Program-made: the position numbers and the translations under genes | In this document: positions 1-63,010 of the stretch, piece by piece | How positions within the stretch are numbered: position 1 is the stretch's first letter | Layout: every line of letters begins with the position of its first letter | The notes under the pieces: model-generated | Databases searched by the model: none | The model's input: the letters and a program-made list of their open reading frames with translations, nothing else | What the model was told of the DNA's origin: nothing | IMG/VR virus record: IMGVR_UViG_3300025301_000010 | Coordinates: 1 to 63,010 of that record | Reading direction: 5' to 3' (one strand) | Length of the DNA: 63,010 bases | Source: a virus | Lineage: Duplodnaviria > Caudoviricetes

Positions 1-43
1 GATTATGGTAGAGGACCAAGCGACTCATAAAGGAGGGTACGAT

Positions 44-520
44 ATGAAACGCGTAGGGAGGCGACCAACGCCCACGAACATCAAACTGGTGCAGGGGAAC
101 CCCGGCAAGCGCAAAATCGGCGCAGCCGCGGGCGAGCCTATACCTGCTATCAGGCTGCCACGTCCGCCGGATGGCCTGAGCGCTGCGGCCGTGAAGGAAT
201 GGCGTAGGCTCGGCAAACAGCTCGCAGAGCTCGGCCTGATGTCTCCTTTGGACCGAAATGCTTTCGCGACCTATTGCGAGGCGTGGGCGCAGTGGCTGGA
301 CGCGACCCGAGAGATACAAAACAAGGGGATGCTTATCCGAGCGCCGAGCGGGTATCCTATGGTCAACCCTTTTTTTACGATCGCGCGGCAGTGTGTCAAG
401 CAGATGGACAGCCTTCTCGCCGAGTTTGGGCTAACGCCGGGCGCCCGGACGCGCCTAAAGGCGGCGCCGCCGAAGGCTCCGTCGACGGTCGGGCAGTTTG
501 GTGTTGCTCGTGCTTCTTGA
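44..520 (+). CDS. terS: Terminase small subunit, P27 family (module A)
   Basis: GRRPTPT..K...GNPGKR N-terminus, D..AF..YC.AW, NP and EFGLTP.AR motifs; GGAGG RBS before ATG 44; overlaps terL. Confidence 0.93.
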   Translation: MKRVGRRPTPTNIKLVQGNPGKRKIGAAAGEPIPAIRLPRPPDGLSAAAVKEWRRLGKQLAELGLMSPLDRNAFATYCEAWAQWLDATREIQNKGMLIRAPSGYPMVNPFFTIARQCVKQMDSLLAEFGLTPGARTRLKAAPPKAPSTVGQFGVARAS

Positions 521-2222
521 TCCCGTGACCACGTACGCAGACCGCGTGTTAGCCGGGGACGTCGTTGCCGGGCGACCGGTCCGCCAGGCTGCGGCGAGGC
601 ATTTGCGTGACGTTAGCTCAGCCAAGGCTCGCGGTTTAGTCTGGCTCGGCGACGAAGTTGGGCATCTCTTGCAATTCTTTCCGGCGCTCTTGCGTCTCGA
701 CGATGGCGCGCCGTTTGTTCTCCAGCCCGCGCAAGAGTTTATTATCGGCAGCCTGCTCGGCTGGTATAACGCCGACGGCTCGCGCCGGTATCGGACCGCG
801 TACGTCGAAATGGCTAAAGGCGCGGGTAAAAGTCCGCTCGGGGCGGCACTTGGGCTGTATGGCCTGCTGGAGGATAATGAGCCTGCGGCAGAGATTTATA
901 GCGCCGCGGTGACGCGTGACCAGGCGGGCATAGTATTTCGCGACGCGAAAAACATGGTGCAGCAAAGCCCTGAGCTTTCTGGGATCGTCGACCAGAATAT
1001 AAGCAATCTTGCCGTTCTTGAAACGCGGTCTTTCTTTCGGCCGGTGAGCTCGGAGCATAAAAGTCTGGATGGCAAGCGCGTACATATGGCGCTGGTCGAT
1101 GAGATTCACGAGCATCCGTCGCCGCTGGTGGTGGACAAGATGCGCGCCGGAACAAAAGGGCGCACACGCGCCCTGATTTTCGAGATCACTAATAGCGGAT
1201 ACAGTAAGACCTCCGTCTGTTGGGACCATCATCAGTACAGCCTCCAGGTTGTGTCCGACGCCGTGCCTAACGACTCGTGGTTTGCCTATGTGGCCTCGCT
1301 CGATGCCTGCGAGGTCTGCTATGCAGCGGGCTTTATGCAGCCGAACGGCGAGTGTGCAGATTGTGACAATTGGCGTGACGAGGGGGTGTGGCAGAAGGCG
1401 AACCCGCTGCTTGACGTCAGCGTGTCGCGTCGGTATCTGCGCGAACAGGTCGCGGAGGCGGACGGGATACCGGCTAAGGAGAATCTGGTTAAGCGTTTAA
1501 ATTTCTGTCTTTGGACCGAGCAGTCTGTGCGCTGGCTGCCTATGGATAAGTGGGACGCCTGCGCCGGTGAAGTTGAGCCCGCCGCGCTCGCGGGCCGCAG
1601 CTGTTATATCGGAGTGGACCTCAGCTCAACGACTGATTTATCCGCAGTCGTGTTACTCTTCCCGCCTATGGTGGCGGGTGAGCCGTATAGTATCCTCCCG
1701 TATTTTTTTACACCGGCGGACAACGTGGCCCGTCGCCGTGAGCGTGATCGGGTGGACTATCAGACGTGGATTGATAGTGGCGCTATGATCGCGACGCCGG
1801 GCACGGTGGTGGATTACGACCAGATCCGAGGCACGCTGAACGAGTTGGCCGAGACGTACGACGTTATCGAAGTGCCGATTGACCGCTGGAATTCGACGCA
1901 GTTGCAAACACAGCTGCTTGGTGATGGGTTTGAGGTCGTGCAGTTTGGCCAGGGGTTCGCATCCATGAGCGCCCCGACGAAGCGCTTGGAGGAACTCGTT
2001 TTGGGCGCATCATTGGCGCATGCGGGGCACCCTGTGCTGCGCTGGATGGCTTCGAACGTCGCGGTGCAACAGGATGCGGCGGGCAACATTAAGCCAGATC
2101 GTAAGGCGAGCGAAGAGAAGATTGACGGGGTCGTCGCGCTGGTGATGGCGCTGGGGCGCTGTATGGTGCAGCCCCCAAAAACCGACTCGATTTACACGTC
2201 GAGAGGGCTGGTGACGATATGA
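498..2222 (+). CDS. terL: Terminase large subunit, Terminase_1/HK97-like (module A)
   Basis: Walker A MAKGAGKS, Walker B LVDEIHEH, ITNSG coupling motif, nuclease GVDLSSTTDLSA and KIDGVVA; exact start uncertain (498/501/510). Confidence 0.96.
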   Translation: MVLLVLLDPVTTYADRVLAGDVVAGRPVRQAAARHLRDVSSAKARGLVWLGDEVGHLLQFFPALLRLDDGAPFVLQPAQEFIIGSLLGWYNADGSRRYRTAYVEMAKGAGKSPLGAALGLYGLLEDNEPAAEIYSAAVTRDQAGIVFRDAKNMVQQSPELSGIVDQNISNLAVLETRSFFRPVSSEHKSLDGKRVHMALVDEIHEHPSPLVVDKMRAGTKGRTRALIFEITNSGYSKTSVCWDHHQYSLQVVSDAVPNDSWFAYVASLDACEVCYAAGFMQPNGECADCDNWRDEGVWQKANPLLDVSVSRRYLREQVAEADGIPAKENLVKRLNFCLWTEQSVRWLPMDKWDACAGEVEPAALAGRSCYIGVDLSSTTDLSAVVLLFPPMVAGEPYSILPYFFTPADNVARRRERDRVDYQTWIDSGAMIATPGTVVDYDQIRGTLNELAETYDVIEVPIDRWNSTQLQTQLLGDGFEVVQFGQGFASMSAPTKRLEELVLGASLAHAGHPVLRWMASNVAVQQDAAGNIKPDRKASEEKIDGVVALVMALGRCMVQPPKTDSIYTSRGLVTI

Positions 2223-2341
2223 GGGCCAAAAATGCCGTTTATCCTAAACATGGCACTATCAAGGGCGTACGTACGTGTACGCGTCAGATCGTGCCGTCTT
2301 GGGCCTTTTTTGGGCGTCTTTTTTTCTGGCGGCCCGCAAAA

Positions 2342-2734
2342 ATGCTGCTTTTTGTGCTGGTCGCGCTCGGCTGGGGTCTTTCTGTCGCTGCCTCACACGT
2401 GGCGGCACATCCGACGCCGTGTACCGTCCAGGTGGTGCGAGTTATCGATGGGGATACGCTGGTCGTGAACGAAATGGTCTTGCTAGGGCCACACATGGTC
2501 CCGTGGATCGGGCCGGTCTCGGTGAGGTTGCTACGGGTTGACACCCCCGAGCGTGGCCAGCCGGATTTCGAGCGGGCGAAAGCGGTCCTTGTCGCGCTGA
2601 CCAGGCGCCCGATTGGCCTGGAAATCTTTAAACGCGATTCTTTCGGCCGTTGGTTGGCCGAGCTATATACCTGTACCGGTGCGGGCCGTAAAAATATCAA
2701 CGATAGGCTGCGGAAAGAGTGGCCCGCGCGATGA
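2342..2734 (+). CDS. Thermonuclease (SNase-like) with signal peptide
   Basis: VRVIDGDT, VRLLRVDTPE, RDSFGRWLA motifs; hydrophobic N-terminus from ATG 2342; paralogue at 60190-60585. Confidence 0.85.
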   Translation: MLLFVLVALGWGLSVAASHVAAHPTPCTVQVVRVIDGDTLVVNEMVLLGPHMVPWIGPVSVRLLRVDTPERGQPDFERAKAVLVALTRRPIGLEIFKRDSFGRWLAELYTCTGAGRKNINDRLRKEWPAR

Positions 2735-2949
2735 CGCGGGGCGGACGTAGCGCGCGGGTATTGGCGGCAATCACGCGGGCGCTAGAGGGGCAGCGCCCGC
2801 AGCTCGACCGTATGCGCGATGTGAGACAGGTCCGAGTGGTGGTCCGCCTATTACCCGACCAACGTGTGCGCGAGGTGCTTGTGAGCGCGGAGACGACGAC
2901 GGACATGTTGCAAGAGAGGGACGGAAGTGGGTATACTGATGGGGCTTGA
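2731..2949 (+). CDS. Hypothetical protein
   Basis: ATGA overlap with the nuclease stop; no recognised motif. Confidence 0.5.
   Translation: MTRGGRSARVLAAITRALEGQRPQLDRMRDVRQVRVVVRLLPDQRVREVLVSAETTTDMLQERDGSGYTDGA
2908..2937 (+). promoter_or_regulatory. Putative sigma70 promoter
   Basis: TTGCAA-18 bp-TATACT directly upstream of a structured intergenic region. Confidence 0.55.
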
Positions 2950-3132
2950 TACCTCGCCGTGTCAGGGGGTATCGAGTACGCGCGGGCAGCCTTCGCCGTT
3001 TTGGCGAGCGTAGCCCACGCGGTTGACATATAGCGGCGGGCTACGCGCCCGCCGTGGCGTTACCACACGCCAGACGATAAAAACGGCGAGAGTAAGTAGC
3101 CGCAACAGGTAATGACTGTTTGCGGCTTTTTT
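2944..3132 (+). ncRNA. Candidate structured sRNA or leader upstream of the portal gene
   Basis: Stems 2945-2955/2966-2976, 2992-3002/3080-3090, 3008-3016/3038-3046 and 3055-3060/3067-3072; bounded by a promoter and a terminator. Confidence 0.5.
3098..3132 (+). terminator. Intrinsic terminator-like hairpin
   Basis: AGCCGCAACAG...CTGTTTGCGGCT followed by a T run. Confidence 0.65.
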
Positions 3133-3141
3133 GCGTGCAAA

Positions 3142-4422
3142 ATGGGCTGGATACAAAAAATACTAGGAACCGTACGGGCCGGATCTCCGAGTCCGATTGA
3201 TGATTTTTGGTATCGCCCGGCACAGCTGGGGACGGCGGGTCAGACCGTGACGGCTGACACCGCGCTCCAGTCGTCGGCGGTGCTGGCGTGTGTGGTTTTG
3301 CTATCTGAGACGGTCGCAAGTTTGCCGCTGCCGATTTACCGGCGACAGCCGGACGGCGGGAAGGCGCGCGAACCGGGCCATCCGTTAGCCGATATTTTAA
3401 GTCGACGCCCTAATACATATATGAGTGCGTTTGAGCTGCGTCAGCTAATGATGCAACACCTTCTGTTACGGGGCAACGCGTATGCGGTGATCGTTCCTGG
3501 CGCGCGCGGCTCGGTCGACCAGCTGATACCGCTCGCGCCGGACCGGATGACCGTGACAGGTAGCGACGAAGGCTTAGTGTATACGTACCGCGACAGCGCG
3601 GGGACTGACCTCACCTACACGCAAGGTGAAATTTTTCACCTGCGGGGGCCGATGCTGTCTGACGGTGGGATGGTGGGGCTGTCGGTGATCGACTATGCGC
3701 GCGAGACAATTGGCGGGGCGCTAGCGGCCCAGGCGTACGGAAATCGCTTCTATCAAAACGACGCGCGGCCAGGTGTGGTCTTGACGCATCCTGGGCAGCT
3801 CGGCGCCGAGCCGCAGCAACGGCTGAAGGAAGGGTGGCAAAAAGCGCACGGCGGTAACCATCAGCACGGGGTCGCGATCTTGGAAGAGGGGATGGAGGTC
3901 AAGACCCTATCGGTGACGCCGGAACAGGCTCAGTTTTTAGGGTCGCGACAGTATGCCGTCATCGACATCGCGCGTCTTTTTCGCGTCCCGCCCCATCTCA
4001 TCCAGTCGCTCGAAAATGCGACGTTTTCGAATATCGAACACCAAGGTTTAGACTTTCTTACCCACACGCTGCGCCCGTGGCTCGTGCGGTGGGAACAGGC
4101 GATCAACCAACAGTTGATGGTCGCGCCCGATACTTTTTTTGCGGAACATGCGGTTGAAGGGTTATTACGCGGCGACACGAAGGCTCGGTATGACAGCTAT
4201 GCTATCGCGCGCCAGTGGGGTTGGCTTTCTGTTAACGACATTCGGCGATTAGAAAATTTAAATCCAATTGACGGCGGTGACACTTATTTGCAGCCGCTCA
4301 ACATGCAGGACACCGCCACGTCGTCAGCCGCTCCCGTAGGGGATGCGCTGGTCGTGCCGGGACGCGCATTGTCGGCGGAACCGAAGGCCGGGCAAAGGGA
4401 AAATGATGGGACATTACATTGA
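3142..4422 (+). CDS. Portal protein, HK97 family
   Basis: A..SAV.ACV..LSE.VASLPL, L.RGNAY, IFHLRG, IARLFRVPP and NATFSNIE motifs; start moved to ATG 3142 because the ORF-track start lies inside the terminator. Confidence 0.96.
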   Translation: MGWIQKILGTVRAGSPSPIDDFWYRPAQLGTAGQTVTADTALQSSAVLACVVLLSETVASLPLPIYRRQPDGGKAREPGHPLADILSRRPNTYMSAFELRQLMMQHLLLRGNAYAVIVPGARGSVDQLIPLAPDRMTVTGSDEGLVYTYRDSAGTDLTYTQGEIFHLRGPMLSDGGMVGLSVIDYARETIGGALAAQAYGNRFYQNDARPGVVLTHPGQLGAEPQQRLKEGWQKAHGGNHQHGVAILEEGMEVKTLSVTPEQAQFLGSRQYAVIDIARLFRVPPHLIQSLENATFSNIEHQGLDFLTHTLRPWLVRWEQAINQQLMVAPDTFFAEHAVEGLLRGDTKARYDSYAIARQWGWLSVNDIRRLENLNPIDGGDTYLQPLNMQDTATSSAAPVGDALVVPGRALSAEPKAGQRENDGTLH

Positions 4423-5314
4423 CACACTGATTTATAGTCGGCCTTGGGCGATCCTGCCGGATAAGCTCGCGGACATCGATCGTGCGGTCGCACTATGGGC
4501 CGCCGGGGCTGGACCCGAGGTCACTGAGTGGGGGGCGCAAGCCGCACCCGCAGTGACACGCGCAAATCGAGTTGCGGTGATTCCGGTTTTCGGCACGATT
4601 AGTCAGCGGGCTAACCTTGTGACACATGCGAGTGGGGGCGTGAGTACAGACCAACTCCGGTCGCAGTATCGCGACGCGCTTGCCTCTCGTGATATCGGGA
4701 CAATCGTGCTTGACGTCGATAGTCCAGGCGGGGCGGTGCAGGGCGTGCCTGAGCTTGCGCAAGAGATTTACCGCGCGCGAGGTCAGAAGCGCACAATTGC
4801 TGTAGCCAATTCACTGATGGCTTCCGCTGCCTATTGGCTCGGGTCTGCCGCTGATGAAATCGTTATGACTCCCTCTGGTGAAGTGGGTTCAATCGGCGTT
4901 GTCGCTGTCCACCGCGAACAGAGCCAGGCGGAGACGGCGTCGGGCCTTACGACGACTATTATCAAGGCGGGTAAATACAAAGCCGAAGCAAACGCTAGCG
5001 AGCCGTTGGCGCCGTCGGCTCGCGCTCACTTACAAAGTATGGTCGACACGTTTTATCAACTCTTTGTTCACGCTGTCGCAAAACACCGGGGCGTCTCAGT
5101 CGCTGACGTGCGTGGCGGATTTGGGGAGGGGCGTACGGTCGTCGCTGGTGAGGCGCTGGGCCTTGGCATGGTGGACCGTGTTGACACGCTCCCTGAAGTT
5201 CTGGAAAAACTCGGCGCTGCGGTGCCGACTCGCAGTTTGTCGAAAAAATCTGTCCGGACGCGGGTGCGGCTCGCGCGGGCACGTAGAGAGAATGGAGGTA
5301 GGCAAGATGGATAA
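4403..5314 (+). CDS. Prohead protease, S49 (SppA/ClpP-like)
   Basis: LDVDSPGG, MASAAYWLGS, GSIGV and AGKYKAE motifs; lies between portal and capsid. Confidence 0.93.
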   Translation: MMGHYIDTLIYSRPWAILPDKLADIDRAVALWAAGAGPEVTEWGAQAAPAVTRANRVAVIPVFGTISQRANLVTHASGGVSTDQLRSQYRDALASRDIGTIVLDVDSPGGAVQGVPELAQEIYRARGQKRTIAVANSLMASAAYWLGSAADEIVMTPSGEVGSIGVVAVHREQSQAETASGLTTTIIKAGKYKAEANASEPLAPSARAHLQSMVDTFYQLFVHAVAKHRGVSVADVRGGFGEGRTVVAGEALGLGMVDRVDTLPEVLEKLGAAVPTRSLSKKSVRTRVRLARARRENGGRQDG

Positions 5315-6620
5315 GTTGAAAGAGTTACAAGAGCGGTCGGCGGACCTACATCGGAGCGTGCAGGTCGCATGGGCCGCCGTAGAGGCAGCCGACGGGGACG
5401 AGACCAGCGAGGATGAGATGGAAACGTTATTGTCTGCCTACGATGAGGCAAAGGTCGAGCTTGACCAAGGTCAAGCCACGCTGAAGACGGCGGAAGACCG
5501 GCAGGCGCAAATGAAAGCCCGACTTTCAGCGGCCCGCGAGAGTCAGCCGTTAATGGTGCCACGCCGGTCGGCACGCATCGACGTGACCCAGCCGGTGGAG
5601 GATCGGCCGTTTGACAGTTTCGGTCAGCAGCTCCAGGCGGTCTATCAGGCTGGGCTGAGCGGCGGGCTGGTTGACGACCGCCTGGTGTCACTCCAGGCAG
5701 CCTCCGGCATGTCACAAGGGGTGGGATCAGATGGCGGCTATGCTGTGCAGACTGATTTCCTCTCGGACGTTTACACACAGGCATACAACACAGGCGACAT
5801 TTTATCGCGAGTCCGGCGTCTGCCGCTGTCGGCAAATAGCAACAGCATGAAGATTCCCGCCGTTGACCAAAGTAGTCGCGTGACGGGTAGCCGGTGGGGC
5901 GGGGTGCAAGGTTATTGGGTGGCCGAGGGCGGCTCGGTGACGGCAAGCAAGCCTAAGATGCGGCGTATCGATTTAGAGCTCCACAAGGTCGCCGCGTTGG
6001 GCTACATGACGGATGAACTTTTAGCCGACGCGAGCGCGCTTGAGAGTATTATGTCACAAGCCTTTGCCGAGGAATTGGTGTGGCAAATTGAGGAAGCGAT
6101 CGTCAATGGCGACGGAGCCGGGAAGCCGTACGGCATTATGAGCTCGGCGGCGCTGGTCAGTGTGACGCGGAAGTCGTCCGGCAACGATATCGAAACTGAA
6201 GATATCGTCGGCATGTGGGCACGCCTCCACGGGGGCAGCCGACAGAACGCAGTCTGGCTTGTCAATCAGGACGCCGAGCCTGACCTATACGTAATCACGC
6301 TCGGCAACCAGCCGATGTGGCTGCCCGCTGGCGGCATCAATGAGGCGCCGCGGGCGCGTTTAATGGGCCGCGACGTTATCGAAAACGAGCACTGTGCCAC
6401 GAAAGGGACAACCGGTGATATTATCTTGGTGGACTTGTCGCAGTATATTGTGATCGATAAGGCTGGGCCGAGTTTAGCAACGTCCGCGCACGTGAAATTC
6501 TCCGAGGACGAAATGGCTTTCCGCTTGACGACGCGAGTCGATGGGCAGCCGATGTGGAACAAGGCGGTGACGCCTGCCAAAGGATCGAACACCCAATCGC
6601 CCTATGTGGTGCTAGCATAG
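5307..6620 (+). CDS. Major capsid protein, HK97 fold with coiled-coil delta domain
   Basis: GGAGGT RBS before ATG 5307; DGGYAV, WVAEG, TDELLADA, NGDGAGKPYGI and F..DE.AFR...RVDGQP motifs. Confidence 0.95.
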   Translation: MDKLKELQERSADLHRSVQVAWAAVEAADGDETSEDEMETLLSAYDEAKVELDQGQATLKTAEDRQAQMKARLSAARESQPLMVPRRSARIDVTQPVEDRPFDSFGQQLQAVYQAGLSGGLVDDRLVSLQAASGMSQGVGSDGGYAVQTDFLSDVYTQAYNTGDILSRVRRLPLSANSNSMKIPAVDQSSRVTGSRWGGVQGYWVAEGGSVTASKPKMRRIDLELHKVAALGYMTDELLADASALESIMSQAFAEELVWQIEEAIVNGDGAGKPYGIMSSAALVSVTRKSSGNDIETEDIVGMWARLHGGSRQNAVWLVNQDAEPDLYVITLGNQPMWLPAGGINEAPRARLMGRDVIENEHCATKGTTGDIILVDLSQYIVIDKAGPSLATSAHVKFSEDEMAFRLTTRVDGQPMWNKAVTPAKGSNTQSPYVVLA

Positions 6621-6639
6621 CCGGAGGAGGATAAGGAAT

Positions 6640-7146
6640 ATGGGTACTTTTGACAATTTCGAACTAGGCAGCATCGATGCCGCGATCATCCCGATCGACA
6701 TGCAGGCCGGTGCAAATAATGGCGACTGGGTCGCGTTGACAGACTACCGGTCCTGCGTGGTCGTGCTATATAAGGCGGCTGGCACGGCTGGGGACGACCC
6801 TGTCTATAAATTGCAGCAGGCTACCGCAAATGATGGCAGCGGTGCCAAGGATTTGACTTTCACGACTATTCACGAAAAAGTCGGCACCCTAACCGGGGTG
6901 GCTGCTTGGACTAAAACCTCCCAAACCGCCGCGACCTCTTATACGAACGCAGCGAGCGCGGAATCGCAGGCTATCATGTGCGTACGCGTCAACGATCACG
7001 ACCTCGATGTCAATAACGACTTTACTCACATCCAGTTATCCGTGGCGGACGTTGGAAGTAACGCCCAAATCGGGTGCGGGCTGTACCTGATGGGTAATCC
7101 GCGGCACCGGGTCGCGCTTGCAGATGCGGCCAACGCGAAGGCGTAG
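6640..7146 (+). CDS. Putative capsid decoration or cement protein
   Basis: Beta-rich 168 aa protein immediately after the capsid gene; strong GGAGG RBS. Confidence 0.55.
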   Translation: MGTFDNFELGSIDAAIIPIDMQAGANNGDWVALTDYRSCVVVLYKAAGTAGDDPVYKLQQATANDGSGAKDLTFTTIHEKVGTLTGVAAWTKTSQTAATSYTNAASAESQAIMCVRVNDHDLDVNNDFTHIQLSVADVGSNAQIGCGLYLMGNPRHRVALADAANAKA

Positions 7147-7149
7147 TGG

Positions 7150-7719
7150 ATGTTGACGCTTGTGACCCCACCGACGGTCGAGCCGGTGAGCGTGCAAGAG
7201 TGCAAGGATTGGCTCCGCGTCGACCACTCTGCGGACGACGCGCTTATCCTTGCACTCGCTACCGCAGCACGTCATTATTGCGAGGACCGACAGAACCGGG
7301 CCTACTGTTCGCAAACGTGGAAGGCGTCGCTCGACGCGTACCCTGCCGCGTTTTCGTTGTGGCGTAGCCCCGTGGTGTCGGTTACTAGCGTGCAGTACGT
7401 GGACACCGACGGCGCGACTCAGACGCTGTCGTCGTCAGAATATACGCTGGACGCACTGAGCGAGCCGGGGCGTGTAGTGCCTGCGTATAATGCGAGCTGG
7501 CCGTCCATTCGCGCCGTGCCGAATGCGGTGACGCTGACGTTTGTGTGTGGATATGGCGCGGCGGCTGATGTGCCTGAGATTTTTAAATCCGCGATAAAAA
7601 TGTATGTCGCGGATGCCTACGAAAATCGAGAAAGTATTGTTGTTGGCCCCTCTGTAAATCGGTCGCCGATTACGGTTGACATGATGTTGCAGCCGGACCG
7701 GCTCATGGTGGTCTCGTAA
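7150..7719 (+). CDS. Head-tail connector (gp6 / phiE125 gp8-like)
   Basis: EPVSVQECKDWLRVDH..DDALI, V..F.CGYG and HY/AYENRE motifs. Confidence 0.9.
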   Translation: MLTLVTPPTVEPVSVQECKDWLRVDHSADDALILALATAARHYCEDRQNRAYCSQTWKASLDAYPAAFSLWRSPVVSVTSVQYVDTDGATQTLSSSEYTLDALSEPGRVVPAYNASWPSIRAVPNAVTLTFVCGYGAAADVPEIFKSAIKMYVADAYENRESIVVGPSVNRSPITVDMMLQPDRLMVVS

Positions 7720-8033
7720 TGCAAGCGGGCAAACTGAATCGCCGTGTCACGGTGCAGCGCGTGTCAGAAACGCAAAACACTTTTGGTGAGGTGACCGAGA
7801 CATGGACACACCTGGTTTCGACGTGGGCACAATGGCTGCCCCTGAAGGGGACCGAGAAGTTTACGGCGCGCCAGTTTGCGCCGGAACTGTCCGGTGAATT
7901 TAGGATGCGATATCGCGAGCTGACGCCTAAGGATCGTATAGTCATGGACGGCCGCATCTTTGACGTAGAGGGCGTGATCGATGTCGATGACCGGCGCCGC
8001 GAATTACGGTGCACAGTCGAGGAGCTTGTCTAA
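7719..8033 (+). CDS. Head closure (head-tail joining) protein
   Basis: AGKLNRRVTVQ and WA...PL.G.E motifs; position after the connector. Confidence 0.9.
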   Translation: MQAGKLNRRVTVQRVSETQNTFGEVTETWTHLVSTWAQWLPLKGTEKFTARQFAPELSGEFRMRYRELTPKDRIVMDGRIFDVEGVIDVDDRRRELRCTVEELV

Positions 8034-8569
8034 TGGCTCTCGCCTCGTCCATGACTGTTGACGCTAAAGCGTTGCACGACCAATTTGCTGCCATTAAAAA
8101 AGGCATGTCAACGGCAACGCTGCGGCGGGCTGTGCGTGCCGGTGGAAAGGTCGTGCAGAAAAAAGCCGCACAGAATGCCCCGGTGGCGAACGCACGCGCC
8201 CGGAAGCGCGTGACCTTCAAGGATGGATCCAAGAAAAAACGACTGTCCAAAAGTATCCGCGTTGTGAACCAAAAAGGCGCACGTGGTGCGACCGGTACGG
8301 TCAAAGTCGACATCGGCTGGCTGCGGTCCGCGTTCCACGGCAACATGATCCACGCGGGCGCGAAATCAGCGACGTACGGCCCGTCGAAGCTGGCGTTTAA
8401 AATGCCGAAAGGCGGGAAGTATCCGTTTGTGCGCGGCAGGATTACAGTCCCGCGCCGCCCGCCTGACAAGTTTTTACAGCGGGCATTTAACAGCGAAAAA
8501 AGCCGAGCAAACCAAGAAATCCGGCGTGTATTAGACCAGGCGCAACAGCGGGCGGTGGCGTCCTCGTGA
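8033..8569 (+). CDS. HK97 gp10-like neck protein
   Basis: LRRAVRAG..V...A..NAPV and C-terminal FLQRAF; basic; syntenic. Confidence 0.8.
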   Translation: MALASSMTVDAKALHDQFAAIKKGMSTATLRRAVRAGGKVVQKKAAQNAPVANARARKRVTFKDGSKKKRLSKSIRVVNQKGARGATGTVKVDIGWLRSAFHGNMIHAGAKSATYGPSKLAFKMPKGGKYPFVRGRITVPRRPPDKFLQRAFNSEKSRANQEIRRVLDQAQQRAVASS

Positions 8570-8988
8570 GCTTTGTCGAGGAAGGATTGTACGGTTTTTT
8601 GCGCGCTCAGCCGGGACTCGCTGGCTTAGTGGGAGACCGTATTTATCCGCTTGTAATTCGACAGTCCGTCGGCGATAAGGCGAGCGTTATGCCCGCGGTG
8701 ACATACCGGCGGACCGGGACGACATACGAAGACCCGACGCTGACCGGCATTTCGAACCTCTACACGGCGGATATCGACATCGAGTGCTGGTCGGATAGTT
8801 ACGCCGAGGCGAAGCAGGTCGCGGAGGAAATCGAGGTTTCTCTTAATGGGAAAACAGACGCTATTCTGGGGCCGTTTGTTGTCGGCCAAGCGCTCCAGCG
8901 CAACTTAGCCGACCAATACGAAGTCGACTTAGATTTGTTTTTTATTGTCGGCAGCTGGACGTTTTCGGCGTGCCGACAGCAGGAATAG
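8566..8988 (+). CDS. Tail terminator, DUF3168-like
   Basis: LVGDRIYP, PAVTY and IECWS.SY.EAK motifs. Confidence 0.85.
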   Translation: MSFVEEGLYGFLRAQPGLAGLVGDRIYPLVIRQSVGDKASVMPAVTYRRTGTTYEDPTLTGISNLYTADIDIECWSDSYAEAKQVAEEIEVSLNGKTDAILGPFVVGQALQRNLADQYEVDLDLFFIVGSWTFSACRQQE

Positions 8989-8997
8989 GAGGCTACT

Positions 8998-9504
8998 ATG
9001 GCATTGACGGGCGAAGTGATTTTTAAGGTGAACGGCACATATACAAGCTCGAAGGATTTGTCGACCGTGACAGATCCGTTTGCGCTCAGCAACAACATCG
9101 CGATTTCCAGTGGGACTGGGGCCAATCAGGCGGACTTACTCTTTCATGACCAACGCACGATCGCTGCGTCGTCGAACGAGGACCTTGACCTCGCGGGCGG
9201 TCTGACCGACAGTTTCGGCGCCACGCTGACGTTTGTGAAGATCAAAACGATTTATGTTTCTGCGGCCAGCGCGAACACTAACAGCGTGGTCGTGGGAGGC
9301 GCGGCGAGCAATCAGTTTATCAACTGGGTGGGCGATGCGACCGACAAGATCAATATTTTGCCGGGCGGGGCCTTCATGATTTGCGCACCCAGCGCGGCCG
9401 GATATGCCGTTACGGCGGGTTCGGGTGACTTGCTACGTGTTGCAAATAGTAGCTCGGGGACGACGGTCACCTATAACATAGTGGTCGAGGGCACGTCCGC
9501 ATAA
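8998..9504 (+). CDS. Conserved beta-rich putative virion protein
   Basis: GTGANQAD, LDLAG.LTD.FG..LTF..IK motif; strong RBS; sits between terminator and tube. Confidence 0.6.
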   Translation: MALTGEVIFKVNGTYTSSKDLSTVTDPFALSNNIAISSGTGANQADLLFHDQRTIAASSNEDLDLAGGLTDSFGATLTFVKIKTIYVSAASANTNSVVVGGAASNQFINWVGDATDKINILPGGAFMICAPSAAGYAVTAGSGDLLRVANSSSGTTVTYNIVVEGTSA

Positions 9505-9649
9505 ACTTGCGCTTGCTTGGCGGCTAGGGTCGCGCCCGAAACGCCCCACGACCGAGCCGGGGGGCTTGCCGCCAATATGTTCACGCTCGTAACTCGCTCG
9601 GGAACAACTGTATTTGATGTCACTTCAAGTGACGTCAGGAGGTCACAAA

Positions 9650-10081
9650 ATGAGCACCAACGCCTTTCTTGGATCGGGCGCCACTCTCGCGGCCGGAGAC
9701 ACGGGTTCCGCTGCCAACTTTGTCGCTATTTCGGAAATTCGCACGTTAAGCGGACCCTCCGCAGATAACCCGACGGTTGAGGTTACACACCTAGGTAGCT
9801 CGAGCGCCGAGTTCGTCTCCGGGCTTGCGAGTCAAGGGGCGATCAATTGCACGGCCAACTTTGACCCTAGTAGCGGCTCACACTTTACCGCCGCGAAGGG
9901 CATACTCGGTGAGTTTACAAATAAAACCGTGCGTTATTGGCGTATCACTTGGAACGATACGGGCAGCACAACTGCCACGTTCCAGGCGTTTGTGAGTTCG
10001 CGTTCTATCGAGACGCCGCCAAATGGGGCTGTTGAGCTGTCCTTTGATTTGACGATCACTGGACCGGTCACCTGGGCCTAG
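9650..10081 (+). CDS. Tail tube (major tail) protein, module A
   Basis: EI..LSGP....VEVTHL.S...EF..GL, F.AFV and L.ITG.VTW; GGAGG RBS before ATG 9650. Confidence 0.88.
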   Translation: MSTNAFLGSGATLAAGDTGSAANFVAISEIRTLSGPSADNPTVEVTHLGSSSAEFVSGLASQGAINCTANFDPSSGSHFTAAKGILGEFTNKTVRYWRITWNDTGSTTATFQAFVSSRSIETPPNGAVELSFDLTITGPVTWA

Positions 10082-10099
10082 TAGCACAGAGGGACATAT

Positions 10100-10513
10100 A
10101 TGCCGAACCCCCTACGCGCGGAAGTGACCTGGGAATGGGACGACGAGGAATATACGCTTAAGCTATCAAACAACGACCTCTTGTCGCTCGAGGCGTCGCT
10201 AACCGCCTCCGCGGGCGAGCTTTTGGAGCGGTTCACCGAGAACCGCTACTCGCTCCGCGATAGCATGCAGATCCTACAACGGGCACTCATTACCGGCGCA
10301 AAGCTGGGCCGGAAGGAGGCGCTCAGGATCTGTGAACAGGTCAGCTTAATGGACCTTGTGCCCGTGGTGTTAGAGGTCCTGATGGCCTCGTATGGCATCA
10401 CTGATCGCAAGGACGAGGACGGCGATGAAGATGGCGACGACGAGGAACCGGCGCGGGGAAAGACACGACCCGTCCGGGCGGTGAGACCGAAGCTGACCGA
10501 CGGCGTTTCGTAG
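10100..10513 (+). CDS. Tail assembly chaperone (gpG-like)
   Basis: Between tube and tape measure; carries GGGAAAG slippery site at 10456-10462. Confidence 0.8.
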   Translation: MPNPLRAEVTWEWDDEEYTLKLSNNDLLSLEASLTASAGELLERFTENRYSLRDSMQILQRALITGAKLGRKEALRICEQVSLMDLVPVVLEVLMASYGITDRKDEDGDEDGDDEEPARGKTRPVRAVRPKLTDGVS

Positions 10514-10887
10514 TCCCGTGGTCGCGCTATTTCCGGATCTGCGTAGGGTCGATCCATATAATGCCCGAGGATTTTTGGGGCATGACATTACCAGAGACCG
10601 CTCTCGCTATCGAGGGACATGAGCGCCAAGAGGCGCGCGCCTTTTTGCGCGCCGGGACGGTTGCCGCGATGGTCGTCGAAGTCAATCGCGACAGTAAGAA
10701 GCGGTCACGCCCGTATTCTGCTGAGGATATTTTCCCGCACATTAAACAACTTTTGATCGATGCGGAGACTGCTGCCGCGCGTGAACCTAAACAGTCAACG
10801 CAAAGCGTCGAACAGCAGATCGCGATGGCGAAAGCGTTGATGGGCGGAGAGGGTGCGTCTCTGCCTCGCCCAAAGGAAACCGATTAA
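10456..10887 (+). CDS. gpT-like part of the G-T fusion chaperone (-1 frameshift)
   Basis: -1 frame is open from G GGA AAG through PWSRYFRICVGSIHIMPEDFWGMTLPE, in frame with ORF 10561. Confidence 0.8.
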   Translation, partial: GKDTTRPGGETEADRRRFVVPWSRYFRICVGSIHIMPEDFWGMTLPETALAIEGHERQEARAFLRAGTVAAMVVEVNRDSKKRSRPYSAEDIFPHIKQLLIDAETAAAREPKQSTQSVEQQIAMAKALMGGEGASLPRPKETD

Positions 10888-13800
10888 GTGGCTCAAACAC
10901 TAGAGGAACTGCGCGTCACGCTGACGGCGACTAACGAGAAGTTTGACAAAGCCTTCCGCGCATCGGACGCGCGTCTAAAGGTCTTCGAGAAGACGATGAA
11001 GCGGCAAGCCGCGCAGACGCGTAAATCGCTCGGTGCCGTGACTGCGGCCGCCACAAAAATGAAGAAAGCCTTTATTGGCTTAGCGAGTTTGGCCGTTATT
11101 AAACGATTTGCGAGTTTTACGAAAGAAGCCTTTGAGCAGACAAACGCGCTACAGGATACGGCGGACAAGATTGGACTTAACGTAGAGTCTTTGCAAGAGC
11201 TCCAGCACGCCTTCTCAACCACTGGGGTTGAAGCAAAAACCGTCAACACAGGACTTCAGCGACTCGGCCGACGCCTCTCTGATTTTGCAACGACCGAAGC
11301 GGGCGCGGCAAAAGAGGCGTTTCTTGCCTTGGGCATTTCCGCAGAAGATGTCCGCACGAAATATTCGACGCTAGAAACCGTCATCCCGAAACTTGCCGAT
11401 GAAATAGCGGGTTTAGCAAGCGACGAGCAGAAACTTTCTGTTGTACAAAAATTGGTCGATAGTGAGGGCGTCGCAATGCTGACGACGTTTTCGCAGGGGT
11501 CGGCTGCGATGGCGAGGCAGCGACAAGAAGCGCGCGACCTAGGCCGAGTATTAGAAGAGGAGTTGACGCGGAAAGCTGCGGCACTCAATACCGCCTTCAA
11601 CGTCGCGGCCGCGGCACTCGACACGCAGTTTAAGCGGGCGCTGATCGAACTGGCTCCGTTTATCAAGCGGTTCACGCAGGGTATCACGGGGCTAGTGTCT
11701 GTTTTTTCGAAACTGATCGGTGAGGTGAAGCGAGTATATAATGAAACTGTTGTACGTAACCAGCTGTTAGCCCTGAAAGCCCAGAAAAAAGAAATAGAAA
11801 ATATAGAAAAGTTAATCGCTCTAAAAAAACTGGAGATTGAAGCGGCCCAGAAGCTGCGAACAGCAGGGATGCGGGAGCGTGTCGGGGCTGCTAGAGGGGT
11901 GGAGCTCGATAAGCTCAAAGACCAGCTGGGGGCGGCTAAGGTCGGATATCAAGAGATTAAGGATATACTCATCGAACTAAACGACGCGTTGGTTGACGAT
12001 ACGGAGGCGCTCGCGAAACACGGCGAGGCGCTTGAAAAAACCAAGGACACAAACGCGGCGAGCGTGGCGAGTCTGGAGAAGGGGACGGCGTTACTTAAGG
12101 CCGAGACGGCAGTGCTCGAAGAAGCGATCGCTCTGGGCTTGACGGCGCGTGAAACTGAATTTCGGTTGACGCGGGCGCGTTTAGTTTCGGCCGCAGCGGT
12201 GGACAAACTGACGGACGCCGAGATCGCTGCTATCGATGCGCGCATGGAAATTGTCCGCGCAAACGAGCAGGTGACGCGCACTTATGACGCGATGGTTGAG
12301 GGCCAGGAGGAGGCGACAGAGGCGGTCAAGGAGGGCACGATTGATCTCGCGAAATACTTCGACCAGGCGGTGGAAGGGATTATGGCGGGCACGCTCCGCC
12401 TGGGTGACTTTTTTAAACAGGCGGGGCAGGCGCTCGCGCTCGATTTCGGAAAGTCGTTTATCATGGGAAAAGGCAAATCGCTAGACGTTCCGCTGAAGGC
12501 AAACGCCCTAGGATTGGTAGGGCCGAACGGAATTGTAGGAGATATCCTGGGCAAAGGGGGGTTACTGGCGGGGACGTCGTTCGGCAAGAACTTTCTTGCG
12601 GGCTGGGGGGTGAATGTCAAACAGATGATGGCCGGAGCAAAGGACATTTGGGCGCTGGCCGGGGTCGGCGATTGGTCGACTATTTTTAAGCTCAACCCGA
12701 GCCAAGGTCTCGGCAAAATGTTCCACGGGCTGGGCAAGGCGGGCGCCGGGTTGTTGGGGTTTGGGCTAGCGGAAGGAATGAAAGGTATCTTCGGCATACT
12801 GGGGTCAGAGGAAGCCGCTATGGGAGGTAAGGTCGGCGGCATGGTCGGCGGCATTATTGGTAGTATTTGGGGCCCGGTAGGGTCTTTTGTCGGGGCCTTT
12901 TTGGGTGACCTTATCGGCTCGGTTTTTGGTAGCCTTTTTGCTCACAAGCCCACGAAGGGCACACAAATCCGGAAGGGTGTCCGTGACTGGCTCAAGGACC
13001 TGGGCGTCGTCTTCGCGCAGGAGCTAGACCGTAAGGATTACTTTTTTGACGAGACAAAAGCGATGCGCGACCGGATGGGATTGCGTGGCGGTTCTGGGTT
13101 TTTGATTGCGAGCAAAGAGGTGCTCGCGCAGTCTGGTGTGCGCGAGGACTTACGACACCAGCTCGTCGCACTTGGAGTCGCGGTGACAAAAGATATGGCC
13201 ATCGATCTCGGCAAAAACTTGGAACAAACAGGCGTCACGTTTGCGAACATGCTGATTGATAATCTGGGCGGCGACGAGAAAAAACTGTCGGCGTTTATTG
13301 CGGACCTCGTGTCAAAGGCCGGGATTGAGCTGGGGGGTCTTGTGACAGAGCTCAACGACGCGATGGCGCGGGGAGCGATTGGGACGGAACTGTACCATGA
13401 GGCGCTACAAGGCGCGCTCTCGCTGTTCCTCGTCGACCTCCCGGCAGGCATTGACGCGTTCGGCATCGCAATGGACAGTATGACCGAGCAGGGGATTTTA
13501 GATCTTGAGGTCTTCGGGGACAAGCTGGCCGAAGTGATCGAAAAGTTCAAAAACCTGCCGCCGCTTTTGGTTCAAATCCGCCAACTGATGATCACGTTAC
13601 GGCAGCAAATGGTTGAGTCGGAGATGGCATTTTTAGCTCGACTTGTGACCATGGGGGTCGCTGGGCAGGGGGACATGATTAACGCGCAAATGCAGCCGAT
13701 ACGCGGCGGGCTCGCGAGCTTCTATGAGCGTTTTAACCTCCAATTTAACCCGACACACCGGCGACCCGAGACGGTGGCTCAGATGCCGTCCAGGCTCGGG

Positions 13801-14934
13801 AGCTTGTCGCCGGACCGTATGCGCGAGCTAGGACACGAGCCGGTTAGTGTGGCCGAGATGATGGCGGCAATTGATGATTTGGGCCGCTTACAAGATCTCC
13901 TCGTTGAGCAGTTTCAGATGCACGCCGAGCAGATCCGCGCAGAGTACGCGCTTAAACGCGAGAACCAGCAGCGAGTGATAAATAATCTGAGGGACGAGCG
14001 GAGCGAGACGGAAAAGCTATATCAGGTGCAAATCGAGGGGCTGCGCGAACGGCTCGCGATTGCGAAGGCGTACGAGCAGCAGGCTGACGCCTTGCAGTCC
14101 ACGCTGACTCAGCTAATGACTGGCGGGACATCGCCGCTCTCGGGACAAGAGCAGCTGTCTTTCTTGCAGTCGCGAGCAGCAACGCTCCGCGCCCAGATAA
14201 CAGGGGCCAGCGACGCAGAGCGCCCAGCGCTTATGGGTGAGCTGTCTACCGTGCTCCAAGGTATGCTCGGTCTCGGCGTCTTTCAGCGGCCATCACCGGA
14301 ACACGCCGCGTTATTTAACGATGTGGTTGCCGAGATAGAGGCGTTACAGCAGTCCGCCCGCGATGAGGCAGATAAGGCGATCGCGATCGAACAGCAAATC
14401 CTTGACACCGAGCTTGCGATGCAGGTCGCGTTGAGTAGCATCGACCAGCAGATCCACCATCAGCAGCTCGCGCTGGAGCGCCTCTCAGGGCAAGAACAGC
14501 AAGCCATAAATAGCGCGAGGGCGGCGACGGTGGCCGCGATTAGCGACCTACGGGATCAACAAATCGAACTCGGCCGTGTGGCGGGATTGAAGCTCAAAGA
14601 CGCGGAAACGGCGATCGTTGAAGAGCTTGAGGCGCTGGGGTTGCCGACCGATCTCGACACGGCGACAATTGCGGTTCTCGATCGGCTCGACGGAACGCTC
14701 GACACTCTCGATACGACGCTCAACACGTTACTGTCGCCCGCGTCGAATAATAACGGCAGCCAGTCGGACGGCGTGACATTTGATATGACCGGGATGCAAA
14801 TATCGGCGACAACTACCGGAAACGCGCAGCAGGACGGCGAGCGTCTAGGCCGCGGCTTTGCAGCTGCGGTGGTGCACGAGTACAGGACGGGCGAGCTAGG
14901 GCGTGTTGTACGCCAAGACATGGAGCGGCACTAG
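10888..14934 (+). CDS. Tape measure protein A (1348 aa)
   Basis: Long helical Ala-rich protein with a Gly-rich hydrophobic segment; follows the chaperones. Confidence 0.92.
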   Translation: MAQTLEELRVTLTATNEKFDKAFRASDARLKVFEKTMKRQAAQTRKSLGAVTAAATKMKKAFIGLASLAVIKRFASFTKEAFEQTNALQDTADKIGLNVESLQELQHAFSTTGVEAKTVNTGLQRLGRRLSDFATTEAGAAKEAFLALGISAEDVRTKYSTLETVIPKLADEIAGLASDEQKLSVVQKLVDSEGVAMLTTFSQGSAAMARQRQEARDLGRVLEEELTRKAAALNTAFNVAAAALDTQFKRALIELAPFIKRFTQGITGLVSVFSKLIGEVKRVYNETVVRNQLLALKAQKKEIENIEKLIALKKLEIEAAQKLRTAGMRERVGAARGVELDKLKDQLGAAKVGYQEIKDILIELNDALVDDTEALAKHGEALEKTKDTNAASVASLEKGTALLKAETAVLEEAIALGLTARETEFRLTRARLVSAAAVDKLTDAEIAAIDARMEIVRANEQVTRTYDAMVEGQEEATEAVKEGTIDLAKYFDQAVEGIMAGTLRLGDFFKQAGQALALDFGKSFIMGKGKSLDVPLKANALGLVGPNGIVGDILGKGGLLAGTSFGKNFLAGWGVNVKQMMAGAKDIWALAGVGDWSTIFKLNPSQGLGKMFHGLGKAGAGLLGFGLAEGMKGIFGILGSEEAAMGGKVGGMVGGIIGSIWGPVGSFVGAFLGDLIGSVFGSLFAHKPTKGTQIRKGVRDWLKDLGVVFAQELDRKDYFFDETKAMRDRMGLRGGSGFLIASKEVLAQSGVREDLRHQLVALGVAVTKDMAIDLGKNLEQTGVTFANMLIDNLGGDEKKLSAFIADLVSKAGIELGGLVTELNDAMARGAIGTELYHEALQGALSLFLVDLPAGIDAFGIAMDSMTEQGILDLEVFGDKLAEVIEKFKNLPPLLVQIRQLMITLRQQMVESEMAFLARLVTMGVAGQGDMINAQMQPIRGGLASFYERFNLQFNPTHRRPETVAQMPSRLGSLSPDRMRELGHEPVSVAEMMAAIDDLGRLQDLLVEQFQMHAEQIRAEYALKRENQQRVINNLRDERSETEKLYQVQIEGLRERLAIAKAYEQQADALQSTLTQLMTGGTSPLSGQEQLSFLQSRAATLRAQITGASDAERPALMGELSTVLQGMLGLGVFQRPSPEHAALFNDVVAEIEALQQSARDEADKAIAIEQQILDTELAMQVALSSIDQQIHHQQLALERLSGQEQQAINSARAATVAAISDLRDQQIELGRVAGLKLKDAETAIVEELEALGLPTDLDTATIAVLDRLDGTLDTLDTTLNTLLSPASNNNGSQSDGVTFDMTGMQISATTTGNAQQDGERLGRGFAAAVVHEYRTGELGRVVRQDMERH

Positions 14935-15690
14935 ATGGGCTATTTGTACGCGTCGACATTTTTGAGCTATACGCCGACCGCCACAACCGCGCATAGCGAC
15001 TATCCCGTAACACGCCTTGCGGATCTTGCCGCGCATCCTTATCTCCGCGCCTGGCGTAGCACAGCGGTGACGCTCACCGACTTAACCTTGGACCTTGGTA
15101 GCGACCAGAGTGTTGGGGGAATAGCGTTGTTCAACGTGAACGCCACGTCGTGCGAACTGGCGTTCGCGACGGCCGCGGGATCGCCGTCCTATACCGGGTG
15201 GGGGCCTAACGCCGCACAGCCTTCGTACCAGATCACTCAAAACACGCCCGGTCCTTATTATAATTTGTGCGTAACCGAGCCGATCACGGCGCGGTATATA
15301 AGGGTGCGGTTTCCTGCCTCGACGGCTCGGCATACAACAGACGCTTATTATTCTGTCGGCTGTATCGTGGTCGTGGGCGCATTCCTCCCGATCCAAACCC
15401 CGCGCGTGGGGATGGTCGAGCGTTTGCAGTCACGATATTTGGAAAACGCACACCTTGTGACTCGCACGGGCGAAGAGTGGAGCGAGGAAGAGTGGGATGC
15501 TATTTTATTGCCTGAGAATAAGGATAGTGGTTTCGCCGTGATGGCGCTGGGAAAAGCGGCGAATGTCGTGATGTTTAGAAACCAAGGGGACCGGGCGGAG
15601 GTCAAGTTGATGCGACGGACCGGCGATATCCAGGTCGCCCATAACGCCACCCACTACACGACCCAGCAGACATGGAGGGAGCACACATAA
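14935..15690 (+). CDS. Distal tail-like protein A
   Basis: First gene after the tape measure; YA..FLSYT..A.....DYPVT.L shared with 43887-44618. Confidence 0.6.
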   Translation: MGYLYASTFLSYTPTATTAHSDYPVTRLADLAAHPYLRAWRSTAVTLTDLTLDLGSDQSVGGIALFNVNATSCELAFATAAGSPSYTGWGPNAAQPSYQITQNTPGPYYNLCVTEPITARYIRVRFPASTARHTTDAYYSVGCIVVVGAFLPIQTPRVGMVERLQSRYLENAHLVTRTGEEWSEEEWDAILLPENKDSGFAVMALGKAANVVMFRNQGDRAEVKLMRRTGDIQVAHNATHYTTQQTWREHT

Positions 15691-15992
15691 TGGCAGATGA
15701 TCGCTCGAATCCCGACAGCGAACGCGATAGTGCGGCTGTCACAATAAACGGACACCAGCCCCGCAAACTTTCTCCGACCGAGCGACTCCGCCTTCAGCTC
15801 GCGCACACGCAAGTGCAGCTTGCGAAAGTGACCGGCGAACGCGACCAGCTGGCCGCACGCATTCGCGCTGCGGAATCGCAGACAATGCTTGAAGAACAGC
15901 ACGCCGCCATCATGGCGGCGCATGGGGTCACAGCTTCGACGCCGTGGGTGTGCGATATAACCAGTGGTGAGTTTGTTCCGAAAGGCGGTTAG
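15690..15992 (+). CDS. Small coiled-coil tail-associated protein
   Basis: Coupled to the upstream stop; positional equivalent of 43637-43870. Confidence 0.55.
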   Translation: MADDRSNPDSERDSAAVTINGHQPRKLSPTERLRLQLAHTQVQLAKVTGERDQLAARIRAAESQTMLEEQHAAIMAAHGVTASTPWVCDITSGEFVPKGG

Positions 15993-15994
15993 GT

Positions 15995-17293
15995 ATGGCA
16001 ACGACGACAAGCCTGGGAATCTCGAAGCCCGCACGCGGCGAGACAGGTTGGCACACGCTGTGGAACGCGAACGCGGACCTTTTAAACGGCCTATTGGTCG
16101 GGACGAGCAGCTCGCTTTTTATTGCCGCAGCTCGCGTCGGAGTCGGTCACACAACTGCTACGTGGGGCCGGTTTGCTGCCCACGAAAATAGCGCGACGGT
16201 AGCGACGGCGGCTCTCAGTCAAGGCAACTCGAGTGGCAACGTGCTTGAGCTAAACAATGGGAGTTCGGATTTAGCAGGGAACCTGATGGTCGTGACGGGA
16301 GCGGGTAAACTGGGGATCGGGACAACCGCGCCTGACGCGCTCCTGCATGTAGAAGAGGGTGCCGGGTCATTCAGTTGGACCCCAGATGCCGGGACGATGG
16401 CCATCATCCAACGAAACGCATCGACGGGCAATGGGGTCGCGCTGTCTCTCATCAGTGGCACAGGCGGTGACTGCGCCCTTAACTTCGGAGACTCGTCAGA
16501 TGAGAATGATGGTGCAATCCTGTATGACCAGGCCTCCAACGTCCTCTCGTTCCGGGTTAATGCCGCCACGAGGATGACGCTTAACCAGGACGGAAAACTC
16601 GGCGTTAATGAAACAACGCCAGATGCGATGGTCGATATCGTGCCGACTGGCACCGGTGTGATTTCGCTGCTTGTCGATACGGCGGCGAGCGCTACAGCGA
16701 AGAGTCAGGAGTGGCACTACAACGGCAGCTCACGCGCATGGGTGAAACAGACAGCCGCCGTCAGCGAATTGAGGTTCGATCCTATCGACATCGCTGGCAC
16801 CGTGCCTGGCCCACTGCTTTACCTGGACCGTAATGTCGGCACCGAGGTCGGGGCTAATACACCTGCGCCGGGTGCTGTAGGTTTTGTGACGGACGCGAAC
16901 GTCGTGCACTACATCTGGTGTGACACCGGGCTGCTACGTATGCACACAGTGCAGCCGACATATAACACACGCGAGCATGGCGACGAGGTCGGAGGGCAGT
17001 CCTCATATTTAGGCGCAAAGAATATTATCCGACAATGGGGGGACCCGACGGACGCGCTTGAAGCTGTTCTTGATACGGGGGTTTACGATTTTACCTACAA
17101 GGACGGAAAATATAACTGTGAACAATTTACCGGAATTGTAACGGATTGGGCGCCGTGGGCGGGAAAAGAAAAAACCGAAGATTGCCCCCACGGGCGTCAG
17201 CTCAATATGGTCAACGTGACCGGATACCATACGTTAGCGATTCAAGCGCTCTCAAAAAAGATTGAAGACTTGGAACGACGACTCGCCAGCTAA
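15995..17293 (+). CDS. Tail fibre/spike with C-terminal S74-type intramolecular chaperone
   Basis: G.LGIGTTAP...LHV repeats; SS...K cleavage-like site and terminal AIQAL...IEDLE coil. Confidence 0.8.
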   Translation: MATTTSLGISKPARGETGWHTLWNANADLLNGLLVGTSSSLFIAAARVGVGHTTATWGRFAAHENSATVATAALSQGNSSGNVLELNNGSSDLAGNLMVVTGAGKLGIGTTAPDALLHVEEGAGSFSWTPDAGTMAIIQRNASTGNGVALSLISGTGGDCALNFGDSSDENDGAILYDQASNVLSFRVNAATRMTLNQDGKLGVNETTPDAMVDIVPTGTGVISLLVDTAASATAKSQEWHYNGSSRAWVKQTAAVSELRFDPIDIAGTVPGPLLYLDRNVGTEVGANTPAPGAVGFVTDANVVHYIWCDTGLLRMHTVQPTYNTREHGDEVGGQSSYLGAKNIIRQWGDPTDALEAVLDTGVYDFTYKDGKYNCEQFTGIVTDWAPWAGKEKTEDCPHGRQLNMVNVTGYHTLAIQALSKKIEDLERRLAS

Positions 17294-17306
17294 GAGGAGC
17301 AAGCCC

Positions 17307-17726
17307 ATGCTAAAGCTAAGCCAGCCCATCACAGTCGGAGCTCAGACTTATACGCACTGTAAACTTGTTGCGGCGCGCTGGGTTGCAAACGCCGAAACGC
17401 TAGAGCGACTTGTCTACCAGCTGTGCACAGTCGAGGGTGGCATCATCCGGGTAGGGAGTATCGTCCAAAGCGACGACGCCCCCACGGTTGTGACTGACGC
17501 ACCCACGGCTTTTACCATAGACAGGGTGAAGAACGAGGCAGATTCCGCAGATATTTTTTCCGGCTTGCACGGGATCGACGCTTTGATCGATGCTTACCTG
17601 GCGGCTCAACCGCCTCAAATATTTTTGGATGGGGAAACCACGACCGTTCTTGAGGCGACTGTCGAGGCTGCCCCTAACGGTGAACTGCCAGGGCGTGAAA
17701 TAATCGACAACCGCACAGAGGACTAA
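17307..17726 (+). CDS. Tail-associated protein (fibre chaperone-like); paralogue of 41175-41612
   Basis: GAGGAG RBS; near-identical C-terminus SADIFSGLHGIDALID...REIIDNRTED. Confidence 0.7.
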   Translation: MLKLSQPITVGAQTYTHCKLVAARWVANAETLERLVYQLCTVEGGIIRVGSIVQSDDAPTVVTDAPTAFTIDRVKNEADSADIFSGLHGIDALIDAYLAAQPPQIFLDGETTTVLEATVEAAPNGELPGREIIDNRTED

Positions 17727-17735
17727 CCGCCGCGC

Positions 17736-20441
17736 ATGCCGAACCTGATATCACTGCTAGACGTATATGGGGCTACCACGTATCAATGGGCGGACCGCGT
17801 AGAGGATGGCGCCTTTCCGGGGTACGAGCATATGTTGACCGGGCCGTTTGCAATGACGCAACGTTTGCCCGGCTCGACGGCGCGCGCGATTGTCCAACAG
17901 TCGGTGGAGGCTGCGCTTAATAATGTCCCTGCCGCGGTTGCATTCGGAGGGGCGCTCTATGGGGTGGCGCCGGACGGAACCGACAGCGGCTACGGCGACC
18001 ACCCGTACGGCGGGGGCGGCCCACAAACACTGTCGGAAATTGCTCGAACGGAAGATCTGCTTGGTACACGGGCGCGGGCGCGCCTGTATGACCTAGACGC
18101 CAGTTCGGTCGTTTGGACGATCGAAGGCCAGGTTACCGGGATTTCGCGATCACTGAGCGAAGCGACTTTGACGATCCAGACGGTCGATTTAGAGGCAGCA
18201 CAGAACCCGGTCCCAGCAAAAACGGTCGCGAGTGTTTTTGCGAGCGCGGATCTCTCCGGGACCGATGCGACGAGCGCGCCCGTGATCGTCGTGTTTGGCG
18301 TCATGCGTAAGGTGCGGCTCGTGTTATGCCAGTCCGTCGCCGACACGTCCTATGACTATGGCCCGTTTCGTAAACCGGCAACGGGCTCACTTGTAGTGAA
18401 CAACGTTTATCGCAATGGGCGGCTCGTGGCTGGCGCAGAGTATAGTCTCGTCGAGTCGCCGACCGGGTACCATCTTATTCGGTTTGCGGTTGCACAAACC
18501 GACGCCAACGGGTCGCCGATGACAATCCAGGCGGACGTTACCGCAACAGAGTTTGTCAACCCGGCGCTTGCTATAAAGTTTCTACTGTCCGACGCAAATT
18601 ACGGGCTCGGCAAGAGCGTCAACGCAGCCTCCTTTACCGCGGCCGCGAGCGCGTATACGTCCGCCTCGCTGGCAATCGTTGGGGGTCTCGGCGCTCAGCG
18701 TCCGTGTCTCGATGTCCTCGACGACCTCCTCTTGCACGGCGCGTCACTCAATAAAAACCACGCGGGCGAATTCCTGCTGACGGTCGATCAAGCCTCAATA
18801 CACACGGCGGCGTCTGTGTCCGTCGGGTGCGGCGACGGGGAATGGGAGAACCTGGACGCCGACTCTATTAGTGATAACACGCCGCAAACTTCGGAAGTTA
18901 TCCAGACTTTTATTTTACGCGGCTTACTCGATCCGGGGTTTAGCGGGCACGGGGGTAGCCAATATCTGATCTCCTCGACGCGCACCGATGCGACCCAGGC
19001 GGGCCGGACAGAGACGCGGGACAACCCCTTCTTGGGGACGGCGGCCGTCGTTGAGCGCGAAGGACATTATCGGTGGCATCGGATGATACGCGAGCGCACA
19101 ATGGTCGAGGCTGAGGCGACTTTAGACCTGTCCGTGGTGACGCTCGGAGAGCTCGTGACGATCCATATCCCGGCGCTTTACTATACGGGGCAAGTGCGCG
19201 AAGCGCGGCAAATCGGCTGGCAGTCGAGTCAGCGCGATACCACAATAACGGGCCATTATACCGTTCAGCTCGTCGACTACGACGCGGAGATTTTCACCTT
19301 TGCCGCAGGGGTGGCCACGACGACTACGCACGCCGGGGCCACGGCATTGACTGACTACTACTTTACGCCGCCTGGGGTGGCGTCGAGCTTTACCGTCACG
19401 TCAAGCGGGAGCCTAGGCGGGGCGGGTGGCGATGGTAGCGCGGCGTCAATCGTCCTCTGTCAAGCAACTGCGCCTGCGGTCAACGTTTCGCACCTCCTCT
19501 TCCGGGCGCACCGAGCGAGTCAGGCCGCATACGTCGCCGAAATACAAGTCCCGGTTGCCGCGAGTGCGACGGTGACCGCTGAATTTGAACTCACACCGGG
19601 TGTCAGCTATGACCTGCGCGTGTATGCACAAAATATTGCTAATGACCCGGGCGCGCAGCTGGCAACGGCTGTGGCCGTGACTGGTCATACAGCAGCAGGG
19701 GACGTGACGGCACCGGACAATATCGCGAACGTCGCCGCGACACCCGGAACGGGTAAGGCGGTTGGCGTGTCTTGGGATCGGCTCGATGATCTGACGCTTG
19801 CTGAGTACATTATTTACCGCGACACGTCTGCCGACCCAACGGACGAGCATGCGCGCAGCCGGACAAACTCGTACACCGACACCGAAGTCGCCTATGGGAG
19901 CACATACCACTACCGCGTCAAGGCGATCGACCACAGCGGCAACCCTTCCGACGATTTCAGCAACAACGATAGCGCAAGCGTTGTGCAGGTGGGTAACGCT
20001 GATAGCGCGATCACGGCGAGCGCGCTGACGGCAGGGACACTAACGGTGAATACCTCTGGTGTGAAGATCTCGGCCACGGGTGATTCTGCGCTCAGCTTTA
20101 CCTTTGGCGCGTTTGCTAAAATCAAATGGTGGGCAACGCCGTTCGATGCCGGAACAAATAGCGAGAAAGCCCATATCGGGGCAGGGTCGGCGGGCGGGTT
20201 TAGCGGGTTACAAATTGTTACACCCTCATCGACGAGCGACAATATCCGACTCGGGACGTCCGGTAATTCCTTCACGAATCTTGGGTTGTGGATGACAGGG
20301 AACATCCGCAGCTCAACTAGCATTTTCGACGGGGTGGGTGACAACCCACCCGGCGAGTCATCACCGAACCGCCGGATTAAAATTGAGACGGATGCAGACC
20401 CACCGGTGTTGGTGGGGTACATCTGGGCGAGTGATACATAG
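17736..20441 (+). CDS. Tail tip hub / host-specificity protein with FN3 domains (module A)
   Basis: Hub-like N-terminus; FN3 signature W......EYIIYR...YTD..V..G.TYHYRVKAID.SGN. Confidence 0.8.
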   Translation: MPNLISLLDVYGATTYQWADRVEDGAFPGYEHMLTGPFAMTQRLPGSTARAIVQQSVEAALNNVPAAVAFGGALYGVAPDGTDSGYGDHPYGGGGPQTLSEIARTEDLLGTRARARLYDLDASSVVWTIEGQVTGISRSLSEATLTIQTVDLEAAQNPVPAKTVASVFASADLSGTDATSAPVIVVFGVMRKVRLVLCQSVADTSYDYGPFRKPATGSLVVNNVYRNGRLVAGAEYSLVESPTGYHLIRFAVAQTDANGSPMTIQADVTATEFVNPALAIKFLLSDANYGLGKSVNAASFTAAASAYTSASLAIVGGLGAQRPCLDVLDDLLLHGASLNKNHAGEFLLTVDQASIHTAASVSVGCGDGEWENLDADSISDNTPQTSEVIQTFILRGLLDPGFSGHGGSQYLISSTRTDATQAGRTETRDNPFLGTAAVVEREGHYRWHRMIRERTMVEAEATLDLSVVTLGELVTIHIPALYYTGQVREARQIGWQSSQRDTTITGHYTVQLVDYDAEIFTFAAGVATTTTHAGATALTDYYFTPPGVASSFTVTSSGSLGGAGGDGSAASIVLCQATAPAVNVSHLLFRAHRASQAAYVAEIQVPVAASATVTAEFELTPGVSYDLRVYAQNIANDPGAQLATAVAVTGHTAAGDVTAPDNIANVAATPGTGKAVGVSWDRLDDLTLAEYIIYRDTSADPTDEHARSRTNSYTDTEVAYGSTYHYRVKAIDHSGNPSDDFSNNDSASVVQVGNADSAITASALTAGTLTVNTSGVKISATGDSALSFTFGAFAKIKWWATPFDAGTNSEKAHIGAGSAGGFSGLQIVTPSSTSDNIRLGTSGNSFTNLGLWMTGNIRSSTSIFDGVGDNPPGESSPNRRIKIETDADPPVLVGYIWASDT

Positions 20442-20450
20442 GAAATAATC

Positions 20451-20846
20451 ATGAGCGAGACTTGTGGGCCTGGGCACAAATTGCAGACTGCCGAACATTG
20501 CAGGGTGGTAGCGTACATCGATGCGGCGGGCCAGCCGCAGAAGGTCACGCGGAACCATTGGGTCGTGTGGACGTGCCAGGTTAACACGCTGGAACATCGG
20601 GTCGAGGTGGGGTTCACCTCTTGTTACCATACCGCCGACGGGTGTCACCCGAATCTGACACAAGCTGACCCGCAGGTCACGCATTTGATGCTTACGGACA
20701 ACGAGGACCTCTCGACCGAGCGTAACTACTGGGCCGAGTTGCTCGCCACTGTAGGCGGTGACCCATTCGCCATATCTTCACAAACTGTGCTCGACTACGT
20801 GGCAGATGCTGGGATTCTCCCTTGCGTACCGGAGTCGATCGCGTGA
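20451..20846 (+). CDS. Cys/His-rich tail-associated protein; paralogue of 37389-37787
   Basis: C..GHK.QTAEH, PQKVTR..WVVWTCQ.NTL and SCYH..DGCHPNLT shared with the paralogue. Confidence 0.7.
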   Translation: MSETCGPGHKLQTAEHCRVVAYIDAAGQPQKVTRNHWVVWTCQVNTLEHRVEVGFTSCYHTADGCHPNLTQADPQVTHLMLTDNEDLSTERNYWAELLATVGGDPFAISSQTVLDYVADAGILPCVPESIA

Positions 20847-21151
20847 GCGACATGGGCGAGCTGTTTCGGGGTGAGTATGTCTTGTGGCGGACGTTCGCCT
20901 GGGTGGTCGGCGGACTCTGCTCTATCGCGCTGAGTTTCACTATCGTGCTGTCGCACGTACACGGCGTCGCGCACGCTGAAGCAGAAAAACGGCGCCAACA
21001 AGACGCCGCTCACGTCGACCAGCAAGTCGCTGACGTACGGGCCCAACAGGTCCGTATTTCAGAAAGAGTGGATGTCAATATCCAGTCGCTACGGGACGAG
21101 ATAACCGAGACGCGTAATCTAATCATCGAAGAGATTCGCAAGGGGCGTTGA
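20843..21151 (+). CDS. Single-TM coiled-coil protein, holin- or hemolysin-XhlA-like position
   Basis: One hydrophobic segment followed by a coil; last gene of module A; start 20843 or 20852. Confidence 0.5.
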   Translation: MSDMGELFRGEYVLWRTFAWVVGGLCSIALSFTIVLSHVHGVAHAEAEKRRQQDAAHVDQQVADVRAQQVRISERVDVNIQSLRDEITETRNLIIEEIRKGR

Positions 21152-21170
21152 CCGGTGAGACGGCCCGCGG

Positions 21171-21359
21171 CTACAGAGTGGCGCGTCGTGCCATTTCGTC
21201 GGCGATGAGCCGCCGGACAATCGCCGAACCGTTTGTCTGCGCGCGTAGCCATGCGCGCTGACTAGCTAGAACTTTAATATGGATGGCCTGCGTCTCCTCG
21301 CTCTCGCTCAGGCGTTCCCGTCCGGCGGAATATGTCCGCCTCTCACCTTTTTTGGGCAT
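21171..21359 (-). CDS. Small regulator, ribbon-helix-helix-like
   Basis: 62 aa; AGR arm, alternating strand AIHIKV, helix, then S.IVRRLI helix; divergent from the early promoter. Confidence 0.6.
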   Translation of the reverse strand: MPKKGERRTYSAGRERLSESEETQAIHIKVLASQRAWLRAQTNGSAIVRRLIADEMARRATL

Positions 21360-21434
21360 CGTTAAGAGATATACGTCTAGGCGGACCCAGTCAAGCCCCG
21401 CTGAGCCGCAGTAGGTGCGCGCTGCGTAAAGGTG

Positions 21435-21463
21435 TTGACGTTTACCCTTAAGGGTGCTACATT
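21435..21463 (+). promoter_or_regulatory. Sigma70 promoter with a palindromic operator in the spacer
   Basis: TTGACG-17 bp-TACATT; perfect palindrome ACCCTTAAGGGT at 21444-21455. Confidence 0.8.
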
Positions 21464-21513
21464 AAGAGCATAACAAAAACCCTAAACCAAAGAGGAGGAA
21501 GGAGGAAACACTC

Positions 21514-21678
21514 ATGAACATGCGCCAATATGACCGAACACTAAAAGATAAGGATTATTACAACGCATTACGCTACATTGCGGTGTCACGTCGATACCGT
21601 CTACGCGGAGACCAACACACGGCCGACCTTTACCTGCTAAAAGTCGCCAACTTGCGAAAGCGCATGTCAGCCAGCTAA
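21514..21678 (+). CDS. 54-aa early protein (missing from the ORF track)
   Basis: Double GGAGG RBS; MNMRQYDRTLKDKDYYNALRYIAVSRRYRLRGDQHTADLYLLKVANLRKRMSAS. Confidence 0.75.
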   Translation: MNMRQYDRTLKDKDYYNALRYIAVSRRYRLRGDQHTADLYLLKVANLRKRMSAS

Positions 21679-21776
21679 GCCACCCACAACAAAAGGGGTC
21701 AGACATGGGCAAGCTATTAAGCGGAAGATCAAGAGCCCGGGGCACTCCCGGCATCCGAGGAGGAGGAGTAGTTCCC

Positions 21777-21965
21777 ATGCGGAAACCGAAAGATTACGAG
21801 CTGATTCGGTGTCCCGAGGCACGATCTAAGCGCACGCATAAACCAGCGCGGGTCTTCGAGGACGGGACGTTCGGTGTCTTGGGGCAACACGGTCATGGGC
21901 ATGCGGTGCCGCGCTGTCCCTATTCAAAACTGCCTGTCCGGATCATTCCACAGGAGGGCCGATAA
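21777..21965 (+). CDS. Small basic Cys/His protein
   Basis: GGAGGAGGAG RBS before ATG 21777; stop abuts the next ATG. Confidence 0.6.
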   Translation: MRKPKDYELIRCPEARSKRTHKPARVFEDGTFGVLGQHGHGHAVPRCPYSKLPVRIIPQEGR

Positions 21966-22658
21966 ATGGAGAGAGGGCAGTACGGAGAGATACAGAGGGG
22001 GACGATACGGCCGCAGACGCTCAAAACCTTGGACCGGCTGTTGCGGGGGGCTAGCCGATCGGAGCACATCGATGAACACGGCGGCTGGGTTTTCGATTGC
22101 GACTTCGACAGGCACGGCCGCGGCCACGCGACGAATTACGACTATTACGGGTACGGACGGGACTGCCATAGTCGTCGGCTGCTAGCTGTCATACAGATAC
22201 GCAGATTTACCCGGCAACGGAAAAACGGGTGGGGCAATCAGCGGAAATCGTATTTCTTGATCGGACGCAATGAGGACGAAACGTATTTCGCGCACCCGGT
22301 CAGCGCGGGCGTCATCCATAGCGCGATCAAATCCGGTCGCAATGTTGTTCGCGCCTGCCAGGATTGGATTTTCGGCGGCGATTATGGCCGCATGGTGCGC
22401 CAAGGCGACTTCGCGTTTCTGCCCGTACGGAAGCCGGGCGCAGATGCGCAGTGTGTCGCACCAGCGCGCATCTTGCAGGAAAGCCACTATCTTATTGCCG
22501 ACGAGGCGCGAAAAAACGGGCACCTCTACGCGAAGAACCCGAGCCTGTATCATCTGCCGGGGACGCATCCTGACCTCGAGAATCTTCCGGGATGGTGGCG
22601 GCTCATAGAGGGCCGACGCGGGCGCTTTTGGTCTTTCGCCGCGCCGACAGTGGATTAG
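21966..22658 (+). CDS. Uncharacterised phage early protein with an RQGD motif
   Basis: 230 aa with good RBS; RQGDFAFLP...SH...H..TH pattern. Confidence 0.7.
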   Translation: MERGQYGEIQRGTIRPQTLKTLDRLLRGASRSEHIDEHGGWVFDCDFDRHGRGHATNYDYYGYGRDCHSRRLLAVIQIRRFTRQRKNGWGNQRKSYFLIGRNEDETYFAHPVSAGVIHSAIKSGRNVVRACQDWIFGGDYGRMVRQGDFAFLPVRKPGADAQCVAPARILQESHYLIADEARKNGHLYAKNPSLYHLPGTHPDLENLPGWWRLIEGRRGRFWSFAAPTVD

Positions 22659-22731
22659 GTGGGGAGTCTTAAAAAAACGAACCCCGAGGATCGCCCGTAC
22701 GGGACGATCTCGGGCCACCCTATGTCTAGGC

Positions 22732-22986
22732 ATGGGCACGAATTGGGGTAATATGCGGGTAGCGACGAGTTTTGGTTGTGAGAGCTGCGGGCAAATTAGT
22801 CCGGCCTGTAGCAAAGGGGTGTGCAGTGTATGCGGATCGGCCGCGGTATACTGTCTGGCGCGACGGTCAGCCGCCGAGCAAGACCATTGGGACCGACAGC
22901 AGCGATACCACCGGCGCCGTGCGTACAGCAAAAGGCGGCGTCAAATCCTGCTGCCGGAGGCGCATCCGCGCGAGGAGGAGAGGTAA
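22732..22986 (+). CDS. Small Zn-finger-like protein
   Basis: CESC...C...CSVC; chained with the next ORF. Confidence 0.5.
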   Translation: MGTNWGNMRVATSFGCESCGQISPACSKGVCSVCGSAAVYCLARRSAAEQDHWDRQQRYHRRRAYSKRRRQILLPEAHPREEER

Positions 22987-23223
22987 ATGGTTTTACATTA
23001 CGGGTGTGGATGCCGCACGACGACACGGCGGACAGTAGGCGTGGTGTATGTCCCGCGCGTGTGCCAGCTCCACGAGCTGCCCCGTGTGACCGTGGAGAAG
23101 AAGTGTCAGCGGTGCCACAATTGGCATGCTGGCCGCTGTCGGGGCGTACCGATCGAAGTCGCGCTGATCGTGATCGGGTTGGTCGCGCTGATGGCTGCCT
23201 CTATCGTCGCCTGGACAATATAA
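22987..23223 (+). CDS. Small Cys-rich protein with C-terminal TM helix
   Basis: GAGGAGAGG RBS; CQRC..WH..RC motif and a hydrophobic tail. Confidence 0.6.
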   Translation: MVLHYGCGCRTTTRRTVGVVYVPRVCQLHELPRVTVEKKCQRCHNWHAGRCRGVPIEVALIVIGLVALMAASIVAWTI

Positions 23224-23237
23224 CGCCCGCGGAATTC

Positions 23238-23266
23238 TTGACGGCGGTAGGCGGGTCGGGTACTAT
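23238..23266 (+). promoter_or_regulatory. Sigma70 promoter for replication operon A
   Basis: TTGACG-17 bp-TACTAT, followed by a GC hairpin leader at about 23286-23323. Confidence 0.75.
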
Positions 23267-23361
23267 GGGGGTCAACCTTCTCTCCGCGGCGGGGGCCACT
23301 CTTCTCCTGGTGCCGCCCGCCGCACCCCCCCCTTGCCGGACAGGTAGAGTGCCTACAGACT

Positions 23362-23892
23362 ATGGGGGGCAACAAAAACAAAACTGTATCACGACCGGTG
23401 GCCGCCACAGCGAGTGGCGAGGCGGTGGCGAGCCTGGTATACCTACAGGCGCGTATGGCCGACCGCGCCGCCGAAAGGCTACTGGCTGCCGATTTGTTGC
23501 CGCCGGACCTGCCACACTCCCAATCCCACTCGCACGGGCGGTCGGCTGCTCCGATACGTGGGCCGCGGCTCACGGGGCATGCGGCAGGGCCGGAGAAAAT
23601 CTGCTGGGCGGTGCTTATGCGGGCGTTTGACGACCTCGACCGAGGGGGCCGGACAGGGGCGGCAGTCGGGACAAAACGGCAAAATGTACTAGCCGCACGC
23701 GATGCGCTGCGGTGGGTCTTACGGCCAGACCTGCCGTGTTTATTTTCGTTTTCAGAGGTTTGTTCTACGCTCGGCATTGACGTCACAGCAGCGCGCGCCT
23801 ACGCGCGGGACGTAGTGGCGCCCATTGTCGACCAGATGTACCCGCCGCACGCGACGGGGCGAGACGTGAGGAGGCGATATGGATTGGGATGA
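23362..23892 (+). CDS. Hypothetical protein, W/AVL..A...W......F..VC..LG family (copy 1)
   Basis: PEKICWAVLMRAFDDL...ALRWV...FSFSEVCSTLGID; similar to 34293-34793 and 34784-35146. Confidence 0.65.
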   Translation: MGGNKNKTVSRPVAATASGEAVASLVYLQARMADRAAERLLAADLLPPDLPHSQSHSHGRSAAPIRGPRLTGHAAGPEKICWAVLMRAFDDLDRGGRTGAAVGTKRQNVLAARDALRWVLRPDLPCLFSFSEVCSTLGIDVTAARAYARDVVAPIVDQMYPPHATGRDVRRRYGLG

Positions 23893-24289
23893 GTTCGTGG
23901 TCGAAGAAAAGAAGTACATGAGCACTGACGATGTCCCGGACGTCGGCGAAGTGGTCACGGTCACAGAGTGTGGCCGCGAGGAGATGGCTAACCGCAAGGC
24001 TGAGCAGGACCCGCGTGCGCCCGCGTACGTGACGAAACTGGTCTTGCATTTCGCCGAAAAAACGCCGGGCTTTGTCTGCAATCGTACACAAACGCGCGCG
24101 CTACAGCGGATCGTCGCGCCGAGTCCTGACACCGATGCGCTGATCGGACGTCAGATAATCCTGCGCCGCGTACCACTGCCGCAGGCATACAACGGGCATA
24201 GTCATACAGTCGAGATCGTGGCCGTGCCGTCGAGCCTCCCAGCCGCCCCGCCGCCGAGCGCACCTACAGCAGCGCCGGTGCCGCGCTGA
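23879..24289 (+). CDS. Putative ssDNA-binding or annealing accessory protein
   Basis: KY....D, K.VL.F....P..CN.T, DTD..IGR.I.L pattern typical of genes next to phage exonucleases; GAGGAGG RBS. Confidence 0.55.
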   Translation: MDWDEFVVEEKKYMSTDDVPDVGEVVTVTECGREEMANRKAEQDPRAPAYVTKLVLHFAEKTPGFVCNRTQTRALQRIVAPSPDTDALIGRQIILRRVPLPQAYNGHSHTVEIVAVPSSLPAAPPPSAPTAAPVPR

Positions 24290-24375
24290 GGCGACGTCGA
24301 CGCGGTCGGGGGTGACCCGCAGGACATCATTCAGGGAGACTGGCCTATAGTCCAACGGAAGAGGAGGAGGTCGAG

Positions 24376-25062
24376 ATGAAGTGGGACGAATTCACTCGGA
24401 CATTAAAAGTTCACCAAAAGTACCACATCGGCGGTCAGCAGGTGCCGTCCGTCACAACAGTTTTGCAAAATATCGGGTGGAAGACGGCTGGCTTGCTACG
24501 GTGGGCCGAGCGGATACACGCGGAAGACCGCGACCAAAACCAAGAACGGGACGCGGCTGCCGCCGTAGGGGCCACTGCGCATTATTTGGTGCAATGCTGG
24601 GTCAATGAGACGGAGCCTGACCTATCGAGGGTCGCGCCGATCCATGCGGAATTCGCGATGCAGGCTTATGCCAACTTCCAGCGGTGGGTGGGGCAAACCG
24701 AGGTGCAGCCGATAGCATCCGAGGTTAAAGTCTTGTCGGCCCAGTATCGCTATGGTGGGACCGCGGACCTGATATGTCAGATCGACGGCGTGCGGACGCT
24801 CGTCGACCTGAAAACGTCCGGCGGGGATACCGTGTACGCCGAAAGCAAAATCCAAGTGGCCGCCTATGCTCTCGCCTACAACGAGGAGCACGACGACGCG
24901 CCGGTTCGACGTCTGTGTGTGCTACAGATGGGCCGCGAGACGGGCGCCTGCGTCGCCCACTTTTTGTCGCCGGAGGAGTGGGCCGCCGGACAAGACGCGT
25001 TCCTGCGCGCGCGAGACTTGCACGAGCTACGCAAGACCCTCAACAAGAAGGCCCGCCGGTGA
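24376..25062 (+). CDS. PD-(D/E)XK exonuclease
   Basis: PSVTTVL, G...H, ASE, YGGTADL, LVDLKTS and Q..AYA motifs. Confidence 0.88.
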   Translation: MKWDEFTRTLKVHQKYHIGGQQVPSVTTVLQNIGWKTAGLLRWAERIHAEDRDQNQERDAAAAVGATAHYLVQCWVNETEPDLSRVAPIHAEFAMQAYANFQRWVGQTEVQPIASEVKVLSAQYRYGGTADLICQIDGVRTLVDLKTSGGDTVYAESKIQVAAYALAYNEEHDDAPVRRLCVLQMGRETGACVAHFLSPEEWAAGQDAFLRARDLHELRKTLNKKARR

Positions 25063-27224
25063 CGCCGGAGCGGTTTTTGGGGCTTGTGCGAGACCACGTC
25101 CCAGGGCTGACCGCGACAAAAAAAGAGGGTGAATATCTTGGCACGGTGCCGTGGCGGCCGGACACGCATCCTTCCTTAGCCGTAAATGTTACTAAAATGT
25201 GTTGGGTTGATCGCGGCACGCAAGACGCCGGTGGCTGGCTCAAATTTTGCGAGCGCGTCGGCGTGTCCGCTGATGATCTGCGCCGCGATGATAACTCGCA
25301 ACCGCAACCGCAACCGCAACCGCAACCGCGCACCGCGAGGGATGATCTCGACAAACTCCTTACCGACCGTAAAAAGCAGGGAGAGGCGGGGCTTCTTCCA
25401 AAGCCGCAACCGCGGCGGAATGGGAACCTGCCAGGGGCGACGATCGTCGAGACCTACGACTACACCGACGCGGCGGGGGCGCTGGTGCATCAGGTCGTGC
25501 GCCTGGAGCCCAAAACGTTCAGGCAGCGGCAATCCGATGGGAACGGGGGTTGGCTGTGGCATGCGCGCGGAGTCGAAACAGTCCCCTATCGACTGCCCGA
25601 GCTGTTAGACGCGGACAGGGTCTACATATGCGAGGGCGAGAAAGATTGCGACCTATTGCACGATCTCGGGTTCGCTGCCACTACGAACCCGATGGGCGCG
25701 GGCAAATGGCCGGAGCATTTCGCGCCGCATTTCCTGGACAAAGAAGTGGTATGTTTGCCAGATAACGACAGCCCAGGGCGTGCCCATATGCAGCAGGTCG
25801 CGGCCGCGCTCGAGCCGGTCGCACGTCGCGTGGTAGTGTGTACGCTACCGGGGCTTGCAGAGAAAGGGGACGTCGCTGACTTTTTGACCTCATACGGCGA
25901 AGAGGAGTTGCGCGAACATGTTGCGCTCGTGCTCGCGTATACGCCCACGGTAACGGTTGAAGCCGCGCCCCCGACGGGGCCGCCGGACTTGCTATGTCCT
26001 GACACAGTATGGTCTGGGCCATACTATAGCGCTGTAGCCGATACGCTCGGTGTCCGGTCGTGGGGGGTCTGGCTAGGGGCAACCGTTGCGGCTAGCGCCT
26101 GGCTCGGTCGCGCGGTGCGCACGCTATACCACGGGCCGCTACATTGTAACGTGTTTGGCCTGCTGGTGAGTGGGACCGGCGCAGGCAAATCTATTTGCAC
26201 AGAGACAGCGCGGGCGTTGCTCCCCCCAACGGTTCGGGCCGGAGACTCCCCACAGTCAGGCCAAGCGCTCGGCAACCTCATCGCGGACGTGGAGCGTGAC
26301 GGCGGCGAGATTATCGTAACACCGCAACCGGCGACGATGATCTGTGAAGAGTGGTCTAAACTAGCCCGACTCGGGAAAATGTCATACTCACACCTGTTAG
26401 AGGACATTAATAAACTGTATGACTTCCCCGTCGACCTAGAGCTAAACCGCTCCGATCGGGATAAGAAAGGTGGGCGTATCGTGTATCCGAACCCGGAGCT
26501 GACGATCTGCGCGACGACAACGACAGGACTGTTCCGCGAGGAGACAGACCGGCGGTTCATTCAGGGCGGGTTTATCAATCGTTTTTTGATTTTGCCGGGA
26601 GAGCAGCGGCGGTGGGCCTTCCACGATACGGGCCGGGCGTCGATGGACTATGCAAGGCTACCACCGATCCAACAGGCACTCGGGCCGCCGCCGGTCTGGC
26701 AGAGCCGAACGTCGATCTGGGCACACTATACACCCGACGCGGCCGAACGGCTGGTGGAATGGGGCAAGCGCTTCGAGGCCGAGATAATGAACGCCGTAGA
26801 CCAGCCGCCGGAGCTGGACGCATACAAACGCCTGCACGTCTATGCGCATAAGCTGTCGATGCTGTACGCGGCGCTCGACAAGCGGGATACGATAACCGTC
26901 GCCGACGTAGAATGCGCCGTGAGCGTGGTAGATACCTCCTGGCTGTGGTTGGATTTTTTGCTCGAAGATGTGGGCGTCCCAGAGCCGCCGTGGGTCGTAT
27001 ACGAAATGGAGCTCGCGGCAAAAGTGCGCCACAAGGTGGTGTCGCGTCCCGGCGAGTACACCCGGCGCGAGCTAAAAAAGCGCATACGGGGCGACAGCAA
27101 AAAGATCGGCCAAATTATAGAAACGCTCATCGAGGAGCACGACCTCATAGAAGACGTCAACCCTGCGCGCGGACATGCACTGCGCTTATACCCCCCGAGC
27201 GAGGGGTCAGCTGACAGGAGCTAG
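25059..27224 (+). CDS. TOPRIM primase fused to a DUF3987-like P-loop helicase
   Basis: EGEKD, PDND..G and GD..DF TOPRIM motifs; GTGAGKS Walker A, ICEE and GGFINRF; GTGA overlap start. Confidence 0.88.
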   Translation: MTPERFLGLVRDHVPGLTATKKEGEYLGTVPWRPDTHPSLAVNVTKMCWVDRGTQDAGGWLKFCERVGVSADDLRRDDNSQPQPQPQPQPRTARDDLDKLLTDRKKQGEAGLLPKPQPRRNGNLPGATIVETYDYTDAAGALVHQVVRLEPKTFRQRQSDGNGGWLWHARGVETVPYRLPELLDADRVYICEGEKDCDLLHDLGFAATTNPMGAGKWPEHFAPHFLDKEVVCLPDNDSPGRAHMQQVAAALEPVARRVVVCTLPGLAEKGDVADFLTSYGEEELREHVALVLAYTPTVTVEAAPPTGPPDLLCPDTVWSGPYYSAVADTLGVRSWGVWLGATVAASAWLGRAVRTLYHGPLHCNVFGLLVSGTGAGKSICTETARALLPPTVRAGDSPQSGQALGNLIADVERDGGEIIVTPQPATMICEEWSKLARLGKMSYSHLLEDINKLYDFPVDLELNRSDRDKKGGRIVYPNPELTICATTTTGLFREETDRRFIQGGFINRFLILPGEQRRWAFHDTGRASMDYARLPPIQQALGPPPVWQSRTSIWAHYTPDAAERLVEWGKRFEAEIMNAVDQPPELDAYKRLHVYAHKLSMLYAALDKRDTITVADVECAVSVVDTSWLWLDFLLEDVGVPEPPWVVYEMELAAKVRHKVVSRPGEYTRRELKKRIRGDSKKIGQIIETLIEEHDLIEDVNPARGHALRLYPPSEGSADRS
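25299..25328 (+). repeat. (CAACCG)5 microsatellite encoding a QP linker
   Basis: Five perfect hexamer copies inside the primase gene. Confidence 0.95.
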
Positions 27225-27236
27225 AGGGCAGCTCGG

Positions 27237-28298
27237 GTGAGAGAACTGTCCCTATTTTCAGGCGTAGGAGGCGGCCTCTTAGGGACGGGAACGTTAGGGT
27301 GGAGGTGTATTGGATATGTCGAAAACAACACGTATTGCCAGCGCATCCTCGGACAGCGGATCGCCGACGGCATCCTCGACGCCGCTCCGATCTTTGGCGA
27401 TATCCGAACATTCAATAGTGACGGGTACGCCGCGAGCTATACGGGCCTGGTTGATGTCGTCAGTGCAGGTTTCCCCTGCCAACCCTTCTCCACCGCAGGG
27501 CAGCGCAAAGGGGCAACCGACGAACGTAACATGTGGCCGTCCACCAGGGATACCATTCGTCTCGTTCGACCCCGCTACGCATTCTTGGAAAACGTCCCTG
27601 GACTTATTTCCAGCGGATATTTTGACACGATCCTCCGTGACCTGGCCGAAATCCGGTATGATGCACGATGGACAGTGCTGGGAGCGCACCATGTTGGTGC
27701 CCCGCATAAGCGGAACCGGCTCTGGATACTCGCTACCGACGCCGAGTGCGGTGAGCTACGGCACCAATCAGGGCGGGGGCATGGGGCGGACAGGGCCGCT
27801 GCGTCTCTGGACACGATGGCCCGTCAGAACATGTGGCCGACGCCAAGCGGTCACCGCCGGGGGGGCGGAAGCCACTCCACCCAGCCGTCTTCGGCCCAGC
27901 GGTCACAAGCGGCAGATCACCCTGCAGGATGCGGTGCGGTGGCCGAGCCCCAAGGCCAGCGACTCCAAGGGGACGGGACCAGTTGGCAGCAAGAGCCAAA
28001 TACACGACAACCGAAAAAAGAATCTGAGAGGCATAACGGCTCTATGGGCGACACCGAACACGGGCGATGCGACCAGGGGCTCGCCGGAGACAGCCGACGA
28101 CAAGAGAGCGAGAGGGGCGCATACCGGGGAAAGCCTAATAGACCAAACTGGTGGGCAACTGAACCCGCCGTGGGTCGAGTGGCTCATGGGGTGGCCGCTC
28201 GGGTGGACCGACTTAAAGCCCTTGGGAATGGACAAGTACCGGCAGTGGCAGCAGCAGCATGGCGTATATTAACCGACATGGAGGACGTAAAGAAATGA
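27237..28298 (+). CDS. DNA (cytosine-5) methyltransferase, alpha chain
   Basis: Motif I LFSGVGG, IV GFPCQPFS, VI ENV, VIII HKRNRLWI and X LKALGNGQVP; no motif IX in this frame. Confidence 0.92.
   Translation: MRELSLFSGVGGGLLGTGTLGWRCIGYVENNTYCQRILGQRIADGILDAAPIFGDIRTFNSDGYAASYTGLVDVVSAGFPCQPFSTAGQRKGATDERNMWPSTRDTIRLVRPRYAFLENVPGLISSGYFDTILRDLAEIRYDARWTVLGAHHVGAPHKRNRLWILATDAECGELRHQSGRGHGADRAAASLDTMARQNMWPTPSGHRRGGGSHSTQPSSAQRSQAADHPAGCGAVAEPQGQRLQGDGTSWQQEPNTRQPKKESERHNGSMGDTEHGRCDQGLAGDSRRQESERGAYRGKPNRPNWWATEPAVGRVAHGVAARVDRLKALGNGQVPAVAAAAWRILTDMEDVKK
27310..28272 (+). CDS. Overlapping-frame beta chain of the C5 MTase (M.EcoHK31I-type)
   Basis: Nested +1 frame ORF with LPTP/WPSP/WATP repeats and motif IX-like GQLNPPWVEWLMGWP.GWT; true start uncertain. 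Confidence 0.75.
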   Translation: MDMSKTTRIASASSDSGSPTASSTPLRSLAISEHSIVTGTPRAIRAWLMSSVQVSPANPSPPQGSAKGQPTNVTCGRPPGIPFVSFDPATHSWKTSLDLFPADILTRSSVTWPKSGMMHDGQCWERTMLVPRISGTGSGYSLPTPSAVSYGTNQGGGMGRTGPLRLWTRWPVRTCGRRQAVTAGGAEATPPSRLRPSGHKRQITLQDAVRWPSPKASDSKGTGPVGSKSQIHDNRKKNLRGITALWATPNTGDATRGSPETADDKRARGAHTGESLIDQTGGQLNPPWVEWLMGWPLGWTDLKPLGMDKYRQWQQQHGVY

Positions 28299-28573
28299 CC
28301 ACTCGTTTACATCTCGCAACAGCCGTCTTATGCGGCAATTCGATCTGTCAAAATCCTGCAGACGTTTGCCAGGAAATCTACGACATTAACGATCCGTGTT
28401 GTCCTGGATGTGGGAGCTACACGTCCCACCCGATATCGATGTGGATTCCGGCATCCAGTCCCCCACGGCAATTGATGGAGGACCGCCGCGAACACGCAAT
28501 CCCGTTACTGGACGTCATCACCGAAGGGAGTACCGATGGAACAGAAAGAGACCTGGTTAGCACAACGCCGTAA
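28295..28573 (+). CDS. Small Zn-ribbon protein
   Basis: C....C and CPGCGS motifs; ATGA-coupled to the MTase stop. Confidence 0.6.
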   Translation: MTTRLHLATAVLCGNSICQNPADVCQEIYDINDPCCPGCGSYTSHPISMWIPASSPPRQLMEDRREHAIPLLDVITEGSTDGTERDLVSTTP

Positions 28574-29492
28574 GTGCATTACCGCAACCGATGTGGCAAA
28601 AATCTTAGGGCTGGCCCCGTGGGGATCACCCCACTCTGTTTGGCGCGATAAATTGGGCCGAGAGGAAGATGGTCCGCCCAGCCCAGCTATGCGTCTCGGC
28701 GTGGAAATGGAGCCGCGCATCGTGGACGATTACGTCAGCAGACATGACGGTGTCGAGTTGATCGATCCTGGCCGATACCAGCTGGTGACCCATCCCCAGC
28801 ACCCCTGGATCGCTTGTACCCCTGACCGTGTCTATGCCGATCGCTCCTGCGGTCTGGAGTGCAAATACGTCCTTGGCAGTCAACGCTACTGGTCCGAAGA
28901 GAAACCTGCCAACCACGCTTTTCTGCAGGCACACTGGTGTATGATTGCGATGCAAATCCCACGATGGGATATCGCCGCCTGGGTGGGCAACCGCTACTAT
29001 GAATATAACCTCGTCGCCAACGCAGAACTCCACAAAACCTTGGTTGACCAGTGTCAAGCCTATCTGGACCGCTACATCCTTGGCGATGAAGAGCCCGATC
29101 TTGACGGATCGCCGCAAACATCCGCCTATCTCTCAAACCTATTCGAGGACATCACGGAGGAAATGTTGGTCCCCCCCGAGGCGGTCACCGTCGATGCCCG
29201 TCGCTACCGCGATATCCTTGCGGAGGAACGAGATCTGAAAACCGAAAAAGAGCATCTCAAACAAGGATTTGCCAAAAAGATAGGGGACGCCACAGGATTT
29301 GAAAGTGAGGAATTCGTCCTGACGTATCGACGGACAAAGCCGTCTCAGAAGATCGACATACGCACATTTGTTGCCTCAGTAGAGGATGTCTTAGGGCAGG
29401 ACAAAACTGCAGATCTTGTCCAACGCCACACCACAGAAACCCCAGGAACACGTCGTATTGCACTCAAATTCAGGGAGGATATCAATGGCTAG
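28536..29492 (+). CDS. YqaJ/lambda-exonuclease-family recombinase exonuclease
   Basis: WL..RR..I.ATDVA.ILG..PW, G..ME, HP..PWI..TPDR and LECK motifs. Confidence 0.93.
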   Translation: MEQKETWLAQRRKCITATDVAKILGLAPWGSPHSVWRDKLGREEDGPPSPAMRLGVEMEPRIVDDYVSRHDGVELIDPGRYQLVTHPQHPWIACTPDRVYADRSCGLECKYVLGSQRYWSEEKPANHAFLQAHWCMIAMQIPRWDIAAWVGNRYYEYNLVANAELHKTLVDQCQAYLDRYILGDEEPDLDGSPQTSAYLSNLFEDITEEMLVPPEAVTVDARRYRDILAEERDLKTEKEHLKQGFAKKIGDATGFESEEFVLTYRRTKPSQKIDIRTFVASVEDVLGQDKTADLVQRHTTETPGTRRIALKFREDING

Positions 29493-30210
29493 TCTCAGCG
29501 AATTTTTACACGGCTTAGTTCCGACACTCGTGGAATCCATGGAGGACGGGAGCGAACAACAAGCTAAACGCCTCTGTCAGCAATTACTGGGCGCAGCCCG
29601 GAATAACCCCCGCATCGCGCAATGCGATGGGCGGTCTGTTGGGCAGGTCGCTGTCCAGCTTGCCACACTCGGGTTTGAACTGCGGGACGGAGAAGTCTAT
29701 TTGGTGCCGCGAGGAAAAACCCTCACCCTTGAGGTCGGCTACAAGGGCATGATTGGTGCCTTATACCGTGGAGCGGTCATCGAGTCGATTAACGCTGGCG
29801 TACGGCGGGAGGGAGACGAGTGGGACTGTGATCGCGGATCACAGGCATTCATTCGGCACAAACCTGCAATGGGCCCAGAGCGCGGCGAGATCACCGACTA
29901 TTACGCCCTCGCGATCTTGGAGGGCAGTGGGCGGACACTCTGGGAGTCGATGACCGTCGAGGAAATCGAGGAGATCCGAAATTTAGCGCCCGGCGGGAAG
30001 AGCACCGCTTGGCGGAACCATTTTGACGAGATGGCAAAAAAGACCGTCTTAAAACGACTAATGAAGGTCTTACCCCGGAAAAAAGGGAACGCACTCTTAG
30101 CAACTGTGGAAGAACATGATAACATGGCATATCGGGAACATTCCGGCGACCAGGCCGATGACATTATCAACCACATAGCAGAGGAGGGATCAAATGGCGA
30201 CCGAAATTGA
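29485..30210 (+). CDS. recT: RecT-family ssDNA annealing protein
   Basis: YLVP, GYKGMI and W..HFDEMAKKTVLKRL.K.LP; follows YqaJ; GGAGG RBS. Confidence 0.92.
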   Translation: MASLSEFLHGLVPTLVESMEDGSEQQAKRLCQQLLGAARNNPRIAQCDGRSVGQVAVQLATLGFELRDGEVYLVPRGKTLTLEVGYKGMIGALYRGAVIESINAGVRREGDEWDCDRGSQAFIRHKPAMGPERGEITDYYALAILEGSGRTLWESMTVEEIEEIRNLAPGGKSTAWRNHFDEMAKKTVLKRLMKVLPRKKGNALLATVEEHDNMAYREHSGDQADDIINHIAEEGSNGDRN

Positions 30211-30523
30211 TGTGTCCATCGATCCGGCACGGGTGCGTCCGTACAAGGGGAAAGAGGGCTCAAAACTTAAAGCATTTTGCAATGTCACCATCGGGCCGGT
30301 CACAATCAATAATTGTCGGATCGTTGATGGTATGCATGGACCATTTGTTGGCTTCCCGGAGGGGGAAGTCTACACCGATAAAAACGGCGATGAGAAGCGT
30401 CAGCGGTATATATGGATTGAGGATAAAGCCGTGATGGACGCCTGCAATGAAGAGGCGGAACGGGCATTAGAAGCTCTCGGTGATCATGGGACGGAAGCCC
30501 CATCCGATGACATCCCGTTCTGA
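30194..30523 (+). CDS. SpoVG-like nucleic-acid-binding protein with an SSB-type acidic tail
   Basis: LKAF.NV......I....IV.G..G.FV.FP; C-terminal DDIPF. Confidence 0.8.
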   Translation: MATEIDVSIDPARVRPYKGKEGSKLKAFCNVTIGPVTINNCRIVDGMHGPFVGFPEGEVYTDKNGDEKRQRYIWIEDKAVMDACNEEAERALEALGDHGTEAPSDDIPF

Positions 30524-30552
30524 CTGTAGGGGTCACAATGATTGCATCTCAC

Positions 30553-30681
30553 GGCACCCCGAGTACCCCTCTCGGATGCCTGGGGAGCGGACGACGGGGG
30601 TCGGTTTCATCTCCCCCGCCTCCTTGTCGTCCGCCATAACGGGACCAGAGGGCTTTACATCCTTTCGGCCCTCTGGCCCGT
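30553..30681 (+). ncRNA. Three tandem hairpins (structured leader or sRNA candidate)
   Basis: Stems 30553-30563/30571-30580, 30587-30600/30621-30634 and 30639-30653/30668-30681. Confidence 0.45.
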
Positions 30682-30729
30682 ACAACAACCTGATAGGAAG
30701 TTCATTTTGCACTGAGGAGTACCACGAGC

Positions 30730-31521
30730 ATGGCGCTACGATATAATTGGCACCGCATATCCCACGAGTTTAACCGCGATCCTGAAATCCGATCTCTCCG
30801 TGAGCAGTACCACGACTGGATGGCGCTGGTCTGGATCGAAATGCTCTCCCAGGCTGACCGGCACGAAGGTGTCATCAAAGGCACCTACGACGAGATCGCG
30901 CTACAATTGGCGTACATTTCCAACTCAAAGCGGCCCAGTACAGCAGTGAAATGTATCCGAAATGCGCTGGATTTCATGGAGGAACGTCAATGGATTACAC
31001 GACAAAGTGGGTCTGTTCTCGTAGTTAAGTACCCGGAATATCATACAAACCAAATAGCCAAAAAACAAAAACGGCGGCGACAACAAGACAAGACTATACA
31101 AGACAAGACTATACACCAAGAGAAAACCAACAAAGAAAGTGTGGTGGGCGCGGGAGAAACATCAATTGCGGCTTATCCCGAACGATTCATCCCCGTATGG
31201 GAGGCATACCCTATCGGCAAGCGGGTGCGGATGGGTGATGCCGAACGGGCGTGGAATAAGATTCAGGGGTGGAATCATACGGTGCCAATCCTATCCGGAA
31301 TCGCACGGTGGCTGGCTTCGCCTAACTGGACGGCGGATGACGGGCAGTACATCCCCCGCATCGCCGACTTCTTATTGTGTAAAATCTACCTGGATACGCC
31401 CCAACCGCCCATGACCGAACATATCGTGGACGAGATAGACGACGATCTCGATATTGAGGATGAGATGACCGACGTGGCTAAAGTGGGTGAGGTGGGTGGA
31501 GCGTGCCATGGAGACGTATAG
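30730..31521 (+). CDS. Replication initiator / replisome organizer
   Basis: N-terminal wHTH-like region, low-complexity linker, F...W.AYP..K...A..AW and YIP...FL C-domain; upstream of DnaB. Confidence 0.8.
   Translation: MALRYNWHRISHEFNRDPEIRSLREQYHDWMALVWIEMLSQADRHEGVIKGTYDEIALQLAYISNSKRPSTAVKCIRNALDFMEERQWITRQSGSVLVVKYPEYHTNQIAKKQKRRRQQDKTIQDKTIHQEKTNKESVVGAGETSIAAYPERFIPVWEAYPIGKRVRMGDAERAWNKIQGWNHTVPILSGIARWLASPNWTADDGQYIPRIADFLLCKIYLDTPQPPMTEHIVDEIDDDLDIEDEMTDVAKVGEVGGACHGDV
31084..31113 (+). repeat. 15-bp tandem repeat, possible origin iteron
   Basis: CAAGACAAGACTATA x2 in an A-rich stretch inside the initiator gene. Confidence 0.55.
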
Positions 31522-32815
31522 CCACGAAGCTGCCCTCCTCTCGTGCATCCTGATGGACAACACGGTCCTGGATGCGTGCCGCACGCAAGTCGAACCCGAT
31601 GATTTCGGCTATCTACCGCATCGTAAAATATGGGAGTCGATGTGTCAGTTAGGCGACCAACGCGATGCTATCGATCTGGTGACCGTCGAGCATGGGCTCC
31701 GCACGGCACGAGAGTTAGACAGCATTGGCGGGGTCACCTATCTACTCACCGTACAGGAGGCCGTCCCGAGTGCGGCTAATTACGGGGATTACCTCAAGCT
31801 CACACTGGAAGACGCGAAGCGCAGAGCGGCAGATCGTCAGGCGCAGAAAGTGCTGGAAGTCGCAGATGGAGATCGAAAACTCGATGCGCTGGGGGCGATT
31901 GAGGACATTGTCCGAGACCGGGCGACTATCGGCCGTCCAACCTACTGGACGCTGGAACAGTCGATTCGTGAGACGTTAGAGAAAGTCGATGCGCTTGATG
32001 GCCATACCGGAGAGCTGACCGGACTCCCGTCCGGACTGATTGATCTGGATCGCATTACCTGCGGATTTCAGGATTCCGAGCTCGTTGTGATTGCTGCGCG
32101 ACCAGGGCTCGGGAAGACATCACTCGCCTTACAAATCGCGATACGGACCGCACGCGAGACGGGGAAACGGGTCGCCTTTTTCTCCTTGGAAATGGCACGG
32201 GCAGCGATTACACAACGCATCCTCTGCAGTGATGCCCGTATTGACTCGAACGTGGTTCGGGCTGGGCGCATGAATGCGGAAGAGCGTAATCGTCTAGCAG
32301 AATCCGCCCTGCGGAATTCACCGCTCCCCGTGGTCATTGAAGACCGGAGTGATCTCACCCTCGACAATATCCGCGCCATGGCGCGATCACTGACACGAGA
32401 AAAAGAGGTGTCGTTAATCGTGATCGACTACCTCCAACTGATGCGCGGTCAGCGGCGAGATGGGCGGCAACAAGAAATTGCAGAGATTTCGCGTGGTCTG
32501 AAGGGCCTCGCAAAAGAACTCGATATTCCCATTGTCGCTCTCGCGCAGTTGAACCGCCAGAGCGAATTGCGGACAGATAAACGGCCGGTATTGGCGGATC
32601 TACGTGAGTCTGGCCAGATCGAGCAGGATGCGGATCTCGTGATTTTTTTATATCGCGATGAGATGGTCAATCCTGACAGTCTGGACACTGGTATCGCAGA
32701 GTTGATCGTTGCCAAACATCGCAACGGCCCAACCGGATCAGTCAAAGTCCGATTCACTCCGGTGTGGACACGATTTGATAATCTCGCCGCCGTAGAGGAG
32801 ATGGACTATGCCTAA
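31508..32815 (+). CDS. dnaB: Replicative DNA helicase
   Basis: AARPGLGKT, FSLEM, IDYLQLM, LAQLNR, DLRESGQIEQDAD and KHRNGPTG. Confidence 0.97.
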   Translation: METYSHEAALLSCILMDNTVLDACRTQVEPDDFGYLPHRKIWESMCQLGDQRDAIDLVTVEHGLRTARELDSIGGVTYLLTVQEAVPSAANYGDYLKLTLEDAKRRAADRQAQKVLEVADGDRKLDALGAIEDIVRDRATIGRPTYWTLEQSIRETLEKVDALDGHTGELTGLPSGLIDLDRITCGFQDSELVVIAARPGLGKTSLALQIAIRTARETGKRVAFFSLEMARAAITQRILCSDARIDSNVVRAGRMNAEERNRLAESALRNSPLPVVIEDRSDLTLDNIRAMARSLTREKEVSLIVIDYLQLMRGQRRDGRQQEIAEISRGLKGLAKELDIPIVALAQLNRQSELRTDKRPVLADLRESGQIEQDADLVIFLYRDEMVNPDSLDTGIAELIVAKHRNGPTGSVKVRFTPVWTRFDNLAAVEEMDYA

Positions 32816-33269
32816 TGAGGACGGTCACTTGCGTCTCAAGCCTATCACGCTGAGAGAAGCTAGTGCTTACGTTAAGGCTTATCACCGACACCATAAACCC
32901 TCTATCGGACATAAATTCTCTATTGGAGTGGTGGATGGAACTTCTTTGGAGGGTGTAATTACCGTAGGTCGTCCCGTAGCCCGTAATCTAGACAATGGCT
33001 GGACAGCAGAAGCTACCCGCTGCTGTACTAATGGACGGCGCAACGCCGCCTCTATGTTGTATGGTGCAGCGCGTCGTGCCGCTAAGGCGATGGGCTATAG
33101 ACTTATTATCACCTACACGCTGGCGTCAGAGCCAGGCACCTCGCTGAAAGCAGCGGGATGGCAATCAACGCCCCTGAAAATGAGAGGGGAATGGGATTGC
33201 CCTAGTCGCCCTCGACAGATTGGATTGTTTCCGGCTGAATCTAAGATCAGATGGGAAAGTATACTATGA
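32808..33269 (+). CDS. XF1762-family (GNAT-like) protein
   Basis: HRHHKP..GHKFS, GRPVAR.LD.G.T.E..R.CT and ITYTL.SE.G.SL.A.GW. Confidence 0.85.
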   Translation: MPNEDGHLRLKPITLREASAYVKAYHRHHKPSIGHKFSIGVVDGTSLEGVITVGRPVARNLDNGWTAEATRCCTNGRRNAASMLYGAARRAAKAMGYRLIITYTLASEPGTSLKAAGWQSTPLKMRGEWDCPSRPRQIGLFPAESKIRWESIL

Positions 33270-33469
33270 ATAGTAACCGCGCTGAGACACTCAACGAATT
33301 CCGCCGTGTGGCGTGCAAAAATGACCACCACCCCACGTTCGTCGCTGCACGGGAGGATGGGTATTGCCGCGACTGTCATATGTATAGGGTGGAAACAGAG
33401 AACCGAGGGTGGCGATTCCTGTTTACCCTGTTCAGTGGGATGACGATCGCCTATCTCATATTCGCGTAA
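33266..33469 (+). CDS. Small membrane protein
   Basis: C..CH motif plus C-terminal TM; ATGA coupling. Confidence 0.5.
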   Translation: MNSNRAETLNEFRRVACKNDHHPTFVAAREDGYCRDCHMYRVETENRGWRFLFTLFSGMTIAYLIFA

Positions 33470-33478
33470 GGAGAGATT

Positions 33479-33967
33479 ATGAAAGTCCAAAAAACAAACG
33501 CACGGGTGCAGGGGATTTCCGATGAAATTCGGTGCGTGTATCCGCATATTACAAAAGGCTTCTCGAAATTGGAACGAGGGACTATCCTCCGCGCCTACTA
33601 TCGGCCGCTCCTGGAAGTATCGACGGACTACTGGGACGCTATTATGGAGGAATTCCACCGCCTCTCCCGGTATGTGCGACCCGCGAACATGTATGAGGCC
33701 ATTGAAACCATTGTAGGCGCAGAGTATCCCGAACCCCGTCCGAGTCTCCAGCGCACGCAACATACGGCATTCGAGGAGCTGCAAATCCATGAAGGTCAAG
33801 ATCGCAGATGGGAACAAAGGCGACGGCAGTGGGTCAGGGACAAAATATCACGCGACAAAAATCAGAAACTGGGAACGAGTAAGACGCCCGTGCCCAGCGT
33901 GCAACCAGGCGATGTATCTAATGGACACGCCACAGCACAAATCCTGGAGATGCGACCCGTGTCGTAG
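33479..33967 (+). CDS. Hypothetical protein (possible helicase loader/inhibitor-like)
   Basis: AAGGAG RBS; helical; located in the replication cluster. Confidence 0.5.
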   Translation: MKVQKTNARVQGISDEIRCVYPHITKGFSKLERGTILRAYYRPLLEVSTDYWDAIMEEFHRLSRYVRPANMYEAIETIVGAEYPEPRPSLQRTQHTAFEELQIHEGQDRRWEQRRRQWVRDKISRDKNQKLGTSKTPVPSVQPGDVSNGHATAQILEMRPVS

Positions 33968-33995
33968 TCTGTATATCGGCTGGTCTATTGAATGA
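33789..33995 (+). CDS. Zn-ribbon protein overlapping the upstream ORF
   Basis: CPAC...CDPC; GAGGAG RBS; ATGA-coupled to rusA. Confidence 0.5.
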   Translation: MKVKIADGNKGDGSGSGTKYHATKIRNWERVRRPCPACNQAMYLMDTPQHKSWRCDPCRSLYIGWSIE

Positions 33996-34423
33996 GCCAA
34001 GCGGCATCTCCAAAGGATCAGCAGTTTTTTATCCCCGGCGTTTTTCCGTCAGAAAACCAATGGCTGGGCTGGGCGAAGAAACATTGGTCCGTCTACAAAA
34101 AGGAACATGACGCCCATAAAGGACGGGTGATGGCTGCGCTAATAGAGGCACGGATTATCGCGCCCCCAGCGTATCCTGTTATACTGATATTCCGGTGGAT
34201 AGAAAAACACGGAAGACGGGATTTGGATAACGTCGCCGCCGGAGGTCGCAAGATTATCATTGATGGGTTGGTGGATAGAGGTGTGATGCCGGATGATACA
34301 AGGCGGTACGTATGCGGATTTACAGACGAGTTCCCGACCCCTGACAAAGAAAAGTCAGGGGTCTGGGTCACGATACGTGCGGCGGAAATCACCACTGTTG
34401 GGCCTCACGGCATGGCCGACTAA
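33992..34423 (+). CDS. rusA: RusA-like Holliday junction resolvase
   Basis: PS.N and RRDLDN....K..IDGL...G..PDD. Confidence 0.85.
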   Translation: MSQAASPKDQQFFIPGVFPSENQWLGWAKKHWSVYKKEHDAHKGRVMAALIEARIIAPPAYPVILIFRWIEKHGRRDLDNVAAGGRKIIIDGLVDRGVMPDDTRRYVCGFTDEFPTPDKEKSGVWVTIRAAEITTVGPHGMAD

Positions 34424-34793
34424 AGCGTGGCAAGGCCGAGGACCATCCATCGACGTACTCGACATTGCCGGAGTTGCCCCTCTCCAAGCCACGTCGCCGG
34501 AACAACATCTTTGGCAAGCCGTTCTCGCGGAAGCATTGCGTTGCGTGCTGATGGGTGCCTATGTGAGAGATCGTGTCTCACAAGACCGTCCCGCTGGCCG
34601 AATGCGGTTACGGGACGAAGCGATTGCCTGGGTCAATTCAGACGAAGAGGGGTTCCCCTCAGTCTGTGAGTTTGCGGGAGTAGAGCCCTCCTATATCCGG
34701 AAGTTATTCCAGGGATTCCTTCAGCCTAGCACTCGCCAGAATCGAACAGCCCGAAACATTCTCACCCGTGTGCGGCGGAGGTCATGGGGGTAG
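34293..34793 (+). CDS. Hypothetical protein, same family as 23362 (copy 2)
   Basis: PEQHLWQAVLAEALR...EAIAWVNSD...FPSVCEFAGVEPSYIRK; start uncertain. Confidence 0.65.
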   Translation: MIQGGTYADLQTSSRPLTKKSQGSGSRYVRRKSPLLGLTAWPTKAWQGRGPSIDVLDIAGVAPLQATSPEQHLWQAVLAEALRCVLMGAYVRDRVSQDRPAGRMRLRDEAIAWVNSDEEGFPSVCEFAGVEPSYIRKLFQGFLQPSTRQNRTARNILTRVRRRSWG

Positions 34794-35146
34794 CTGTGGC
34801 CCCGAGCTTTATTGACCCTGCTGTCGAGGATGCCTCCCGCCCATCTTCGCCTGCCTGGCAGGACATGGGCGAATATCGTCTAGTGCAGCGTCTGATGTAC
34901 GACGCTTTTTTCCTCCGTTACCGACTCATCCAATGTCATTACGACGGAGGGCGAAAAACAAAAACACAGCACCGGGTTGACCGACAGTGGGTGCGTTCAG
35001 AGAGCCGCGCTGCGTTTTCGTTTTGTTGGTGCTGTGAGGTCTTGGGCCTTTCTCCCGGCTATACTCGGACTGCGTATTGGGCGGCAGAGCCCGTCGTCCC
35101 GCTCAACCACTCAGCAATGCTCCCCGATGTCAAAGGGTCATATTAA
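34784..35146 (+). CDS. Hypothetical protein, same family (copy 3)
   Basis: EYRLVQRLMYDAF...RQWVRSE...FSFCWCCEVLGLSPGYTR. Confidence 0.65.
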   Translation: MGVAVAPSFIDPAVEDASRPSSPAWQDMGEYRLVQRLMYDAFFLRYRLIQCHYDGGRKTKTQHRVDRQWVRSESRAAFSFCWCCEVLGLSPGYTRTAYWAAEPVVPLNHSAMLPDVKGSY

Positions 35147-35217
35147 TTCAATTATCGTATTAATTTGAATAGTCCGTAAAAACAGGGACTTAAAAGAGGT
35201 GCTCGAGGCGATTGTTA

Positions 35218-35457
35218 TTAGTGTACGGTGTGGGAGAAATCACGGAACTCGATACCTGCGATAAAATGGAATATGCTATGACAGTACGTACACCGCAGCA
35301 CCATCACGTCTCGCGGACCGACAGTCGAGACCAGATTCTCGCACTCCCCCATACCATCGATCAGGAAGGTACAATCGAATTCTTGCAAATGGGCTTTGCA
35401 TGTCAGGCAGGACAATGGTCCCCGGATGATATGGACGGCGCACTCTTCGTCAACCAT
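35218..35457 (-). CDS. Small Zn-ribbon protein, last gene of the module B strand
   Basis: CLTC...CTYC; follows the phosphoesterase on the minus strand. Confidence 0.5.
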   Translation of the reverse strand: MVDEECAVHIIRGPLSCLTCKAHLQEFDCTFLIDGMGECENLVSTVGPRDVMVLRCTYCHSIFHFIAGIEFRDFSHTVH

Positions 35458-35483
35458 ATGTTTGTATCATTACGACTCCGCAC

Positions 35484-36305
35484 CTAGAGGGTGACCACGT
35501 CGATTTTGTTCTTTTTCCGTACTGCCCGATAGACCTTCCCGTACACGTGCGTCCGCATGCGCGAAGCCGCTTCCTTGATATAGAGAAGCTGCTCGACGCG
35601 AAAATATCCCCCTTCAGAGAAATCAATCAGGCTAAATCCGTTTTGCCATTTACTGTACCCAATCCACCGCGACGTATTGCGGACATCATGGATTGCGGGG
35701 ATCTGTTCTAACGTCGCATTCACAAAACTGCCCAGGATCGACTGACTGTGAGAAAATTCCTGATGATAGTACGAATCAAAGCGGTGGTGATGACCACACA
35801 TCGAATTGCCGCTCCGATGCATAAAATTCATTTTTGCCACATGGGCCGCTCGTGTGTTGATTTCATGCCCGTGGAAAAACCACATCTTTTTGACACGCAT
35901 GGGTGTCTGTCGCACATGGAGGATATCCGTCGCGTCAAATTGAAACAGATGATTCATGGTGAGAATGTTGAGATCCTCTTCCTGTAGCGCGGCCAGTTCT
36001 GGCGTGCGTTGCCAGATGTGATATTCCAGTCGCTCTTCGTGATTGCCGTTAAAATAGGTGATGGGAATATCACCCACAGTGTTCCGCAGGGCGCGGAGTT
36101 CTTTGCGGGAGTGTCGGATCTGATCCCCTAACGCGAGTTTCTCATGCGGGGCGGCTTTGAAAATAGAAAGTGGTCCCAGGTCAATAACATCCCCGCCCAG
36201 GATGACATGATCGATGGGCAGATCTTTCAGGATCGCTTTTGTAAGTGCCCAGGCGTAGGGGCATTCGTGATCAAAATGGATATCTGATAAAAATGCGAGG
36301 AGCAT
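35484..36305 (-). CDS. Calcineurin-like metallophosphoesterase
   Basis: SDIH, GGDVID, GNHE, HGH and GHHHR; GGGGGAG RBS before ATG 36305. Confidence 0.92.
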   Translation of the reverse strand: MLLAFLSDIHFDHECPYAWALTKAILKDLPIDHVILGGDVIDLGPLSIFKAAPHEKLALGDQIRHSRKELRALRNTVGDIPITYFNGNHEERLEYHIWQRTPELAALQEEDLNILTMNHLFQFDATDILHVRQTPMRVKKMWFFHGHEINTRAAHVAKMNFMHRSGNSMCGHHHRFDSYYHQEFSHSQSILGSFVNATLEQIPAIHDVRNTSRWIGYSKWQNGFSLIDFSEGGYFRVEQLLYIKEAASRMRTHVYGKVYRAVRKKNKIDVVTL

Positions 36306-36333
36306 AACTCCCCCCTTCCGACTCCCCTTTCGG

Positions 36334-36657
36334 CTACACCACGCGGCGGTCTTTGATAGAGACCTTCGGGATGGTGACATCGCCCCCAGCAGCGTCGTCC
36401 GTCACGGACGAGACTAGGGTGATAAAATCATTGGTTTCGTTGACGAGAAACCCGACGGTATGGACAATGGCGGGTTCTAAATCCGCAATGTCTTGCGGAG
36501 AACTCCACGGGCTTGTGAGGGAGGCGGAATCGATCCACTGGACATAGTGGACTTCACACATGTCTTCATTGACTTCTTCACTGATTTCTTCGTCATCCGA
36601 CGATTCCTCCTGGCCCTCATTGTTCGCTGCTAGTATCAGGTCCGCTAGTTTCGTCAT
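36334..36657 (-). CDS. Conserved small phage protein (Sm/SH3-like pattern)
   Basis: V.W.DS....W, TVGFL......ITL and IP...I. Confidence 0.65.
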   Translation of the reverse strand: MTKLADLILAANNEGQEESSDDEEISEEVNEDMCEVHYVQWIDSASLTSPWSSPQDIADLEPAIVHTVGFLVNETNDFITLVSSVTDDAAGGDVTIPKVSIKDRRVV

Positions 36658-36883
36658 GTTCAGCCTCCGCGAGATGCTGCAATATCGGCATCAGTCTGGC
36701 GGCTTGCTGCGCCACCCGGTCAGCAAAGATCTTTTGCTTTTTGGATGACTTTTCTCCGTCCATGATGATTGTCAAAATAATAGCGGCGGCGTGGTGACGC
36801 TCCGCTTCGGCGAGTGAATCGAATACATGCCCGTCCGGTGCGCGGTACTGGTGCGTTACCGCATCGGATATCACTCGTAACAT
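36617..36883 (-). CDS. Hypothetical protein
   Basis: GGGGAG RBS; Y.A.DG..FDS..EA..H motif. Confidence 0.55.
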   Translation of the reverse strand: MLRVISDAVTHQYRAPDGHVFDSLAEAERHHAAAIILTIIMDGEKSSKKQKIFADRVAQQAARLMPILQHLAEAEHDETSGPDTSSEQ

Positions 36884-36895
36884 ATTGTACTCCCC

Positions 36896-37300
36896 CTAAT
36901 AGCTGCTCAGTGTCGCGTGGTCCCACACCGCCTGGAATGCCTGTCCCGATGATGGCGTGAAGGTCACAATCAGCCGATAGACTCGTCCGGCTGTTGGGAC
37001 GATTGATCCTACCGCATCGTATCGAAAATTGTATCCAGTGGTATCGGCTATCCATCGTGCGTCCGTCTGGAGCGTATCAAAGACCACGCTGGCTACCGTC
37101 ATCGAGCCGGTGGTGGTGGCTGTCTGCGGGGCGTTACTGGTGCGGTCATAGACGGCATACGTAATGCTAGAGGTTGCACTCTGTGTGATGGCGGCACCGT
37201 CGTGTCCTACGATCCGTGCGAGAATAGTAAATCCCCGTCCGGCATACCCGGTTGAATCGCTTTCCGTGGGGCCTGGTGTTGTATCAATTGTGAGTGTCAT
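36896..37300 (-). CDS. Beta-sandwich virion accessory protein (BppU N-domain-like)
   Basis: Thr-rich beta pattern with G.VYRL.V.F; start at ATG 37300 by ATGA coupling. Confidence 0.55.
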   Translation of the reverse strand: MTLTIDTTPGPTESDSTGYAGRGFTILARIVGHDGAAITQSATSSITYAVYDRTSNAPQTATTTGSMTVASVVFDTLQTDARWIADTTGYNFRYDAVGSIVPTAGRVYRLIVTFTPSSGQAFQAVWDHATLSSY

Positions 37301-37392
37301 GTGAGCACCTGTGTTGCGATGACTCCCGCTGTATGGACCTGTGTTTTCTTCGCGCCAGCGATGTGTACTTGGATTGCGTGTACGTGTGTCAT
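37297..37392 (-). CDS. 31-aa micro-ORF
   Basis: MTHVHAIQVHIAGAKKTQVHTAGVIATQVLT; ATGA overlaps at both ends. Confidence 0.65.
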   Translation of the reverse strand: MTHVHAIQVHIAGAKKTQVHTAGVIATQVLT

Positions 37393-37787
37393 TCAGCCTC
37401 CTCAGGGACCGTGGGGAGAATCCCGGCATTCGCCACGTAATCGATCACCACCTGCGGTGAGATGGCGAAGGGGTTCCCATCCACCATTGCGAGCAGCTCG
37501 ACCCACGGGTTCTTGCCGTATGCCTCATCGACTGCATCCACGAGTGTGACGTGCGTCATTTGCGGGTCGGAATCGGTGAGGTTTGGATGACACCCGTCAG
37601 CGTCGAGATGGTAACACGACGTGAGTCCCATCTCGATCACATGTTGCAGCGTATTGATTTGACACGTCCAGACCACCCAATACCCCCGAGTGACCTTCTG
37701 CGGCTCGCCGTCCGCGTCAATGATCGCCATCACCTTCGCATGCTCGGCGGTTTGAGATTTGTGGCCATCGGGACAAGTATTGCTCAT
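37389..37787 (-). CDS. Cys/His-rich tail-associated protein; paralogue of 20451-20846
   Basis: Long identical blocks with the module A copy. Confidence 0.7.
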   Translation of the reverse strand: MSNTCPDGHKSQTAEHAKVMAIIDADGEPQKVTRGYWVVWTCQINTLQHVIEMGLTSCYHLDADGCHPNLTDSDPQMTHVTLVDAVDEAYGKNPWVELLAMVDGNPFAISPQVVIDYVANAGILPTVPEEAE

Positions 37788-37796
37788 CGGATTCCT

Positions 37797-40700
37797 TTAC
37801 GACTCGGAGCACCAAATATAATACGGTCCACCCGTCGTTGTATCAATCTTGATGCGGCGGTTAGGGAGTGCGAGCGCGGTTGTTCCACTCGGCGTAGTCA
37901 CGGTGACGGTGGAACTACTTGCGGCGGCAGTTGTCCCGTCGAAAATATGTTCAGACGCTTTAATGTCCCCGTCAAAAAACAGCCCCAAATTTGCAAACCG
38001 CTCACCTGAAGTGCCGAGTCGTATATCATAGCTGGTGTTTCGTACAACCAGTTGCATTCCCTTAAACCCATGAGTTGCAAAGACATCACCCGCACCGATA
38101 TGTGCTGCCTCGTCACCGGAAAACGCGCTCGCCCACCACTTGATCTTTGCGAAACTTGAGCCGAAGTTGATGCTAATAGCGGAATCCCCGGTTGCTGAAA
38201 TTCGGACATTACCGGAAGTGACCGTCAGGTCACCTGTTGTGATTTTCGCCGCACTCAGGTCGTTATGCACTTGCAAGTTCTGCACGGCCCCATCTTCGAT
38301 ATCGGGGGTGTCTACCTTTGTGACGGCAGCGCTGGCGTTGTTGCTAAAAGCCGAAGACACGTTGCCGCTGTGGTCGATGGCTTTCACTCGGTAGTGGTAG
38401 GTCGTGCTATAGGCGACATTGGTATCGGTAAACCGATTGGTCCGCACCCGCGCATGCTCGTGAACTGCCGGATCACTGTCGGACCCTGGGTTGGCGGACG
38501 TGTTACGGTAAATGATATATTCCGCGAGTGTGGCATCAGCAAGCACGGTCCATGACGCCTCAATGCTTTTACCGGTGCCAGCAGTAGCTGCGACACTTGC
38601 GACAGTACCGGGTGCGGTGGTATCACCTACCGCCGTATAGGGATCATCCGACGCGCCTATAATCGCACTCGCCCCTGCTCCGCTCGACCAGGCTTGTGCC
38701 GCAAATTCATACTGTACGCCGGGCGTGAGATCATCGACCCGAGAAGTCCCGCTGCCGGAACTTAGCTGGTCGGCAATTTGATATTGGGATGTGCCATTTC
38801 TGCGGTACAAGATATTGATAACACTTGCCCCACTTGGCATGCCGGGGACGTTCACCACGATGAAAGAAAAGGCCGTCCCGTCAAGGGCATTGTACGTGCC
38901 TTCGGCGTTTTTTGAGATTGCTGCTGGGTTGCTGGGTGCAGTAGTCGATGCTCCCGCCGAGCCCGTGGCATTAACGGACGATGTTGCTGCTGATTTTAAC
39001 TCCGTTGTATTGACGGCTTTAATCCAGTAGTACCGCCGGGTTGTCCCAGCAAGGCCATCGATAAATTGAGACGCCCGTACTTCAGCTAAAGGCGTGCCGC
39101 CAGGAAAAGAATCCCCATTTGCACGGAAGACCTGATATTCACTGAAATCCGATTCAGTATTATCGTCCCAATCCAAGACAATAGATTCGATAGCCGCTGT
39201 TGCGGAGGGATTTTGAGGGACAGCGGGAGCCACCGGTGCTCCTGTCGATTGCGCACTGAGGGTCACAGGTGTCGAGCTGCGCTTCCCATCGACGTTGTTG
39301 CTGTTGAGGATGACGGCTTGATAATCGAGGGTGAGACCAGGCTCCAGGTCGAAGGTTGTCGTATGTGCGCCTGCCCCTGTTATCTCGATGACCCGCCGCT
39401 CCTTGCTGACCGCACTTCCGTTTGGATACACGACAAAAATAATATCCGTCCGATTGACGGCAGGGGGTGTCACCGTCAGCGTCACATGGGCAATGACGGT
39501 CCCATCAGTCGCCCTGGTCGTAGTGGTAGCCGCAGCAAAACTGGTCCCAGGCCCCGGCACGGTGTGGGAATAATCAGTGACCTCCGCTGCGCCCGGTAAC
39601 AGCACGGTATCGGCGGGGTCCGCCGTCGCCGTATAAATTGACGCATCATACGGCACGGTACTACACGAATATCCGCCGGATATGTGGGCGCTCGCTTCAT
39701 CGCCGGACCAGGACATGCCGAGAGACCGGATCATCCGTGATCCTGAAATGGTCCGGTGGGGGATATTGGCCGTCACCACTTCTCCCAGGACCAGCGCTTG
39801 TCCACGGAGATCGATGTCACAATCGAGGACACGATCCTGTAGACGCAGTGCGCTGAGCGCATAGCCGCATTCTTTCTCGGCGGTGGTCCGGTCCAAAAAC
39901 GGATTGTCCCATCGGCGGACAGTGCCGAGTTGCGTGACGGTTTTTGTCGCAAGCCCGAGATATTTGCCACTGCCGTCAAACCCAGGATCAAAGGCAAAAC
40001 CCACCTCTAATGTTTTGGTGAGATCATGCACGTTGCCGCGCCGGGAGACAAGAGAATCGGGAATGATGGTCTGCACACCACCTGATGCGCCCATCTGAAA
40101 AGGGAGACTTGATGCAGGATGCGCCGACGCTTGATCCACGACGGGATACCACTCATTTGAGGTATTGCGGGAAAGATACGTGCCGCGCACCAAGAGCTGT
40201 AAGAACAAATCCTGGGCGGGAAACCGTTCATAGAGACCACCTGTCGCAGCATAGGATAACGCATGGAGGACATTACTTTCCGTCGTAAACGCCGCAGCAT
40301 TCACGCTCTGTGCGGGGGAGAGGCCGTAGTCCGGGTCCGATAACAAGAACTTCACAAATTCGAGAGTATTTCTGAATTCGGTGGATGTGAGATCCGCATG
40401 CATCAGGATTTGCTCATCGGCATTGGGTTCATCATCGAGTGTGATGTACTTCACCGATTTGCCGTCAATGGTCTCGGTGGTGACGGTGTATTCGCTGGGG
40501 AGGAGGACCGCTTTGTTGAGGTACACAGTTGTCCAGGTCAGCGTGCCGCTCGCTGGTGACCGTACCACGCCCCACTTTGTCCCATCAGCAACGAGTTGGA
40601 CAAGCGGCACTTTTCGGCTCACGCCACAACATACGTATACTGGCGGGTCCGCCTCTTCGATGGACCCTCTGGTCAGCACGGCAGCGTCGAAAAGATCTCT

Positions 40701-41174
40701 GATTTTTTGGCGCGGTAATTCTTGTTCAAACAAAGCCGTATCCACCGTCCCGATCCGAAACGTCCCAGACGTATTATCCGTGTCGCCTTCTTCCGTCACG
40801 ACACCATCGATACGCCGGATGTCGCTTCCGCCGGACACATTACGCAGTCGCGCCATCGCCGTTTGTCCGATCAGCGTCCCGTCTAGACGGATACCATCTA
40901 ATGTCGCCTCGAAGCCGCCGGAATATCGAGTAGGTAAGCCATATGCGGACGGTGGACCATATGTGGGGGCCTGATCGTAATTACGGAACCGGACTTCGAC
41001 AGACCGTTCCGGCAGAAACCCGTCCATTGGTAAGGGGAGGCTTTCTTCCCATGCCCCGAACGGACCAATTAGCCGCGCCGGGTAATCGGGCACATCAGGA
41101 TGGCGTTTGAACGCCGCCTTGTACGTCGTCCCATCGACGGTCAACGTGATTTGTTGATGTGGGGCGTCTGCCAT
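37797..41174 (-). CDS. Tail tip hub / host-specificity protein with FN3 domains (module B)
   Basis: Homologous to 17736-20441 with additional FN3-like domains. Confidence 0.8.
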   Translation of the reverse strand: MADAPHQQITLTVDGTTYKAAFKRHPDVPDYPARLIGPFGAWEESLPLPMDGFLPERSVEVRFRNYDQAPTYGPPSAYGLPTRYSGGFEATLDGIRLDGTLIGQTAMARLRNVSGGSDIRRIDGVVTEEGDTDNTSGTFRIGTVDTALFEQELPRQKIRDLFDAAVLTRGSIEEADPPVYVCCGVSRKVPLVQLVADGTKWGVVRSPASGTLTWTTVYLNKAVLLPSEYTVTTETIDGKSVKYITLDDEPNADEQILMHADLTSTEFRNTLEFVKFLLSDPDYGLSPAQSVNAAAFTTESNVLHALSYAATGGLYERFPAQDLFLQLLVRGTYLSRNTSNEWYPVVDQASAHPASSLPFQMGASGGVQTIIPDSLVSRRGNVHDLTKTLEVGFAFDPGFDGSGKYLGLATKTVTQLGTVRRWDNPFLDRTTAEKECGYALSALRLQDRVLDCDIDLRGQALVLGEVVTANIPHRTISGSRMIRSLGMSWSGDEASAHISGGYSCSTVPYDASIYTATADPADTVLLPGAAEVTDYSHTVPGPGTSFAAATTTTRATDGTVIAHVTLTVTPPAVNRTDIIFVVYPNGSAVSKERRVIEITGAGAHTTTFDLEPGLTLDYQAVILNSNNVDGKRSSTPVTLSAQSTGAPVAPAVPQNPSATAAIESIVLDWDDNTESDFSEYQVFRANGDSFPGGTPLAEVRASQFIDGLAGTTRRYYWIKAVNTTELKSAATSSVNATGSAGASTTAPSNPAAISKNAEGTYNALDGTAFSFIVVNVPGMPSGASVINILYRRNGTSQYQIADQLSSGSGTSRVDDLTPGVQYEFAAQAWSSGAGASAIIGASDDPYTAVGDTTAPGTVASVAATAGTGKSIEASWTVLADATLAEYIIYRNTSANPGSDSDPAVHEHARVRTNRFTDTNVAYSTTYHYRVKAIDHSGNVSSAFSNNASAAVTKVDTPDIEDGAVQNLQVHNDLSAAKITTGDLTVTSGNVRISATGDSAISINFGSSFAKIKWWASAFSGDEAAHIGAGDVFATHGFKGMQLVVRNTSYDIRLGTSGERFANLGLFFDGDIKASEHIFDGTTAAASSSTVTVTTPSGTTALALPNRRIKIDTTTGGPYYIWCSES

Positions 41175-41612
41175 TTAGTCCTCTGTGCGGTTATCGATGA
41201 TTTCACGCGCTGGGAGTTCGCCAGCAGGGGCAGCTTCGACAGTCGCCGCAAGCACGGTTGTCGTTTCCCCGTCTTGGAAGACTTGAGGCGGTTGGTCCGC
41301 CAGGTAAGTATCGATCAGAGCATCGATCCCATGCAAGCCGGAAAAGATATCTGCGGAGCCTTCGTTGTTCTGGACCCTGTCTATGATAAAAGCCGTCGGT
41401 GCGTCAGTTACAGTAGGCTGCGCGGGTGGCGCAGCGTCAACCAGATCGTTGTAAACGATACTCCCGATCCTGATGATTCCGCCCTCGACAGTACAAAGCT
41501 GATACCGTAGCCGCTCCAGCGATTCCGCGTTTGCACGCCAACTTGCCGATACCAGTTTAGCGTGCGTATACGTTCTGTCACCCACAGTGATAGGCGTGTT
41601 CAATTTTAGCAT
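41175..41612 (-). CDS. Tail-associated protein; paralogue of 17307-17726
   Basis: High protein and DNA identity to the module A copy. Confidence 0.7.
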   Translation of the reverse strand: MLKLNTPITVGDRTYTHAKLVSASWRANAESLERLRYQLCTVEGGIIRIGSIVYNDLVDAAPPAQPTVTDAPTAFIIDRVQNNEGSADIFSGLHGIDALIDTYLADQPPQVFQDGETTTVLAATVEAAPAGELPAREIIDNRTED

Positions 41613-41616
41613 TGTC

Positions 41617-43653
41617 CTACTCCTCCTCTAGGGCCTTGAGACGGGCGTGTAATTCTTGGCACGCCGCAAGCGCAAGAAAGGCTGGCTCTTTGGCTGCGAT
41701 ACCCGCCCGGTATTCCCCCTCGCCGTCCTTGTTTGTCACCATCCTCGGCTCCTCCCCGATCCCAAATATCTCGTAAAATTCTTCCGCGGACGTGCCGAAC
41801 GAATAGGGCCGATCCTCCGGCCCGTTGGCTGCACGGTATGTGCAAATTCTCAGCGCACTGAGGGTGTCACAAATGGTGCCATAGCGGTCTGTATAATTGT
41901 CGTCAAACAGTTTGTTGATGCCAGCGGAGGAGTCTGTCCACACGCCAGCAGCGGTTAGCTGCCCGTACACATTTGGGGCTACCGCCCCGTTATAAGCACC
42001 CGCAGCGTCAACGCCGTTGCAGCAGTAAAAAAGCCAGTCGCTTGAGTACCCATCCACAAGTCCGTCTCCACCCAGTGATCCGATATTTGTTGTGCGGTGT
42101 TTGATCGCGCCCGACGACACATAGTACGTATCATCAGCACCGACAGTACGCATATCAAAGCTCGTCACGACATCGTTGTTTGCAGGTGAAGCCGAGCGCT
42201 GGTCAAAAGCGTGCATCTGCCCATAGGCGTCAGCGCGTGCGCTGTGGACTGTGATAGCGCGGCTGAACGTGGCAGTCGTGCCGATATCAATATGGAGCAT
42301 CCCACTACCTGCGGGCGCAACCACGCCGCTGGCGCTGGTGTCAAAAATATTCACCTGGTCGTCCGAGAAATAGGTTGTGCCGACCACATGCAGTGGCGCG
42401 GCAGGAGCAGCGGTTCCAATCCCCACCTCGCTCGCGGCATCAATTGTCAATCCCACCGTGCCGTTACCCGACGTAAGTTGGAGCACGCCCCCGGCCTTGT
42501 TTGATCCAAGCTTAAAAAGGTCGCCATCATGATTCCATGCGATCCGCGCATCCCGAGAGCTGCCACCCGGCGAGCCGAAAAAAATTGAGCTTGATTGATC
42601 GTCGTTGGATAAAATGGTCATGCCGCACTCCGTCCCCTCTAGCACTAACTCGTCCGCCCCGCCATCAGCGGCCACAGTTCCTGCCGTGCCGGATATCACA
42701 TGCAGTGTCCCGTCTGTGGGCGTACCCGCACCAATGCCCACTCTGCCCGCCGCTTGAATCGTCATGCGCGTCACATTGGTTGTTTCAAACCCGAGGTCGT
42801 AGGCATCTGTATTTCCTAGCGTGCGAGCAGCGCCCCCCGCATCTCCTCCGTTGCTGAAGTCGCCCCCTCCTCCACCTGAGGCCGTCTCCCAAGTCGCGTC
42901 ACCGTCGGCGTCGCTTTGGAGGATTTTTCCAGCGCCCGGTGAGCCGCCCGTTATTTTGACCGTGCCGACTTCCAAGGTAGTGAGAGTTGGTGTGGCAGTC
43001 CACGCGCAATCACCGTCCGCGTCGGAACTCAACAATTTGTTGGCTGCCGCACCAGTGGTCACTTTGAGTGTGTCAACTTCCAGTGAGGTCAGGTTCGGGG
43101 TCAGGGTCCACGATGCGTCTCCGTCCGCATCGCTCACGAGTACGGAATTGGCACCAGCACCAGTTGTCACTTTGAGTGTGTCTACCTCAAGTGAGGTCAA
43201 ATTAGGTGTTAGGGTGTAAGTCAGATCCCCGTCGGCGTCAGAGACGAGCAATTTATTGGCACCAGCGGAAGTTGTGACTTTTAATGTATCAACTTCAAGG
43301 GAAGTCAAATTAGGCGTGAGGGTGTATGTCAGATCTCCATCCGCATCGGAAACGAGGAGCTTATTGGCACCAGCGGAGGTGGTGACCTTGAGCGTATCGA
43401 TTTCGAGAGATGTCAGATTCGGGGTGAGCGTATAGGTGAGATCTCCGTCCGCATCACTCTGGAGGATCTTATTGGCCCCTGCCCCTGCCGTGACCTTGAG
43501 TGCCGCTGTGACAACATTCGGGTGGGCAGCAGTTCCGGCTTCGAGCGTGTCGATGTACGAAAACAGATTATTGATCATCAACGCCCAGTTTTCGGTCTTG
43601 GTCCCCACGTCCGCAATGGGGAGGCTGTTGAGATTGCTAAGTGTTGTCGCCAT
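41617..43653 (-). CDS. Tail fibre with 36-aa repeats and C-terminal S74-type chaperone
   Basis: VGIG...P...LHV repeats; DSS...K site, FG..AEE and ACQEL..RLKALE. Confidence 0.82.
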   Translation of the reverse strand: MATTLSNLNSLPIADVGTKTENWALMINNLFSYIDTLEAGTAAHPNVVTAALKVTAGAGANKILQSDADGDLTYTLTPNLTSLEIDTLKVTTSAGANKLLVSDADGDLTYTLTPNLTSLEVDTLKVTTSAGANKLLVSDADGDLTYTLTPNLTSLEVDTLKVTTGAGANSVLVSDADGDASWTLTPNLTSLEVDTLKVTTGAAANKLLSSDADGDCAWTATPTLTTLEVGTVKITGGSPGAGKILQSDADGDATWETASGGGGGDFSNGGDAGGAARTLGNTDAYDLGFETTNVTRMTIQAAGRVGIGAGTPTDGTLHVISGTAGTVAADGGADELVLEGTECGMTILSNDDQSSSIFFGSPGGSSRDARIAWNHDGDLFKLGSNKAGGVLQLTSGNGTVGLTIDAASEVGIGTAAPAAPLHVVGTTYFSDDQVNIFDTSASGVVAPAGSGMLHIDIGTTATFSRAITVHSARADAYGQMHAFDQRSASPANNDVVTSFDMRTVGADDTYYVSSGAIKHRTTNIGSLGGDGLVDGYSSDWLFYCCNGVDAAGAYNGAVAPNVYGQLTAAGVWTDSSAGINKLFDDNYTDRYGTICDTLSALRICTYRAANGPEDRPYSFGTSAEEFYEIFGIGEEPRMVTNKDGEGEYRAGIAAKEPAFLALAACQELHARLKALEEE
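42885..43500 (-). repeat. 108-bp tandem repeats (five full, one partial) in the fibre shaft
   Basis: Units of KVTTSAGANKLLVSDADGDLTYTLTPNLTSLEVDTL. Confidence 0.92.
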
Positions 43654-43870
43654 TGTTCTCCTCCTGCCCCAACGTCCCTCGATGATCCTGCAAGACGGCC
43701 ATTTGCCACGCTAAGGTCTCAGCTTGTTTTTGTGCCGCCAGGCATGCCGCTTGGGCTTCGCGCTGCTGGATCTCTAATATTTTTAGCTGGATGTCGATAT
43801 CTTCCGTCGTCGTATACTGTGCCCGAATCCGGTCCAATAACCCCATTTCTCCGTTTAACTGCGCTGCCAT
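43637..43870 (-). CDS. Small coiled-coil tail-associated protein
   Basis: AGGAG RBS; same position as 15690-15992. Confidence 0.55.
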   Translation of the reverse strand: MAAQLNGEMGLLDRIRAQYTTTEDIDIQLKILEIQQREAQAACLAAQKQAETLAWQMAVLQDHRGTLGQEENNGDNT

Positions 43871-43886
43871 CGTAGACTCCTCTTGT

Positions 43887-44618
43887 TTAGATCAATTCTA
43901 AAAATTCCATTGATCCACTTTGCATGGTGCTGCCGAGACTAATACTCTCCTCTGCCGACATCCGTCGTCCGTAAAAGACGGGTAGCTGTGATGGCGAATC
44001 CAGATCCACGATCATAATTTTGGTGGCCGGGCTGATTGCACGGAGGGCATCAAAATCGCCCGTTCCTGCCGCATATTCGACCTCATCGCTAAATTGCAGT
44101 GTGCGGTAGGCATCGCCGGGAATCAGGTCTTGTACGTCCGTTCCGGCCTCTAAAACGGGATCTATGACCTTGATCGTTGCCCCTGCCAGCATCCCCCGGC
44201 TCAAGACATTCAATTTGCCCGTTTCGACACATAAAATCTGACCGATTTTGAAGTACCCCGCACTATCGATAGGCGTGGCAACGCTGACCACCACCACCAT
44301 CGTATTCGATGCGCTGACGGTTTGCAGGAGGGCATTGCCATAGTGGGAGGTGAGGGCATTCTTCGTCAACGTCTTCGCGGTGCCAGCGAGCGTCATCGCC
44401 GTGAAATTCGTGCCGAGAACGGCGGTCAAGACAATCGTTTTCGCAGCCCCGAAATCCAATGTCAGCGTCTTTGTGCCTGACGCATTAAGAGACCGATACT
44501 GCTCTAAAATCGGATTGGCCGAATCGCTGTTCAGATTCGTGACGGGGTAGTCCGCAGAGACGGCATCACTGGCTGTCACCGTATAGGACAAAAATTCTGT
44601 CGCGTAGCGTAGGTCCAT
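43887..44618 (-). CDS. Distal tail-like protein B
   Basis: Follows the tape measure; homologous to 14935-15690. Confidence 0.6.
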   Translation of the reverse strand: MDLRYATEFLSYTVTASDAVSADYPVTNLNSDSANPILEQYRSLNASGTKTLTLDFGAAKTIVLTAVLGTNFTAMTLAGTAKTLTKNALTSHYGNALLQTVSASNTMVVVVSVATPIDSAGYFKIGQILCVETGKLNVLSRGMLAGATIKVIDPVLEAGTDVQDLIPGDAYRTLQFSDEVEYAAGTGDFDALRAISPATKIMIVDLDSPSQLPVFYGRRMSAEESISLGSTMQSGSMEFLELI

Positions 44619-47600
44619 TAATGTCCTTTCTTCAGGACGCCGCGCAGCCGTCCGCTCTCCATCGACCTGATGATACCATCTTCGATTTGCCGGTACACCT
44701 GCTGCCCGACGGCTTTTCCATTTGCGGCACCAGAAACATTGATTGTGGGGGCGATGGTCAGATGCAGCGGCCCAGGCACCGACTCTCCGACGGGCGTAAC
44801 CTGTACATGCTCTGGTCCCCGTTCCGCGACCTGAAACCAGGTTGGTCGTGACACCATACCGCTGTACCCTGATGCTGCGGACGTGAATCCCTGCCAGTTA
44901 TTCCAGTTATTCCAGTTATTCCCACCCGTCTGGTTATTCCCGTTCGGCGCGGGGGGATTAGTCAGGTCGGTAAGGTGGATGTTCAGTGTTTCAATCGTCT
45001 CGTCGAGGCTATTAAGAGTACCTTCCAATTTTTGATTCATGTCCTGCTCTGCCAAGAATCTCTGCTGAGATTTAATTTCAATCCCCCTCCAGACCTGCAT
45101 TTCGCGGATGTGGAGTGCGTGCAATCTCGCAACTGTCTCCCTACGCATCTGATCCACCGCAGCGGTAGACCGATCCTGCGCGGCTTCGATAGCGATCTTA
45201 GCAGCGCTATTAATACGGTTCGCCTCTTCTTGCAAACTCGTGATCAAATCGGTATCTGCTTCGATGCGATTATCGATGGAAGTCAGGGTGTTGTTCATGT
45301 CCCGTTCGATGTTCCGCTGGGCCACCGCCGCCGCCAACGCCTGGGTTTGGAGGTCTTCCAGTTCTTGCAGCGTGGTATTGGTCTCGTCGGTCAAGGCAGA
45401 TCCTTGGTTCCGCGACATTTTCAACTGGGCGACAAGATTGGCCGCGAGCTGGTCGAACAATTCGGGTTGGTCTTCCGCCCCTGCCCCTGCCAGCGCCGTG
45501 CGGAGTGAGGCTTCCTGGAGTTGGAGCACCCCGAGCCGTTCGCCGGTAGTGAACGCACTCGATCCGGTGGCAATGGTGCGGATCATATCGCCGATCTTAT
45601 CAGCAGACTGTTCAAAATTTTTCGCGAGTGCCTTAGCTTCTTGCGCGAGCTGGGCGATCTCAGCCCGTTCCTCGCGTGCCAGTGTAAGGCGGTCATTCGC
45701 CGCCTTGACCAACTCTGCGTTGGCTTCTAAGTCGGCTTCCCGTCGGTCATTGATACCGTCGATCTCGTCTTGCAGCCGACGCTGTTCCGCTGCGGCACGC
45801 GCCTGGAAGAGATCAACTTCCGCCTGTCGCATATTAGCAAACGCCTGTGCCCAAGCGTGTAACCCCTCCATCGAACTTTGCTCTAGATCCCACACCCCGC
45901 CCTCGTGCAGGTTCAGACCACTATGTATGCCAAGTTGGGAGCTAGTACGAGCATGTTTTTGCTGCTGAAGATCAAGGGCGCTGCCAGCACCGATAGCCAC
46001 GAGATTTGCGGCAAACGCGAGCTGCACGTCGATGATCTGCTGCTTGATTGCGACGAGCGCGTTGTTCAGCACGTTCATCTCAGCACTCGCGGCCCCAATC
46101 GTGTTAGGCAATAAATTAGCCGCTTCCAGCAGGGCGTACAGTTGCTCCGCTGCGATCCCGATTCCGCTGGCGAGATCCTGAAATGCATCAGAGGACATAT
46201 CAATCGGCTTGGTAAAGTCAAAATCTTCAAACAACCCAGCCAGGTTCTCCTCGATGAAGGTCGCCATCGCCTTTTCTTGCAACGCCGCACGGAAGACTTC
46301 TCTGAATCCGGCCTCTGCGGCGGCGGCGACATCCCCACCTTTTAATCCGGCTTCCAGACCTTTGGCGAAGGCGGCACTCATCCCCTTCAGTGCCTGGGCT
46401 GACTGTTCCATCGCCCGTGTGAGTTCTTCTTCAATTTGATCTGCGTCCAACTCAATATTTTGGATACGGAGAGACGTGATCCCGATATCGTGCAGTGCGC
46501 CAATAGCGTCTTCAATATTGAGATCACCCGAACGGATACGATCTTCCAAACTCGCCAGATCCTCATCAAGCAGTCCAGCGGTTTCCCCCGCTTCCCTAAA
46601 GGCGTCCGCAAGATAGCGGTTCGAGAGTGCTGTCGCATCGATCAGCGGGTTGAATTTCGTGGCAATCTCGATGCCCCCCTTGAGCATCTCACTCAAGAAC
46701 AGCATCTCATTCCCTGACCGCCCGGTCTCTTCCAGCTCTTCGCGGAATTCCGCGAGATTGGTTTCCTCCGCAAATTTGTTAATTTGCTCGACCACTGTCC
46801 CAATCGTGAACCCCATCTTTTCCGCGAGTTCGAGCACCTTCTCATTGGCTTCTTCCATCGTCAGACCCGCTTCGAGGAATCCGACCTGGAACTGATTCGT
46901 AAAGCGCTTCATGGTGCCGAATACATGCTCAATCTTGTCGTCCAGATCCACATACATTAACGAGAGTGCCGCCAAGCCGCCTTGTTGTTCGGCGAACTCG
47001 ACGTCCGCCTGTTGATGCCGAATCGTCAGACTTTTGCCGCCCTGCGGATCGACACCGGAGAGGCCGATTTCTTTTGCGAAGGCCCGAATCTCGTCTTTAT
47101 CTTGCTTGATCCGTCCTGGTGCCAATAGAGCCCCGAGCAGTTCCTCCATCGCAAATCCAATGAGGAACCCAAGGCCGGGGATAATGTAGTTCGCCAACTG
47201 TCCAGCTAACTGCCCAAAGGTGTTGGAGAGAAATGCAATGATTGGTTTTGATATAGCACTAATGGACATCGCCATCGTACCAACCGTAGCACCGATATGA
47301 CCGCCAGTTCCTTTATACCCGGCGAGGCTGGCAATGCCACTAACCGCTGCCCCGCCCATTCCTGCACTGCCCCATGGCGTGACACCACCGGCAGCGGCAC
47401 CACCGGGATTAATAATATTACCCTGCCATCCAGGCTTCGGAGCACCCCATTGCACGTTTTGCATGCTCTGTGCATACGCTGATGAGCCACCACCAGCACC
47501 GCCCCAAAAATTCTGCATGTCCGACACGCCAATACCGCCCCAACTGCCAATGCCGCCGGTGCCCGACGCAAAGGAACCCGGTGCGCGAGTTCCACTACGA

Positions 47601-50600
47601 ATAGCCTCCCGCATAGCCGGATCAACAAACGGCATGTTGTTCCAATGCTGACTGCTGCTCCACTGAGGAGCGGCAGGACCACCGCCTGCGCCTCCGCCTC
47701 CCCAGGGCGGTGTCCAGACACCCGCACCACCACCGCCACCCGCGCCACCACCGCCGCCGAACAGTTTCCGAATCCCTTTGATAAAATTATCTCCGAACGC
47801 TTTGGCCCCTGCTATTCCACCATCTTTAAACATACCCAGAAGCCCGGTCTCTCCGAATAAGTCCTTAAGATTTGCGGTAAACCCCGCATCAAATTCAACC
47901 TGCTTCCCGAAAAGAAACGAATGGGCGAACTGTTTAACCATATTTTTGCCAGCCATCTCGAACACGTCGCCCAATTCTTTAACGCCACTTTCGATAGACT
48001 CAAAAGACTTGTCAAAGATCTTCACGAGGTCAATAGTGTTCCTTTCCAGAATGGCGACATGATCCTGCACATCCTTATTGAGTTTCTTATTCAATCGCGT
48101 TTGCCGCAGCATATTTTGTATTTGGTGCTCTTGGTACTTCTTAATTATCCTCCCCTTCTCGTCCTCAACTTCCATACGGCGTAATGACATCTCGTACAGC
48201 CGCATATCCAATTCAAGTTGCCATTCCTTGGCATTATTGATGTCATTTTCGGTGATGAGCATCTCCATCATAATGGCGTTTTCCTGCAACGTCGCCTCCA
48301 TCTCATAGGCTTCCTCTAACTTCCGCCTCCGCAATGTCTCGCTATTTTGCTTCTTTAATAGCCCCGTATACGCAGCCGTCCTTTGTGCCTTTTGCTCATC
48401 CGTAATCTTCCATGCCCCAAAATTAGCAATGGTTGCTTCCTCTTCCACTCTTGCCTCTATTAGTGCCGCTCCATATAGCCCGATTTCTCTAGTCTGTTTT
48501 ATTATGCCTTGCGTTCGCTTATTCCAGGCGGAAATCGCAGCTTTTTCCGATTTTGTTAATTCCTTGTTCGCCTTCCCGGTTTCGCCCAATAGTTTGAACA
48601 TCTTCTGTAGGTTTTTCTCTAAGTCCTCCAGCGTTCCAGGGGGAAGTGCTCCTGGGATCTTTTTCAGTTCTTCCCATATGTTCGTCAGCTCTGTCCGGAA
48701 ATCCTCGAGAGCCTCTGCAGCAAAGGCATTCTTCACGTTCTTACCAGTTTCCGTTAATTTTCCCTCTAGAATGTCTATCCTTGCTAAAGTTTCTTTTACT
48801 TCCTTCTCAGTCATCCCCAGAGACTCCGCAGGATTAAATCCTTGCCTGAACTGTGACCTAATTGCGGGGAACCATGCTACAAGATTTGTCCAAAATTCTT
48901 TGGTTTTTTGGAGACTATCTAATTTGAGCGACAGCTCTAGCGCCCCCTTCTCTACCTGGGCCATGATCTTGATCACGCCGTGCCATGCTGTTTTCGCCGC
49001 CGCCACGATAAGTTTCCCAAACGCCACAAAAGCCGCGTAGGTATGCCCTATCGCCACTACCAGATGATTCAGTCCCCCCATATTCGCAGTCATTGTCATA
49101 ATCATGGCTGTGAACTTGATAATAAGCGGCGTAAGACCCACAAGCCCTTCCACCAGTTCCCCCGCTATTACTCCTACTAAATCTCCGAATTGTATTATCA
49201 ACTGCGCTATTGCTGCCGATAACTTCTTCATATCCTCTTCTGGTATTGTAAACGCGGACATCAGCCCTGCGAAGCCGAAAGTCTCTTGTGCAGTTTTATT
49301 GCTATCGTGCCATCCCGCCGGTAGCGCCACAGCCTCCCATTTACCCGCTGCCTTTGCCGCTGCCTTTTCCTCATCCGACATCCCAAACTGTCGCTGCAGC
49401 TGGAAAAATGCCCCTAATTCATCCCGCACCCCGATGATAATCTGCTTGAGTGCCTGAAACGGCAGGGTTAAGTCATCCCCGAATATTAAATTCCGAAAAA
49501 CTTTCATCGCGTCTAATAGCTGTGTCCAGGTATTCGCCATATCGAATGACGCCGCCTGGAAAGCTAGGGCTTGCCTATTCATCTCTCGAATCAACATGCC
49601 TTGGTTTTTATAGATACGTAACCGTTTGATATCGATGCCCATCGTTTCCAGAATCGTCTGACCCTGTCTTCGATTTAACTCGAAGATCTGACGAATTTCA
49701 GTCAACATCTTCTCGCCGTGCAGCCCTAACATTTTAGACATCTGCACGAGATTGGCAGTCAATATGATCCGTTCCCGGTCAGTGGCGATCTGCTGTGACC
49801 CAAAGGCCAACACCCGCTGTGAGGCGTCCAGTAGCTCCTCTGCCGTCCCGGCAACCCGTGTCGATAAGAGCAGCACTTCCCGCTGGAATGCAGCCGCTCG
49901 CCCTAAGTTAGCCTTATAGACTTTTGTGGCCTCCCCTAATGAAGCGAAATGCTCCGTTGTTTTGGAGGCATTTCCCATAATAGCGGCCATTGCGAACCTG
50001 GTCCGTTCTAAAGTGTTAAGGAAGCTGAATGTTTCCTTCACCATCTTGGTCATAAACCGTAGGGCCATTTGCAACTGCCGAACATACAGTCGAATAATTC
50101 CCGTTATGAGCTTCCAGGCCCCGAACCCAGCGCCAATTTTCAGCCCCGTCTTCAGGAGCCCACTCATCGTGACGGCTTCCTTATTGAATTTTTTGACCGA
50201 CTGGGTGGTTTGTTTTATTTTGGTATTGAATTTCCTTGTTTCCGTGGTGCCTTTTTTCGTCTCCTGCCATAATTGTCGGTGGGCATTTCGCAGATCTTTA
50301 TTCTTCGCCTCTAATCGCGCCAATATCGCGGCTTGCGCCCGGTACGCCCCATTCGACTGCAATGTGACCCGTCGCATTTGAACTGCCAGCTCCCGCTCCG
50401 TCTTCTTGCTGCTGAGGGCACTCTTTATTTCTATTTGGAGCTTCCGTTGGAGAGCAATCTCTTTCTGAAGTTCCGCCTTCCCCTGCTTCTTTGCCTTAAC
50501 GGCCTCACTCTCAACCCGTTGGACTTTCTGAGTCGCCGCCTGCACACCCCCCATCGTTTTGATGAGTTGGCGGAACAGTGCCTCAACATCTTTGAGTTCC

Positions 50601-50644
50601 TTCTGTCCCTTGACGACAATATTGAGGCGTATGGATTCGGCCAT
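44618..50644 (-). CDS. Tape measure protein B (2008 aa)
   Basis: Very long helical protein after the chaperones; C-terminal G.V..PT...VAE.GPE motif. Confidence 0.92.
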   Translation of the reverse strand: MAESIRLNIVVKGQKELKDVEALFRQLIKTMGGVQAATQKVQRVESEAVKAKKQGKAELQKEIALQRKLQIEIKSALSSKKTERELAVQMRRVTLQSNGAYRAQAAILARLEAKNKDLRNAHRQLWQETKKGTTETRKFNTKIKQTTQSVKKFNKEAVTMSGLLKTGLKIGAGFGAWKLITGIIRLYVRQLQMALRFMTKMVKETFSFLNTLERTRFAMAAIMGNASKTTEHFASLGEATKVYKANLGRAAAFQREVLLLSTRVAGTAEELLDASQRVLAFGSQQIATDRERIILTANLVQMSKMLGLHGEKMLTEIRQIFELNRRQGQTILETMGIDIKRLRIYKNQGMLIREMNRQALAFQAASFDMANTWTQLLDAMKVFRNLIFGDDLTLPFQALKQIIIGVRDELGAFFQLQRQFGMSDEEKAAAKAAGKWEAVALPAGWHDSNKTAQETFGFAGLMSAFTIPEEDMKKLSAAIAQLIIQFGDLVGVIAGELVEGLVGLTPLIIKFTAMIMTMTANMGGLNHLVVAIGHTYAAFVAFGKLIVAAAKTAWHGVIKIMAQVEKGALELSLKLDSLQKTKEFWTNLVAWFPAIRSQFRQGFNPAESLGMTEKEVKETLARIDILEGKLTETGKNVKNAFAAEALEDFRTELTNIWEELKKIPGALPPGTLEDLEKNLQKMFKLLGETGKANKELTKSEKAAISAWNKRTQGIIKQTREIGLYGAALIEARVEEEATIANFGAWKITDEQKAQRTAAYTGLLKKQNSETLRRRKLEEAYEMEATLQENAIMMEMLITENDINNAKEWQLELDMRLYEMSLRRMEVEDEKGRIIKKYQEHQIQNMLRQTRLNKKLNKDVQDHVAILERNTIDLVKIFDKSFESIESGVKELGDVFEMAGKNMVKQFAHSFLFGKQVEFDAGFTANLKDLFGETGLLGMFKDGGIAGAKAFGDNFIKGIRKLFGGGGGAGGGGGAGVWTPPWGGGGAGGGPAAPQWSSSQHWNNMPFVDPAMREAIRSGTRAPGSFASGTGGIGSWGGIGVSDMQNFWGGAGGGSSAYAQSMQNVQWGAPKPGWQGNIINPGGAAAGGVTPWGSAGMGGAAVSGIASLAGYKGTGGHIGATVGTMAMSISAISKPIIAFLSNTFGQLAGQLANYIIPGLGFLIGFAMEELLGALLAPGRIKQDKDEIRAFAKEIGLSGVDPQGGKSLTIRHQQADVEFAEQQGGLAALSLMYVDLDDKIEHVFGTMKRFTNQFQVGFLEAGLTMEEANEKVLELAEKMGFTIGTVVEQINKFAEETNLAEFREELEETGRSGNEMLFLSEMLKGGIEIATKFNPLIDATALSNRYLADAFREAGETAGLLDEDLASLEDRIRSGDLNIEDAIGALHDIGITSLRIQNIELDADQIEEELTRAMEQSAQALKGMSAAFAKGLEAGLKGGDVAAAAEAGFREVFRAALQEKAMATFIEENLAGLFEDFDFTKPIDMSSDAFQDLASGIGIAAEQLYALLEAANLLPNTIGAASAEMNVLNNALVAIKQQIIDVQLAFAANLVAIGAGSALDLQQQKHARTSSQLGIHSGLNLHEGGVWDLEQSSMEGLHAWAQAFANMRQAEVDLFQARAAAEQRRLQDEIDGINDRREADLEANAELVKAANDRLTLAREERAEIAQLAQEAKALAKNFEQSADKIGDMIRTIATGSSAFTTGERLGVLQLQEASLRTALAGAGAEDQPELFDQLAANLVAQLKMSRNQGSALTDETNTTLQELEDLQTQALAAAVAQRNIERDMNNTLTSIDNRIEADTDLITSLQEEANRINSAAKIAIEAAQDRSTAAVDQMRRETVARLHALHIREMQVWRGIEIKSQQRFLAEQDMNQKLEGTLNSLDETIETLNIHLTDLTNPPAPNGNNQTGGNNWNNWNNWQGFTSAASGYSGMVSRPTWFQVAERGPEHVQVTPVGESVPGPLHLTIAPTINVSGAANGKAVGQQVYRQIEDGIIRSMESGRLRGVLKKGH
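44894..44920 (-). repeat. 9-bp tandem repeat x3 (NNW)
   Basis: CCAGTTATT x3 on the + strand. Confidence 0.9.
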
Positions 50645-50657
50645 TTAGCGCAGCCTC

Positions 50658-51083
50658 TCACGATGGAAGTTTTGCAGCAGTCTTAACTTTCTTCTCTCGG
50701 TCTCGCAGCTTATTCTTCGCCCCAAACTTGCCATTTTCGATAGCGCGGACCCCACGAATGTAGAGTTCGAGCATGCTGCGATTATGGACGTTATGATAGT
50801 CGGTAAGGTACGAGCGGATCGTGGCATGCGGGATAAAACTTTCGCCCATGCCGCCTTGGGCATCTGGGAGAAGGTCATAATAGACGCCCACAATTTGCGC
50901 CTGGAACGGATTAAGATGAGGCCGACCTTGGAGCGTCTTGCGTATCGGGACGGATTCGGGATCGTCGGCGTCAGCAAGTTCGGACCTCAATTCACGTTGG
51001 AACTGTTCGATGAGTAATTCCCCGGTGGCTTCATTTTTCTGGTGAAGCACCTCCGTCCACTCGCCGAACGCCCTCAGTTTTTT
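50658..51083 (-). CDS. gpT-like part of the G-T fusion chaperone (-1 frameshift), module B
   Basis: A AAA AAC at 51083-51077; -1 frame reads LRAFGEWTEVLHQKNEATG into ORF 50658-51050. Confidence 0.8.
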   Translation of the reverse strand, partial: KKLRAFGEWTEVLHQKNEATGELLIEQFQRELRSELADADDPESVPIRKTLQGRPHLNPFQAQIVGVYYDLLPDAQGGMGESFIPHATIRSYLTDYHNVHNRSMLELYIRGVRAIENGKFGAKNKLRDREKKVKTAAKLPS

Positions 51084-51628
51084 TCCATTTCCTCAATCTC
51101 TTCCTTGCGGAAGTTTTCCTGATTAAGGGCCTGTTGCATGATGAACGCGAGGAGGGTGCGGTCCGCACTAATCAGCGCCTTCCAGAGATTATTCTCGTCA
51201 AAAGGGCGATCTTCCCGTGATCCATCTTCACTTGTGAACTTAATATTCTTCCAGTCGGACACGAGTGCTTGTGAGCGTTTCGCGGTGACGTAGTTCTGGA
51301 CTTTTTCGGGGATATTGTCGAGTTGGTAGTTAGACCCGAACCGATCCACGAGAAAATCTTCCATGCGCTTATTGACGTCCATCGACTTCTCGCATCCCGC
51401 TCGCCGCACTTTCAGTGAGGGGCCATCCGGTCCATACCGACCTTCATCGAGCGGACACCATACCCCGTCATCCTCTTTCCCTTGATCGAACACATTGTCA
51501 CCGAGAGAGAAGACCTCGAAGGTTTTTCCGTCCTTGGTAACTTTATGCTTCCCTTCCTCGAATTTCTGCAGATCTGCATCTACGGCTTCAAGCGTCTCCA
51601 TAGGCTCCACTTTCTTTTTTGCTGCCAT
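51074..51628 (-). CDS. Tail assembly chaperone (gpG-like), module B
   Basis: E..GVW, LKVRRAG, LVSDWKNI and A...ENFR...EKN ending at the slippery site. Confidence 0.85.
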   Translation of the reverse strand: MAAKKKVEPMETLEAVDADLQKFEEGKHKVTKDGKTFEVFSLGDNVFDQGKEDDGVWCPLDEGRYGPDGPSLKVRRAGCEKSMDVNKRMEDFLVDRFGSNYQLDNIPEKVQNYVTAKRSQALVSDWKNIKFTSEDGSREDRPFDENNLWKALISADRTLLAFIMQQALNQENFRKEEIEEMEKN

Positions 51629-51758
51629 ACCAGACTCCCATTGTCACTTGCGTTATTTCCCTCAGCAAGTGGTGAGGGGGAGAGGGAGTCTAATCCCCCC
51701 CCTCCATGTGGCGGTGGGGCGCAGCAAGTTCGGAAAGAACCCCACCTGCCCACACCGT

Positions 51759-52964
51759 TTATGCGTCAACCATGGACACGCACATTGTGTATGTCGATGG
51801 AATCCCGGCGGCTGCTGCTTTGAGTTTGCAGCCGATGTTGAAGTTGACGAGAATATCGTCATCAATGCCACCCGCTTGCGGTGTTCCGTCACTTAGGAAA
51901 TAGAACGCGGGGAGTTCGACAAAAATGGCATTCCCGGCAGCATCCTGGGCGTTGTAATGCAGACGCCGAGACGTGTGTGCCACGAAGTCACTGACTTCAT
52001 CCAACCGGCTATAGAAGATCCCCAGTGTCCCGGTGACCTCAAACGAACCCGCGTTAATGAACCCTGCGCCCTTTTGCCCGATCACGGACGGTCCGCGCAT
52101 CGAGTTATTGACCGTGAGGTTCACCGATTGCACCTGCACCGAACTAGCGGAGAGCTTTAGTCCGTCTAGCCGCACGGCTCCCGCATTCGCGGAGGCGGAC
52201 ATCACCGTATTCGATGATGCGGCAGTCGGAGCGTCATCCAAATCAGTGTCACTTGTGGTCATCGCCGTGCCCATGAAGTCATAGTTCGACTCGATGACGG
52301 CACCAGCGGCGAAGTTCAAATTCCAACTATTCACACGCATCCCGGTGAAGCGTTGAAATGAGTTCGCTGCCGTATCGGCTTGCTCTTTCTGGATGTAGTA
52401 AGACCGCGCCGTGGTGCCGTTAATGACCCGCTTGGCTGTCGCAACAGCAAGCGTAGCCCCTGATTCATTCACCAAGTCGGTTTCTTCTTCCGCTAAAAAA
52501 ATCTCGCTGTCCGTCACGGTTTTGACCATCTTGATGCCGTTATTGGCGCTATTCGAAAATCCCGAAATATTGATGGCCTGTCCCGCGACAATATTTCCCG
52601 TCGTATTAAATGATGGCGATGTGCCGGTGTTATCTATGCGCCGTGTCGAGGCAGTCATAATTCCGCCGGGTATCCCCGTTAATGCGGTAGCCGCATACGT
52701 GCCGCGCATGCTCGATTCAATGAAATCATCGTGAGCGGCATAACTCAGCTCATCGTTGAGCCCACCGGTGGCTTGGACCGCGGTTTCTATCCAGTCCGGC
52801 ACCTGTGCGTCACTCCGAATCCGCTGGGATCGTGAGGTTGTTTTGTTATGGGTGAGACTCTCCGATACCACTTCTTTGGTGGTCATATCGGGCGCGCCGG
52901 GAATCGTGTTGAAATCCGCTTCACGCTCAAATTGCACGGACACTCGATTGGTTTCGCCTGGCAT
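51759..52964 (-). CDS. Tail tube protein (Phage_tube_2-like, 401 aa)
   Basis: S..IRSD.Q, G.LN.ELSY, FTGMRVN...L and G.FEVTGTL. Confidence 0.85.
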   Translation of the reverse strand: MPGETNRVSVQFEREADFNTIPGAPDMTTKEVVSESLTHNKTTSRSQRIRSDAQVPDWIETAVQATGGLNDELSYAAHDDFIESSMRGTYAATALTGIPGGIMTASTRRIDNTGTSPSFNTTGNIVAGQAINISGFSNSANNGIKMVKTVTDSEIFLAEEETDLVNESGATLAVATAKRVINGTTARSYYIQKEQADTAANSFQRFTGMRVNSWNLNFAAGAVIESNYDFMGTAMTTSDTDLDDAPTAASSNTVMSASANAGAVRLDGLKLSASSVQVQSVNLTVNNSMRGPSVIGQKGAGFINAGSFEVTGTLGIFYSRLDEVSDFVAHTSRRLHYNAQDAAGNAIFVELPAFYFLSDGTPQAGGIDDDILVNFNIGCKLKAAAAGIPSTYTMCVSMVDA

Positions 52965-53105
52965 ACTGCACGTCCTTCCTCAGTCCGCGATATCAAATCG
53001 CATAGGTAGAGTAGCTCCCACAATCGGGGGAGACGGAGGTCGCGCCGAATCGGAGCGTTGCCTACCGTGTAGGATAGCAGATACGGACGCGGGAGGGGGG
53101 AGGAT

Positions 53106-53312
53106 TTACACCTCGAAGACTTTCTTGCATCGGCACCGAAACCTACCGGCCAAAATCTCGTTGGAATTTTGATAGGCGCAGACCCGTCCGCACTGGGGAC
53201 ATTTGGCCACCCAGATTTCAGCATCGACGTCCTGGACGTAGCGGCGTTCGAGTTGGATGCGCGGGACGTGTTCCCGCCTGTGTTCGTCCAAACGGGTCAC
53301 TTTGGCAGACAT
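53106..53312 (-). CDS. Com-like Zn-ribbon protein
   Basis: KCPQCGR...FRCRCKK; lies between the tail terminator and tube genes. Confidence 0.55.
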   Translation of the reverse strand: MSAKVTRLDEHRREHVPRIQLERRYVQDVDAEIWVAKCPQCGRVCAYQNSNEILAGRFRCRCKKVFEV

Positions 53313-53320
53313 GGATGCGG

Positions 53321-53779
53321 TTACGTGTACCGACGTTGTGCGGTGAACCGGGAGCGGATGGCTTGTTGCAGCCAACTCTCCTCTTCCCGTTCCGAGCCGA
53401 TATCGACATGCCGGTCAAACGTAATCTGACAATCCGTTTGTGAGCCGACGGTCAAATCGGTCATCCGCAAGATACGGGCGGCTTTCGAGGCAAGGAGGTT
53501 AATGGTGTCCCGCCCACTTTCACGGGGAACGTAGAGTACGCAGGTGGCAAGCCCATTGGCTCGGAAGCGGGGATTACTGGACCCGATACTCTCCTGACGT
53601 TCTTCGCCCCACTCGACCCTGAACCAGCACCAATTGATAGCACGTCCCGTGTCATCGACCTTATCGATCTCTGGGACGTTGACCATTTGCACCGCCGTGG
53701 TGGTGCCCCACTGCGTGAGGAAGTGGCCTTCGACGGCTTGTCGTTCAAAAGAAAGAATCGTGTCCGCGCTTAACGGCAT
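53321..53779 (-). CDS. Tail terminator-like protein (DUF4128-type)
   Basis: W....N, W.WFRV.WG....SIG and G......YVP...G. Confidence 0.75.
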   Translation of the reverse strand: MPLSADTILSFERQAVEGHFLTQWGTTTAVQMVNVPEIDKVDDTGRAINWCWFRVEWGEERQESIGSSNPRFRANGLATCVLYVPRESGRDTINLLASKAARILRMTDLTVGSQTDCQITFDRHVDIGSEREEESWLQQAIRSRFTAQRRYT

Positions 53780-54273
53780 TAGCCACGCCCTCGCTCTATT
53801 TTCGCACGGAGTTCGTCCACGGCATCGTGGGCAGCGAGCCGGATAAAGCCGTCAGGCGCTTGATTACTATACCCATCTTCCAGATCTGCCATGTATTCAA
53901 TATCAGAGACGAATTGGATCTTTGCCCCTTCCAGGTAGTACAAATCCCCGATAGCAGATCGAGCCTCACTACGTGCTGCATGATAACTAATGGGACTACT
54001 GCCTGTCCGGTCAGTCTCAACGCCGCCGCCAAAGACCTCGATATTGAGCAGGTCATCCCCACTCCCAGCCCCCACATCAATATACCACGACTGCTGGGCG
54101 TTCCCAGAAAACTCGTAGTCTGTTCCTTTGACGTTGTATGGGGTCCGTGACACGATCTTCCCATAGAGGTCTGCTGCCGTGAGACCTGCCTGCCGCCTGA
54201 CCCCACCGGGTAAATCTTTCGCCTGTTTCAAGAGACGTTCCGTGGCTTTTTTAAAATTATCAAATTCGATCAC
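53779..54273 (-). CDS. Neck protein, HK97 gp10-like
   Basis: IV.RTP....G.A..SW and Y...LE.GYS.QAP.G. Confidence 0.8.
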   Translation of the reverse strand: MIEFDNFKKATERLLKQAKDLPGGVRRQAGLTAADLYGKIVSRTPYNVKGTDYEFSGNAQQSWYIDVGAGSGDDLLNIEVFGGGVETDRTGSSPISYHAARSEARSAIGDLYYLEGAKIQFVSDIEYMADLEDGYSNQAPDGFIRLAAHDAVDELRAKIERGRG

Positions 54274-54629
54274 GACGCACCTCCCGCGTAGTTGCGTATC
54301 GGGTATGCCTGGGGAAGCCAGGTCGCCGCCTTGATCAGCGCCACGTCATGGGCGTATTCATCGCACAGTTGAACGGTTTCCACTTGGGTCCGCGCCAGTT
54401 TCCCTTCCCATTGCTCCAGATTTGTCACGTAGCACCACGCCCCGTCCGTTGCCTCACCGGACATCGGATGGGAGCCTTCCGTCCAGATGGGCTTCAGCGT
54501 CCGCACGAAGATGTCACGGCCTCGCAAAAACGCCGGGACCACTGCCATATCGCGGAAGACAGCCAACCGCCACGGCGGTGTCGTCGCATCAAAAAAAGTC
54601 CTGTTGGTGCGGCTATCACCCATCCTCAA
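54270..54629 (-). CDS. Hypothetical protein inserted in the neck operon
   Basis: Overlap-coupled to both neighbours. Confidence 0.5.
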   Translation of the reverse strand: MRMGDSRTNRTFFDATTPPWRLAVFRDMAVVPAFLRGRDIFVRTLKPIWTEGSHPMSGEATDGAWCYVTNLEQWEGKLARTQVETVQLCDEYAHDVALIKAATWLPQAYPIRNYAGGAS

Positions 54630-55036
54630 TCCTCTTCCTCGTCAACCAACTGCACGGAAACGTCGCGTGCGTCGTCTGCTGCTGGGGCGGGGCTTTTCAG
54701 CGCGGCCAGGGCAGCAGAGACTCCTGCGATGGCTTCCTTGACGTGCTCTTCCCGATCTGAGGCTAGGAGGCTCATGTCCATCGACTGATAATAGCTCATT
54801 CCGGCACGGTAGGCGTGACTATGGGCAGCACCGACAGACGGCGCACTAAGCCGTTGTTCGCCCGACTGCATCCCCGCGCCCCACCGACGCTCCCACTCTT
54901 TTTCATCCATTTCTTTCTTGTCCGTCGCGAGTCGCACCGCCCAGCGCAGCCAAATCCGGTCATCCGACCATTTATCCTCTCCCGGCAGACGATCCGCCAA
55001 CGCTAACATTAGTCCATGTAGCATTTCTATATCCAT
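54626..55036 (-). CDS. Hypothetical protein inserted in the neck operon
   Basis: GAGGAGGAG RBS before MDIEML. Confidence 0.55.
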   Translation of the reverse strand: MDIEMLHGLMLALADRLPGEDKWSDDRIWLRWAVRLATDKKEMDEKEWERRWGAGMQSGEQRLSAPSVGAAHSHAYRAGMSYYQSMDMSLLASDREEHVKEAIAGVSAALAALKSPAPAADDARDVSVQLVDEEED

Positions 55037-55047
55037 CACTCCTCCTC

Positions 55048-55434
55048 TCACACCAAGACCACATGACATGACCAAATCGCGTCTCCGCCGAGCAAGTGGG
55101 CCTCGCGGATCTGCCACGTCACGCCGTCGTCCTCAATGCGATCTTTATTCGGGCGAATACGCACCCCTGGCAGATCTTCGGCCAGTAGATAAATCCGCCG
55201 TTCCCGTCCCGTGTGGGGGGCCGTTGTCGTGCTCTCGTCCCCGTCCTGCCGGGCAGTCGCTCGCATCATCCGCACGGTCCAGGTCGATTCACTGCGCGTG
55301 ACATTGCCCGTCGTGGCGTTATTCGCGCCCACCACGACTCGGCGGAACACGGCAGCTGAGACATGGCCGCGATGTGCGGTAAAGACACGCCGCGCTGCCG
55401 CTTGGGTGCCGCTCTGCAACCCTAATAAGCTCAT
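55048..55434 (-). CDS. Head closure protein (module B)
   Basis: Y/N..TG, P...DRI..DG.TW.I pattern; follows the adaptor. Confidence 0.7.
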   Translation of the reverse strand: MSLLGLQSGTQAAARRVFTAHRGHVSAAVFRRVVVGANNATTGNVTRSESTWTVRMMRATARQDGDESTTTAPHTGRERRIYLLAEDLPGVRIRPNKDRIEDDGVTWQIREAHLLGGDAIWSCHVVLV

Positions 55435-55994
55435 CCTTGGATAATCCCCACGCTATGCTGCCCGAGTTCGATATACCCAAAGGGGGCAAACAAGGCTTGG
55501 ACATCCGGCGTGACCGATCCACGCAGCGGGTCCGTGCGATCTAGGGGGTTATTCGCAACTTTCACGCGACTCGTCTGTTGGTCGATGCGATCTTCCCGTT
55601 CCGCGACATCAACCGGGTCGTAGATCTCCCCGTCGATGCCCACGCTCCGTGACGCCACGCGCAGCATTGCGCCGACCATTTCTTTCTGCCCGGACTGCAC
55701 GTCCGTGGGAATGGTGGTGTAATCGACGGAGTTTCGGTTGCGGTCAATCAGACCGGACCTTGGGAACGACAAGGACTGGGTGGTCTCTACGAGACTGCCC
55801 CACCAGACGCCCCAGCGCGTCATGATCTCGGTTGCCCGTACCATGTACCGCAAGAGGGTGGCTTGGTCCACGTCTTCCGCAAGATCCGTATATAATGTCG
55901 AATTGAGGAGCCAGTCCCGTTGCTGCGCCTCCGTGACGAAGGTATTCGCACCGGCCACCACGCTCCCCGTTTCTACCACAAGGGTAATCGCCAC
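55431..55994 (-). CDS. Head-tail adaptor, DnaT-like family
   Basis: LVVETGS.V.GANTFV, QSLSFPR and IP..V...Q.E. Confidence 0.85.
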   Translation of the reverse strand: MAITLVVETGSVVAGANTFVTEAQQRDWLLNSTLYTDLAEDVDQATLLRYMVRATEIMTRWGVWWGSLVETTQSLSFPRSGLIDRNRNSVDYTTIPTDVQSGQKEMVGAMLRVASRSVGIDGEIYDPVDVAEREDRIDQQTSRVKVANNPLDRTDPLRGSVTPDVQALFAPFGYIELGQHSVGIIQG

Positions 55995-56006
55995 ACTCTC
56001 ACCCCT

Positions 56007-56180
56007 TTACATGCGGGATTTATCATCCGCTTTCCGTTTGCGAGACAGTGCGGAGGAGACTTTTGACCGAGCAGGTGGCCGTTCGTCGTACTTTGTATGG
56101 ACGGCAGGGTCATAGTCCGATTCATTAATCAGCATATAGCCCTGCCCATTTTGCACCTTCACGGTTTTTGCTTCAGCCAT
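56007..56180 (-). CDS. 57-aa head-associated protein (missing from the ORF track)
   Basis: GGAGGAG RBS; MAEAKTVKVQNGQGYMLINESDYDPAVHTKY; directly after the coat gene. Confidence 0.75.
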   Translation of the reverse strand: MAEAKTVKVQNGQGYMLINESDYDPAVHTKYDERPPARSKVSSALSRKRKADDKSRM

Positions 56181-56204
56181 ACGTCTCCTCCCTCACTGTT
56201 TCTG

Positions 56205-57314
56205 TTATCCGGCAATCCGACACGCCAACTCACGACGCACCAGCGTGGCACCGTACAGCACGTCAAAGCTGTACCGGGTCCGTTTGTGCTCGCGTGAGAC
56301 TTCCAGCCGAAGCGTCAATCCGCTCACCGGATCAACGGCGGTTCGGGCAATTCCGTTCAGGCCATCTTCAATGCCAGCCAACGGGCGCGTTGCAAACGCG
56401 AACGCATCGCGGTGGAAGAGCAGGTTGACAGCGTGTGTCGCTTTGAACGTCACGGCTGCGTTATCGGCCCAGGCCACTTTGGCCGCCGGGTACATGGTGA
56501 TCACCGTGGCAGTCGAAGACGCCACCACATAGGTCTGCGTATCGCCCGCGACGGTAAACACATCACCTTCCGCTGGAGCGGTGCCGCCACCATCCCAGGT
56601 CAGGGTTGTATCGCCCACGGACACGGAGGCGTCGTTCACCAAGATGGTGCCGGTGCCGGTGTTCGTGTGGGTCGGCGCGTTCTGGTCCATGAACCAATCA
56701 GCTCCAACCTTGGTGCCGATATTGCCGCGCATGATCACGCCAGCACCGCCGCCAAAACTCGCGTCTTGGAACGCACGGAGCAGGAGGGCGTTGCCTTCCG
56801 CCGACGGGTCGAGAACAACCCGACGATCATCCAGCGGGGCGAGTTGGGTGTTGAGTGTTTTCCGCGCATTGGTGTACTCGGTCAACGCGGACGCGAAGGG
56901 AGTCGTCCCGGCAACTCCTGCGTAGCCGTAAATACCTTTGTATTTGCCAAGAATGTAGCTATCGATGTTGTTCGACAGCGCCTTGATGGCTTCCGACGCT
57001 TGCATCGGGATGGTGCCAGCCATGACTTCGCCCAGTTCCTTGTCAGACAGATGGAACGGCGCTTCATACCACTGGTCCAAATTCACGCTGACGGATGTCG
57101 GCGTTACGTCTGCGGTTGAAGGCGGGGTCGCCCCAGGGCTGACCGCCGCAGCGGTGATCGAAGAAGGAATCGGAATATCGACTGCCTTCCCGCGTTCTCC
57201 AGCGATGGATTCGTAGCCTCGATTCACGAGGCGGGGCATAATGGAATTCTCGCGGAGGGCCAATAAGCCTTGCGCGAGGAGTTTTGGGGTGACTTCGGTC
57301 AGGGTATTCGCCAT
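56205..57314 (-). CDS. Major capsid protein, P22 coat family
   Basis: MANTL, LRENSIMPRLVNR, G..V.IP, inserted GDVFTVAG domain, FHRDAFAFA and DVLYG. Confidence 0.93.
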   Translation of the reverse strand: MANTLTEVTPKLLAQGLLALRENSIMPRLVNRGYESIAGERGKAVDIPIPSSITAAAVSPGATPPSTADVTPTSVSVNLDQWYEAPFHLSDKELGEVMAGTIPMQASEAIKALSNNIDSYILGKYKGIYGYAGVAGTTPFASALTEYTNARKTLNTQLAPLDDRRVVLDPSAEGNALLLRAFQDASFGGGAGVIMRGNIGTKVGADWFMDQNAPTHTNTGTGTILVNDASVSVGDTTLTWDGGGTAPAEGDVFTVAGDTQTYVVASSTATVITMYPAAKVAWADNAAVTFKATHAVNLLFHRDAFAFATRPLAGIEDGLNGIARTAVDPVSGLTLRLEVSREHKRTRYSFDVLYGATLVRRELACRIAG

Positions 57315-57490
57315 GATAAATCCTCCTGGGATTCGTTGAGCTGACCCTCAACAACACCACGGGCATTACCCAGAGGGGGGTGGTAGACATCTAAAGCGGC
57401 AGCCCCAGTTCCCGATCAACGTGATCCCCGTCTGCGCGACGGGCGGGGCGCTCCTCCGACAGCTACCTTATCAGGCGGTTAATAGATTGA

Positions 57491-58243
57491 TTACGAGACC
57501 GTTATTTGTCCTTTCGCAATCGCTTCAAGATTCCGTCCGAATGTCAGGGGATCGTTCGCATCGATTTTCTGCGACTGAATCCCTTCGTTCGCGGCGTTTG
57601 CGCCCTTCGAGCGCTTGAACAAATGCGGTGCTTGTGGCAGCAGTTGTTCCTGTATCCAAATTTGTGGGGTCATTAATTTCGTCGGTTCCCGTTCGCTGTA
57701 GCGCGGGTTCCCCTGGTCATCGACAGCCACGGTTGCCCCATCGACAAATCGCAATTCTCGTTCCGCACGGAGCTGCACATCCGTCACACCGGAGTCCGAG
57801 ACACCGGTTTCCGTACACGCCGAGGCGACAGAGGCTTTCACCCGCTGTTGATCCAGGTCCCGCAGGGCCTGTGTCCGCTCTGCCTCCAGTTCCTTTTCTC
57901 TGGCACCCGCCTGTTCTCGGTACGTGTCGAATTGGGAGCGGAGTTGTTGGACTTGCGCTTCCAATTCCTTACTGCCGTTGGTGCTCTGTTGCTGGATCTG
58001 TTCTTGCATCTTCCGGTACTGATCTGGATCGATTTCCCGTTTACTATCGATCTCGTCCTTCAGTTTCGCAACGGTGGAGTTCAGATCGCGGTTCGAATTC
58101 CGAAACTCATTCAACCGGGTGCCATCGACAAAGCCTTGCACCTGCAAGACGTACTCGCCGCTGCGCTCATCTTTAACCACACTATCCTTGGCCCACTCTG
58201 GGACCGATTGTTCGTCCGGAAACCTAGAACTAATCGCCATCAT
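57491..58243 (-). CDS. Capsid scaffolding protein
   Basis: G.YVLQV.G, EFR..N, long coil, APHLF and C-terminal IAKG. Confidence 0.82.
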   Translation of the reverse strand: MMAISSRFPDEQSVPEWAKDSVVKDERSGEYVLQVQGFVDGTRLNEFRNSNRDLNSTVAKLKDEIDSKREIDPDQYRKMQEQIQQQSTNGSKELEAQVQQLRSQFDTYREQAGAREKELEAERTQALRDLDQQRVKASVASACTETGVSDSGVTDVQLRAERELRFVDGATVAVDDQGNPRYSEREPTKLMTPQIWIQEQLLPQAPHLFKRSKGANAANEGIQSQKIDANDPLTFGRNLEAIAKGQITVS

Positions 58244-59696
58244 TAACTCCTTCCACTCCCGTTATACTACGATTTGCCTCTGATGGGGGGGCGGTTGCTC
58301 CCCGCACCGCATCCAACTCCTGCTCCACTGTCTTATCAGGGCGCAACGCTTCGCCCTTTTTCATGTTAAAAAGAAGGGTTTCGTGGGAGATTGCCCCGTT
58401 TTGCCAGGCAGATACGAGCTCGCGCAGGGCATTCGGGTCTAATCCGACTGGGACAAAGTCTTTTTCCATCACAAAATGTTGATCCGCCACAAAAGCCGGG
58501 CTTTCTCCCGCCCACCAGAGCATCCATTGTAAGACTTGGGTCATCCCCTTCTCGTGGGCGTTCGCAATGTCCACCAACGTCGCATTTTCGCCGCTGGCAC
58601 GCAGCATATGGGTCTCGGTCGCTTCCACGAGCTTCCGTGGCGTCTCCAGCAGTCGCGATCCCAATAACGCCATGTTTTCTCGGCGCATATTCAGCGGATC
58701 GCGGAGTGCAATGAGCGATTGCGGGTCCGTTCCGGCGATTTCCATCTTTCCTTGACTGCCCAGGATGATGGCTTTGTCCCCGCCGAGCCGAATCGCCTGA
58801 ATGTTGCCTTTATCGACGTCCCGTTTGGTCGCATCGTCAAAAATGGCGAGTGTAGGGTCCGAGAGGCGGTAGCGTGCGCGTTCATACGACGCTGAGGCGC
58901 GGTAATGGGCCATGTTTTCGTTGACAAGATCAAGTATTGGCGGCGTTTGGATGTCCGAGGACGGATGATCGCCCGATTGGAAGAGGTAAAAAGGAACGAA
59001 ATCCAGCCGCTCGCCATTGCGCGTGGGAAATTCACGCAGCGATTCTTCTTCCTGATAGCGTTCGATGGCCTGATTCTCTGTGGGCAGCTCCAAAAAGACG
59101 CGTTTGATCAGCAAACCGTCCGCATCGAGGTCATAGACCTGGACCCGGCCGCGATACGTCACCTGGAATTCGTCCTGGGGGTCCATCTGCGGGATAGCAT
59201 CACGGAGGCGGACTTGCCGGATTCGGCGTTGTCCGTCTGGGCCGACATCATCCTGTATCCCGAGGATTTGTTCTGCCGTCCAGTTGGTCGCATAGGGAAT
59301 TTGTTCCGGTCCGCCGTCACCCTTGCCGACTAACACGCCGTGGTGGCCGATCAAAATCTGTTCGCGCCCCACTTGCTGCGAGAAGCGCAGAATATCTGTG
59401 CCTTGCCGGTCAAAATTATTCAGCCGTTCCGCGAAGCGCGGCGTTAATGGCGGGACCATGGGAGGGCGGCGGAAGAGCGTGCCGGTGAGACCGCGCAGGG
59501 TCCGTCCCGTCGCGCCGAAAAAGGTCGCGGACTCCAGATAAAATCCGTACACCGCATCGTCCTGCATGGCAGGGGGGCTGGGGAGATACCGCACTCCCCG
59601 CTGTTTGACGGCATCTTGTCCCGCATCCGCATCGCGGCACCGCTGCCAGATGGGAAGCCAATAATATACGTTTTTATCAGGTGTCTGGACTGGCAT
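58230..59696 (-). CDS. Portal protein, DUF4055 family
   Basis: W...RD...G...VK.....YLP, Y..A.F...T, PP..DL...N..HY..SA.Y and W..G.IS.ET. Confidence 0.9.
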   Translation of the reverse strand: MPVQTPDKNVYYWLPIWQRCRDADAGQDAVKQRGVRYLPSPPAMQDDAVYGFYLESATFFGATGRTLRGLTGTLFRRPPMVPPLTPRFAERLNNFDRQGTDILRFSQQVGREQILIGHHGVLVGKGDGGPEQIPYATNWTAEQILGIQDDVGPDGQRRIRQVRLRDAIPQMDPQDEFQVTYRGRVQVYDLDADGLLIKRVFLELPTENQAIERYQEEESLREFPTRNGERLDFVPFYLFQSGDHPSSDIQTPPILDLVNENMAHYRASASYERARYRLSDPTLAIFDDATKRDVDKGNIQAIRLGGDKAIILGSQGKMEIAGTDPQSLIALRDPLNMRRENMALLGSRLLETPRKLVEATETHMLRASGENATLVDIANAHEKGMTQVLQWMLWWAGESPAFVADQHFVMEKDFVPVGLDPNALRELVSAWQNGAISHETLLFNMKKGEALRPDKTVEQELDAVRGATAPPSEANRSITGVEGVNDGD

Positions 59697-59698
59697 AA

Positions 59699-60193
59699 TT
59701 AGGCCCTCAGTTTGTAAAACGTGTGATCGCCAATCACCGCTGTGATCTTTTGCTCATTCGCCCACCGGGGCAGTGATCCATTCCGCCATTTTTTGACCAG
59801 CGGAACATTGAGGTAGTGGTCGGCCCCGTGCGTGGGGTCGAGATGCGGCTCCCCGCTATAGTCTCGCGCCGCCGCGCCATCGGTACGCCATACGTCCCAC
59901 ACGCGCACCCAGTGGACAAAATCCTGCCAGTTTTCTTTGTGGACCAATCGGTCCTCTGACCCCACGGCTCCCAACACCCACTGAAAATTCGGGTCCACTT
60001 GGCGCGTCCAGCTAAATTGGAGGCGTTGGAGAATCACGCCGCGCATCGTATCCGGCCAGCCGCGCCGGTGGGAACGATTATAGACCACCCAATCGACCGC
60101 CTCCATGCCCAGCAGTCCTTGGTTCCGCGCCTCACACAAAATATTCGCGGTGCGGAGATTGACGGCAGACCATTGATGTATCGGACTACTCAT
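59699..60193 (-). CDS. Endolysin, SleB/Hydrolase_2 cell wall hydrolase
   Basis: EAR.Q...G..AV..V..NR, QFSW, DPT.GADHY and IG.H.FY. Confidence 0.9.
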   Translation of the reverse strand: MSSPIHQWSAVNLRTANILCEARNQGLLGMEAVDWVVYNRSHRRGWPDTMRGVILQRLQFSWTRQVDPNFQWVLGAVGSEDRLVHKENWQDFVHWVRVWDVWRTDGAAARDYSGEPHLDPTHGADHYLNVPLVKKWRNGSLPRWANEQKITAVIGDHTFYKLRA

Positions 60194-60585
60194 TTTGTAT
60201 ATATCCATCCTTGCTCGATCATCATGTCGTTAATCGAGCGCTGTACGATACCGGTTTCACCTTGCATACACAGCGAGACTTCGGCCAGCCACCGTCCAAA
60301 TGAATCCCGCTTGGTGACGGCAAGGGCGACCCCTTTGGAGACCAATGTTTCCAGCATCTTTTTGGCGCGTTGATAATCCGGCTCCCCACGCTCCGGCGTA
60401 TCCACCCGCAACAGGCGAACCGAGGTGGTGGAGATAATCGGCAGATGTCCTTCCCCGAAGATCACGAGTTCGCGGATCTTAAACGTATCGCCGTCAATGA
60501 CGCGCACCACCGGAATGGTGCAGCCCGGTTCATGTGCTAGAGCCGTTGTCGCCAGAGCAGCCAGCCAAAAGACCGCACACAACAC
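60190..60585 (-). CDS. Thermonuclease (SNase-like) with signal peptide
   Basis: VRVIDGDT, SVRLLRVDTPERG, KRDSFGRWLAE; ALA-HE cleavage-like site. Confidence 0.85.
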   Translation of the reverse strand: MLCAVFWLAALATTALAHEPGCTIPVVRVIDGDTFKIRELVIFGEGHLPIISTTSVRLLRVDTPERGEPDYQRAKKMLETLVSKGVALAVTKRDSFGRWLAEVSLCMQGETGIVQRSINDMMIEQGWIYTK

Positions 60586-60902
60586 CAGGCTAAATATGCC
60601 TGCACACGTCGCGCTCCATCGCGTAATAATAGTTCGTAATAGTATTGGTCTGCCTCCTTCCGCGTTGCCAGGTCATCATCTGCACGGGCATAGCAATAAT
60701 CGTGTATACAGGACGCCCCCAGATACTGGCCGGGTGACAGTCCACCGAGAGTCCAGAGTGTACGGGGGACACTGGCCCCATCCCACGCAAAGCCCACAGG
60801 CGCACGCACGTGACCATACCGATAGGGCTCCACCAGGACGAACGAGCGTCCGCCCCTTTCTGTCGTTTGTGTAAACACAGGGCTCGAAAAATCATCGGCC
60901 AT
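60537..60902 (-). CDS. DUF1353 family protein
   Basis: P.GF..DGASVPR, HDY.Y, R.EAD and VR.FG. Confidence 0.88.
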   Translation of the reverse strand: MADDFSSPVFTQTTERGGRSFVLVEPYRYGHVRAPVGFAWDGASVPRTLWTLGGLSPGQYLGASCIHDYCYARADDDLATRKEADQYYYELLLRDGARRVQAYLAWCCVRSFGWLLWRQRL

Positions 60903-61152
60903 ACTGCAACTCCCTCAAGGCACCTAAGATCTCTTCCGAATTGTCCGTAATGCTGCTTTGCACCGTGTCGAGTTTATTTTCAATCCGGTCCACCTGGGAC
61001 TGGACCACATCGACATCTCGAATACTCGCACTGGCCGGATGCGGATTCTCCGCGAGCGCATGATGTTCGACCTGACCGAGCGCCACCGCCAACACCACGC
61101 CGATAATCGCCAACAATCCGGCCGCCACCGCCAACTGCCCCTGTTTCGTCAT
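60892..61152 (-). CDS. Single-TM coiled-coil protein (holin-like)
   Basis: N-terminal TM plus coil within the lysis cluster. Confidence 0.5.
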   Translation of the reverse strand: MTKQGQLAVAAGLLAIIGVVLAVALGQVEHHALAENPHPASASIRDVDVVQSQVDRIENKLDTVQSSITDNSEEILGALRELQYGR

Positions 61153-61442
61153 GGGAACGATACCTCTATCGCGGCCCGCGCACAGTCAAAGCGGAGATAC
61201 ACGCCGTTGTCTTCGCGCACTTTACGGGCACGCGCAACGAGGAGTGAATCGCCGGAACAGACGCTTTCCTGGATCTTCCGGAATGCCGCCATATACGCCG
61301 CCTGCGCCACCGTGCCGCGCCCGTCCACTTGGGACCAGCGATCAATTACGGCGCTACAGCCGACTAAGACCATCGCGACAATCGTCGCACATACGATCAC
61401 CCGTATGAGCATCCTGCTCTCTTGCGCTTCGTTCACATGCAT
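61149..61442 (-). CDS. Putative lipoprotein (spanin-like)
   Basis: Lipobox-like VLVGC after a hydrophobic stretch. Confidence 0.5.
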   Translation of the reverse strand: MHVNEAQESRMLIRVIVCATIVAMVLVGCSAVIDRWSQVDGRGTVAQAAYMAAFRKIQESVCSGDSLLVARARKVREDNGVYLRFDCARAAIEVSFP

Positions 61443-61454
61443 ATTCGCCGCTCC

Positions 61455-62993
61455 TCACCACTGCACCGACACGATCTGGGCGGGACGGAATCCGCCGCTG
61501 ATGTCTGCAAATGCCATGACACAGGCATCGCCCATGTCCGTCGATCTTTTCAGCCGCTTCCGCACGTCGTCCTTGCTTTCAATCGTAATGCCGCCGAGCG
61601 TATTACGGTATTGTGGGGCCGTCAGGTCCATCTTCAACTGCGGGTCCGGGGGCAAGGCTACTTGCTCCGTCCCGCTATCGGGGTCCAGCAGCTCCCGCAT
61701 CATCCACCACAACTCCGCCCGTTTGTTCCGCATTTTCAGCAGTCCGCTCTTGTCGGTCTCGTCGGATCGCGCTGAGGCGACCACCGGATTGACGTGCGAA
61801 AAGCCGTCCGTGCCTAGCAAACTGTCATACACTGAACTGCCGACCCCGATAATGTCCAGGTTAATAAGCGCCTGATCTTGGTACACATCGGCAATGTATT
61901 TCACCACCGCTGGCCCGTCCGGCGTCTCACTCCCGGCATAGGTAATTAACTCGTCCATCCACGGCCCATGCCGTTTGGCAATCACCGTGGCGTCCCGGCC
62001 ACCGCGACTCGGGTCCACCCCCATCGCATGCAGGGGATAGCCGTCCGGATTATGCGGCTTCCACCGATCCATGGCGGCTTGGACCCAGGCACTCGGAATC
62101 ACCTGATATTCCCCGTCACTGCGGCTAAAGGTCCAGATGCCTTTCAGCAACTGGCTCCGCAACGGTTCGGGCAGGTTCATCAGGTTGGCTTCGTAATCCG
62201 TCCCCGCTAAATATTTATTATCTTTCAACCGGCCAGGGATAAACGTCCGACTGCGGGGGGTGAGGCGTTCTTCCTCGCCTGTGGCGGTGGTAAAATCATA
62301 CGGGTCGCCATCCGGCCGTTCCACCTCTTCGCCGTCTTCCATGCAGTACCAGCGGAGTTCGCCGGGGGCTGCTGGATTCGGATGCTCGGGATCAAGCCAC
62401 GGAGCCCAGCGCTGAATGACCCACTCCCCGGCTGCATCAGGATTCGGGTTCGTTGCCCCGATAATGCGGACCCGCTGCGCTGGCGATGTGGACCGTGCCC
62501 AGCCGATCACCTGGGTGTATTGCCGCTCCTCGAATTCCGTGAGCTCGTCAAAAGCAAACAGGTCGTGTGACTGGCCTTTATGCTTCTTCCAGTCGTCACT
62601 TTCCTTCATCGCCGCCAACTGGATCATCCGCCGTCCCGGCACATCGCGCCAAAACAACCGTTGGCCGTTCCACTTCGGCTGTTCCCGTCCACTGCCCGTC
62701 AATGGGTCCAACAAATCATGCAATTCATCAATCATGCCGTTCAATTGCGTCAGTTCACGCCGGAAAATCTTTGTCCGCTTATGCGCCGTGAGGGCGAGCC
62801 CGAGAATTAAACTGGACTTCCCCGCTCCCGCCGCCCCGCCGTACAGCGTTTCAAATGCCGCGCTGTGGTACGCCTGCGCCTGGGGACCGTCCTGGGGCTC
62901 CCATAACGGCGCGCTCACTTCCGTGTCTACCGCGACCAGGTTGGCAAGAGAATGATACTTATTGCGGCCCGGTTGGAGTTGGACGGAGGACAT
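61455..62993 (-). CDS. terL: Terminase large subunit (module B, Terminase_6-like)
   Basis: YGGAAGAGKS, FDELTEF, ATNP, GVDPSRGGRD and RSTD.GDA. Confidence 0.96.
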   Translation of the reverse strand: MSSVQLQPGRNKYHSLANLVAVDTEVSAPLWEPQDGPQAQAYHSAAFETLYGGAAGAGKSSLILGLALTAHKRTKIFRRELTQLNGMIDELHDLLDPLTGSGREQPKWNGQRLFWRDVPGRRMIQLAAMKESDDWKKHKGQSHDLFAFDELTEFEERQYTQVIGWARSTSPAQRVRIIGATNPNPDAAGEWVIQRWAPWLDPEHPNPAAPGELRWYCMEDGEEVERPDGDPYDFTTATGEEERLTPRSRTFIPGRLKDNKYLAGTDYEANLMNLPEPLRSQLLKGIWTFSRSDGEYQVIPSAWVQAAMDRWKPHNPDGYPLHAMGVDPSRGGRDATVIAKRHGPWMDELITYAGSETPDGPAVVKYIADVYQDQALINLDIIGVGSSVYDSLLGTDGFSHVNPVVASARSDETDKSGLLKMRNKRAELWWMMRELLDPDSGTEQVALPPDPQLKMDLTAPQYRNTLGGITIESKDDVRKRLKRSTDMGDACVMAFADISGGFRPAQIVSVQW

Positions 62994-63010
62994 CGTTATG
63001 CAGTCTACAC

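Follow-up and report, generated by a model that had tools for sequence, protein, structure and literature searches.

Two described groups of siphoviruses come closest to the DNA analysed here. The first comprises HK97-type temperate siphoviruses of Proteobacteria with a P27-family TerS, in which TerS, TerL, portal, S49 protease, HK97 capsid and neck genes are followed by tube, G/GT chaperones and tape measure. The second comprises siphoviruses that combine a P22-type coat, a scaffold and a DUF4055 portal. Phages of one host also exchange modules in a mosaic fashion, swapping tail-fibre and 'moron' genes. Finally, viral metagenomes contain chimeric contigs, in which co-occurring genomes have been joined through near-identical shared sequence, the depth ratio of the parts varies by sample and the parts assemble separately elsewhere.

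The window, that is the whole 63,010-bp record analysed here, is most likely a mis-join that places two different tailed phages, present in the same seawater samples, on one contig. More specifically, we consider it highly probable that two distinct phages of siphovirus type, occurring together in the same marine samples, were combined in silico into a chimeric record, in which phage A would correspond to position 1 to ~27.5 kb and phage B to ~28.2-63 kb. Four points are established by observation: a depth step, a left junction of B's own, a hybrid methylase gene, and shorter A and B contigs elsewhere. Compared to the usual chimeric contigs, A and B have unrelated genes for terminase, head and neck, and the chimera therefore resembles a 'two-virion' genome rather than a mix of strains.

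A first-pass annotation had described two complete, unrelated virion modules on one molecule, converging on a central early region, with a dual-virion or co-integrate element as its headline and two fused same-host phages and an assembly chimera as the other readings offered. Two full siphovirus-type virion modules are indeed recognized by Pfam and PHROGs, A at 1-21 kb on the plus strand and B at 36-63 kb on the minus strand (Table 1). In place of one central early region there are two, which meet at ~28.2 kb and both contain replication genes; exonucleases and replicative helicases each occur twice, once in either half, and the early and late genes of B converge at 35.48 kb.

Half A encodes a P27-type TerS, an HK97-fold capsid (its GTG start at 4878 was probably called too early) with an S49 protease, a PD-(D/E)XK exonuclease and a primase/helicase. 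It follows the gene order of the first group above, from TerS through the neck and then from tube and chaperones to tape measure, with Halomonas phage vB_HmeY_H4907 (40.5 kb) as its nearest member. TerL A is 44% identical to its nearest relative across 95% of the query, the listed A relatives are mostly 34-45 kb in size (one is 59 kb), and no match was found at the DNA level. Half B, with a P22-type coat and scaffold, a DUF4055 portal and YqaJ, RecT and DnaB early genes, resembles the second group in its TerL, DUF4055 portal, scaffold, P22-fold coat, siphovirus neck, tube and a long ORF of tape-measure size. It differs in that its portal is only 28-31% identical to its nearest hits, in Pseudanabaena phage Pan1 and Dinoroseobacter phage vB_DshS_R26L. 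The best identities in IMG/VR are 55% for TerL A and 44% for TerL B. As noted in the first pass, the only TerS was found in A and the only cell-wall hydrolase in B, and the 28 kb of A that are present hold neither integrase nor lysis genes. Truncation, already suggested there, fits: each half is an incomplete genome, hence the single TerS and the single hydrolase.

Table 1. Features of the 63,010-bp window, with the half they belong to and the evidence for each
Feature	Half	Coordinates	Strand	Evidence
TerS	A	ORF 5-520, RBS-backed ATG at 44	+	Pfam Terminase_4 9e-29
TerL	A	498-2222	+	Pfam TerL_ATPase 5e-25, TerL_nuclease 2e-47
Endonuclease	A	2219-2734	+	phrog_452
Portal	A	3112-4422	+	Pfam Phage_portal 2e-112
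S49 prohead protease	A	4343-5314	+	Pfam Peptidase_S49 6e-32
HK97-type capsid	A	within 4878-6620	+	Pfam Phage_capsid 2e-48, residues 286-568
Adaptor	A	7150-7719	+	PHROGs
Head closure (Hc1)	A	7719-8033	+	PHROGs
Neck1	A	8009-8569	+	PHROGs
Tail terminator	A	8566-8988	+	PHROGs
Unknown-PHROG gene	A	8998-9504	+	PHROGs
Major tail protein	A	9614-10081	+	PHROGs
Chaperone pair	A	10100-10513 and 10561-10887	+	PHROGs
Tape measure, 1348 aa	A	10888-14934	+	tape-measure PHROGs down to 3e-26
Distal tail/fibre genes	A	14935-21151	+	tail-fibre PHROGs; fn3 (Pfam)
Small early ORF, 86 aa	A and B	21705-21965	+	Logan contigs
Early genes absent from B, incl. unknowns	A	21966-27224	+	Pfam, PHROGs
PD-(D/E)XK exonuclease	A	24376-25062	+	Pfam PDDEXK_1; PHROG exonuclease
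DUF3987-type primase/helicase	A	within 24774-27224	+	Pfam DUF3987; PHROG primase/helicase
C5 cytosine DNA methylase, probable false-join site	A and B	27237-28298	+	Pfam DNA_methylase 6e-33
Early region as a whole, incl. unknowns	B	28536-35487	+	Pfam, PHROGs
YqaJ exonuclease	B	28536-29492	+	Pfam, PHROGs
RecT	B	29416-30210	+	Pfam, PHROGs
Replication initiator/DnaD-like	B	30730-31521	+	Pfam, PHROGs
DnaB	B	31487-32815	+	Pfam, PHROGs
Mom-like	B	32808-33269	+	Pfam, PHROGs
RusA	B	33992-34423	+	Pfam, PHROGs
Metallophosphoesterase	B	35484-36380	-	Pfam Metallophos; PHROG; small unknowns nearby
Distal tail genes	B	37389-37787, 41175-41612, 43887-44618	-	region homologous to A's tail tip
fn3 protein	B	37797-41174	-	Pfam fn3
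Distal tail gene	B	41617-43653	-	carries 4 x 108-nt repeats (D1)
Putative tape measure, 2008 aa	B	44618-50644	-	position; 24-38% partial identity to A's
Chaperone pair	B	51074-51628 and 50658-51050	-	phrog_8233
Tail tube	B	51759-52964	-	Pfam Phage_tube_2 4e-36
Tail terminator	B	53321-53779	-	PHROG
Neck1	B	53779-54273	-	PHROG
Ad1	B	55431-55994	-	PHROG
P22-type coat	B	56205-57314	-	Pfam P22_CoatProtein 3e-22
Scaffold	B	57491-58243	-	PHROG 4e-20
DUF4055 portal	B	58230-59696	-	Pfam DUF4055 1e-21
Cell-wall hydrolase	B	59699-60208	-	Pfam Hydrolase_2 2e-14
TerL	B	61455-62993	-	PHROG 3e-37; under Pfam cutoff

Depth was compared using independent public assemblies, namely Logan contigs from four of the 24 listed runs (X4, X6, X15 and X18, all distinct from the three possible source runs), placed on positions 17500-37400; the values are per-contig means of Logan contigs rather than raw reads and cover 19.9 kb of the window. 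The coverage step between the halves that the first-pass annotation had proposed to look for was found inside the methylase gene, with an A:B ratio of ~2.2 in X4, 0.11 in X6 and <0.4 in X15, a swing of ~20-fold among samples. In X4, two A-side contigs, of 5196 and 5389 bp and extending to 27329, have depths of 18.4 and 18.7; from 28262 onward, the B-side contigs have 8.3-9.25. The corresponding depths in X6 are 21.8 and 21.3 for A and 189.3 for B, the latter on one 9607-bp contig over 28179-37400. Only five A-side contigs, of 181-268 bp and depth 2.3-3.5, are listed for X15, together with B-side contigs of 4570 and 15007 bp at depths of 9.4 and 8.3; its B-depth contigs cover 27238-31461 and 31501-37400, and a spike of 29.9 in the depth bins at 24804-25467 coincides with loose ends and was attributed to neither phage. 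Among the records listed for X18, which is from a different study, perfect or near-perfect fragments fall only on 27286-37400, the B side. Over the runs, the A:B ratio thus goes from ~2.2 through 0.11 to about 0. A single A-depth contig covers 21941-27329 in X4 and again in X6, contig breaks occur at 27329, 27552, 28167 and 28179, and in all four runs the interval 27329-28262 lacks a spanning contig among those listed. A single replicon would be expected to show equal depth of its halves within a sample and a constant A:B ratio among samples, and neither is seen here.

B furthermore has a left junction of its own. At B's depth, contigs run from 21970 straight into 27238 (depth of this joint 7.85 in X4, 159.4 in X6), so that the small early ORF adjoins the methylase. 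They have a methylase 5' end of their own with another neighbour upstream, and A's primase gene therefore does not come before B's methylase. In X15, the methylase contig of B carries, before 27238, a loose 5' end that differs from the window. The small early ORF, which has no match in Pfam or PHROG, is represented in X6 by B copies at depth 179-191 (records 25 and 26, with 7 and 2 differences). Other loose ends, at 28192 and 28234, were assigned to neither A nor B. Each source genome of a chimera should continue in its own way at the repeat, and for B this continuation is observed.

These depths also bear on the possibility that the molecule is real and single: a co-integrate or 'dual-virion' element, which recombination in the methylase would have created from A and B and which would exist, at least in the source sample, besides free A and B. 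All frames of the record are intact, the source runs lie outside the four compared, and the X6 depths are compatible with the 21x of A being linked to a minor share of the 189x of B. In X4, however, B's own junction (7.85) explains essentially all of B's depth, A is at twice the depth of B, and the joined form could account for at most ~1x; among the contigs listed for the four runs, none bridges 27329-28262. Such a molecule, at least 63 kb long with both ends open, without terminal repeat or circular closure, would also be far larger than the 34-45 kb of A's nearest cultured relatives, and apart from a single JGI/IMG record, contigs reach no more than ~32.6 kb for A and ~44.1 kb for B. We regard this reading as very unlikely, and the mis-join remains preferred.

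The gene in which the mis-join would have occurred encodes a C5 cytosine DNA methylase. Its Pfam match (PF00145) covers residues 1-170, and residues 2-166 match M.HhaI and other PDB entries. The translation contains FSGVGGG, GFPCQPFS and ENVPGL, which we take to be the C5-methyltransferase motifs FxGxG, PCQ and ENV; the N-terminal catalytic motifs of a C5 cytosine DNA methyltransferase are present in the junction gene. The C-terminal half, where motifs IX and X would be expected, has no match in Pfam or PDB; frame 0 is open there, aligns with five relatives and ends in ...RLKALGNGQVP, and frame +1 is conserved there too. The block 28147-28270 is conserved in many other genomes, and this 3' block is found in 10 of 12 metagenome loci.

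The methylase of the window is a hybrid: A-type up to 27551, then identical to B's copy over 27552-28167 (zero differences over 616 nt). All differences of B's copy from the window, 6 + 21 substitutions and two single-base indels, fall in 27238-27551. Window-type letters at 27351-27551 carry no B depth, and A-depth contigs enter the gene with the window's letters up to 27329. A CGGC insertion after 27801 is present in an A-dominated X4 contig (depth 14.8), which we infer to belong to A, and is missing from X6, X15 and the window. The exact window methylase protein, in its M- or V-start form, was not found anywhere in the protein collection, so that its rarity carries no weight here. Near-identical sequence of both source genomes thus sits at the join, as in other chimeric contigs. 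The assembler would have passed from A to B through this identical stretch of a gene common to both phages, at a point between 27552 and 28167, probably within 27552-27801. An assembly artefact arising in the shared methylase gene would then account for the 'two virion kits on one molecule'.

Identity of A and B over at least 250-616 nt could likewise support homologous recombination in a co-infected cell, and their common tail-tip genes make co-infection of one host plausible. An A-B co-integrate might thus have arisen by homologous recombination across the methylase during co-infection of one host and been present in the source sample at a low proportion, the assembler simply reporting it. 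We give this version almost no credence; if true, it would represent a natural intermediate with two complete, differently built virion kits.

The mis-join is further consistent with the contigs on which the same proteins occur elsewhere. Outside the 63,010-bp record, the longest contigs with exact A proteins are 28,200-32,586 bp and those with exact B proteins 44,138-44,143 bp. For A, the exact tail protein in a second gene call (JGI/IMG) is on 12 contigs, the longest of 28,200 bp, a length that coincides with the boundary coordinate; the M-start form of the tape measure (NCBI, Logan, ENA) is on 35 contigs of up to 32,586 bp; and exonuclease variants reach contigs of 32,528 and 32,586 bp. For B, TerL is on 40 contigs (longest 44,143 bp) and the adaptor (Logan, ENA) on 43 (longest 44,138 bp). 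Two proteins, A's tape measure and B's adaptor, have start codons that separate JGI/IMG from the other sources, and both are found on 63,010 bp only in the JGI/IMG form; rows with an ATG start combine several sources. Seven of eight exact A proteins have NCBI among their sources, as against none of nine exact B proteins. The separate assembly of the halves that the first-pass annotation had named as refuting its reading is thereby seen indirectly, through lengths and source labels, with the content of the 28.2-, 32.5- and 44.1-kb contigs deduced from size, source labels and the exact proteins carried. The real genomes are probably ~32.5 kb for A and ~44.1 kb for B. Relatives point the same way: none of 33 A-TerL loci has a B-type gene and none of 17 B-TerL loci an A-type gene, while an A-type primase accompanies one of the former and B-type early genes two of the latter. 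Taken together, the depth step, B's separate junction and the separate contigs speak against 'one molecule' and leave the dual-virion headline unsupported; the depth step and separate contigs favour the assembly chimera.

Adjacent prophages would also appear as two complete virion modules, each with a replication module of its own, and the depth ratio could vary with host strains carrying one, the other or both. On this reading, two neighbouring prophages of one host chromosome, in tandem or convergent polylysogeny, would have been extracted as one viral region. The record holds no integrase, att-like repeat or flanking direct repeat, tRNA (zero by ARAGORN) or host gene; for integrases and host-like genes this agrees with the first pass and refers to Pfam/PHROGs scans of nearly all ORFs of at least 250 aa outside longer ORFs, long alternate-frame ORFs being left out. 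The boundary lies inside an intact gene that matches two different variants, not at an attachment site, B-depth contigs show another left neighbour for the methylase, and the record is treated as a virus record. The terminase genes at both contig ends are in virion-type rather than prophage order, the record reaching 43 nt beyond the start of TerS-A at one end and 17 nt beyond that of TerL-B at the other. A pair of prophages is in our view extremely improbable. The first pass had proposed to test whether 63010 joins 1; it does not, the ends having no direct or inverted terminal repeat of at least 10 nt and no circular closure.

Composition agrees with the mis-join of A and B. Between 7-kb chunks, each of the 16 tetranucleotide correlations within a half (0.64-0.81) is higher than any of the 20 between halves (0.43-0.63), placing the split at 28 kb. 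A local scan dips at 27-29 kb (0.57-0.64) and deeper at 43-45 kb (0.54), the boundary of B's tape measure; composition alone would therefore not place the join.

The two modules are not as unrelated as first described. Blastp shows homology between the distal tail genes of the two halves (76%, 67% and 31-44% amino acid identity), the A genes concerned being 17262-17726, 17736-20441 and 20451-20846, and the distal tail DNA is 84% identical across 238 nt (inverted repeats I1-I3). A and B have the methylase gene, the small early ORF and tail-tip genes in common, the rest being unrelated, a pattern like that of mosaic exchange. Such exchange occurs between phages of one host; here the common tail-tip genes suggest a shared or related host. 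Of the two tape measures annotated in the first pass, that of A is borne out by PHROGs, while the 2008-aa ORF of B, which has no family match in Pfam/PHROG scans, is proposed from its position and partial similarity. Both chaperone pairs carry frameshift-type sites, as had been noted: GGGAAAG at 10456 in A, where the -1 frame is open from 10429, and AAAAAAC at 51083 in B.

Family matches bear out the gene content described in the first-pass annotation, namely one set of virion genes in each half of the record, that is in phage A (1 to about 27.5 kb) and in phage B (about 28.2 to 63 kb). The 'central early region' of that annotation does hold early genes, but these fall into two regions rather than one, each within its own half. 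The redundancy therefore reaches replication and recombination genes, as expected of two genomes.

Features of the two halves and of the join
Feature	Position	Half	Strand	Remark
TerS (Terminase_4), TerL, Phage_portal, S49 protease, HK97-type capsid domain		A	+	
Head-tail adaptor, head closure, Neck1, tail terminator, major tail protein		A	+	
Chaperone pair, overlapping -1 frame	GGGAAAG at 10456	A	+	
Tape measure and fibre-like genes		A	+	tape measure 1348 aa
S49 protease ORF	4343-5314	A	+	
Capsid ORF	4878-6620	A	+	580 aa
Endonuclease	2219-2734	A	+	phrog_452, 1.5e-12; weak SNase match under Pfam cutoff
Early region of A	21.7-27.2 kb	A		PD-(D/E)XK exonuclease, DUF3987-type primase/helicase
Small early ORF	21705-21965	copies in A and B	+	86 aa
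C5 cytosine DNA methylase	27237-28298	common to A and B	+	site of join
Frame +1 ORF in methylase	27310-28272		+	320 aa
Early region of B	28.5-35.5 kb	B		YqaJ, RecT, replication initiator, DnaB, Mom-like protein, RusA
Mom-like DNA modification protein	32808-33269	B	+	phrog_1384, 4e-36
Distal tail protein	41617-43653	B		678 aa, no family match
Tandem repeats	43040-43471	B	-	four of 108 nt (36 aa)
ORF at tape-measure position		B	-	2008 aa, no family match
Chaperone pair	AAAAAAC at 51083	B	-	
Ad1, Neck1, terminator, Phage_tube_2		B	-	
DUF4055 portal, scaffold, P22-type coat		B	-	
SleB-type cell-wall hydrolase	59699-60208	B	-	Hydrolase_2, 2e-14
TerL		B	-	PHROG 3e-37; in Pfam sub-threshold only

We consider it highly probable that the 63-kb record is an assembly chimera of two co-occurring phages. 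More specifically, A and B would have in common a methylase gene that is identical over much of its length, where the assembler would cross from A to B, and each half would be a truncated genome. Such truncation would explain why TerS is seen only in A and the cell-wall hydrolase only in B. A study of simulated viral metagenomes traces chimeric contigs to sequences conserved between related genomes (PMC3901335).

The interval 20500-30400, which spans the join, is almost entire (0.93-0.97 of sampled words) in 14 public runs with a marine metagenome label, which all date from the same year and may belong to one campaign, and is contained in part in ten further runs. Depth was taken from Logan contigs, not raw reads, of four of these 24 runs (X4, X6, X15 and X18, none of them flagged as a possible source run) over 17500-37400, or 19.9 of the 63 kb.

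Contig depth on the two sides of the join in four public runs
Run	Side	Contigs	Depth
X4	A	5196 and 5389 bp (17500-21749, 21941-27329)	18.4, 18.7
X4	B	five, over 28262-37400	8.3-9.25
X6	A	5196 and 5389 bp, as in X4	21.8, 21.3
X6	B	single, 9607 bp, over 28179-37400	189.3
X15	A	five of 181-268 bp, the only ones listed	2.3-3.5
X15	B	4570 and 15007 bp	9.4, 8.3
X18 (different study, 43% of run read)	A	no near-perfect fragments among those listed	
X18 (different study, 43% of run read)	B	short near-perfect fragments, 27286-37400 only	

The A:B depth ratio is about 2.2 in X4, 0.11 in X6 and below 0.4 in X15, so that it varies about 20-fold, in both directions; zero A-side depth in X18 means no contigs of at least 90% likeness within the part of the run that was read. 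The depth bins of X15 include a spike of 29.9 at 24804-25467, where its contigs have loose ends. The depth step always falls within the methylase gene. Given this step and the swings in ratio, the proposal that both modules lie on one molecule is not supported.

Contigs at the depth of B join 21970 straight to 27238, omitting A's 5.27 kb of early genes, with a depth at the joint of 7.85 in X4 and 159.4 in X6, and the same contigs also hold B's own copies of the small early ORF. The methylase contig of B in X15 ends upstream in a loose end unlike the window. Because the joint covers essentially all of B's depth in X4, about 1x or less is left there for the arrangement seen in the window. A rare but real A-B co-integrate in the source sample, a reading that would preserve this arrangement, is very improbable in our estimation. 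When the literature was searched for genuine phages that carry two structural modules, no relevant paper came up, and we claim nothing from this either way.

The methylase gene shows how the two halves of the chimera would have been joined. Relative to the window, B's copy is substituted at 6 + 21 sites and has two single-base indels, every one of these changes falling in 27238-27551 (about 91% identical), and no difference over the 616 nt of 27552-28167; contigs at the depth of A show the window letters at the 5' start. A 398-bp contig of X4 (depth 14.8) is exact to 27552-27945 save for a CGGC insertion after 27801, which is absent in the window, X6 and X15. We infer that this contig, which comes from an A-dominated run, belongs to A. 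Taken together, these differences show a window gene whose 5' end is A-type and which has become B-type by 27801 at the latest, and the switch from A to B falls where the two copies are identical. Taken alone, the CGGC insertion would throw the methylase out of frame; it may be the true variant of A, perhaps offset by a later change, or it may come from a third genome.

A metagenome scan with the methylase returned 12 loci, among which A's continuation past the gene was not recovered. The only near-identity among them is in an end piece of L058, 236 nt long, beyond which that contig diverges. L058, a 4.4-kb metagenome contig, carries the methylase 3' end at 97% identity to window 28041-28276, then, at its positions 300-430, about ten iteron-like repeats (A)AA(G)CGCCGACAAA and a GC-alternating tract, and, 3.1 kb downstream, a copy at 82% identity of small-ORF stretch 21777-21977; it is a third genome in which both shared pieces are reused in another order. 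The window's methylase protein, in its M-start and V-start gene-call forms, is absent from the protein collection.

At the 3' end of the gene (28147-28270), a block of about 70-120 nt has 80-93% DNA identity, compared to about 67% for the rest, in 10 of the 12 loci. Summed contig depth spikes here (190x in X4, 502x in X6, 193x in X18), with many contigs showing loose ends on either side, and where the amino acid is the same, so is the codon in 62-79% of cases, whereas the N-terminal domain gives 42-47% (a small sample). The block has the appearance of a joint at which modules recombine across the whole community, and assemblies break there too.

A frameshift in the methylase had been suspected from motif-like strings in the frame +1 ORF. 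It was rejected because frame 0 is open along the whole gene in five relatives and because the blastx alignments of its two ends are both in frame 0; the gene is intact in this frame, with the five relatives aligning over its full length. PDB searches with frames 0 and +1 were of no help for the C-terminal half, which has no Pfam or PDB match. The C-terminal string QLNPxWVEWLMGWPxGWT of frame +1 is kept in all six relatives (five distinct, since L052 duplicates L051), and this frame has only 4-7 stops versus 11-28 in frame +2. Conservation of frame +1 may be a mere consequence of DNA conservation.

Exact-protein look-ups, which yield contig counts, longest-contig size and source labels only, were made for both halves. 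An A tail protein (JGI/IMG 869-aa gene call, 100% identical there) is found on 12 contigs, the longest of 28,200 bp, which is the boundary coordinate. The A tape measure is on 35 contigs in its M-start form (NCBI, Logan, ENA; longest 32,586 bp) and on 22 in its V-start form (JGI/IMG; longest 63,010 bp), and variants of the A exonuclease have longest contigs of 32,528 and 32,586 bp. For B, TerL is on 40 contigs (longest 44,143 bp) and the M-start adaptor (Logan, ENA) on 43 (longest 44,138 bp). These recurring maxima suggest that the true genome sizes are probably about 32.5 kb for A and 44.1 kb for B, in agreement with A's nearest cultured relatives, which are mostly 34-45 kb. NCBI is a source for seven of eight exact A proteins, the eighth having an NCBI variant in its cluster. 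It is a source for none of nine exact B proteins, among them YqaJ and the replication initiator, whose genes lie immediately right of the join; an NCBI record therefore has A and lacks B.

Composition and distant relatives offer weaker, supporting evidence that would fit two genomes. When the record is cut into nine 7-kb chunks, tetranucleotide usage separates cleanly at 28 kb: each of the 16 correlations within a half (0.64-0.81) is higher than any of the 20 between halves (0.43-0.63). A sliding 8-kb comparison, for which 27 positions in IMG/VR loci served as null (mean 0.80, 5th percentile 0.64), dips at 27-29 kb (0.57-0.64) and most deeply at 43-45 kb (0.54), beside the tape-measure ORF of B; because this minimum lies away from the join, composition by itself is not decisive. 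No third of the window had a megablast match among 50,697 phage records, a set that may leave out close neighbours of this record. The best relatives in IMG/VR scans reach at most 55% (TerL-A) and 44% (TerL-B) identity, too distant for a direct linkage test. The two lists have no contig in common, and B-type genes occur in 0 of 33 A-TerL loci and A-type genes in 0 of 17 B-TerL loci; one A-type locus has a primase homologue and two B-type loci have DnaB or Mom-like homologues. An exact 36-mer of A's primase gene has no match in IMG/VR. A primase scan of genome contigs gave 60 loci (29-55% identity) in MAGs of many phyla, with no host call and no near-identical record among them, and comparisons of cultured relatives, portal and primase put no name to the host of A or B.

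The two modules had been described as unrelated, which applies to terminase, portal, capsid and neck but not to the distal tail genes, homologous by blastp. Amino acid identity is 76% between 17262-17726 (A) and 41175-41612 (B), 67% between 20451-20846 (A) and 37389-37787 (B), 31-44% between the fn3 proteins, 44% at the N-termini of the two genes that follow the tape measures and 24-38% in partial matches of the tape measures themselves. No other gene pair, those of terminase, portal, capsid and neck among them, has a blastp match at E <=1e-3. At the DNA level, the tail-tip likeness appears as inverted repeats of up to 238 nt (84%). The tail-tip genes, methylase and small early ORF common to both suggest that A and B may share a host, or have related hosts, and may trade modules.

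The window covers the virus record from end to end, a single 63,010-bp contig without N. It starts 43 nt ahead of the RBS-backed ATG of TerS-A and ends 17 nt ahead of the TerL-B ATG. A junction of 63010 with 1 was not confirmed, the ends having no terminal direct or inverted repeat of at least 10 nt. No integrase or host-like gene appears among the ORFs scanned for families, ARAGORN found 0 tRNAs, and Rfam found no family. Tail length amounts to about 0.15 nm per tape-measure residue, a rule by which the tails would be about 200 nm (A) and 300 nm (B), on two separate phages.

At face value, catalogues would gain a 63-kb phage that has two systems each for capsid, portal and tail, and the uncorrected record would skew genome-size, completeness and taxonomy calls. 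Reading it as a chimera removes a false 'dual-virion' lead and leaves two uncultured marine siphoviruses whose head, neck and packaging genes are without detectable similarity. Ordinary but useful, they illustrate cleanly how phages that co-occur share modules and how assemblers are misled as a result.

Several individual genes deserve mention. In A, the S49 protease and capsid ORFs have 437 nt in common, which they read in different frames; the GTG listed as capsid start is probably too early, since the capsid domain begins only at residue 286. The endonuclease gene lies between TerL-A and portal-A, with no homologue in the 33 A-type loci. The cell-wall hydrolase gene is placed between TerL-B and portal-B, outside any lysis cassette, and could encode either an oddly placed endolysin or a lysin associated with the virion. 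The Mom-like gene of B adjoins DnaB and is additional to the C5 methylase; in locus L047, a 53% homologue precedes a B-type TerL by 3 kb. Finally, the four tandem repeats, each 67-70% identical to copy one, lie inside the distal tail protein gene of B.

Follow-up and report, generated by a model that had tools for sequence, protein, structure and literature searches.

The window, i.e., the whole stretch of DNA analysed, is a virus record of 63010 nt in which each end carries terminase genes. It carries two complete siphovirus structural modules: module A on the plus strand (5-21151) and module B on the minus strand (62993-35484). Neither terminal repeats nor tRNA genes were found in the 63-kb record, and no integrase match was obtained among the ~70 ORFs scanned against PHROGs. 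The GC content is 0.58/0.61 to the left of a C5 DNA methyltransferase gene (27237..28298, plus strand; PHROG 363 at 3.7e-63) and 0.54/0.55 to its right.

Chassis A (5..10887, plus strand) was annotated with PHROGs. It comprises TerS (5-520, open at its 5' end), TerL (498-2222), an HNH endonuclease (2219-2734), portal (3112-4422), major head protein (4878-6620), adaptors/neck (7150-8569), major tail protein (9614-10081) and chaperone-position genes (10100-10887). Chassis B (50658..62993, minus strand; PHROGs/Pfam) comprises TerL (61455-62993), a cell-wall hydrolase (59699-60208), portal (58230-59696), scaffold (57491-58243), major head protein (56205-57314), tail terminator (53321-53779) and a Phage_tube_2 tail tube (51759-52964), together with neck and chaperone-position genes. 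The gene families of chassis B differ from those of chassis A, and among the source contigs of the chassis relatives found, the larger ones measure 38-43 kb. The early/replication genes of the A side, including a primase/helicase (24774-27224), occupy 21966..27224 (plus strand; PHROGs). A replication/recombination arm lies at 28259..35487 (plus strand; PHROGs/Pfam), with RecE-like exonuclease, RecT, SpoVG-like, DnaD-like, DnaB, Mom-like and RusA genes.

Tail-tip cassette

The two modules have in common the order tape measure, post-TMP protein, small coil, fibre, ~140-aa protein (p140), baseplate hub and ~131-aa protein (p131), with the seven genes of A all on the plus strand and the seven of B all on the minus strand. 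The first-pass annotation had claimed this common order, as well as a shared tip on differing head/tube chassis, and both claims are borne out. In an all-against-all BLASTP of the two halves (E<1e-3), the sole matches are five of the seven cassette pairs (tape measure, post-TMP protein, p140, hub and p131); head, neck and tube genes have no detectable similarity. Judged from the sequences, modules A and B have homologous tip cassettes on unrelated chassis. In sliding windows the similarity is uneven and shifts abruptly where one gene or domain gives way to the next. Inverted DNA repeats of 238 nt (84%), 187 nt (73%) and 165 nt (71%) sit exactly in p140, p131 and the C-terminal part of the hub gene, respectively.

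Tape measure protein A (1348 aa; 10888..14934, plus strand) matches 13 PHROG families, 10 of which are named tape measure protein (best 3.2e-26). Tape measure protein B (2008 aa; 44618..50644, minus strand) was matched by no PHROG or Pfam family and is assigned by size, position and homology to A. The assignment is in keeping with a very long ORF that follows the chaperone-position genes and precedes the tip genes. Local BLASTP matches between the two reach 38% over 93 aa and 24% over 425 aa, and the homology is detectable from about residue 480 of A (nt ~12330). The motifs claimed for this region were located at nt 12337, 12403 and 12454 in A and at 48037, 47971 and 47920 in B.

The post-TMP gene is immediately 3' of the tape measure gene (14935 after 14934 in A; the genes abut at 44618 in B). 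Protein A (251 aa; 14935..15690, plus strand) has 44% identity over its N-terminal 78 aa with protein B (243 aa; 43887..44618, minus strand; BLASTP). Protein A gives weak F5/8 type C matches under the Pfam cut-off, and its neighbours in the Atlas are unnamed viral clusters only; protein B has no family. Neither protein has a PDB sequence match, nor does any Pfam or PHROG match name Dit; the label «Dit-like» is putative, given by position and size. The next gene codes for the small coil protein, 106 aa in A (15672..15992, plus strand; assigned by position) and 77 aa in B (43637..43870, minus strand; ORF and translation). The similarity of the two is not significant by BLASTP, and neither has a Pfam or PHROG family.

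Fibre protein A (432 aa; 15995..17293, plus strand) has PHROG tail fibre matches (1.7e-5 and 5.1e-5). For fibre protein B (678 aa; 41617..43653, minus strand) the Pfam and PHROG family searches were empty; it contains four tandem repeats of 108 nt (36 aa) at 43040-43471. Both have a match to the fibre entry PDB 8ojn. The two fibres gave with each other a single 42-aa HSP (E 5.8e-4) in a small search, which is gone at E<1e-3 in the all-against-all comparison. The former designation of this protein as an S74 fibre is not supported at the sequence level: Pfam Peptidase_S74 was not found in either whole protein (E<=0.01) or in their C-terminal 133 and 119 aa taken alone (E<=10), and a phmmer sequence search of PDB (E<=1) gave no S74 entry.

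The small genes p140 and p131, for which no named family was found, have the high similarity formerly claimed for them. The p140 proteins (A: 138 aa as in database cluster P0002, 17310..17726, plus strand; B: 145 aa, 41175..41612, minus strand) are 76% identical over 144-145 aa (BLASTP). The p140 C-terminal tail is strictly conserved, and such conservation could add nucleotide-level constraint to synonymous identity. The p131 proteins (A: 131 aa, 20451..20846, plus strand; B: 132 aa, 37389..37787, minus strand) are 67% identical over 129 aa (BLASTP). In the p131 family alignment, C42, C58, C65, H9, H49, H60, H66 and H78 are invariant in 6/6 rows.

Baseplate hub protein A (901 aa; 17736..20441, plus strand) can be divided into a gp27-like hub (~1-520), an extension (to ~650), an FN3 domain (663-745) and a C-terminal domain (746-901). 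Hub protein B (1125 aa; 37797..41174, minus strand) has ~200 extra residues (B 658-857) relative to hub A, and its residues 628-740 have PHROG tail fibre / virion structural matches. The FN3 domain claimed for the hub is found in both by Pfam fn3 (A 663-736 at 3.3e-6; B 860-938 at 5.7e-7). BLASTP gives 31% over 681 aa for the N part and 44% over 374 aa for the C part. In sliding windows the N part is low (~33%) and the last FN3/C-terminal part is high (59%, locally 67-76%), in line with the earlier description.

An AF2 model of hub A (pLDDT 83) was compared with known structures. Foldseek retrieved T5 pb3 (7zhj_b, E 1.6e-24) and the lambda tail tip complex (8k35_A, E 8.6e-18). VIA aligned 314 residues with the Milano hub (8fqc_C1) at Z 20.6 and rmsd 3.7, and also gave Mu gp44 entries (Z 17.6-18.6), T5 pb3 (Z 16.6 over 645 aligned residues, model 1-744) and T4 gp27 (1k28_D, Z 14.6); model residues 657-754 match FN3 structures (Z 12.8-13.1). 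As modelled, the hub thus matches the baseplate-hub fold of the T5 pb3 / lambda gpJ kind.

History of the cassette

Identity at 4-fold synonymous sites was compared with the expectation from composition. The tape measure (40/178), post-TMP protein (9/36), fibre (18/64), hub N part (42/124) and hub C part (25/76) are all at expectation. Saturation of these sites indicates that the cassette, taken as a whole, was inherited long ago from a common source. The picture differs for p140, where 32 of 58 sites are identical vs 0.25 expected (p=9e-7). Since the p140 sites are unsaturated and those of its neighbours saturated, the pattern points to an exchange of p140 between the lineages later than the rest of the cassette. 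For p131 (21/44 vs 0.33 expected, p=0.03) a more recent A/B ancestry is suggested less clearly. Parts of the tip would thus have moved between lineages.

It had been proposed that the claim of a shared host would be refuted if each copy were no closer to its partner than to homologues from unrelated phages of other hosts. The comparison goes partly this way: database homologues are closer than the partner for the hub and p131, and the reverse is found for p140. Hub A has three database proteins nearer to it than hub B, at 59%, 45% and 37% across 80-100% of the length, and the nearest relative of hub B is P0009, not the cluster of hub A. The nearest relatives of p131 A and p131 B are P0162 (84%) and P0161 (85%), respectively. 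The A and B copies of p140 are mutual nearest relatives (76% vs 57-63% to others), the sole cassette gene in this case, in a family so small (five database clusters) that a closer relative of A may be unsampled.

A purely vertical history, with no exchange after the split, was weighed. The uneven similarity would then come from purifying selection, and either the heads were swapped or the direction is unknowable. Saturation in the tape measure, the post-TMP protein and both parts of the hub agrees with it, as do the partners that are not nearest relatives (hub, p131) and the high conservation of p140 and p131 across all known family members (57-85%). Nevertheless this history is unlikely, because selection at the protein level does not produce the synonymous pattern of p140 between saturated flanking genes.

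The later exchange of p140 would mean a shared or overlapping host at some time. This part of the former claim of a same or closely related host can be kept. The adsorption module had also been described as exchanged «repeatedly»; the data show at most two time layers.

Probable assembly junction in the methyltransferase gene

Beyond the cassette, the A and B sides share near-identical stretches, namely the C5-methyltransferase gene and a small early gene («gene X», 21688..21970, plus strand; ORF 21705-21965), also carried by phage B outside the window. An 82% nucleotide copy of gene X is carried by L058. These two shared genes suggest continued genetic contact, which would imply overlapping hosts.

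Logan contigs of four public marine runs were placed on 18501-38500, with one mean depth per contig; depths were compared at the level of contigs in the three informative runs (X1, X5 and X15). Phages A and B are found together in the same marine runs. Within the methyltransferase gene, the A-type allele of the window extends to ~27551-27581 and the B-type allele begins at ~27552; the change falls where two contigs overlap by 30 nt (27552-27581). In X1, two alleles are present at 27272-27299 with depths of 26.1 and 29.8, and the right flank is at only ~31; it thus follows one allele only. In X15, a 4570-nt contig at B depth (record 15) begins matching at 27238, the start codon of the gene being at 27237, and its 346 letters upstream are unlike the window. 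It has 29 differences; those listed fall within 27272-27551, and beyond 27551 none is listed. In X5, a contig of B-like depth (record 28, 15.7) joins 21941-21970 to 27238-27329 via ~496 other letters, i.e., 21966..27224 of the A side is replaced in phage B by ~496 nt. The depths of 21966..27224 follow chassis A (26.1 vs 28.6 in X1; 15.4 vs 18.8 in X5).

Gene X is also a branch point of the assembly graph, with loose ends at 21688, 21720 and 21970 in X1, X5 and X15 (21970 in X1 only); in X15, record 11 covers 21816-21970 at B-like depth with 8 differences and then diverges from the window. Around the methyltransferase gene, loose contig ends are found at 27238 and 28149-28234, the bin 27839-28505 has a depth of 200-767, and contigs are continuous from 28280 or 31501 past 38500 (X5, X15). 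The X1 stretches 27552-28184 and 28179-30212 have a depth of ~40, which is neither B alone nor A+B. The X1 and X5 contigs have at 27801 a 4-nt insertion missing from the window, so that the exact source path is not reproduced. An independent assembly of either phage was not found in the collections searched, from which near-identical records appear to be absent.

The A:B depth ratio is ~0.9 in X1, ~1.2 in X5 and ~0.3 in X15, where the A side consists of scattered 2.5-3.5x contigs and the B side is at 8.3-9.4. The two sides thus vary independently, a statement that leans mainly on X15, the ratios in X1 and X5 being near 1. Differing abundance across runs and independent contigs leaving the window at the join are what a chimeric contig would give. 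According to PMC5610896, chimeric contigs arise via highly similar regions in co-existing viruses. The first-pass view that the pairing is not a random join is contradicted by the public contigs, which indicate an assembly path from A to B within the shared gene.

It is therefore likely that two separate marine siphophages with homologous tips, i.e., an old cassette with partial later exchange, were joined by assembly in the methyltransferase gene. Phage A would correspond to ~1-27.5 kb and phage B to ~27.2-63 kb, the replication and structural arms of the latter converging at 35.5 kb, and the assembler path would pass from A into B inside the shared gene.

A single real replicon of at least 63 kb with two structural modules, e.g., a cointegrate formed by homologous recombination inside the methyltransferase gene of co-infecting phages, is very unlikely. 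A shared gene able to support such recombination exists, and the A and B depths are similar in X1 (28.6/26.1 vs 31.4) and X5 (18.8/15.4 vs 14.2). By a k-mer index, 92-98% of the words sampled from 19001-29000, an interval that spans the join, are also present in fourteen of the 21 runs listed, but the presence of k-mers does not bear on linkage. Against this replicon, the right flank in X1 and X5 has the depth of the B-type allele and not the sum of the alleles, the B side in X15 is ~3 times the A side with a B contig leaving the window upstream of 27238, the larger source contigs of the chassis relatives are of the sizes given above, and the GC content shifts at the join. There is likewise very little chance that a fraction of the population truly carries the join, with co-infecting A and B recombining via this gene into a cointegrate with two complete virion modules. 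If so, the methyltransferase hotspot would form, with the small early gene and the tip genes, a route by which unrelated chassis trade adsorption parts on one marine host. Two prophages lying tail to tail in a piece of bacterial chromosome are scarcely credible: tandem prophages are known in bacteria and the two structural modules converge, but the whole record of 63010 nt is classed as a virus record, has terminase genes at both ends and gave no integrase match (~70 ORFs against PHROGs) and no tRNA gene, and the contig depths and alleles at the methyltransferase gene also count against it.

Comparison with known systems

The T5 tail-tip mechanism, as given in PMC10038345, is the source of the analogy for the role of the cassette. 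By this analogy the tape measure would fill the tube, which the post-TMP ring protein and a trimeric baseplate hub would close; FN3 domains and the C-terminal domain would project from the hub, and the side fibre, p140 and p131 would complete the tip device. We infer that the hub trimer may open upon receptor binding. The model of hub A is like the hubs of the T5 tail tip (BHP pb3, with DTP pb9, side fibre pb1 and collar p132) and of lambda (gpJ), and also matches those of DT57C, T1, JBD30 and Chi; the solved hubs have only 9-14% sequence identity with it. In T5 pb3, FN3 follows the hub core (PMC10038345), as it does here. In the T5/lambda module as in the cassette, the hub gene is 3' of the tape measure and the fibre is encoded separately. 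Unlike T5/lambda, the cassette has the coil, fibre and p140 genes between the post-TMP protein and the hub, and no homologue of T5 pb4, pb5 and p132 or of lambda gpL/K/I is detectable in it.

The Bdellovibrio fibre proteins of PDB entry 8ojn, whose deposited name is «cell wall surface anchor family protein», are like residues 280-430 of fibre B (E 5.3e-8) and 184-244 of fibre A (E 0.0033). Only one segment is matched, the rest of both fibres being without named family.

Known chimeric viral contigs join two co-occurring viruses through a highly similar region (PMC5610896), as would be the case here. Unlike strain-level chimeras, the join would lie in one conserved methyltransferase gene of genomes that, apart from the tip cassette and one small gene, are unrelated.

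Related tail tips on two chassis are ordinary phage mosaicism. The mosaic swapping of adsorption modules among tailed phages is well known, and here likewise a homologous tip is found on chassis without detectable similarity. Unlike in typical modular exchange, most of the cassette is anciently diverged (24-33% identity, synonymous sites saturated), and a later exchange is clear for one small gene only.

Layout of the record

The window is the complete virus record, a single contig of 63010 nt. The ORF listing and the PHROG and Pfam scans give two complete siphovirus structural modules in converging orientation, i.e., phage A (left side, ~1-27.5 kb) and phage B (right side, ~27.2-63 kb). Module A lies on the + strand and comprises TerS (5-520, its 5' end open), TerL (498-2222), an HNH endonuclease, the portal (3112-4422), the major head protein (4878-6620) followed by adaptors, a major tail protein of 155 aa (9614-10081), two genes in the chaperone position and the tape-measure protein, TMP (10888-14934), after which the tip genes run to 20846. 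Module B lies on the - strand: TerL (62993-61455), then a Hydrolase_2 cell-wall hydrolase, the portal and the scaffold in that order, the major head protein (57314-56205) followed by neck genes and the tail terminator, a Phage_tube_2 tube protein of 401 aa (52964-51759) and the TMP (50644-44618), with tip genes down to 37389.

The genes between the modules are all on the + strand: a small gene (21705-21965) followed by several unknown genes, a primase/helicase (24774-27224), a C5 DNA methyltransferase (27237-28298), RecE-like (28536-29492) and RecT (29486-30210) genes, and, between the methyltransferase and module B, SpoVG-like, DnaD-like, DnaB, Mom-like and RusA genes. The SpoVG-like gene (30194-30523, +), located between RecT and the DnaD-like gene, matches Pfam SpoVG at E 1e-5, under the curated cut-off. 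The ORF 29901-30263 (-) was considered as the TerS absent from B and rejected: it has no family match and overlaps RecT on the opposite strand. No tRNA genes or terminal repeats were found in the window.

It must be noted that the SleB-type Hydrolase_2 gene of B (59699-60208, -) sits between TerL and portal, an unusual position for a lysin. The part that belongs to A has no recognisable endolysin. An ORF of 109 aa after the last tip gene of A (20822-21151, +), with one hydrophobic segment and then a charged coiled tail, looks holin- or spanin-like.

Public contigs across the methyltransferase gene

The first-pass annotation held that the pairing of the two modules was not a random join. The public contigs point to the opposite, i.e., an assembly join in the methyltransferase gene, by their depths, alleles and flanks. 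Part of 19001-29000 is present in 21 public runs, each of them labelled as marine or seawater metagenome, and 14 of the 21 contain 92-98% of the sampled words of this interval. The Logan contigs (contigs, not reads) of four runs, X1, X5, X15 and X16, were placed on 18501-38500. In X1 the depth is 28.6 at 18.5-21.7 kb, 26.1 at 22.0-27.3 kb and 31.4 at 33.5-38.5 kb; the corresponding values in X5 are 18.8, 15.4 and 14.2. X15 has only short contigs at 2.5-3.5x over 18.5-27.3 kb and a depth of 8.3-9.4 from 27238 onward. The A:B depth is thus near 1 in two of the three informative runs. X16 gives only short contigs, mostly 90-95% alike, plus the conserved methyltransferase core; uncovered A-side parts in X15 and X16 were not counted as absence.

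Two alleles are present at 27272-27299 in X1 and X5, and their depths in X1 (26.1 and 29.8) coincide with the A-side and B-side values, respectively. The right flank is found at B depth only, and therefore follows the B allele alone. One X5 contig (depth 15.7) runs from 21941-21970 through ~496 other letters to 27238-27329 with the B allele; it follows that the small gene (21.7-21.97 kb) has a separate copy in phage B, 0.5 kb ahead of the methyltransferase; in phage A, 5.3 kb of other genes lie in between. A further copy of 21816-21970 occurs in X15; it shows 8 differences, has a depth of 7.5 and continues unlike the window. The match of the X15 RecE/RecT contig begins at 27238, i.e., at the second base of the methyltransferase start codon, and the 346 letters upstream are unlike the window; it has 29 differences, the listed ones within 27272-27551 and none listed after 27551. 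The methyltransferase ORF of the window (27237-28298) is itself a hybrid, A-type at first and B-type after a switch in the 30-nt overlap of two contigs at ~27552-27581.

Unbroken contigs cross the convergence point at 35.5 kb in X1, X5 and X15, thus the replication arm (28.3-35.5 kb) belongs with chassis B. The GC content, 0.58 and 0.61 left of the join and 0.54 and 0.55 right of it, agrees with a separate origin of the two sides. A join at ~29.5 kb, guessed from the GC drop, was rejected since the RecE-like and RecT genes are contiguous and contigs run through. The methyltransferase core (27839-28505) has a depth of 200-767 and many loose ends, and is thus a conserved repeat in these marine communities. 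In X1, the depth of ~40 at 27552-28184 and 28179-30212 equals neither that of B alone nor that of A plus B. Compared with the window, the X1 and X5 contigs have 4 additional nt after 27801, an insertion that would change the reading frame and is absent from the X15 contig. A JGI metagenome search with the methyltransferase gave 12 loci, all short of near-identity to A or B. One JGI contig (L058, 1-4392) presents a third arrangement of methyltransferase and small early gene: 97.5% nt identity to the methyltransferase 3' end (28041-28276), then ~3.1 kb unlike the window, then a copy of 21777-21977 at 82% nt on the same strand.

The presence of A and B on one record is thus most likely an assembly join inside a methyltransferase gene common to both. 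The main value of the analysis is the correction of the record; none of its findings would surprise a phage biologist. As a matter of quality control, it would be a mistake to count this 63-kb record, with its two virion modules, as one genome, and statistics on host, size or gene content drawn from the uncorrected record would be wrong.

The tail-tip cassette

The cassette consists of TMP, post-TMP protein (Dit by position), coil, fibre, p140, hub and p131. All proteins left of 28.3 kb were compared by BLASTP with all those right of it (E<1e-3), giving seven HSPs in five gene pairs and no others: TMP (38% over 93 aa and 24% over 425 aa), post-TMP protein (44% over the first 78 aa), p140 (76%), hub (31% over 681 aa in the N part, 44% over 374 aa in the C part) and p131 (67%). 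Heads, necks and tubes have no A-B match at this threshold, and their PHROG families differ. The tape-measure motifs quoted in the first-pass annotation were located at nt 12337 and 48037. Global identity is 27% for TMP, 24% for coil, 28% for fibre, 79% for p140, 66% for p131 and 30% for the post-TMP protein (~50% at its N-terminus). The increase in hub identity from N- to C-terminus, described earlier, is borne out by global alignments with sliding windows: ~33% for hub-N (A 1-650) and 59% for hub-C (A 663-901 / B 858-1125; windows 67-76%). Hub B has ~200 residues more than hub A (B 658-857).

The only fibre A-B HSP is 42 aa long (E 5.8e-4) and comes from a small BLASTP search. As the coil and fibre matches are weak or absent, these two pairs are syntenic without demonstrable homology; the common cassette proposed earlier holds for the five other pairs. 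Two unrelated chassis do carry a homologous tip cassette, with a pb3/gpJ-type hub, which is a case of ordinary phage mosaicism.

The S74 label given to the fibres found no support in sequence searches: Pfam Peptidase_S74 is found neither in the whole proteins (E<=0.01) nor in their C-terminal 133 and 119 residues alone (E<=10), and neither fibre matches a solved S74 domain by sequence in a PDB search. By eye, the C-terminal ends look S74-like. Both fibres, B at E 5.3e-8 and A at E 0.0033, match a fibre segment of PDB 8ojn. Fibre B has an N-terminal shaft (43040-43471) made of a 108-nt unit repeated four times in tandem (36 aa per repeat), the copies being 67-70% alike; fibre A is without such an array.

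No named family was found for p140 and p131, each of which is represented among 5.8 billion proteins by just four or five clusters at 90% identity. The p140 C-terminal tail is invariant in 6/6 rows, the AF2 model has a pLDDT of 52, and only unnamed viral clusters were matched in Atlas (TM<0.4). In the Cys/His-rich p131 (20451-20846; 37389-37787), C42, C58, C65, H9, H49, H60, H66 and H78 are invariant in 6/6 rows, a pattern suggestive of a small virion or assembly protein that binds metal. Pfam gives weak sub-threshold matches (Fer4_12 at E 0.17). The predicted complex of p131 with the hub C-terminal part has a score of 0.00, neither for nor against binding.

Third-position identity at 4-fold codons encoding the same residue in A and B was compared with the compositional expectation. 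It is at expectation in five genes or gene parts: TMP (40/178, expected 0.27), post-TMP protein (9/36, 0.31), fibre (18/64, 0.26), hub-N (42/124, 0.30) and hub-C (25/76, 0.26), none significant. It is above expectation in two, p140 (32/58, 0.25; p 9e-7) and p131 (21/44, 0.33; p 0.03). From the five genes or gene parts at expectation, the cassette is an old common inheritance. On the same sites, p140 clearly has a more recent A-B ancestor than the rest of the cassette, and p131 possibly so. This recency, the common methyltransferase and the common small early gene together show continued genetic contact between the two lineages. Of the repeated exchange proposed earlier, at most two time layers are retained. 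Synonymous-site saturation provides a cheap, reusable test that parts old ancestry from later swap.

Relatives, host and the baseplate hub

Among five database clusters, p140 A and B are closer to each other (76%) than to the other three lineages (57-63%); cluster P0001 is a 97% relative of B. On the contrary, the hub and p131 copies are no closer to their partner than to other homologues. For p131, A shares 84% of its residues with P0162 and B 85% with P0161, the A-B value (67%) being the lowest in the family matrix. With hub A as query, P0007 (59%, full length), P0008 (45%) and P0009 (37%) outscore hub B; with hub B, P0009 (523 bits) outscores the representative of A's cluster (444 bits). 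In the wider hub family, 105 representatives pass E<=1e-30 and 2322 pass E<=1e-3.

The homologues of p140, p131 and hub are all on short contigs of environmental origin. Against isolate phages, neither cassette was matched by megablast, hub B had no tblastn match, and hub A matched one Microcystis phage, over the FN3 part alone (14% of the query). Relatives of p140 and hub A were not found in IMG/VR; of 50 loci retrieved there through TerL A or TerL B, one has a weak TMP match (L006) and none has any other cassette gene. The hub alignment found nothing in GTDB genomes. Relatives of TerL A (38-58%) are scattered over MAGs labelled Rubrivivax, Clostridiaceae, Oscillospiraceae, Pirellulales and Terriglobales (at least 4 phyla), which points to no single host. 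Of the same or closely related host put forward earlier, overlapping hosts fit the continued genetic contact.

The TMPs measure 2008 aa in B (44618-50644, -) and 1348 aa in A (10888-14934, +) despite the common tip parts. TMP length sets tail length, and the tails of A and B should thus differ by about half in length.

In the PDB, nothing below E 0.1 was matched by sequence when hub B, the two post-TMP proteins or the p131 profile served as query. The AF2 model of hub A (33-row alignment) has a mean pLDDT of 83, its final 150 residues being modelled poorly (50-70). With this model, the top Foldseek match is T5 pb3 (7zhj_b, E 1.6e-24), followed by the DT57C baseplate, the lambda tail tip complex (8k35_A) and tip proteins of T1, JBD30 and Chi; VgrG/gp27-type hubs rank after these phage tip proteins. 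VIA-align gives the Milano hub (Z 20.6, hub A residues 2-516), T5 pb3 (Z 16.6, 645 aligned residues within 1-744) and FN3 domains (Z ~13, residues 657-754). From these matches, the protein is a baseplate hub of the pb3/gpJ kind. According to the T5 account (PMC10038345), the tube is closed by a hub trimer whose C-terminal FN3 domains start the central fibre, and which is pulled open on receptor binding. By analogy, the role of the hub here would be the same as that of the T5 hub. In the two phages, unrelated siphophage chassis have a T5/lambda-type tail tip in common, a modest and marine-only case that includes the small proteins p140 and p131.

Follow-up and report, generated by a model that had tools for sequence, protein, structure and literature searches.

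The window analysed here is the entire 63,010-nt record of a marine metagenome contig, and it holds two unlike siphovirus virion modules, A on the plus strand (1–21 kb) and B on the minus strand (38–63 kb). Module A (1–21151), which we recognized by PHROG matches (phrog_83, 1.4e-44; phrog_9, 2.3e-154; phrog_12, 2.5e-120; phrog_53; phrog_10; and tape-measure families), encodes TerS (44/5–520), TerL (498–2222), an HNH-like protein (2219–2734), a portal (3112–4422) with a protease next to it, a major head protein (4878–6620) followed by adaptors, a tail terminator and a major tail protein, a tape measure (10888–14934) and a tail fibre (17736–20441), as well as ORFs of 131 and 109 aa, all on the plus strand. 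The leftward genes of B (35484–63010, minus strand; Pfam/PHROG matches) comprise a metallophosphoesterase (35484–36380), a tail fibre (37797–41174), a tape measure (44618–50644), a major head protein (56205–57314) with a scaffold protein in the same module, a portal (58230–59696), an endolysin-like protein (59699–60208), an HNH-like protein (60190–60585) and TerL (61455–62993); no TerS of B was found within the contig. Single-copy virion genes are therefore present twice and in non-homologous form by PHROG/Pfam profile matches (two TerL, two portals, two major head proteins and two tape measures), and the nearest relatives of the two TerL proteins differ, being of the Halomonas/Ralstonia type for A and of the BPP-1 type for B, both at 43–44% identity. 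The tail-fibre cassettes of A and B are homologous, with 69–76% nucleotide identity. Both contig ends lie immediately upstream of terminase genes, and the ends of the 63,010-nt contig share no exact repeat of at least 10 nt, whether direct or inverted. Neither an integrase, a tRNA (a dedicated tRNA search of the window included), an att-like repeat nor a bacterial gene was found in the whole 63 kb, and megablast of 1–21000, 21000–36000 and 38100–63010 against a phage collection returned no match.

Between the virion modules, the preliminary description had placed two replication/recombination toolkits on one strand, either side of a methyltransferase (MTase, 27237–28298), and profile matches bear out this layout for an exonuclease and a primase-helicase in the first set and for the YqaJ-to-RusA genes in the second. 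The early genes of A, all on the plus strand, are headed by a small Cys/His-rich ORF recognized from its translation (gene X, 86 aa, 21705–21965). The product of 23879–24289, which had been called SSB-like, loses that label: it is a hypothetical phage protein of 136 aa that matched no Pfam or PHROG family and whose Atlas neighbours are unnamed viral clusters. A PD-(D/E)XK exonuclease (24376–25062; PF12705, 1.3e-5; phrog_298, 6.8e-28) is followed by a primase-helicase (25059–27224; DUF3987, 3.3e-10; phrog_239, 2.3e-24; phrog_5311), whose ORF is open from 24774 and which databases call in a 721-aa form. The tight or overlapping spacing reported earlier was recovered at both edges of the MTase, with 12 nt between the primase-helicase stop and the MTase start and an ATGA overlap (28295–28298) between the MTase stop and the start of a small Cys-rich ORF of B (28295–28573, plus strand), a 104-aa form of which, starting at 28259, is absent from the protein collection. 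The absence of an att-like scar also stands, in that a search around the junction gave only imperfect 16–31-nt matches. Scans of 20.4–37 kb for promoters (11 promoter-like sites versus 9.0 expected) and terminators (22 terminator-like sites versus 14.5 expected, s.d. 4.8) were uninformative.

The early genes of B continue on the plus strand with a YqaJ/RecE-like exonuclease (28536–29492; PF09588, 1e-18, 68.5 bits, cut-off 22; phrog_434, 1.4e-56) and a RecT annealing protein (29416–30210; PF03837, 3.4e-31, 108.8 bits, cut-off 24). The two are adjacent and both score above the Pfam cut-offs, which identifies a RecET/YqaJ–RecT recombination module. Downstream lie a small SpoVG-like protein with a weak match (30194–30523; PF04026, 1e-5, 26 bits, below the Pfam cut-off of 29.6), a replication initiator or DnaD-like helicase loader (30730–31521; phrog_9327, 8.4e-13; phrog_9474, 3.6e-10; Phage_rep_org_N, 6e-4, below cut-off), the replicative helicase DnaB (31487–32815; PF03796, 1.7e-95; PF00772, 6.7e-21), a Mom-like DNA modification protein (32808–33269; phrog_1384, 3.9e-36; PF25680, 3.6e-5, below cut-off) and a RusA-like Holliday junction resolvase (33992–34423; phrog_1682, 3.6e-17). 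The order YqaJ–RecT–initiator–DnaB–RusA is a common early layout of temperate phages, and the adjacent YqaJ and RecT, followed by initiator, DnaB and RusA, resemble the Lambda Red and Rac RecET modules; unlike known RecET-type modules, the B module has no close relatives at the DNA level in the phage collection or, for YqaJ, in viral contigs.

The MTase itself is a C5-cytosine enzyme of 353 aa (27237–28298, plus strand; phrog_363, 3.7e-63) that matches PF00145 (6.3e-33, 115 bits, cut-off 22) through residues 1–170 and covers profile positions 1–164 of 324. Motifs I–VIII fall in residues 1–170, with FSGxGG, PCQ and ENV visible in the alignment and presumably corresponding to the motifs so named, and are followed by a hypervariable middle and a conserved C-terminal end with GNGQVP, which also matches phrog_32758; a sequence like motif IX lies in the +1 frame. 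That frame holds a nested plus-strand ORF of 320 open codons (27310–28272; phrog_1008, 1.6e-28; phrog_26627, 4.4e-15) with PTP-type repeats and a C-terminal LNPxWVEWLMGWPxGWT, which bears a resemblance to motif IX. The +1 frame is stop-free over 20–80% of the gene in 76 of 76 MTase relatives, against 280 stops expected from synonymous shuffles, and the +2 frame shows no comparable stop depletion in these relatives. We considered and rejected the idea that the +1 ORF is a frameshifted or mis-called MTase, as codon-position conservation backs the alpha frame in the catalytic half: over 27237–27596, in comparison with L001, the third codon position is least conserved (11–16 of 30 versus 20–26 of 30 at the first and second positions). 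Despite this support for the alpha frame, the +1 frame is open in all relatives. A sequence search of the PDB with the +1-frame ORF found no MTase, only ribosomal protein matches at chance level.

This arrangement recalls the C5-MTase M.EcoHK31I, a heterodimer in which the gene for the alpha chain contains, in another reading frame, the whole coding sequence of the beta chain; alpha carries motifs I–VIII, X and the target recognition domain (TRD) and beta motif IX, and structural information on the enzyme is described as lacking (PMC2836561). Set against this description, the alpha ORF of the window is similar in its motifs I–VIII and its GNGQVP C-terminal end, and the nested +1 ORF, contained within 27237–28298 and ending in a motif IX-like sequence, is a candidate beta subunit. 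Unlike in M.EcoHK31I, for which the TRD is placed in alpha (PMC2836561), the TRD-like PTP repeats here lie in the nested frame and the middle of alpha is hypervariable.

Composition breaks at this gene. The preliminary description had judged by eye that GC and CGCG density fall after about 28 kb, and the computed fall is sharper than that guess: GC drops from 58.8% at 1–27236 to 55.0% at 28299–63010, and CGCG from 13.6 per kb (observed/expected 1.85) to 5.6 per kb (0.97). The tetranucleotide change-point analysis proposed there located the best single split at 27,250–28,250, that is, on the MTase, with a log-likelihood ratio of 1305; 200 block shuffles gave a mean of 209 (s.d. 24) and a maximum of 276, and secondary splits reached only 290 and 345. 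The A/B junction thus lies in or beside the MTase, as had been suggested.

Depth changes at the same place. In run X4, an independent run not flagged as the source of the window, exact contigs over 18001–27329 have mean k-mer depths of 40.3, 36.1 and 41.3 (36–41 for the A virion module), and contigs over 27300–38000 have depths of 144.5, 149.6, 159.5, 153.4 and 140 (140–160 for the leftward genes of B); these values, like those for X15, X16 and X18, are Logan per-contig k-mer means rather than read-level coverage. The break is a 30-nt overlap at 27300–27329, across which A and B depths differ 3.6-fold, and none of the X4 contigs listed bridges the primase-helicase to YqaJ. The exact 30-mer 27300–27329 had 0 matches in viral_contigs, metagenome_contigs and genome_contigs. 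In run X15, B is represented by two contigs, one of 4,570 nt (depth 9.4) and one of 15,007 nt (depth 8.3), and A only by exact fragments of 172–268 nt (depth 2.5–3.5); the run contains 0.57 of the sampled words of 23001–33000, a stretch of which B makes up 57.6%. A and B co-occur in 15 of 15 runs with a high share of the words, and in both X4 and X15 the depth of B exceeds that of A by a factor of similar order. Runs X1–X3, flagged as possible sources, contain 0.97–0.98 of the words, so the hybrid variant exists in their contigs. X16 and X18 yielded B-like pieces only, at 90–99% likeness and with almost nothing over 18–27 kb, a pattern in contigs that cannot prove absence and is given no weight as evidence here, and X16–X20, with their small word shares, were left out of habitat and strain inference.

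Upstream of its MTase, B has a sequence other than that of the window. In X15, the match of the 4,570-nt B contig to the window starts at 27238 and extends to the right, and the 346 nt of this contig to the left are unlike the window. Other runs have, ahead of the MTase that belongs to B, a stretch homologous to gene X (21816/21888–21970): in X4, a contig of depth 124 joins 21970 directly to 27238, and in X15, record 3 (depth 7.47) covers 21816–21970 with 8 differences.

That the MTase might be a gene common to both parents, as the preliminary description had proposed, is supported by the recovery of A-type (P0007, P0125) and B-type (P0001, P0127) versions, which match the window at 97% identity, each type over another part of the gene, and which differ in their flanks. 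The shared cassette spans 27238–28275, with about 97% protein identity and with homology running from the second base of the start codon to about 20 nt before the stop, and the A-type proteins diverge after ...AAWRILT (about nt 28275). The MTase gene of the contig is a hybrid, A-type in its 5′ part and B-type in its 3′ part. Relative to the B-depth contigs, the window has 21 substitutions and 2 indels within 27351–27551, which are common to the B-depth contigs of X4, X15 and X18, and the next difference occurs only at 30228. The B-type MTases P0001 and P0127 (353 aa) carry amino-acid changes matching the B-depth contigs in 27351–27551; the window is therefore not B-type there. Over 27316–27804, P0125 and P0007 agree with the +1 frame of the window at 163 and 162 of 163 residues, respectively, and beyond 27804 they depart from the window in both frame and variants and end in an unrelated 22-residue tail. 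Together, the B-depth contig differences and the comparison with P0125 confine the switch to 27552–27804: the window is of the A type through 27,551 and has become B-type no later than 27,804.

Proteins of the two sides are also found on shorter contigs, and equal 'longest contig' values suggest which of them share a contig. The A-type MTases P0125 and P0007 are on contigs of 29,939 and 32,586 nt, the A primase-helicase (P0128, 100% identical) is on 39 contigs of which the longest has 32,586 nt, and exact variants of the A exonuclease have longest contigs of 32,586 and 32,528 nt. For B, the exact TerL occurs on 40 contigs of up to 44,143 nt, and an MTase variant with B's 3′ end is on a 35,765-nt contig, the B part of the window being 35,773 nt. 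Among the clusters checked, all 4 on the A side (primase-helicase, portal, exonuclease and A-type MTase) include an NCBI-sourced member, versus 0 of 7 on the B side.

On this evidence, we consider it very likely that the 63,010-nt contig is an in-silico chimera of two distinct, co-occurring marine siphoviruses, joined across the roughly 1.04-kb near-identical MTase cassette. Phage A would contribute 1 to about 27.5 kb, that is, its virion genes, early genes (exonuclease and primase-helicase) and MTase, and phage B about 27.8–63.0 kb, in which the MTase would head a rightward early operon (YqaJ, RecT, initiator, DnaB, Mom-like and RusA) beside the leftward virion module. The shared cassette would offer the assembler identical stretches longer than its k-mer, such as 27552–27804; the assembly graphs of A and B would merge there, and the contig path would enter from A and leave into B. 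The full genomes are probably about 32.5 kb for A and about 44 kb for B, and most likely each toolkit is the property of its own phage, the tandem toolkit not being a real element. The preliminary description had left crossover and mis-assembly side by side as the origin of the junction; a junction at the MTase is supported, and mis-assembly is much the better of the two, since A and B have each been found elsewhere on contigs of their own, at different depths.

A real join, in which the shared cassette was the site of homologous recombination during co-infection and the resulting A–B hybrid or cointegrate was then correctly assembled, seems to us improbable. A 1-kb segment at about 97% identity would be an ample substrate, B encodes YqaJ and RecT, the two phages occur together in 15 runs, and the homologous tail-fibre cassettes suggest a common host. 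Mosaic MTase variants are in the database as well (P0121, and P0122 with A-type middle variants and B's 3′ end), but these are equally expected from the bubble-by-bubble consensus of assemblers. The depth step is compatible with either origin: a minority of real A–B molecules at about 40× with free B at about 100× would produce the same step, and the sum of the B upstream contig and A in X4 (124 + 41 = 165, versus 140–160 observed) does not separate a chimera from a minor real hybrid. Against a real join, most B molecules carry a different upstream sequence (the depth-124 contig of X4 and the X15 contig), and A has downstream sequence of its own. A two-virion hybrid of at least 63 kb, or a cointegrate of about 77 kb, would exceed the capsid capacity suggested by genomes of about 32 and 44 kb. 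Moreover, 63,010 nt is the longest contig solely for protein variants from JGI/IMG, from which the record of the window also comes. A broader version of the same idea, that the near-identical dual-frame MTase cassette is a portable recombination hotspot at which unrelated phages of the same host fuse or swap genome arms, aided by the YqaJ/RecT of B, and that the contig is a cointegrate or arm-swap intermediate, has in our estimate a similarly slim chance of being right.

Two neighbouring prophages or prophage remnants in a bacterial chromosome, faithfully represented by the contig, are less probable still. Adjacent prophages are common in bacteria, and A and B co-occur across samples. However, the 63 kb lack every integration or host marker that was sought, as listed above; the early genes sit in the middle with a terminase towards either end, whereas prophages are usually permuted the other way round; the junction is inside an intact gene; and the 3.6-fold depth difference between A and B contigs in X4 is also at odds with this explanation. 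Least probable of all is a single large phage with two genuine toolkits, the module having been duplicated by acquisition: its genes would be tightly spaced on one strand with an MTase ORF intact over the join, as seen, but such a phage would have to carry both complete virion modules as well, it does not account for the genome-wide composition break and the depth step, and a second set within 10 kb was found in 0 of 30 distant primase-helicase relatives (26–48% identity), among which there were one DnaB-like and one RecT-like match. Of the findings that the preliminary description had named as evidence against its reading, a lack of any compositional break is contradicted by the change point above, and relatives with both toolkits and a single virion module did not appear among these loci; the protein-relative contexts covered 2 loci for the MTase, 30 for the primase-helicase and 0 for YqaJ, none near enough to reveal the true flanks of A or B.

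A chimeric origin agrees with what is known of metagenome and virome assemblies, in which inter-genome chimeric contigs arise from a repeat common to co-occurring genomes. Like typical chimeric contigs, this one joins parts of differing abundance and composition in a near-identical segment longer than k, its parents are found separately elsewhere and its single-copy markers are duplicated. Unlike them, it has a repeat that coincides exactly with a single gene cassette, beginning at the start codon and reaching almost to the stop codon; the hybrid ORF in the window is intact, and gene calling therefore gives no warning. Tailed phages show modular mosaicism, with exchange at gene boundaries, and the A/B homology, which extends from the MTase start codon to near its stop between unrelated flanks and recurs in the tail-fibre cassette as a second shared block, has this character. 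The mosaic relation, however, holds between two real phages, and the 63-kb join is not thereby real. From the shared MTase cassette and the homologous tail-fibre genes, we infer that phages with a common host, or with related ones, have exchanged genes.

Taken at face value, the contig would be accepted as one "high-quality" viral genome of 63 kb, and redundant replication machinery, genome size or host range deduced from it would be wrong; duplicated virion markers, a k-mer change point and a contig-depth step that coincide on one shared gene provide a practical diagnostic. By its sequence features, the MTase cassette appears to belong to a large phage C5-MTase family in which a nested +1-frame ORF is conserved, as in the alpha/beta type of M.EcoHK31I. 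Because only a single frame is reported by gene callers, nested-ORF MTase loci are systematically under-annotated. The presence of a common cassette of about 1 kb at about 97% identity, together with tail-fibre genes, in otherwise unrelated marine siphoviruses points to recent exchange in a common host.

Gene annotation divided the window, which is an entire record consisting of a single 63,010-nt contig of marine metagenome origin, into three blocks. The first (1–21.1 kb, + strand) is a full siphovirus virion module, which we assign to a left-hand phage A (approximately 1–27.5 kb), encoding TerS, TerL (498–2222), an HNH-like protein, portal, protease, major head protein, adaptors, tail terminator, major tail protein, tape measure (10888–14934) and tail fibre (17736–20441). 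The third (35.5–63.0 kb, − strand) is a second virion module, non-homologous to the first and assigned to a right-hand phage B (approximately 27.8–63.0 kb), with TerL (61455–62993), portal, scaffold, neck proteins, major head protein (56205–57314), a 2008-aa tape measure, tail fibre (37797–41174) and an endolysin-like protein. The nearest TerL relatives in the phage collection differ, one being of the Halomonas/Ralstonia/P27 type and the other of the Bordetella BPP-1 type, both at only 43–44% identity. Between the virion modules lie early genes (21.7–35.5 kb, + strand), in which the preliminary description recognized two replication/recombination toolkits in tandem around a C5-methyltransferase (MTase) gene. 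Annotation confirmed this gene content: a PD-(D/E)XK exonuclease (24376–25062) and a primase–helicase (from 24774 or 25059 to 27224) in the first set; the MTase (27237–28298), followed by a small Cys-rich ORF with an ATG overlapping the stop codon of the MTase; and YqaJ (28536–29492), RecT (29416–30210), a weakly matching SpoVG-like ORF, an initiator/DnaD-like protein, DnaB (31487–32815) and RusA (33992–34423) in the second, all on the + strand. The label 'SSB-like' for 23879–24289 was without support; as described, no att-like repeat flanking the region was found. The window holds no tRNA and no terminal direct or inverted repeats of at least 10 nt, and each of its ends falls a short way upstream of a terminase gene: 43 nt separate the left end from the ATG of TerS of phage A (1–43), and 17 nt the right end from that of TerL of phage B (62994–63010). 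No TerS of phage B is present in the contig, and none of the 25 ORFs annotated in the phage A part is a recognizable lysis gene, which is consistent with approximately 5 kb of phage A missing from this assembly. A Mom-like DNA modification protein (phrog_1384, 3.9e-36; 32808–33269, + strand) directly follows DnaB in phage B, besides the C5-MTase. An HNH-type endonuclease of phrog_452 lies beside terminase/portal genes in each phage (2219–2734, + strand; 60190–60585, − strand), and the two genes have two short patches of nucleotide similarity (76% over 50 nt and 77% over 39 nt).

The fall in GC and CGCG that had been judged by eye is real, from 58.8% GC and 13.6 CGCG per kb (O/E 1.85) in phage A to 55.0% and 5.6 per kb (O/E 0.97) in phage B. 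A strand-symmetric tetranucleotide likelihood scan placed the best single split at 27,250–28,250, exactly on the MTase, with an LLR of 1305 versus a mean of 209 (sd 24, maximum 276) in 200 block shuffles; the next-best splits within each half reached only 290 and 345. The MTase gene itself contains only one CGCG (O/E 0.11) and four GCGC (O/E 0.45) despite a GC content of 60.6%, both flanks being far richer.

A protein search with the window MTase revealed two kinds of near-identical database proteins, in line with the proposal that both parents had this gene. The B-type MTases (P0001 and P0127; 353 aa, 97%) carry amino-acid changes corresponding to variant letters found at phage B depth in 27265–27530. 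The A-type MTases (P0007 and P0125; 343 aa) follow the window +1 frame over 27316–27804, P0125 being identical to it across all 163 residues, then continue in the window MTase frame, in which three additional substitutions occur; beyond AAWRILT (about nt 28275) they have an unrelated tail of 22 residues. This frame switch, read from protein records, implies a frame-changing indel near 27804, and phage A may have at least one disrupted MTase chain, perhaps two. A run of seven G (27859–27865) lies 55 nt downstream of 27804, and between these points a short patch of the window +1 frame is out of frame relative to a nested protein of the type found in one relative (L002). Up to and including 27,551 the window is thus of the A type, and by 27,804 at the latest it has become B-type, which it remains up to the end; the two versions agree over the intervening 253 nt.

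Source and longest-contig patterns of the protein records also set phage A apart from phage B. A-type MTases occur on contigs of 32,586 and 29,939 nt, the phage A primase–helicase (P0128) on 39 contigs, the longest also of 32,586 nt, and variants of its exonuclease on contigs of up to 32,586 and 32,528 nt; the exact phage B TerL occurs on 40 contigs, the longest of 44,143 nt. NCBI-sourced members were found in all four A-side clusters checked versus none of seven B-side clusters, and only for protein variants from JGI/IMG, where the window record itself originates, is 63,010 nt the longest contig. An MTase variant with the phage B 3′ end lies on a 35,765-nt contig, close to the 35,773 nt of the phage B part, so the right-hand break may be reproducible, as a physical genome end or as another repeat. 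Exact-pattern scans of three contig collections for separate phage A and phage B contigs gave no matches, which may reflect the withholding of near-identical records.

Fifteen sequencing runs contained at least half of the words sampled from 23001–33000, and Logan contigs of four runs were aligned to 18001–38000. In run X4, which was not flagged as a possible source of the window, contigs identical to the window over 18001–27329 had mean k-mer depths of 40.3, 36.1 and 41.3, versus 144.5, 149.6, 159.5, 153.4 and 140 for contigs over 27300–38000. Contigs of the two depth classes overlap over 30 nt (27300–27329), within the first 93 nt of the MTase. Compared with the window, the 144.5× contig (27300–28167) has 21 different letters and two indels, all within 27351–27551, and these differences recur in runs X15 and X18. 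Run X15 held phage B as contigs of 4,570 and 15,007 nt (depths 9.4 and 8.3) and phage A only as exact 172–268-nt fragments (depth 2.5–3.5); its word share of 23001–33000, 0.57, equals the phage B share of that stretch (57.6%). The 4,570-nt contig matches the window from base two of the MTase start codon (27238), and its further 346 nt to the left are unlike the window. A depth-124 contig of X4 joins a stretch like 21888–21970 to 27238, indicating that phage B has its own upstream sequence, including a homolog of a small Cys/His-rich gene of phage A ('gene X', 21705–21965, + strand). Gene X homologs occur in other contexts, one upstream of phage B's own MTase (21970 joined to 27238) and another, inverted, adjoining 36883 in B-like contigs from X16 and X18; gene X resembles a small mobile gene.

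Homology between phages A and B at the join is limited to the MTase cassette (27238 to about 28275), with unrelated flanks. Together with the A-type start and B-type end, this leads us to read the contig as very probably an in silico chimera of the two phages. No usual k-mer is as long as the identical stretch in the cassette; the graphs of the two genomes therefore merge there, and an assembly path can cross from one genome to the other. The predicted junction in or next to the MTase is supported by the tetranucleotide split, the meeting depth series and the A- and B-type variants, and of crossover and mis-assembly, both raised earlier, we prefer mis-assembly. The tandem element is not real as a biological feature: it is the toolkit of phage A plus that of phage B, and none of 30 distant primase–helicase relatives had a second toolkit within 10-kb flanks (one had a DnaB-like and one a RecT-like match). 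Among the contigs listed for the four runs, none bridges the primase–helicase to YqaJ. That the two phages truly recombined at the shared cassette is improbable, although Logan depths are per-contig means and a minority A–B molecule at about 40× plus free phage B would give the same values; words of the hybrid variant occur in the possible source runs X1–X3 (0.97–0.98, versus 0.94–0.96 in the other eleven strong holders). Adjacent prophages in one chromosome are less credible still, given outward-lying terminases, unequal depth of the two phages and no integrase, att site, tRNA or host gene in the window.

The probable chimeric join is useful as a diagnostic example of mis-assembly, and beside it the MTase gene yielded a side finding of value. 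Its Pfam match is limited to the catalytic half (residues 1–170), and alignment with ten relatives revealed conservation of the N-terminal 170 and last approximately 45 residues (with GNGQVP) around a middle hypervariable in sequence and length. A nested +1-frame ORF of 320 codons (27310–28272, + strand) overlaps nearly the whole gene, matches phrog_1008 'DNA methyltransferase' (1.6e-28) and phrog_26627 (4.4e-15), and encodes PTP-type repeats and a C-terminal LNPxWVEWLMGWPxGWT motif. From the best 80 of 580 relatives (584 stretches matched in viral contigs), six with an ORF shorter than 600 nt from the match start were left out. The remaining 74 members averaged 2.93 stops in the +1 frame versus 7.24 in synonymous-codon shuffles; the +2 frame was not depleted (15.47 versus 15.18), and the motif pattern occurred in 55 members. 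With the window and one relative (L001) added, +1 stops by gene decile were 95, 28, 0, 0, 0, 0, 0, 0, 4 and 97; deciles 3–8 (20–80% of the gene) thus held none versus about 280 expected from shuffles, and all 76 genes lacked a stop there versus a mean of only 2.6% of shuffles. Codon-position conservation against L001 showed evolution of the catalytic half to follow the alpha frame, so the open +1 frame is an additional, conserved constraint. By gene architecture, the nested frame is a candidate beta ORF resembling that of M.EcoHK31I, whose beta chain is described as encoded in another frame within the alpha gene (PMC2836561); gene callers give only one frame, phrog_363 for alpha or phrog_1008 for the nested frame. 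Forty-four nucleotides (28149–28192) code for conserved residues in both frames. In marine runs, numerous unrelated contigs, from other organisms, match them at ≥90% (bin depths summing to about 640 in X16, 327 in X4 and 192 in X18), which makes the MTase gene a natural tangle point for assemblers.

In their head, tail and replication genes the two phages show no relationship; what phages A and B have in common is the MTase cassette and a tail-fibre cassette, the latter with the same gene order on opposite strands (17294–17726 versus 41175–41625, 76% nucleotide identity; 19843–19975 versus 38329–38461, 75%; 20451–20821 versus 37414–37787, 69%). These shared cassettes and the co-occurrence of the two phages suggest that they infect the same or related hosts and exchange modules at gene boundaries.
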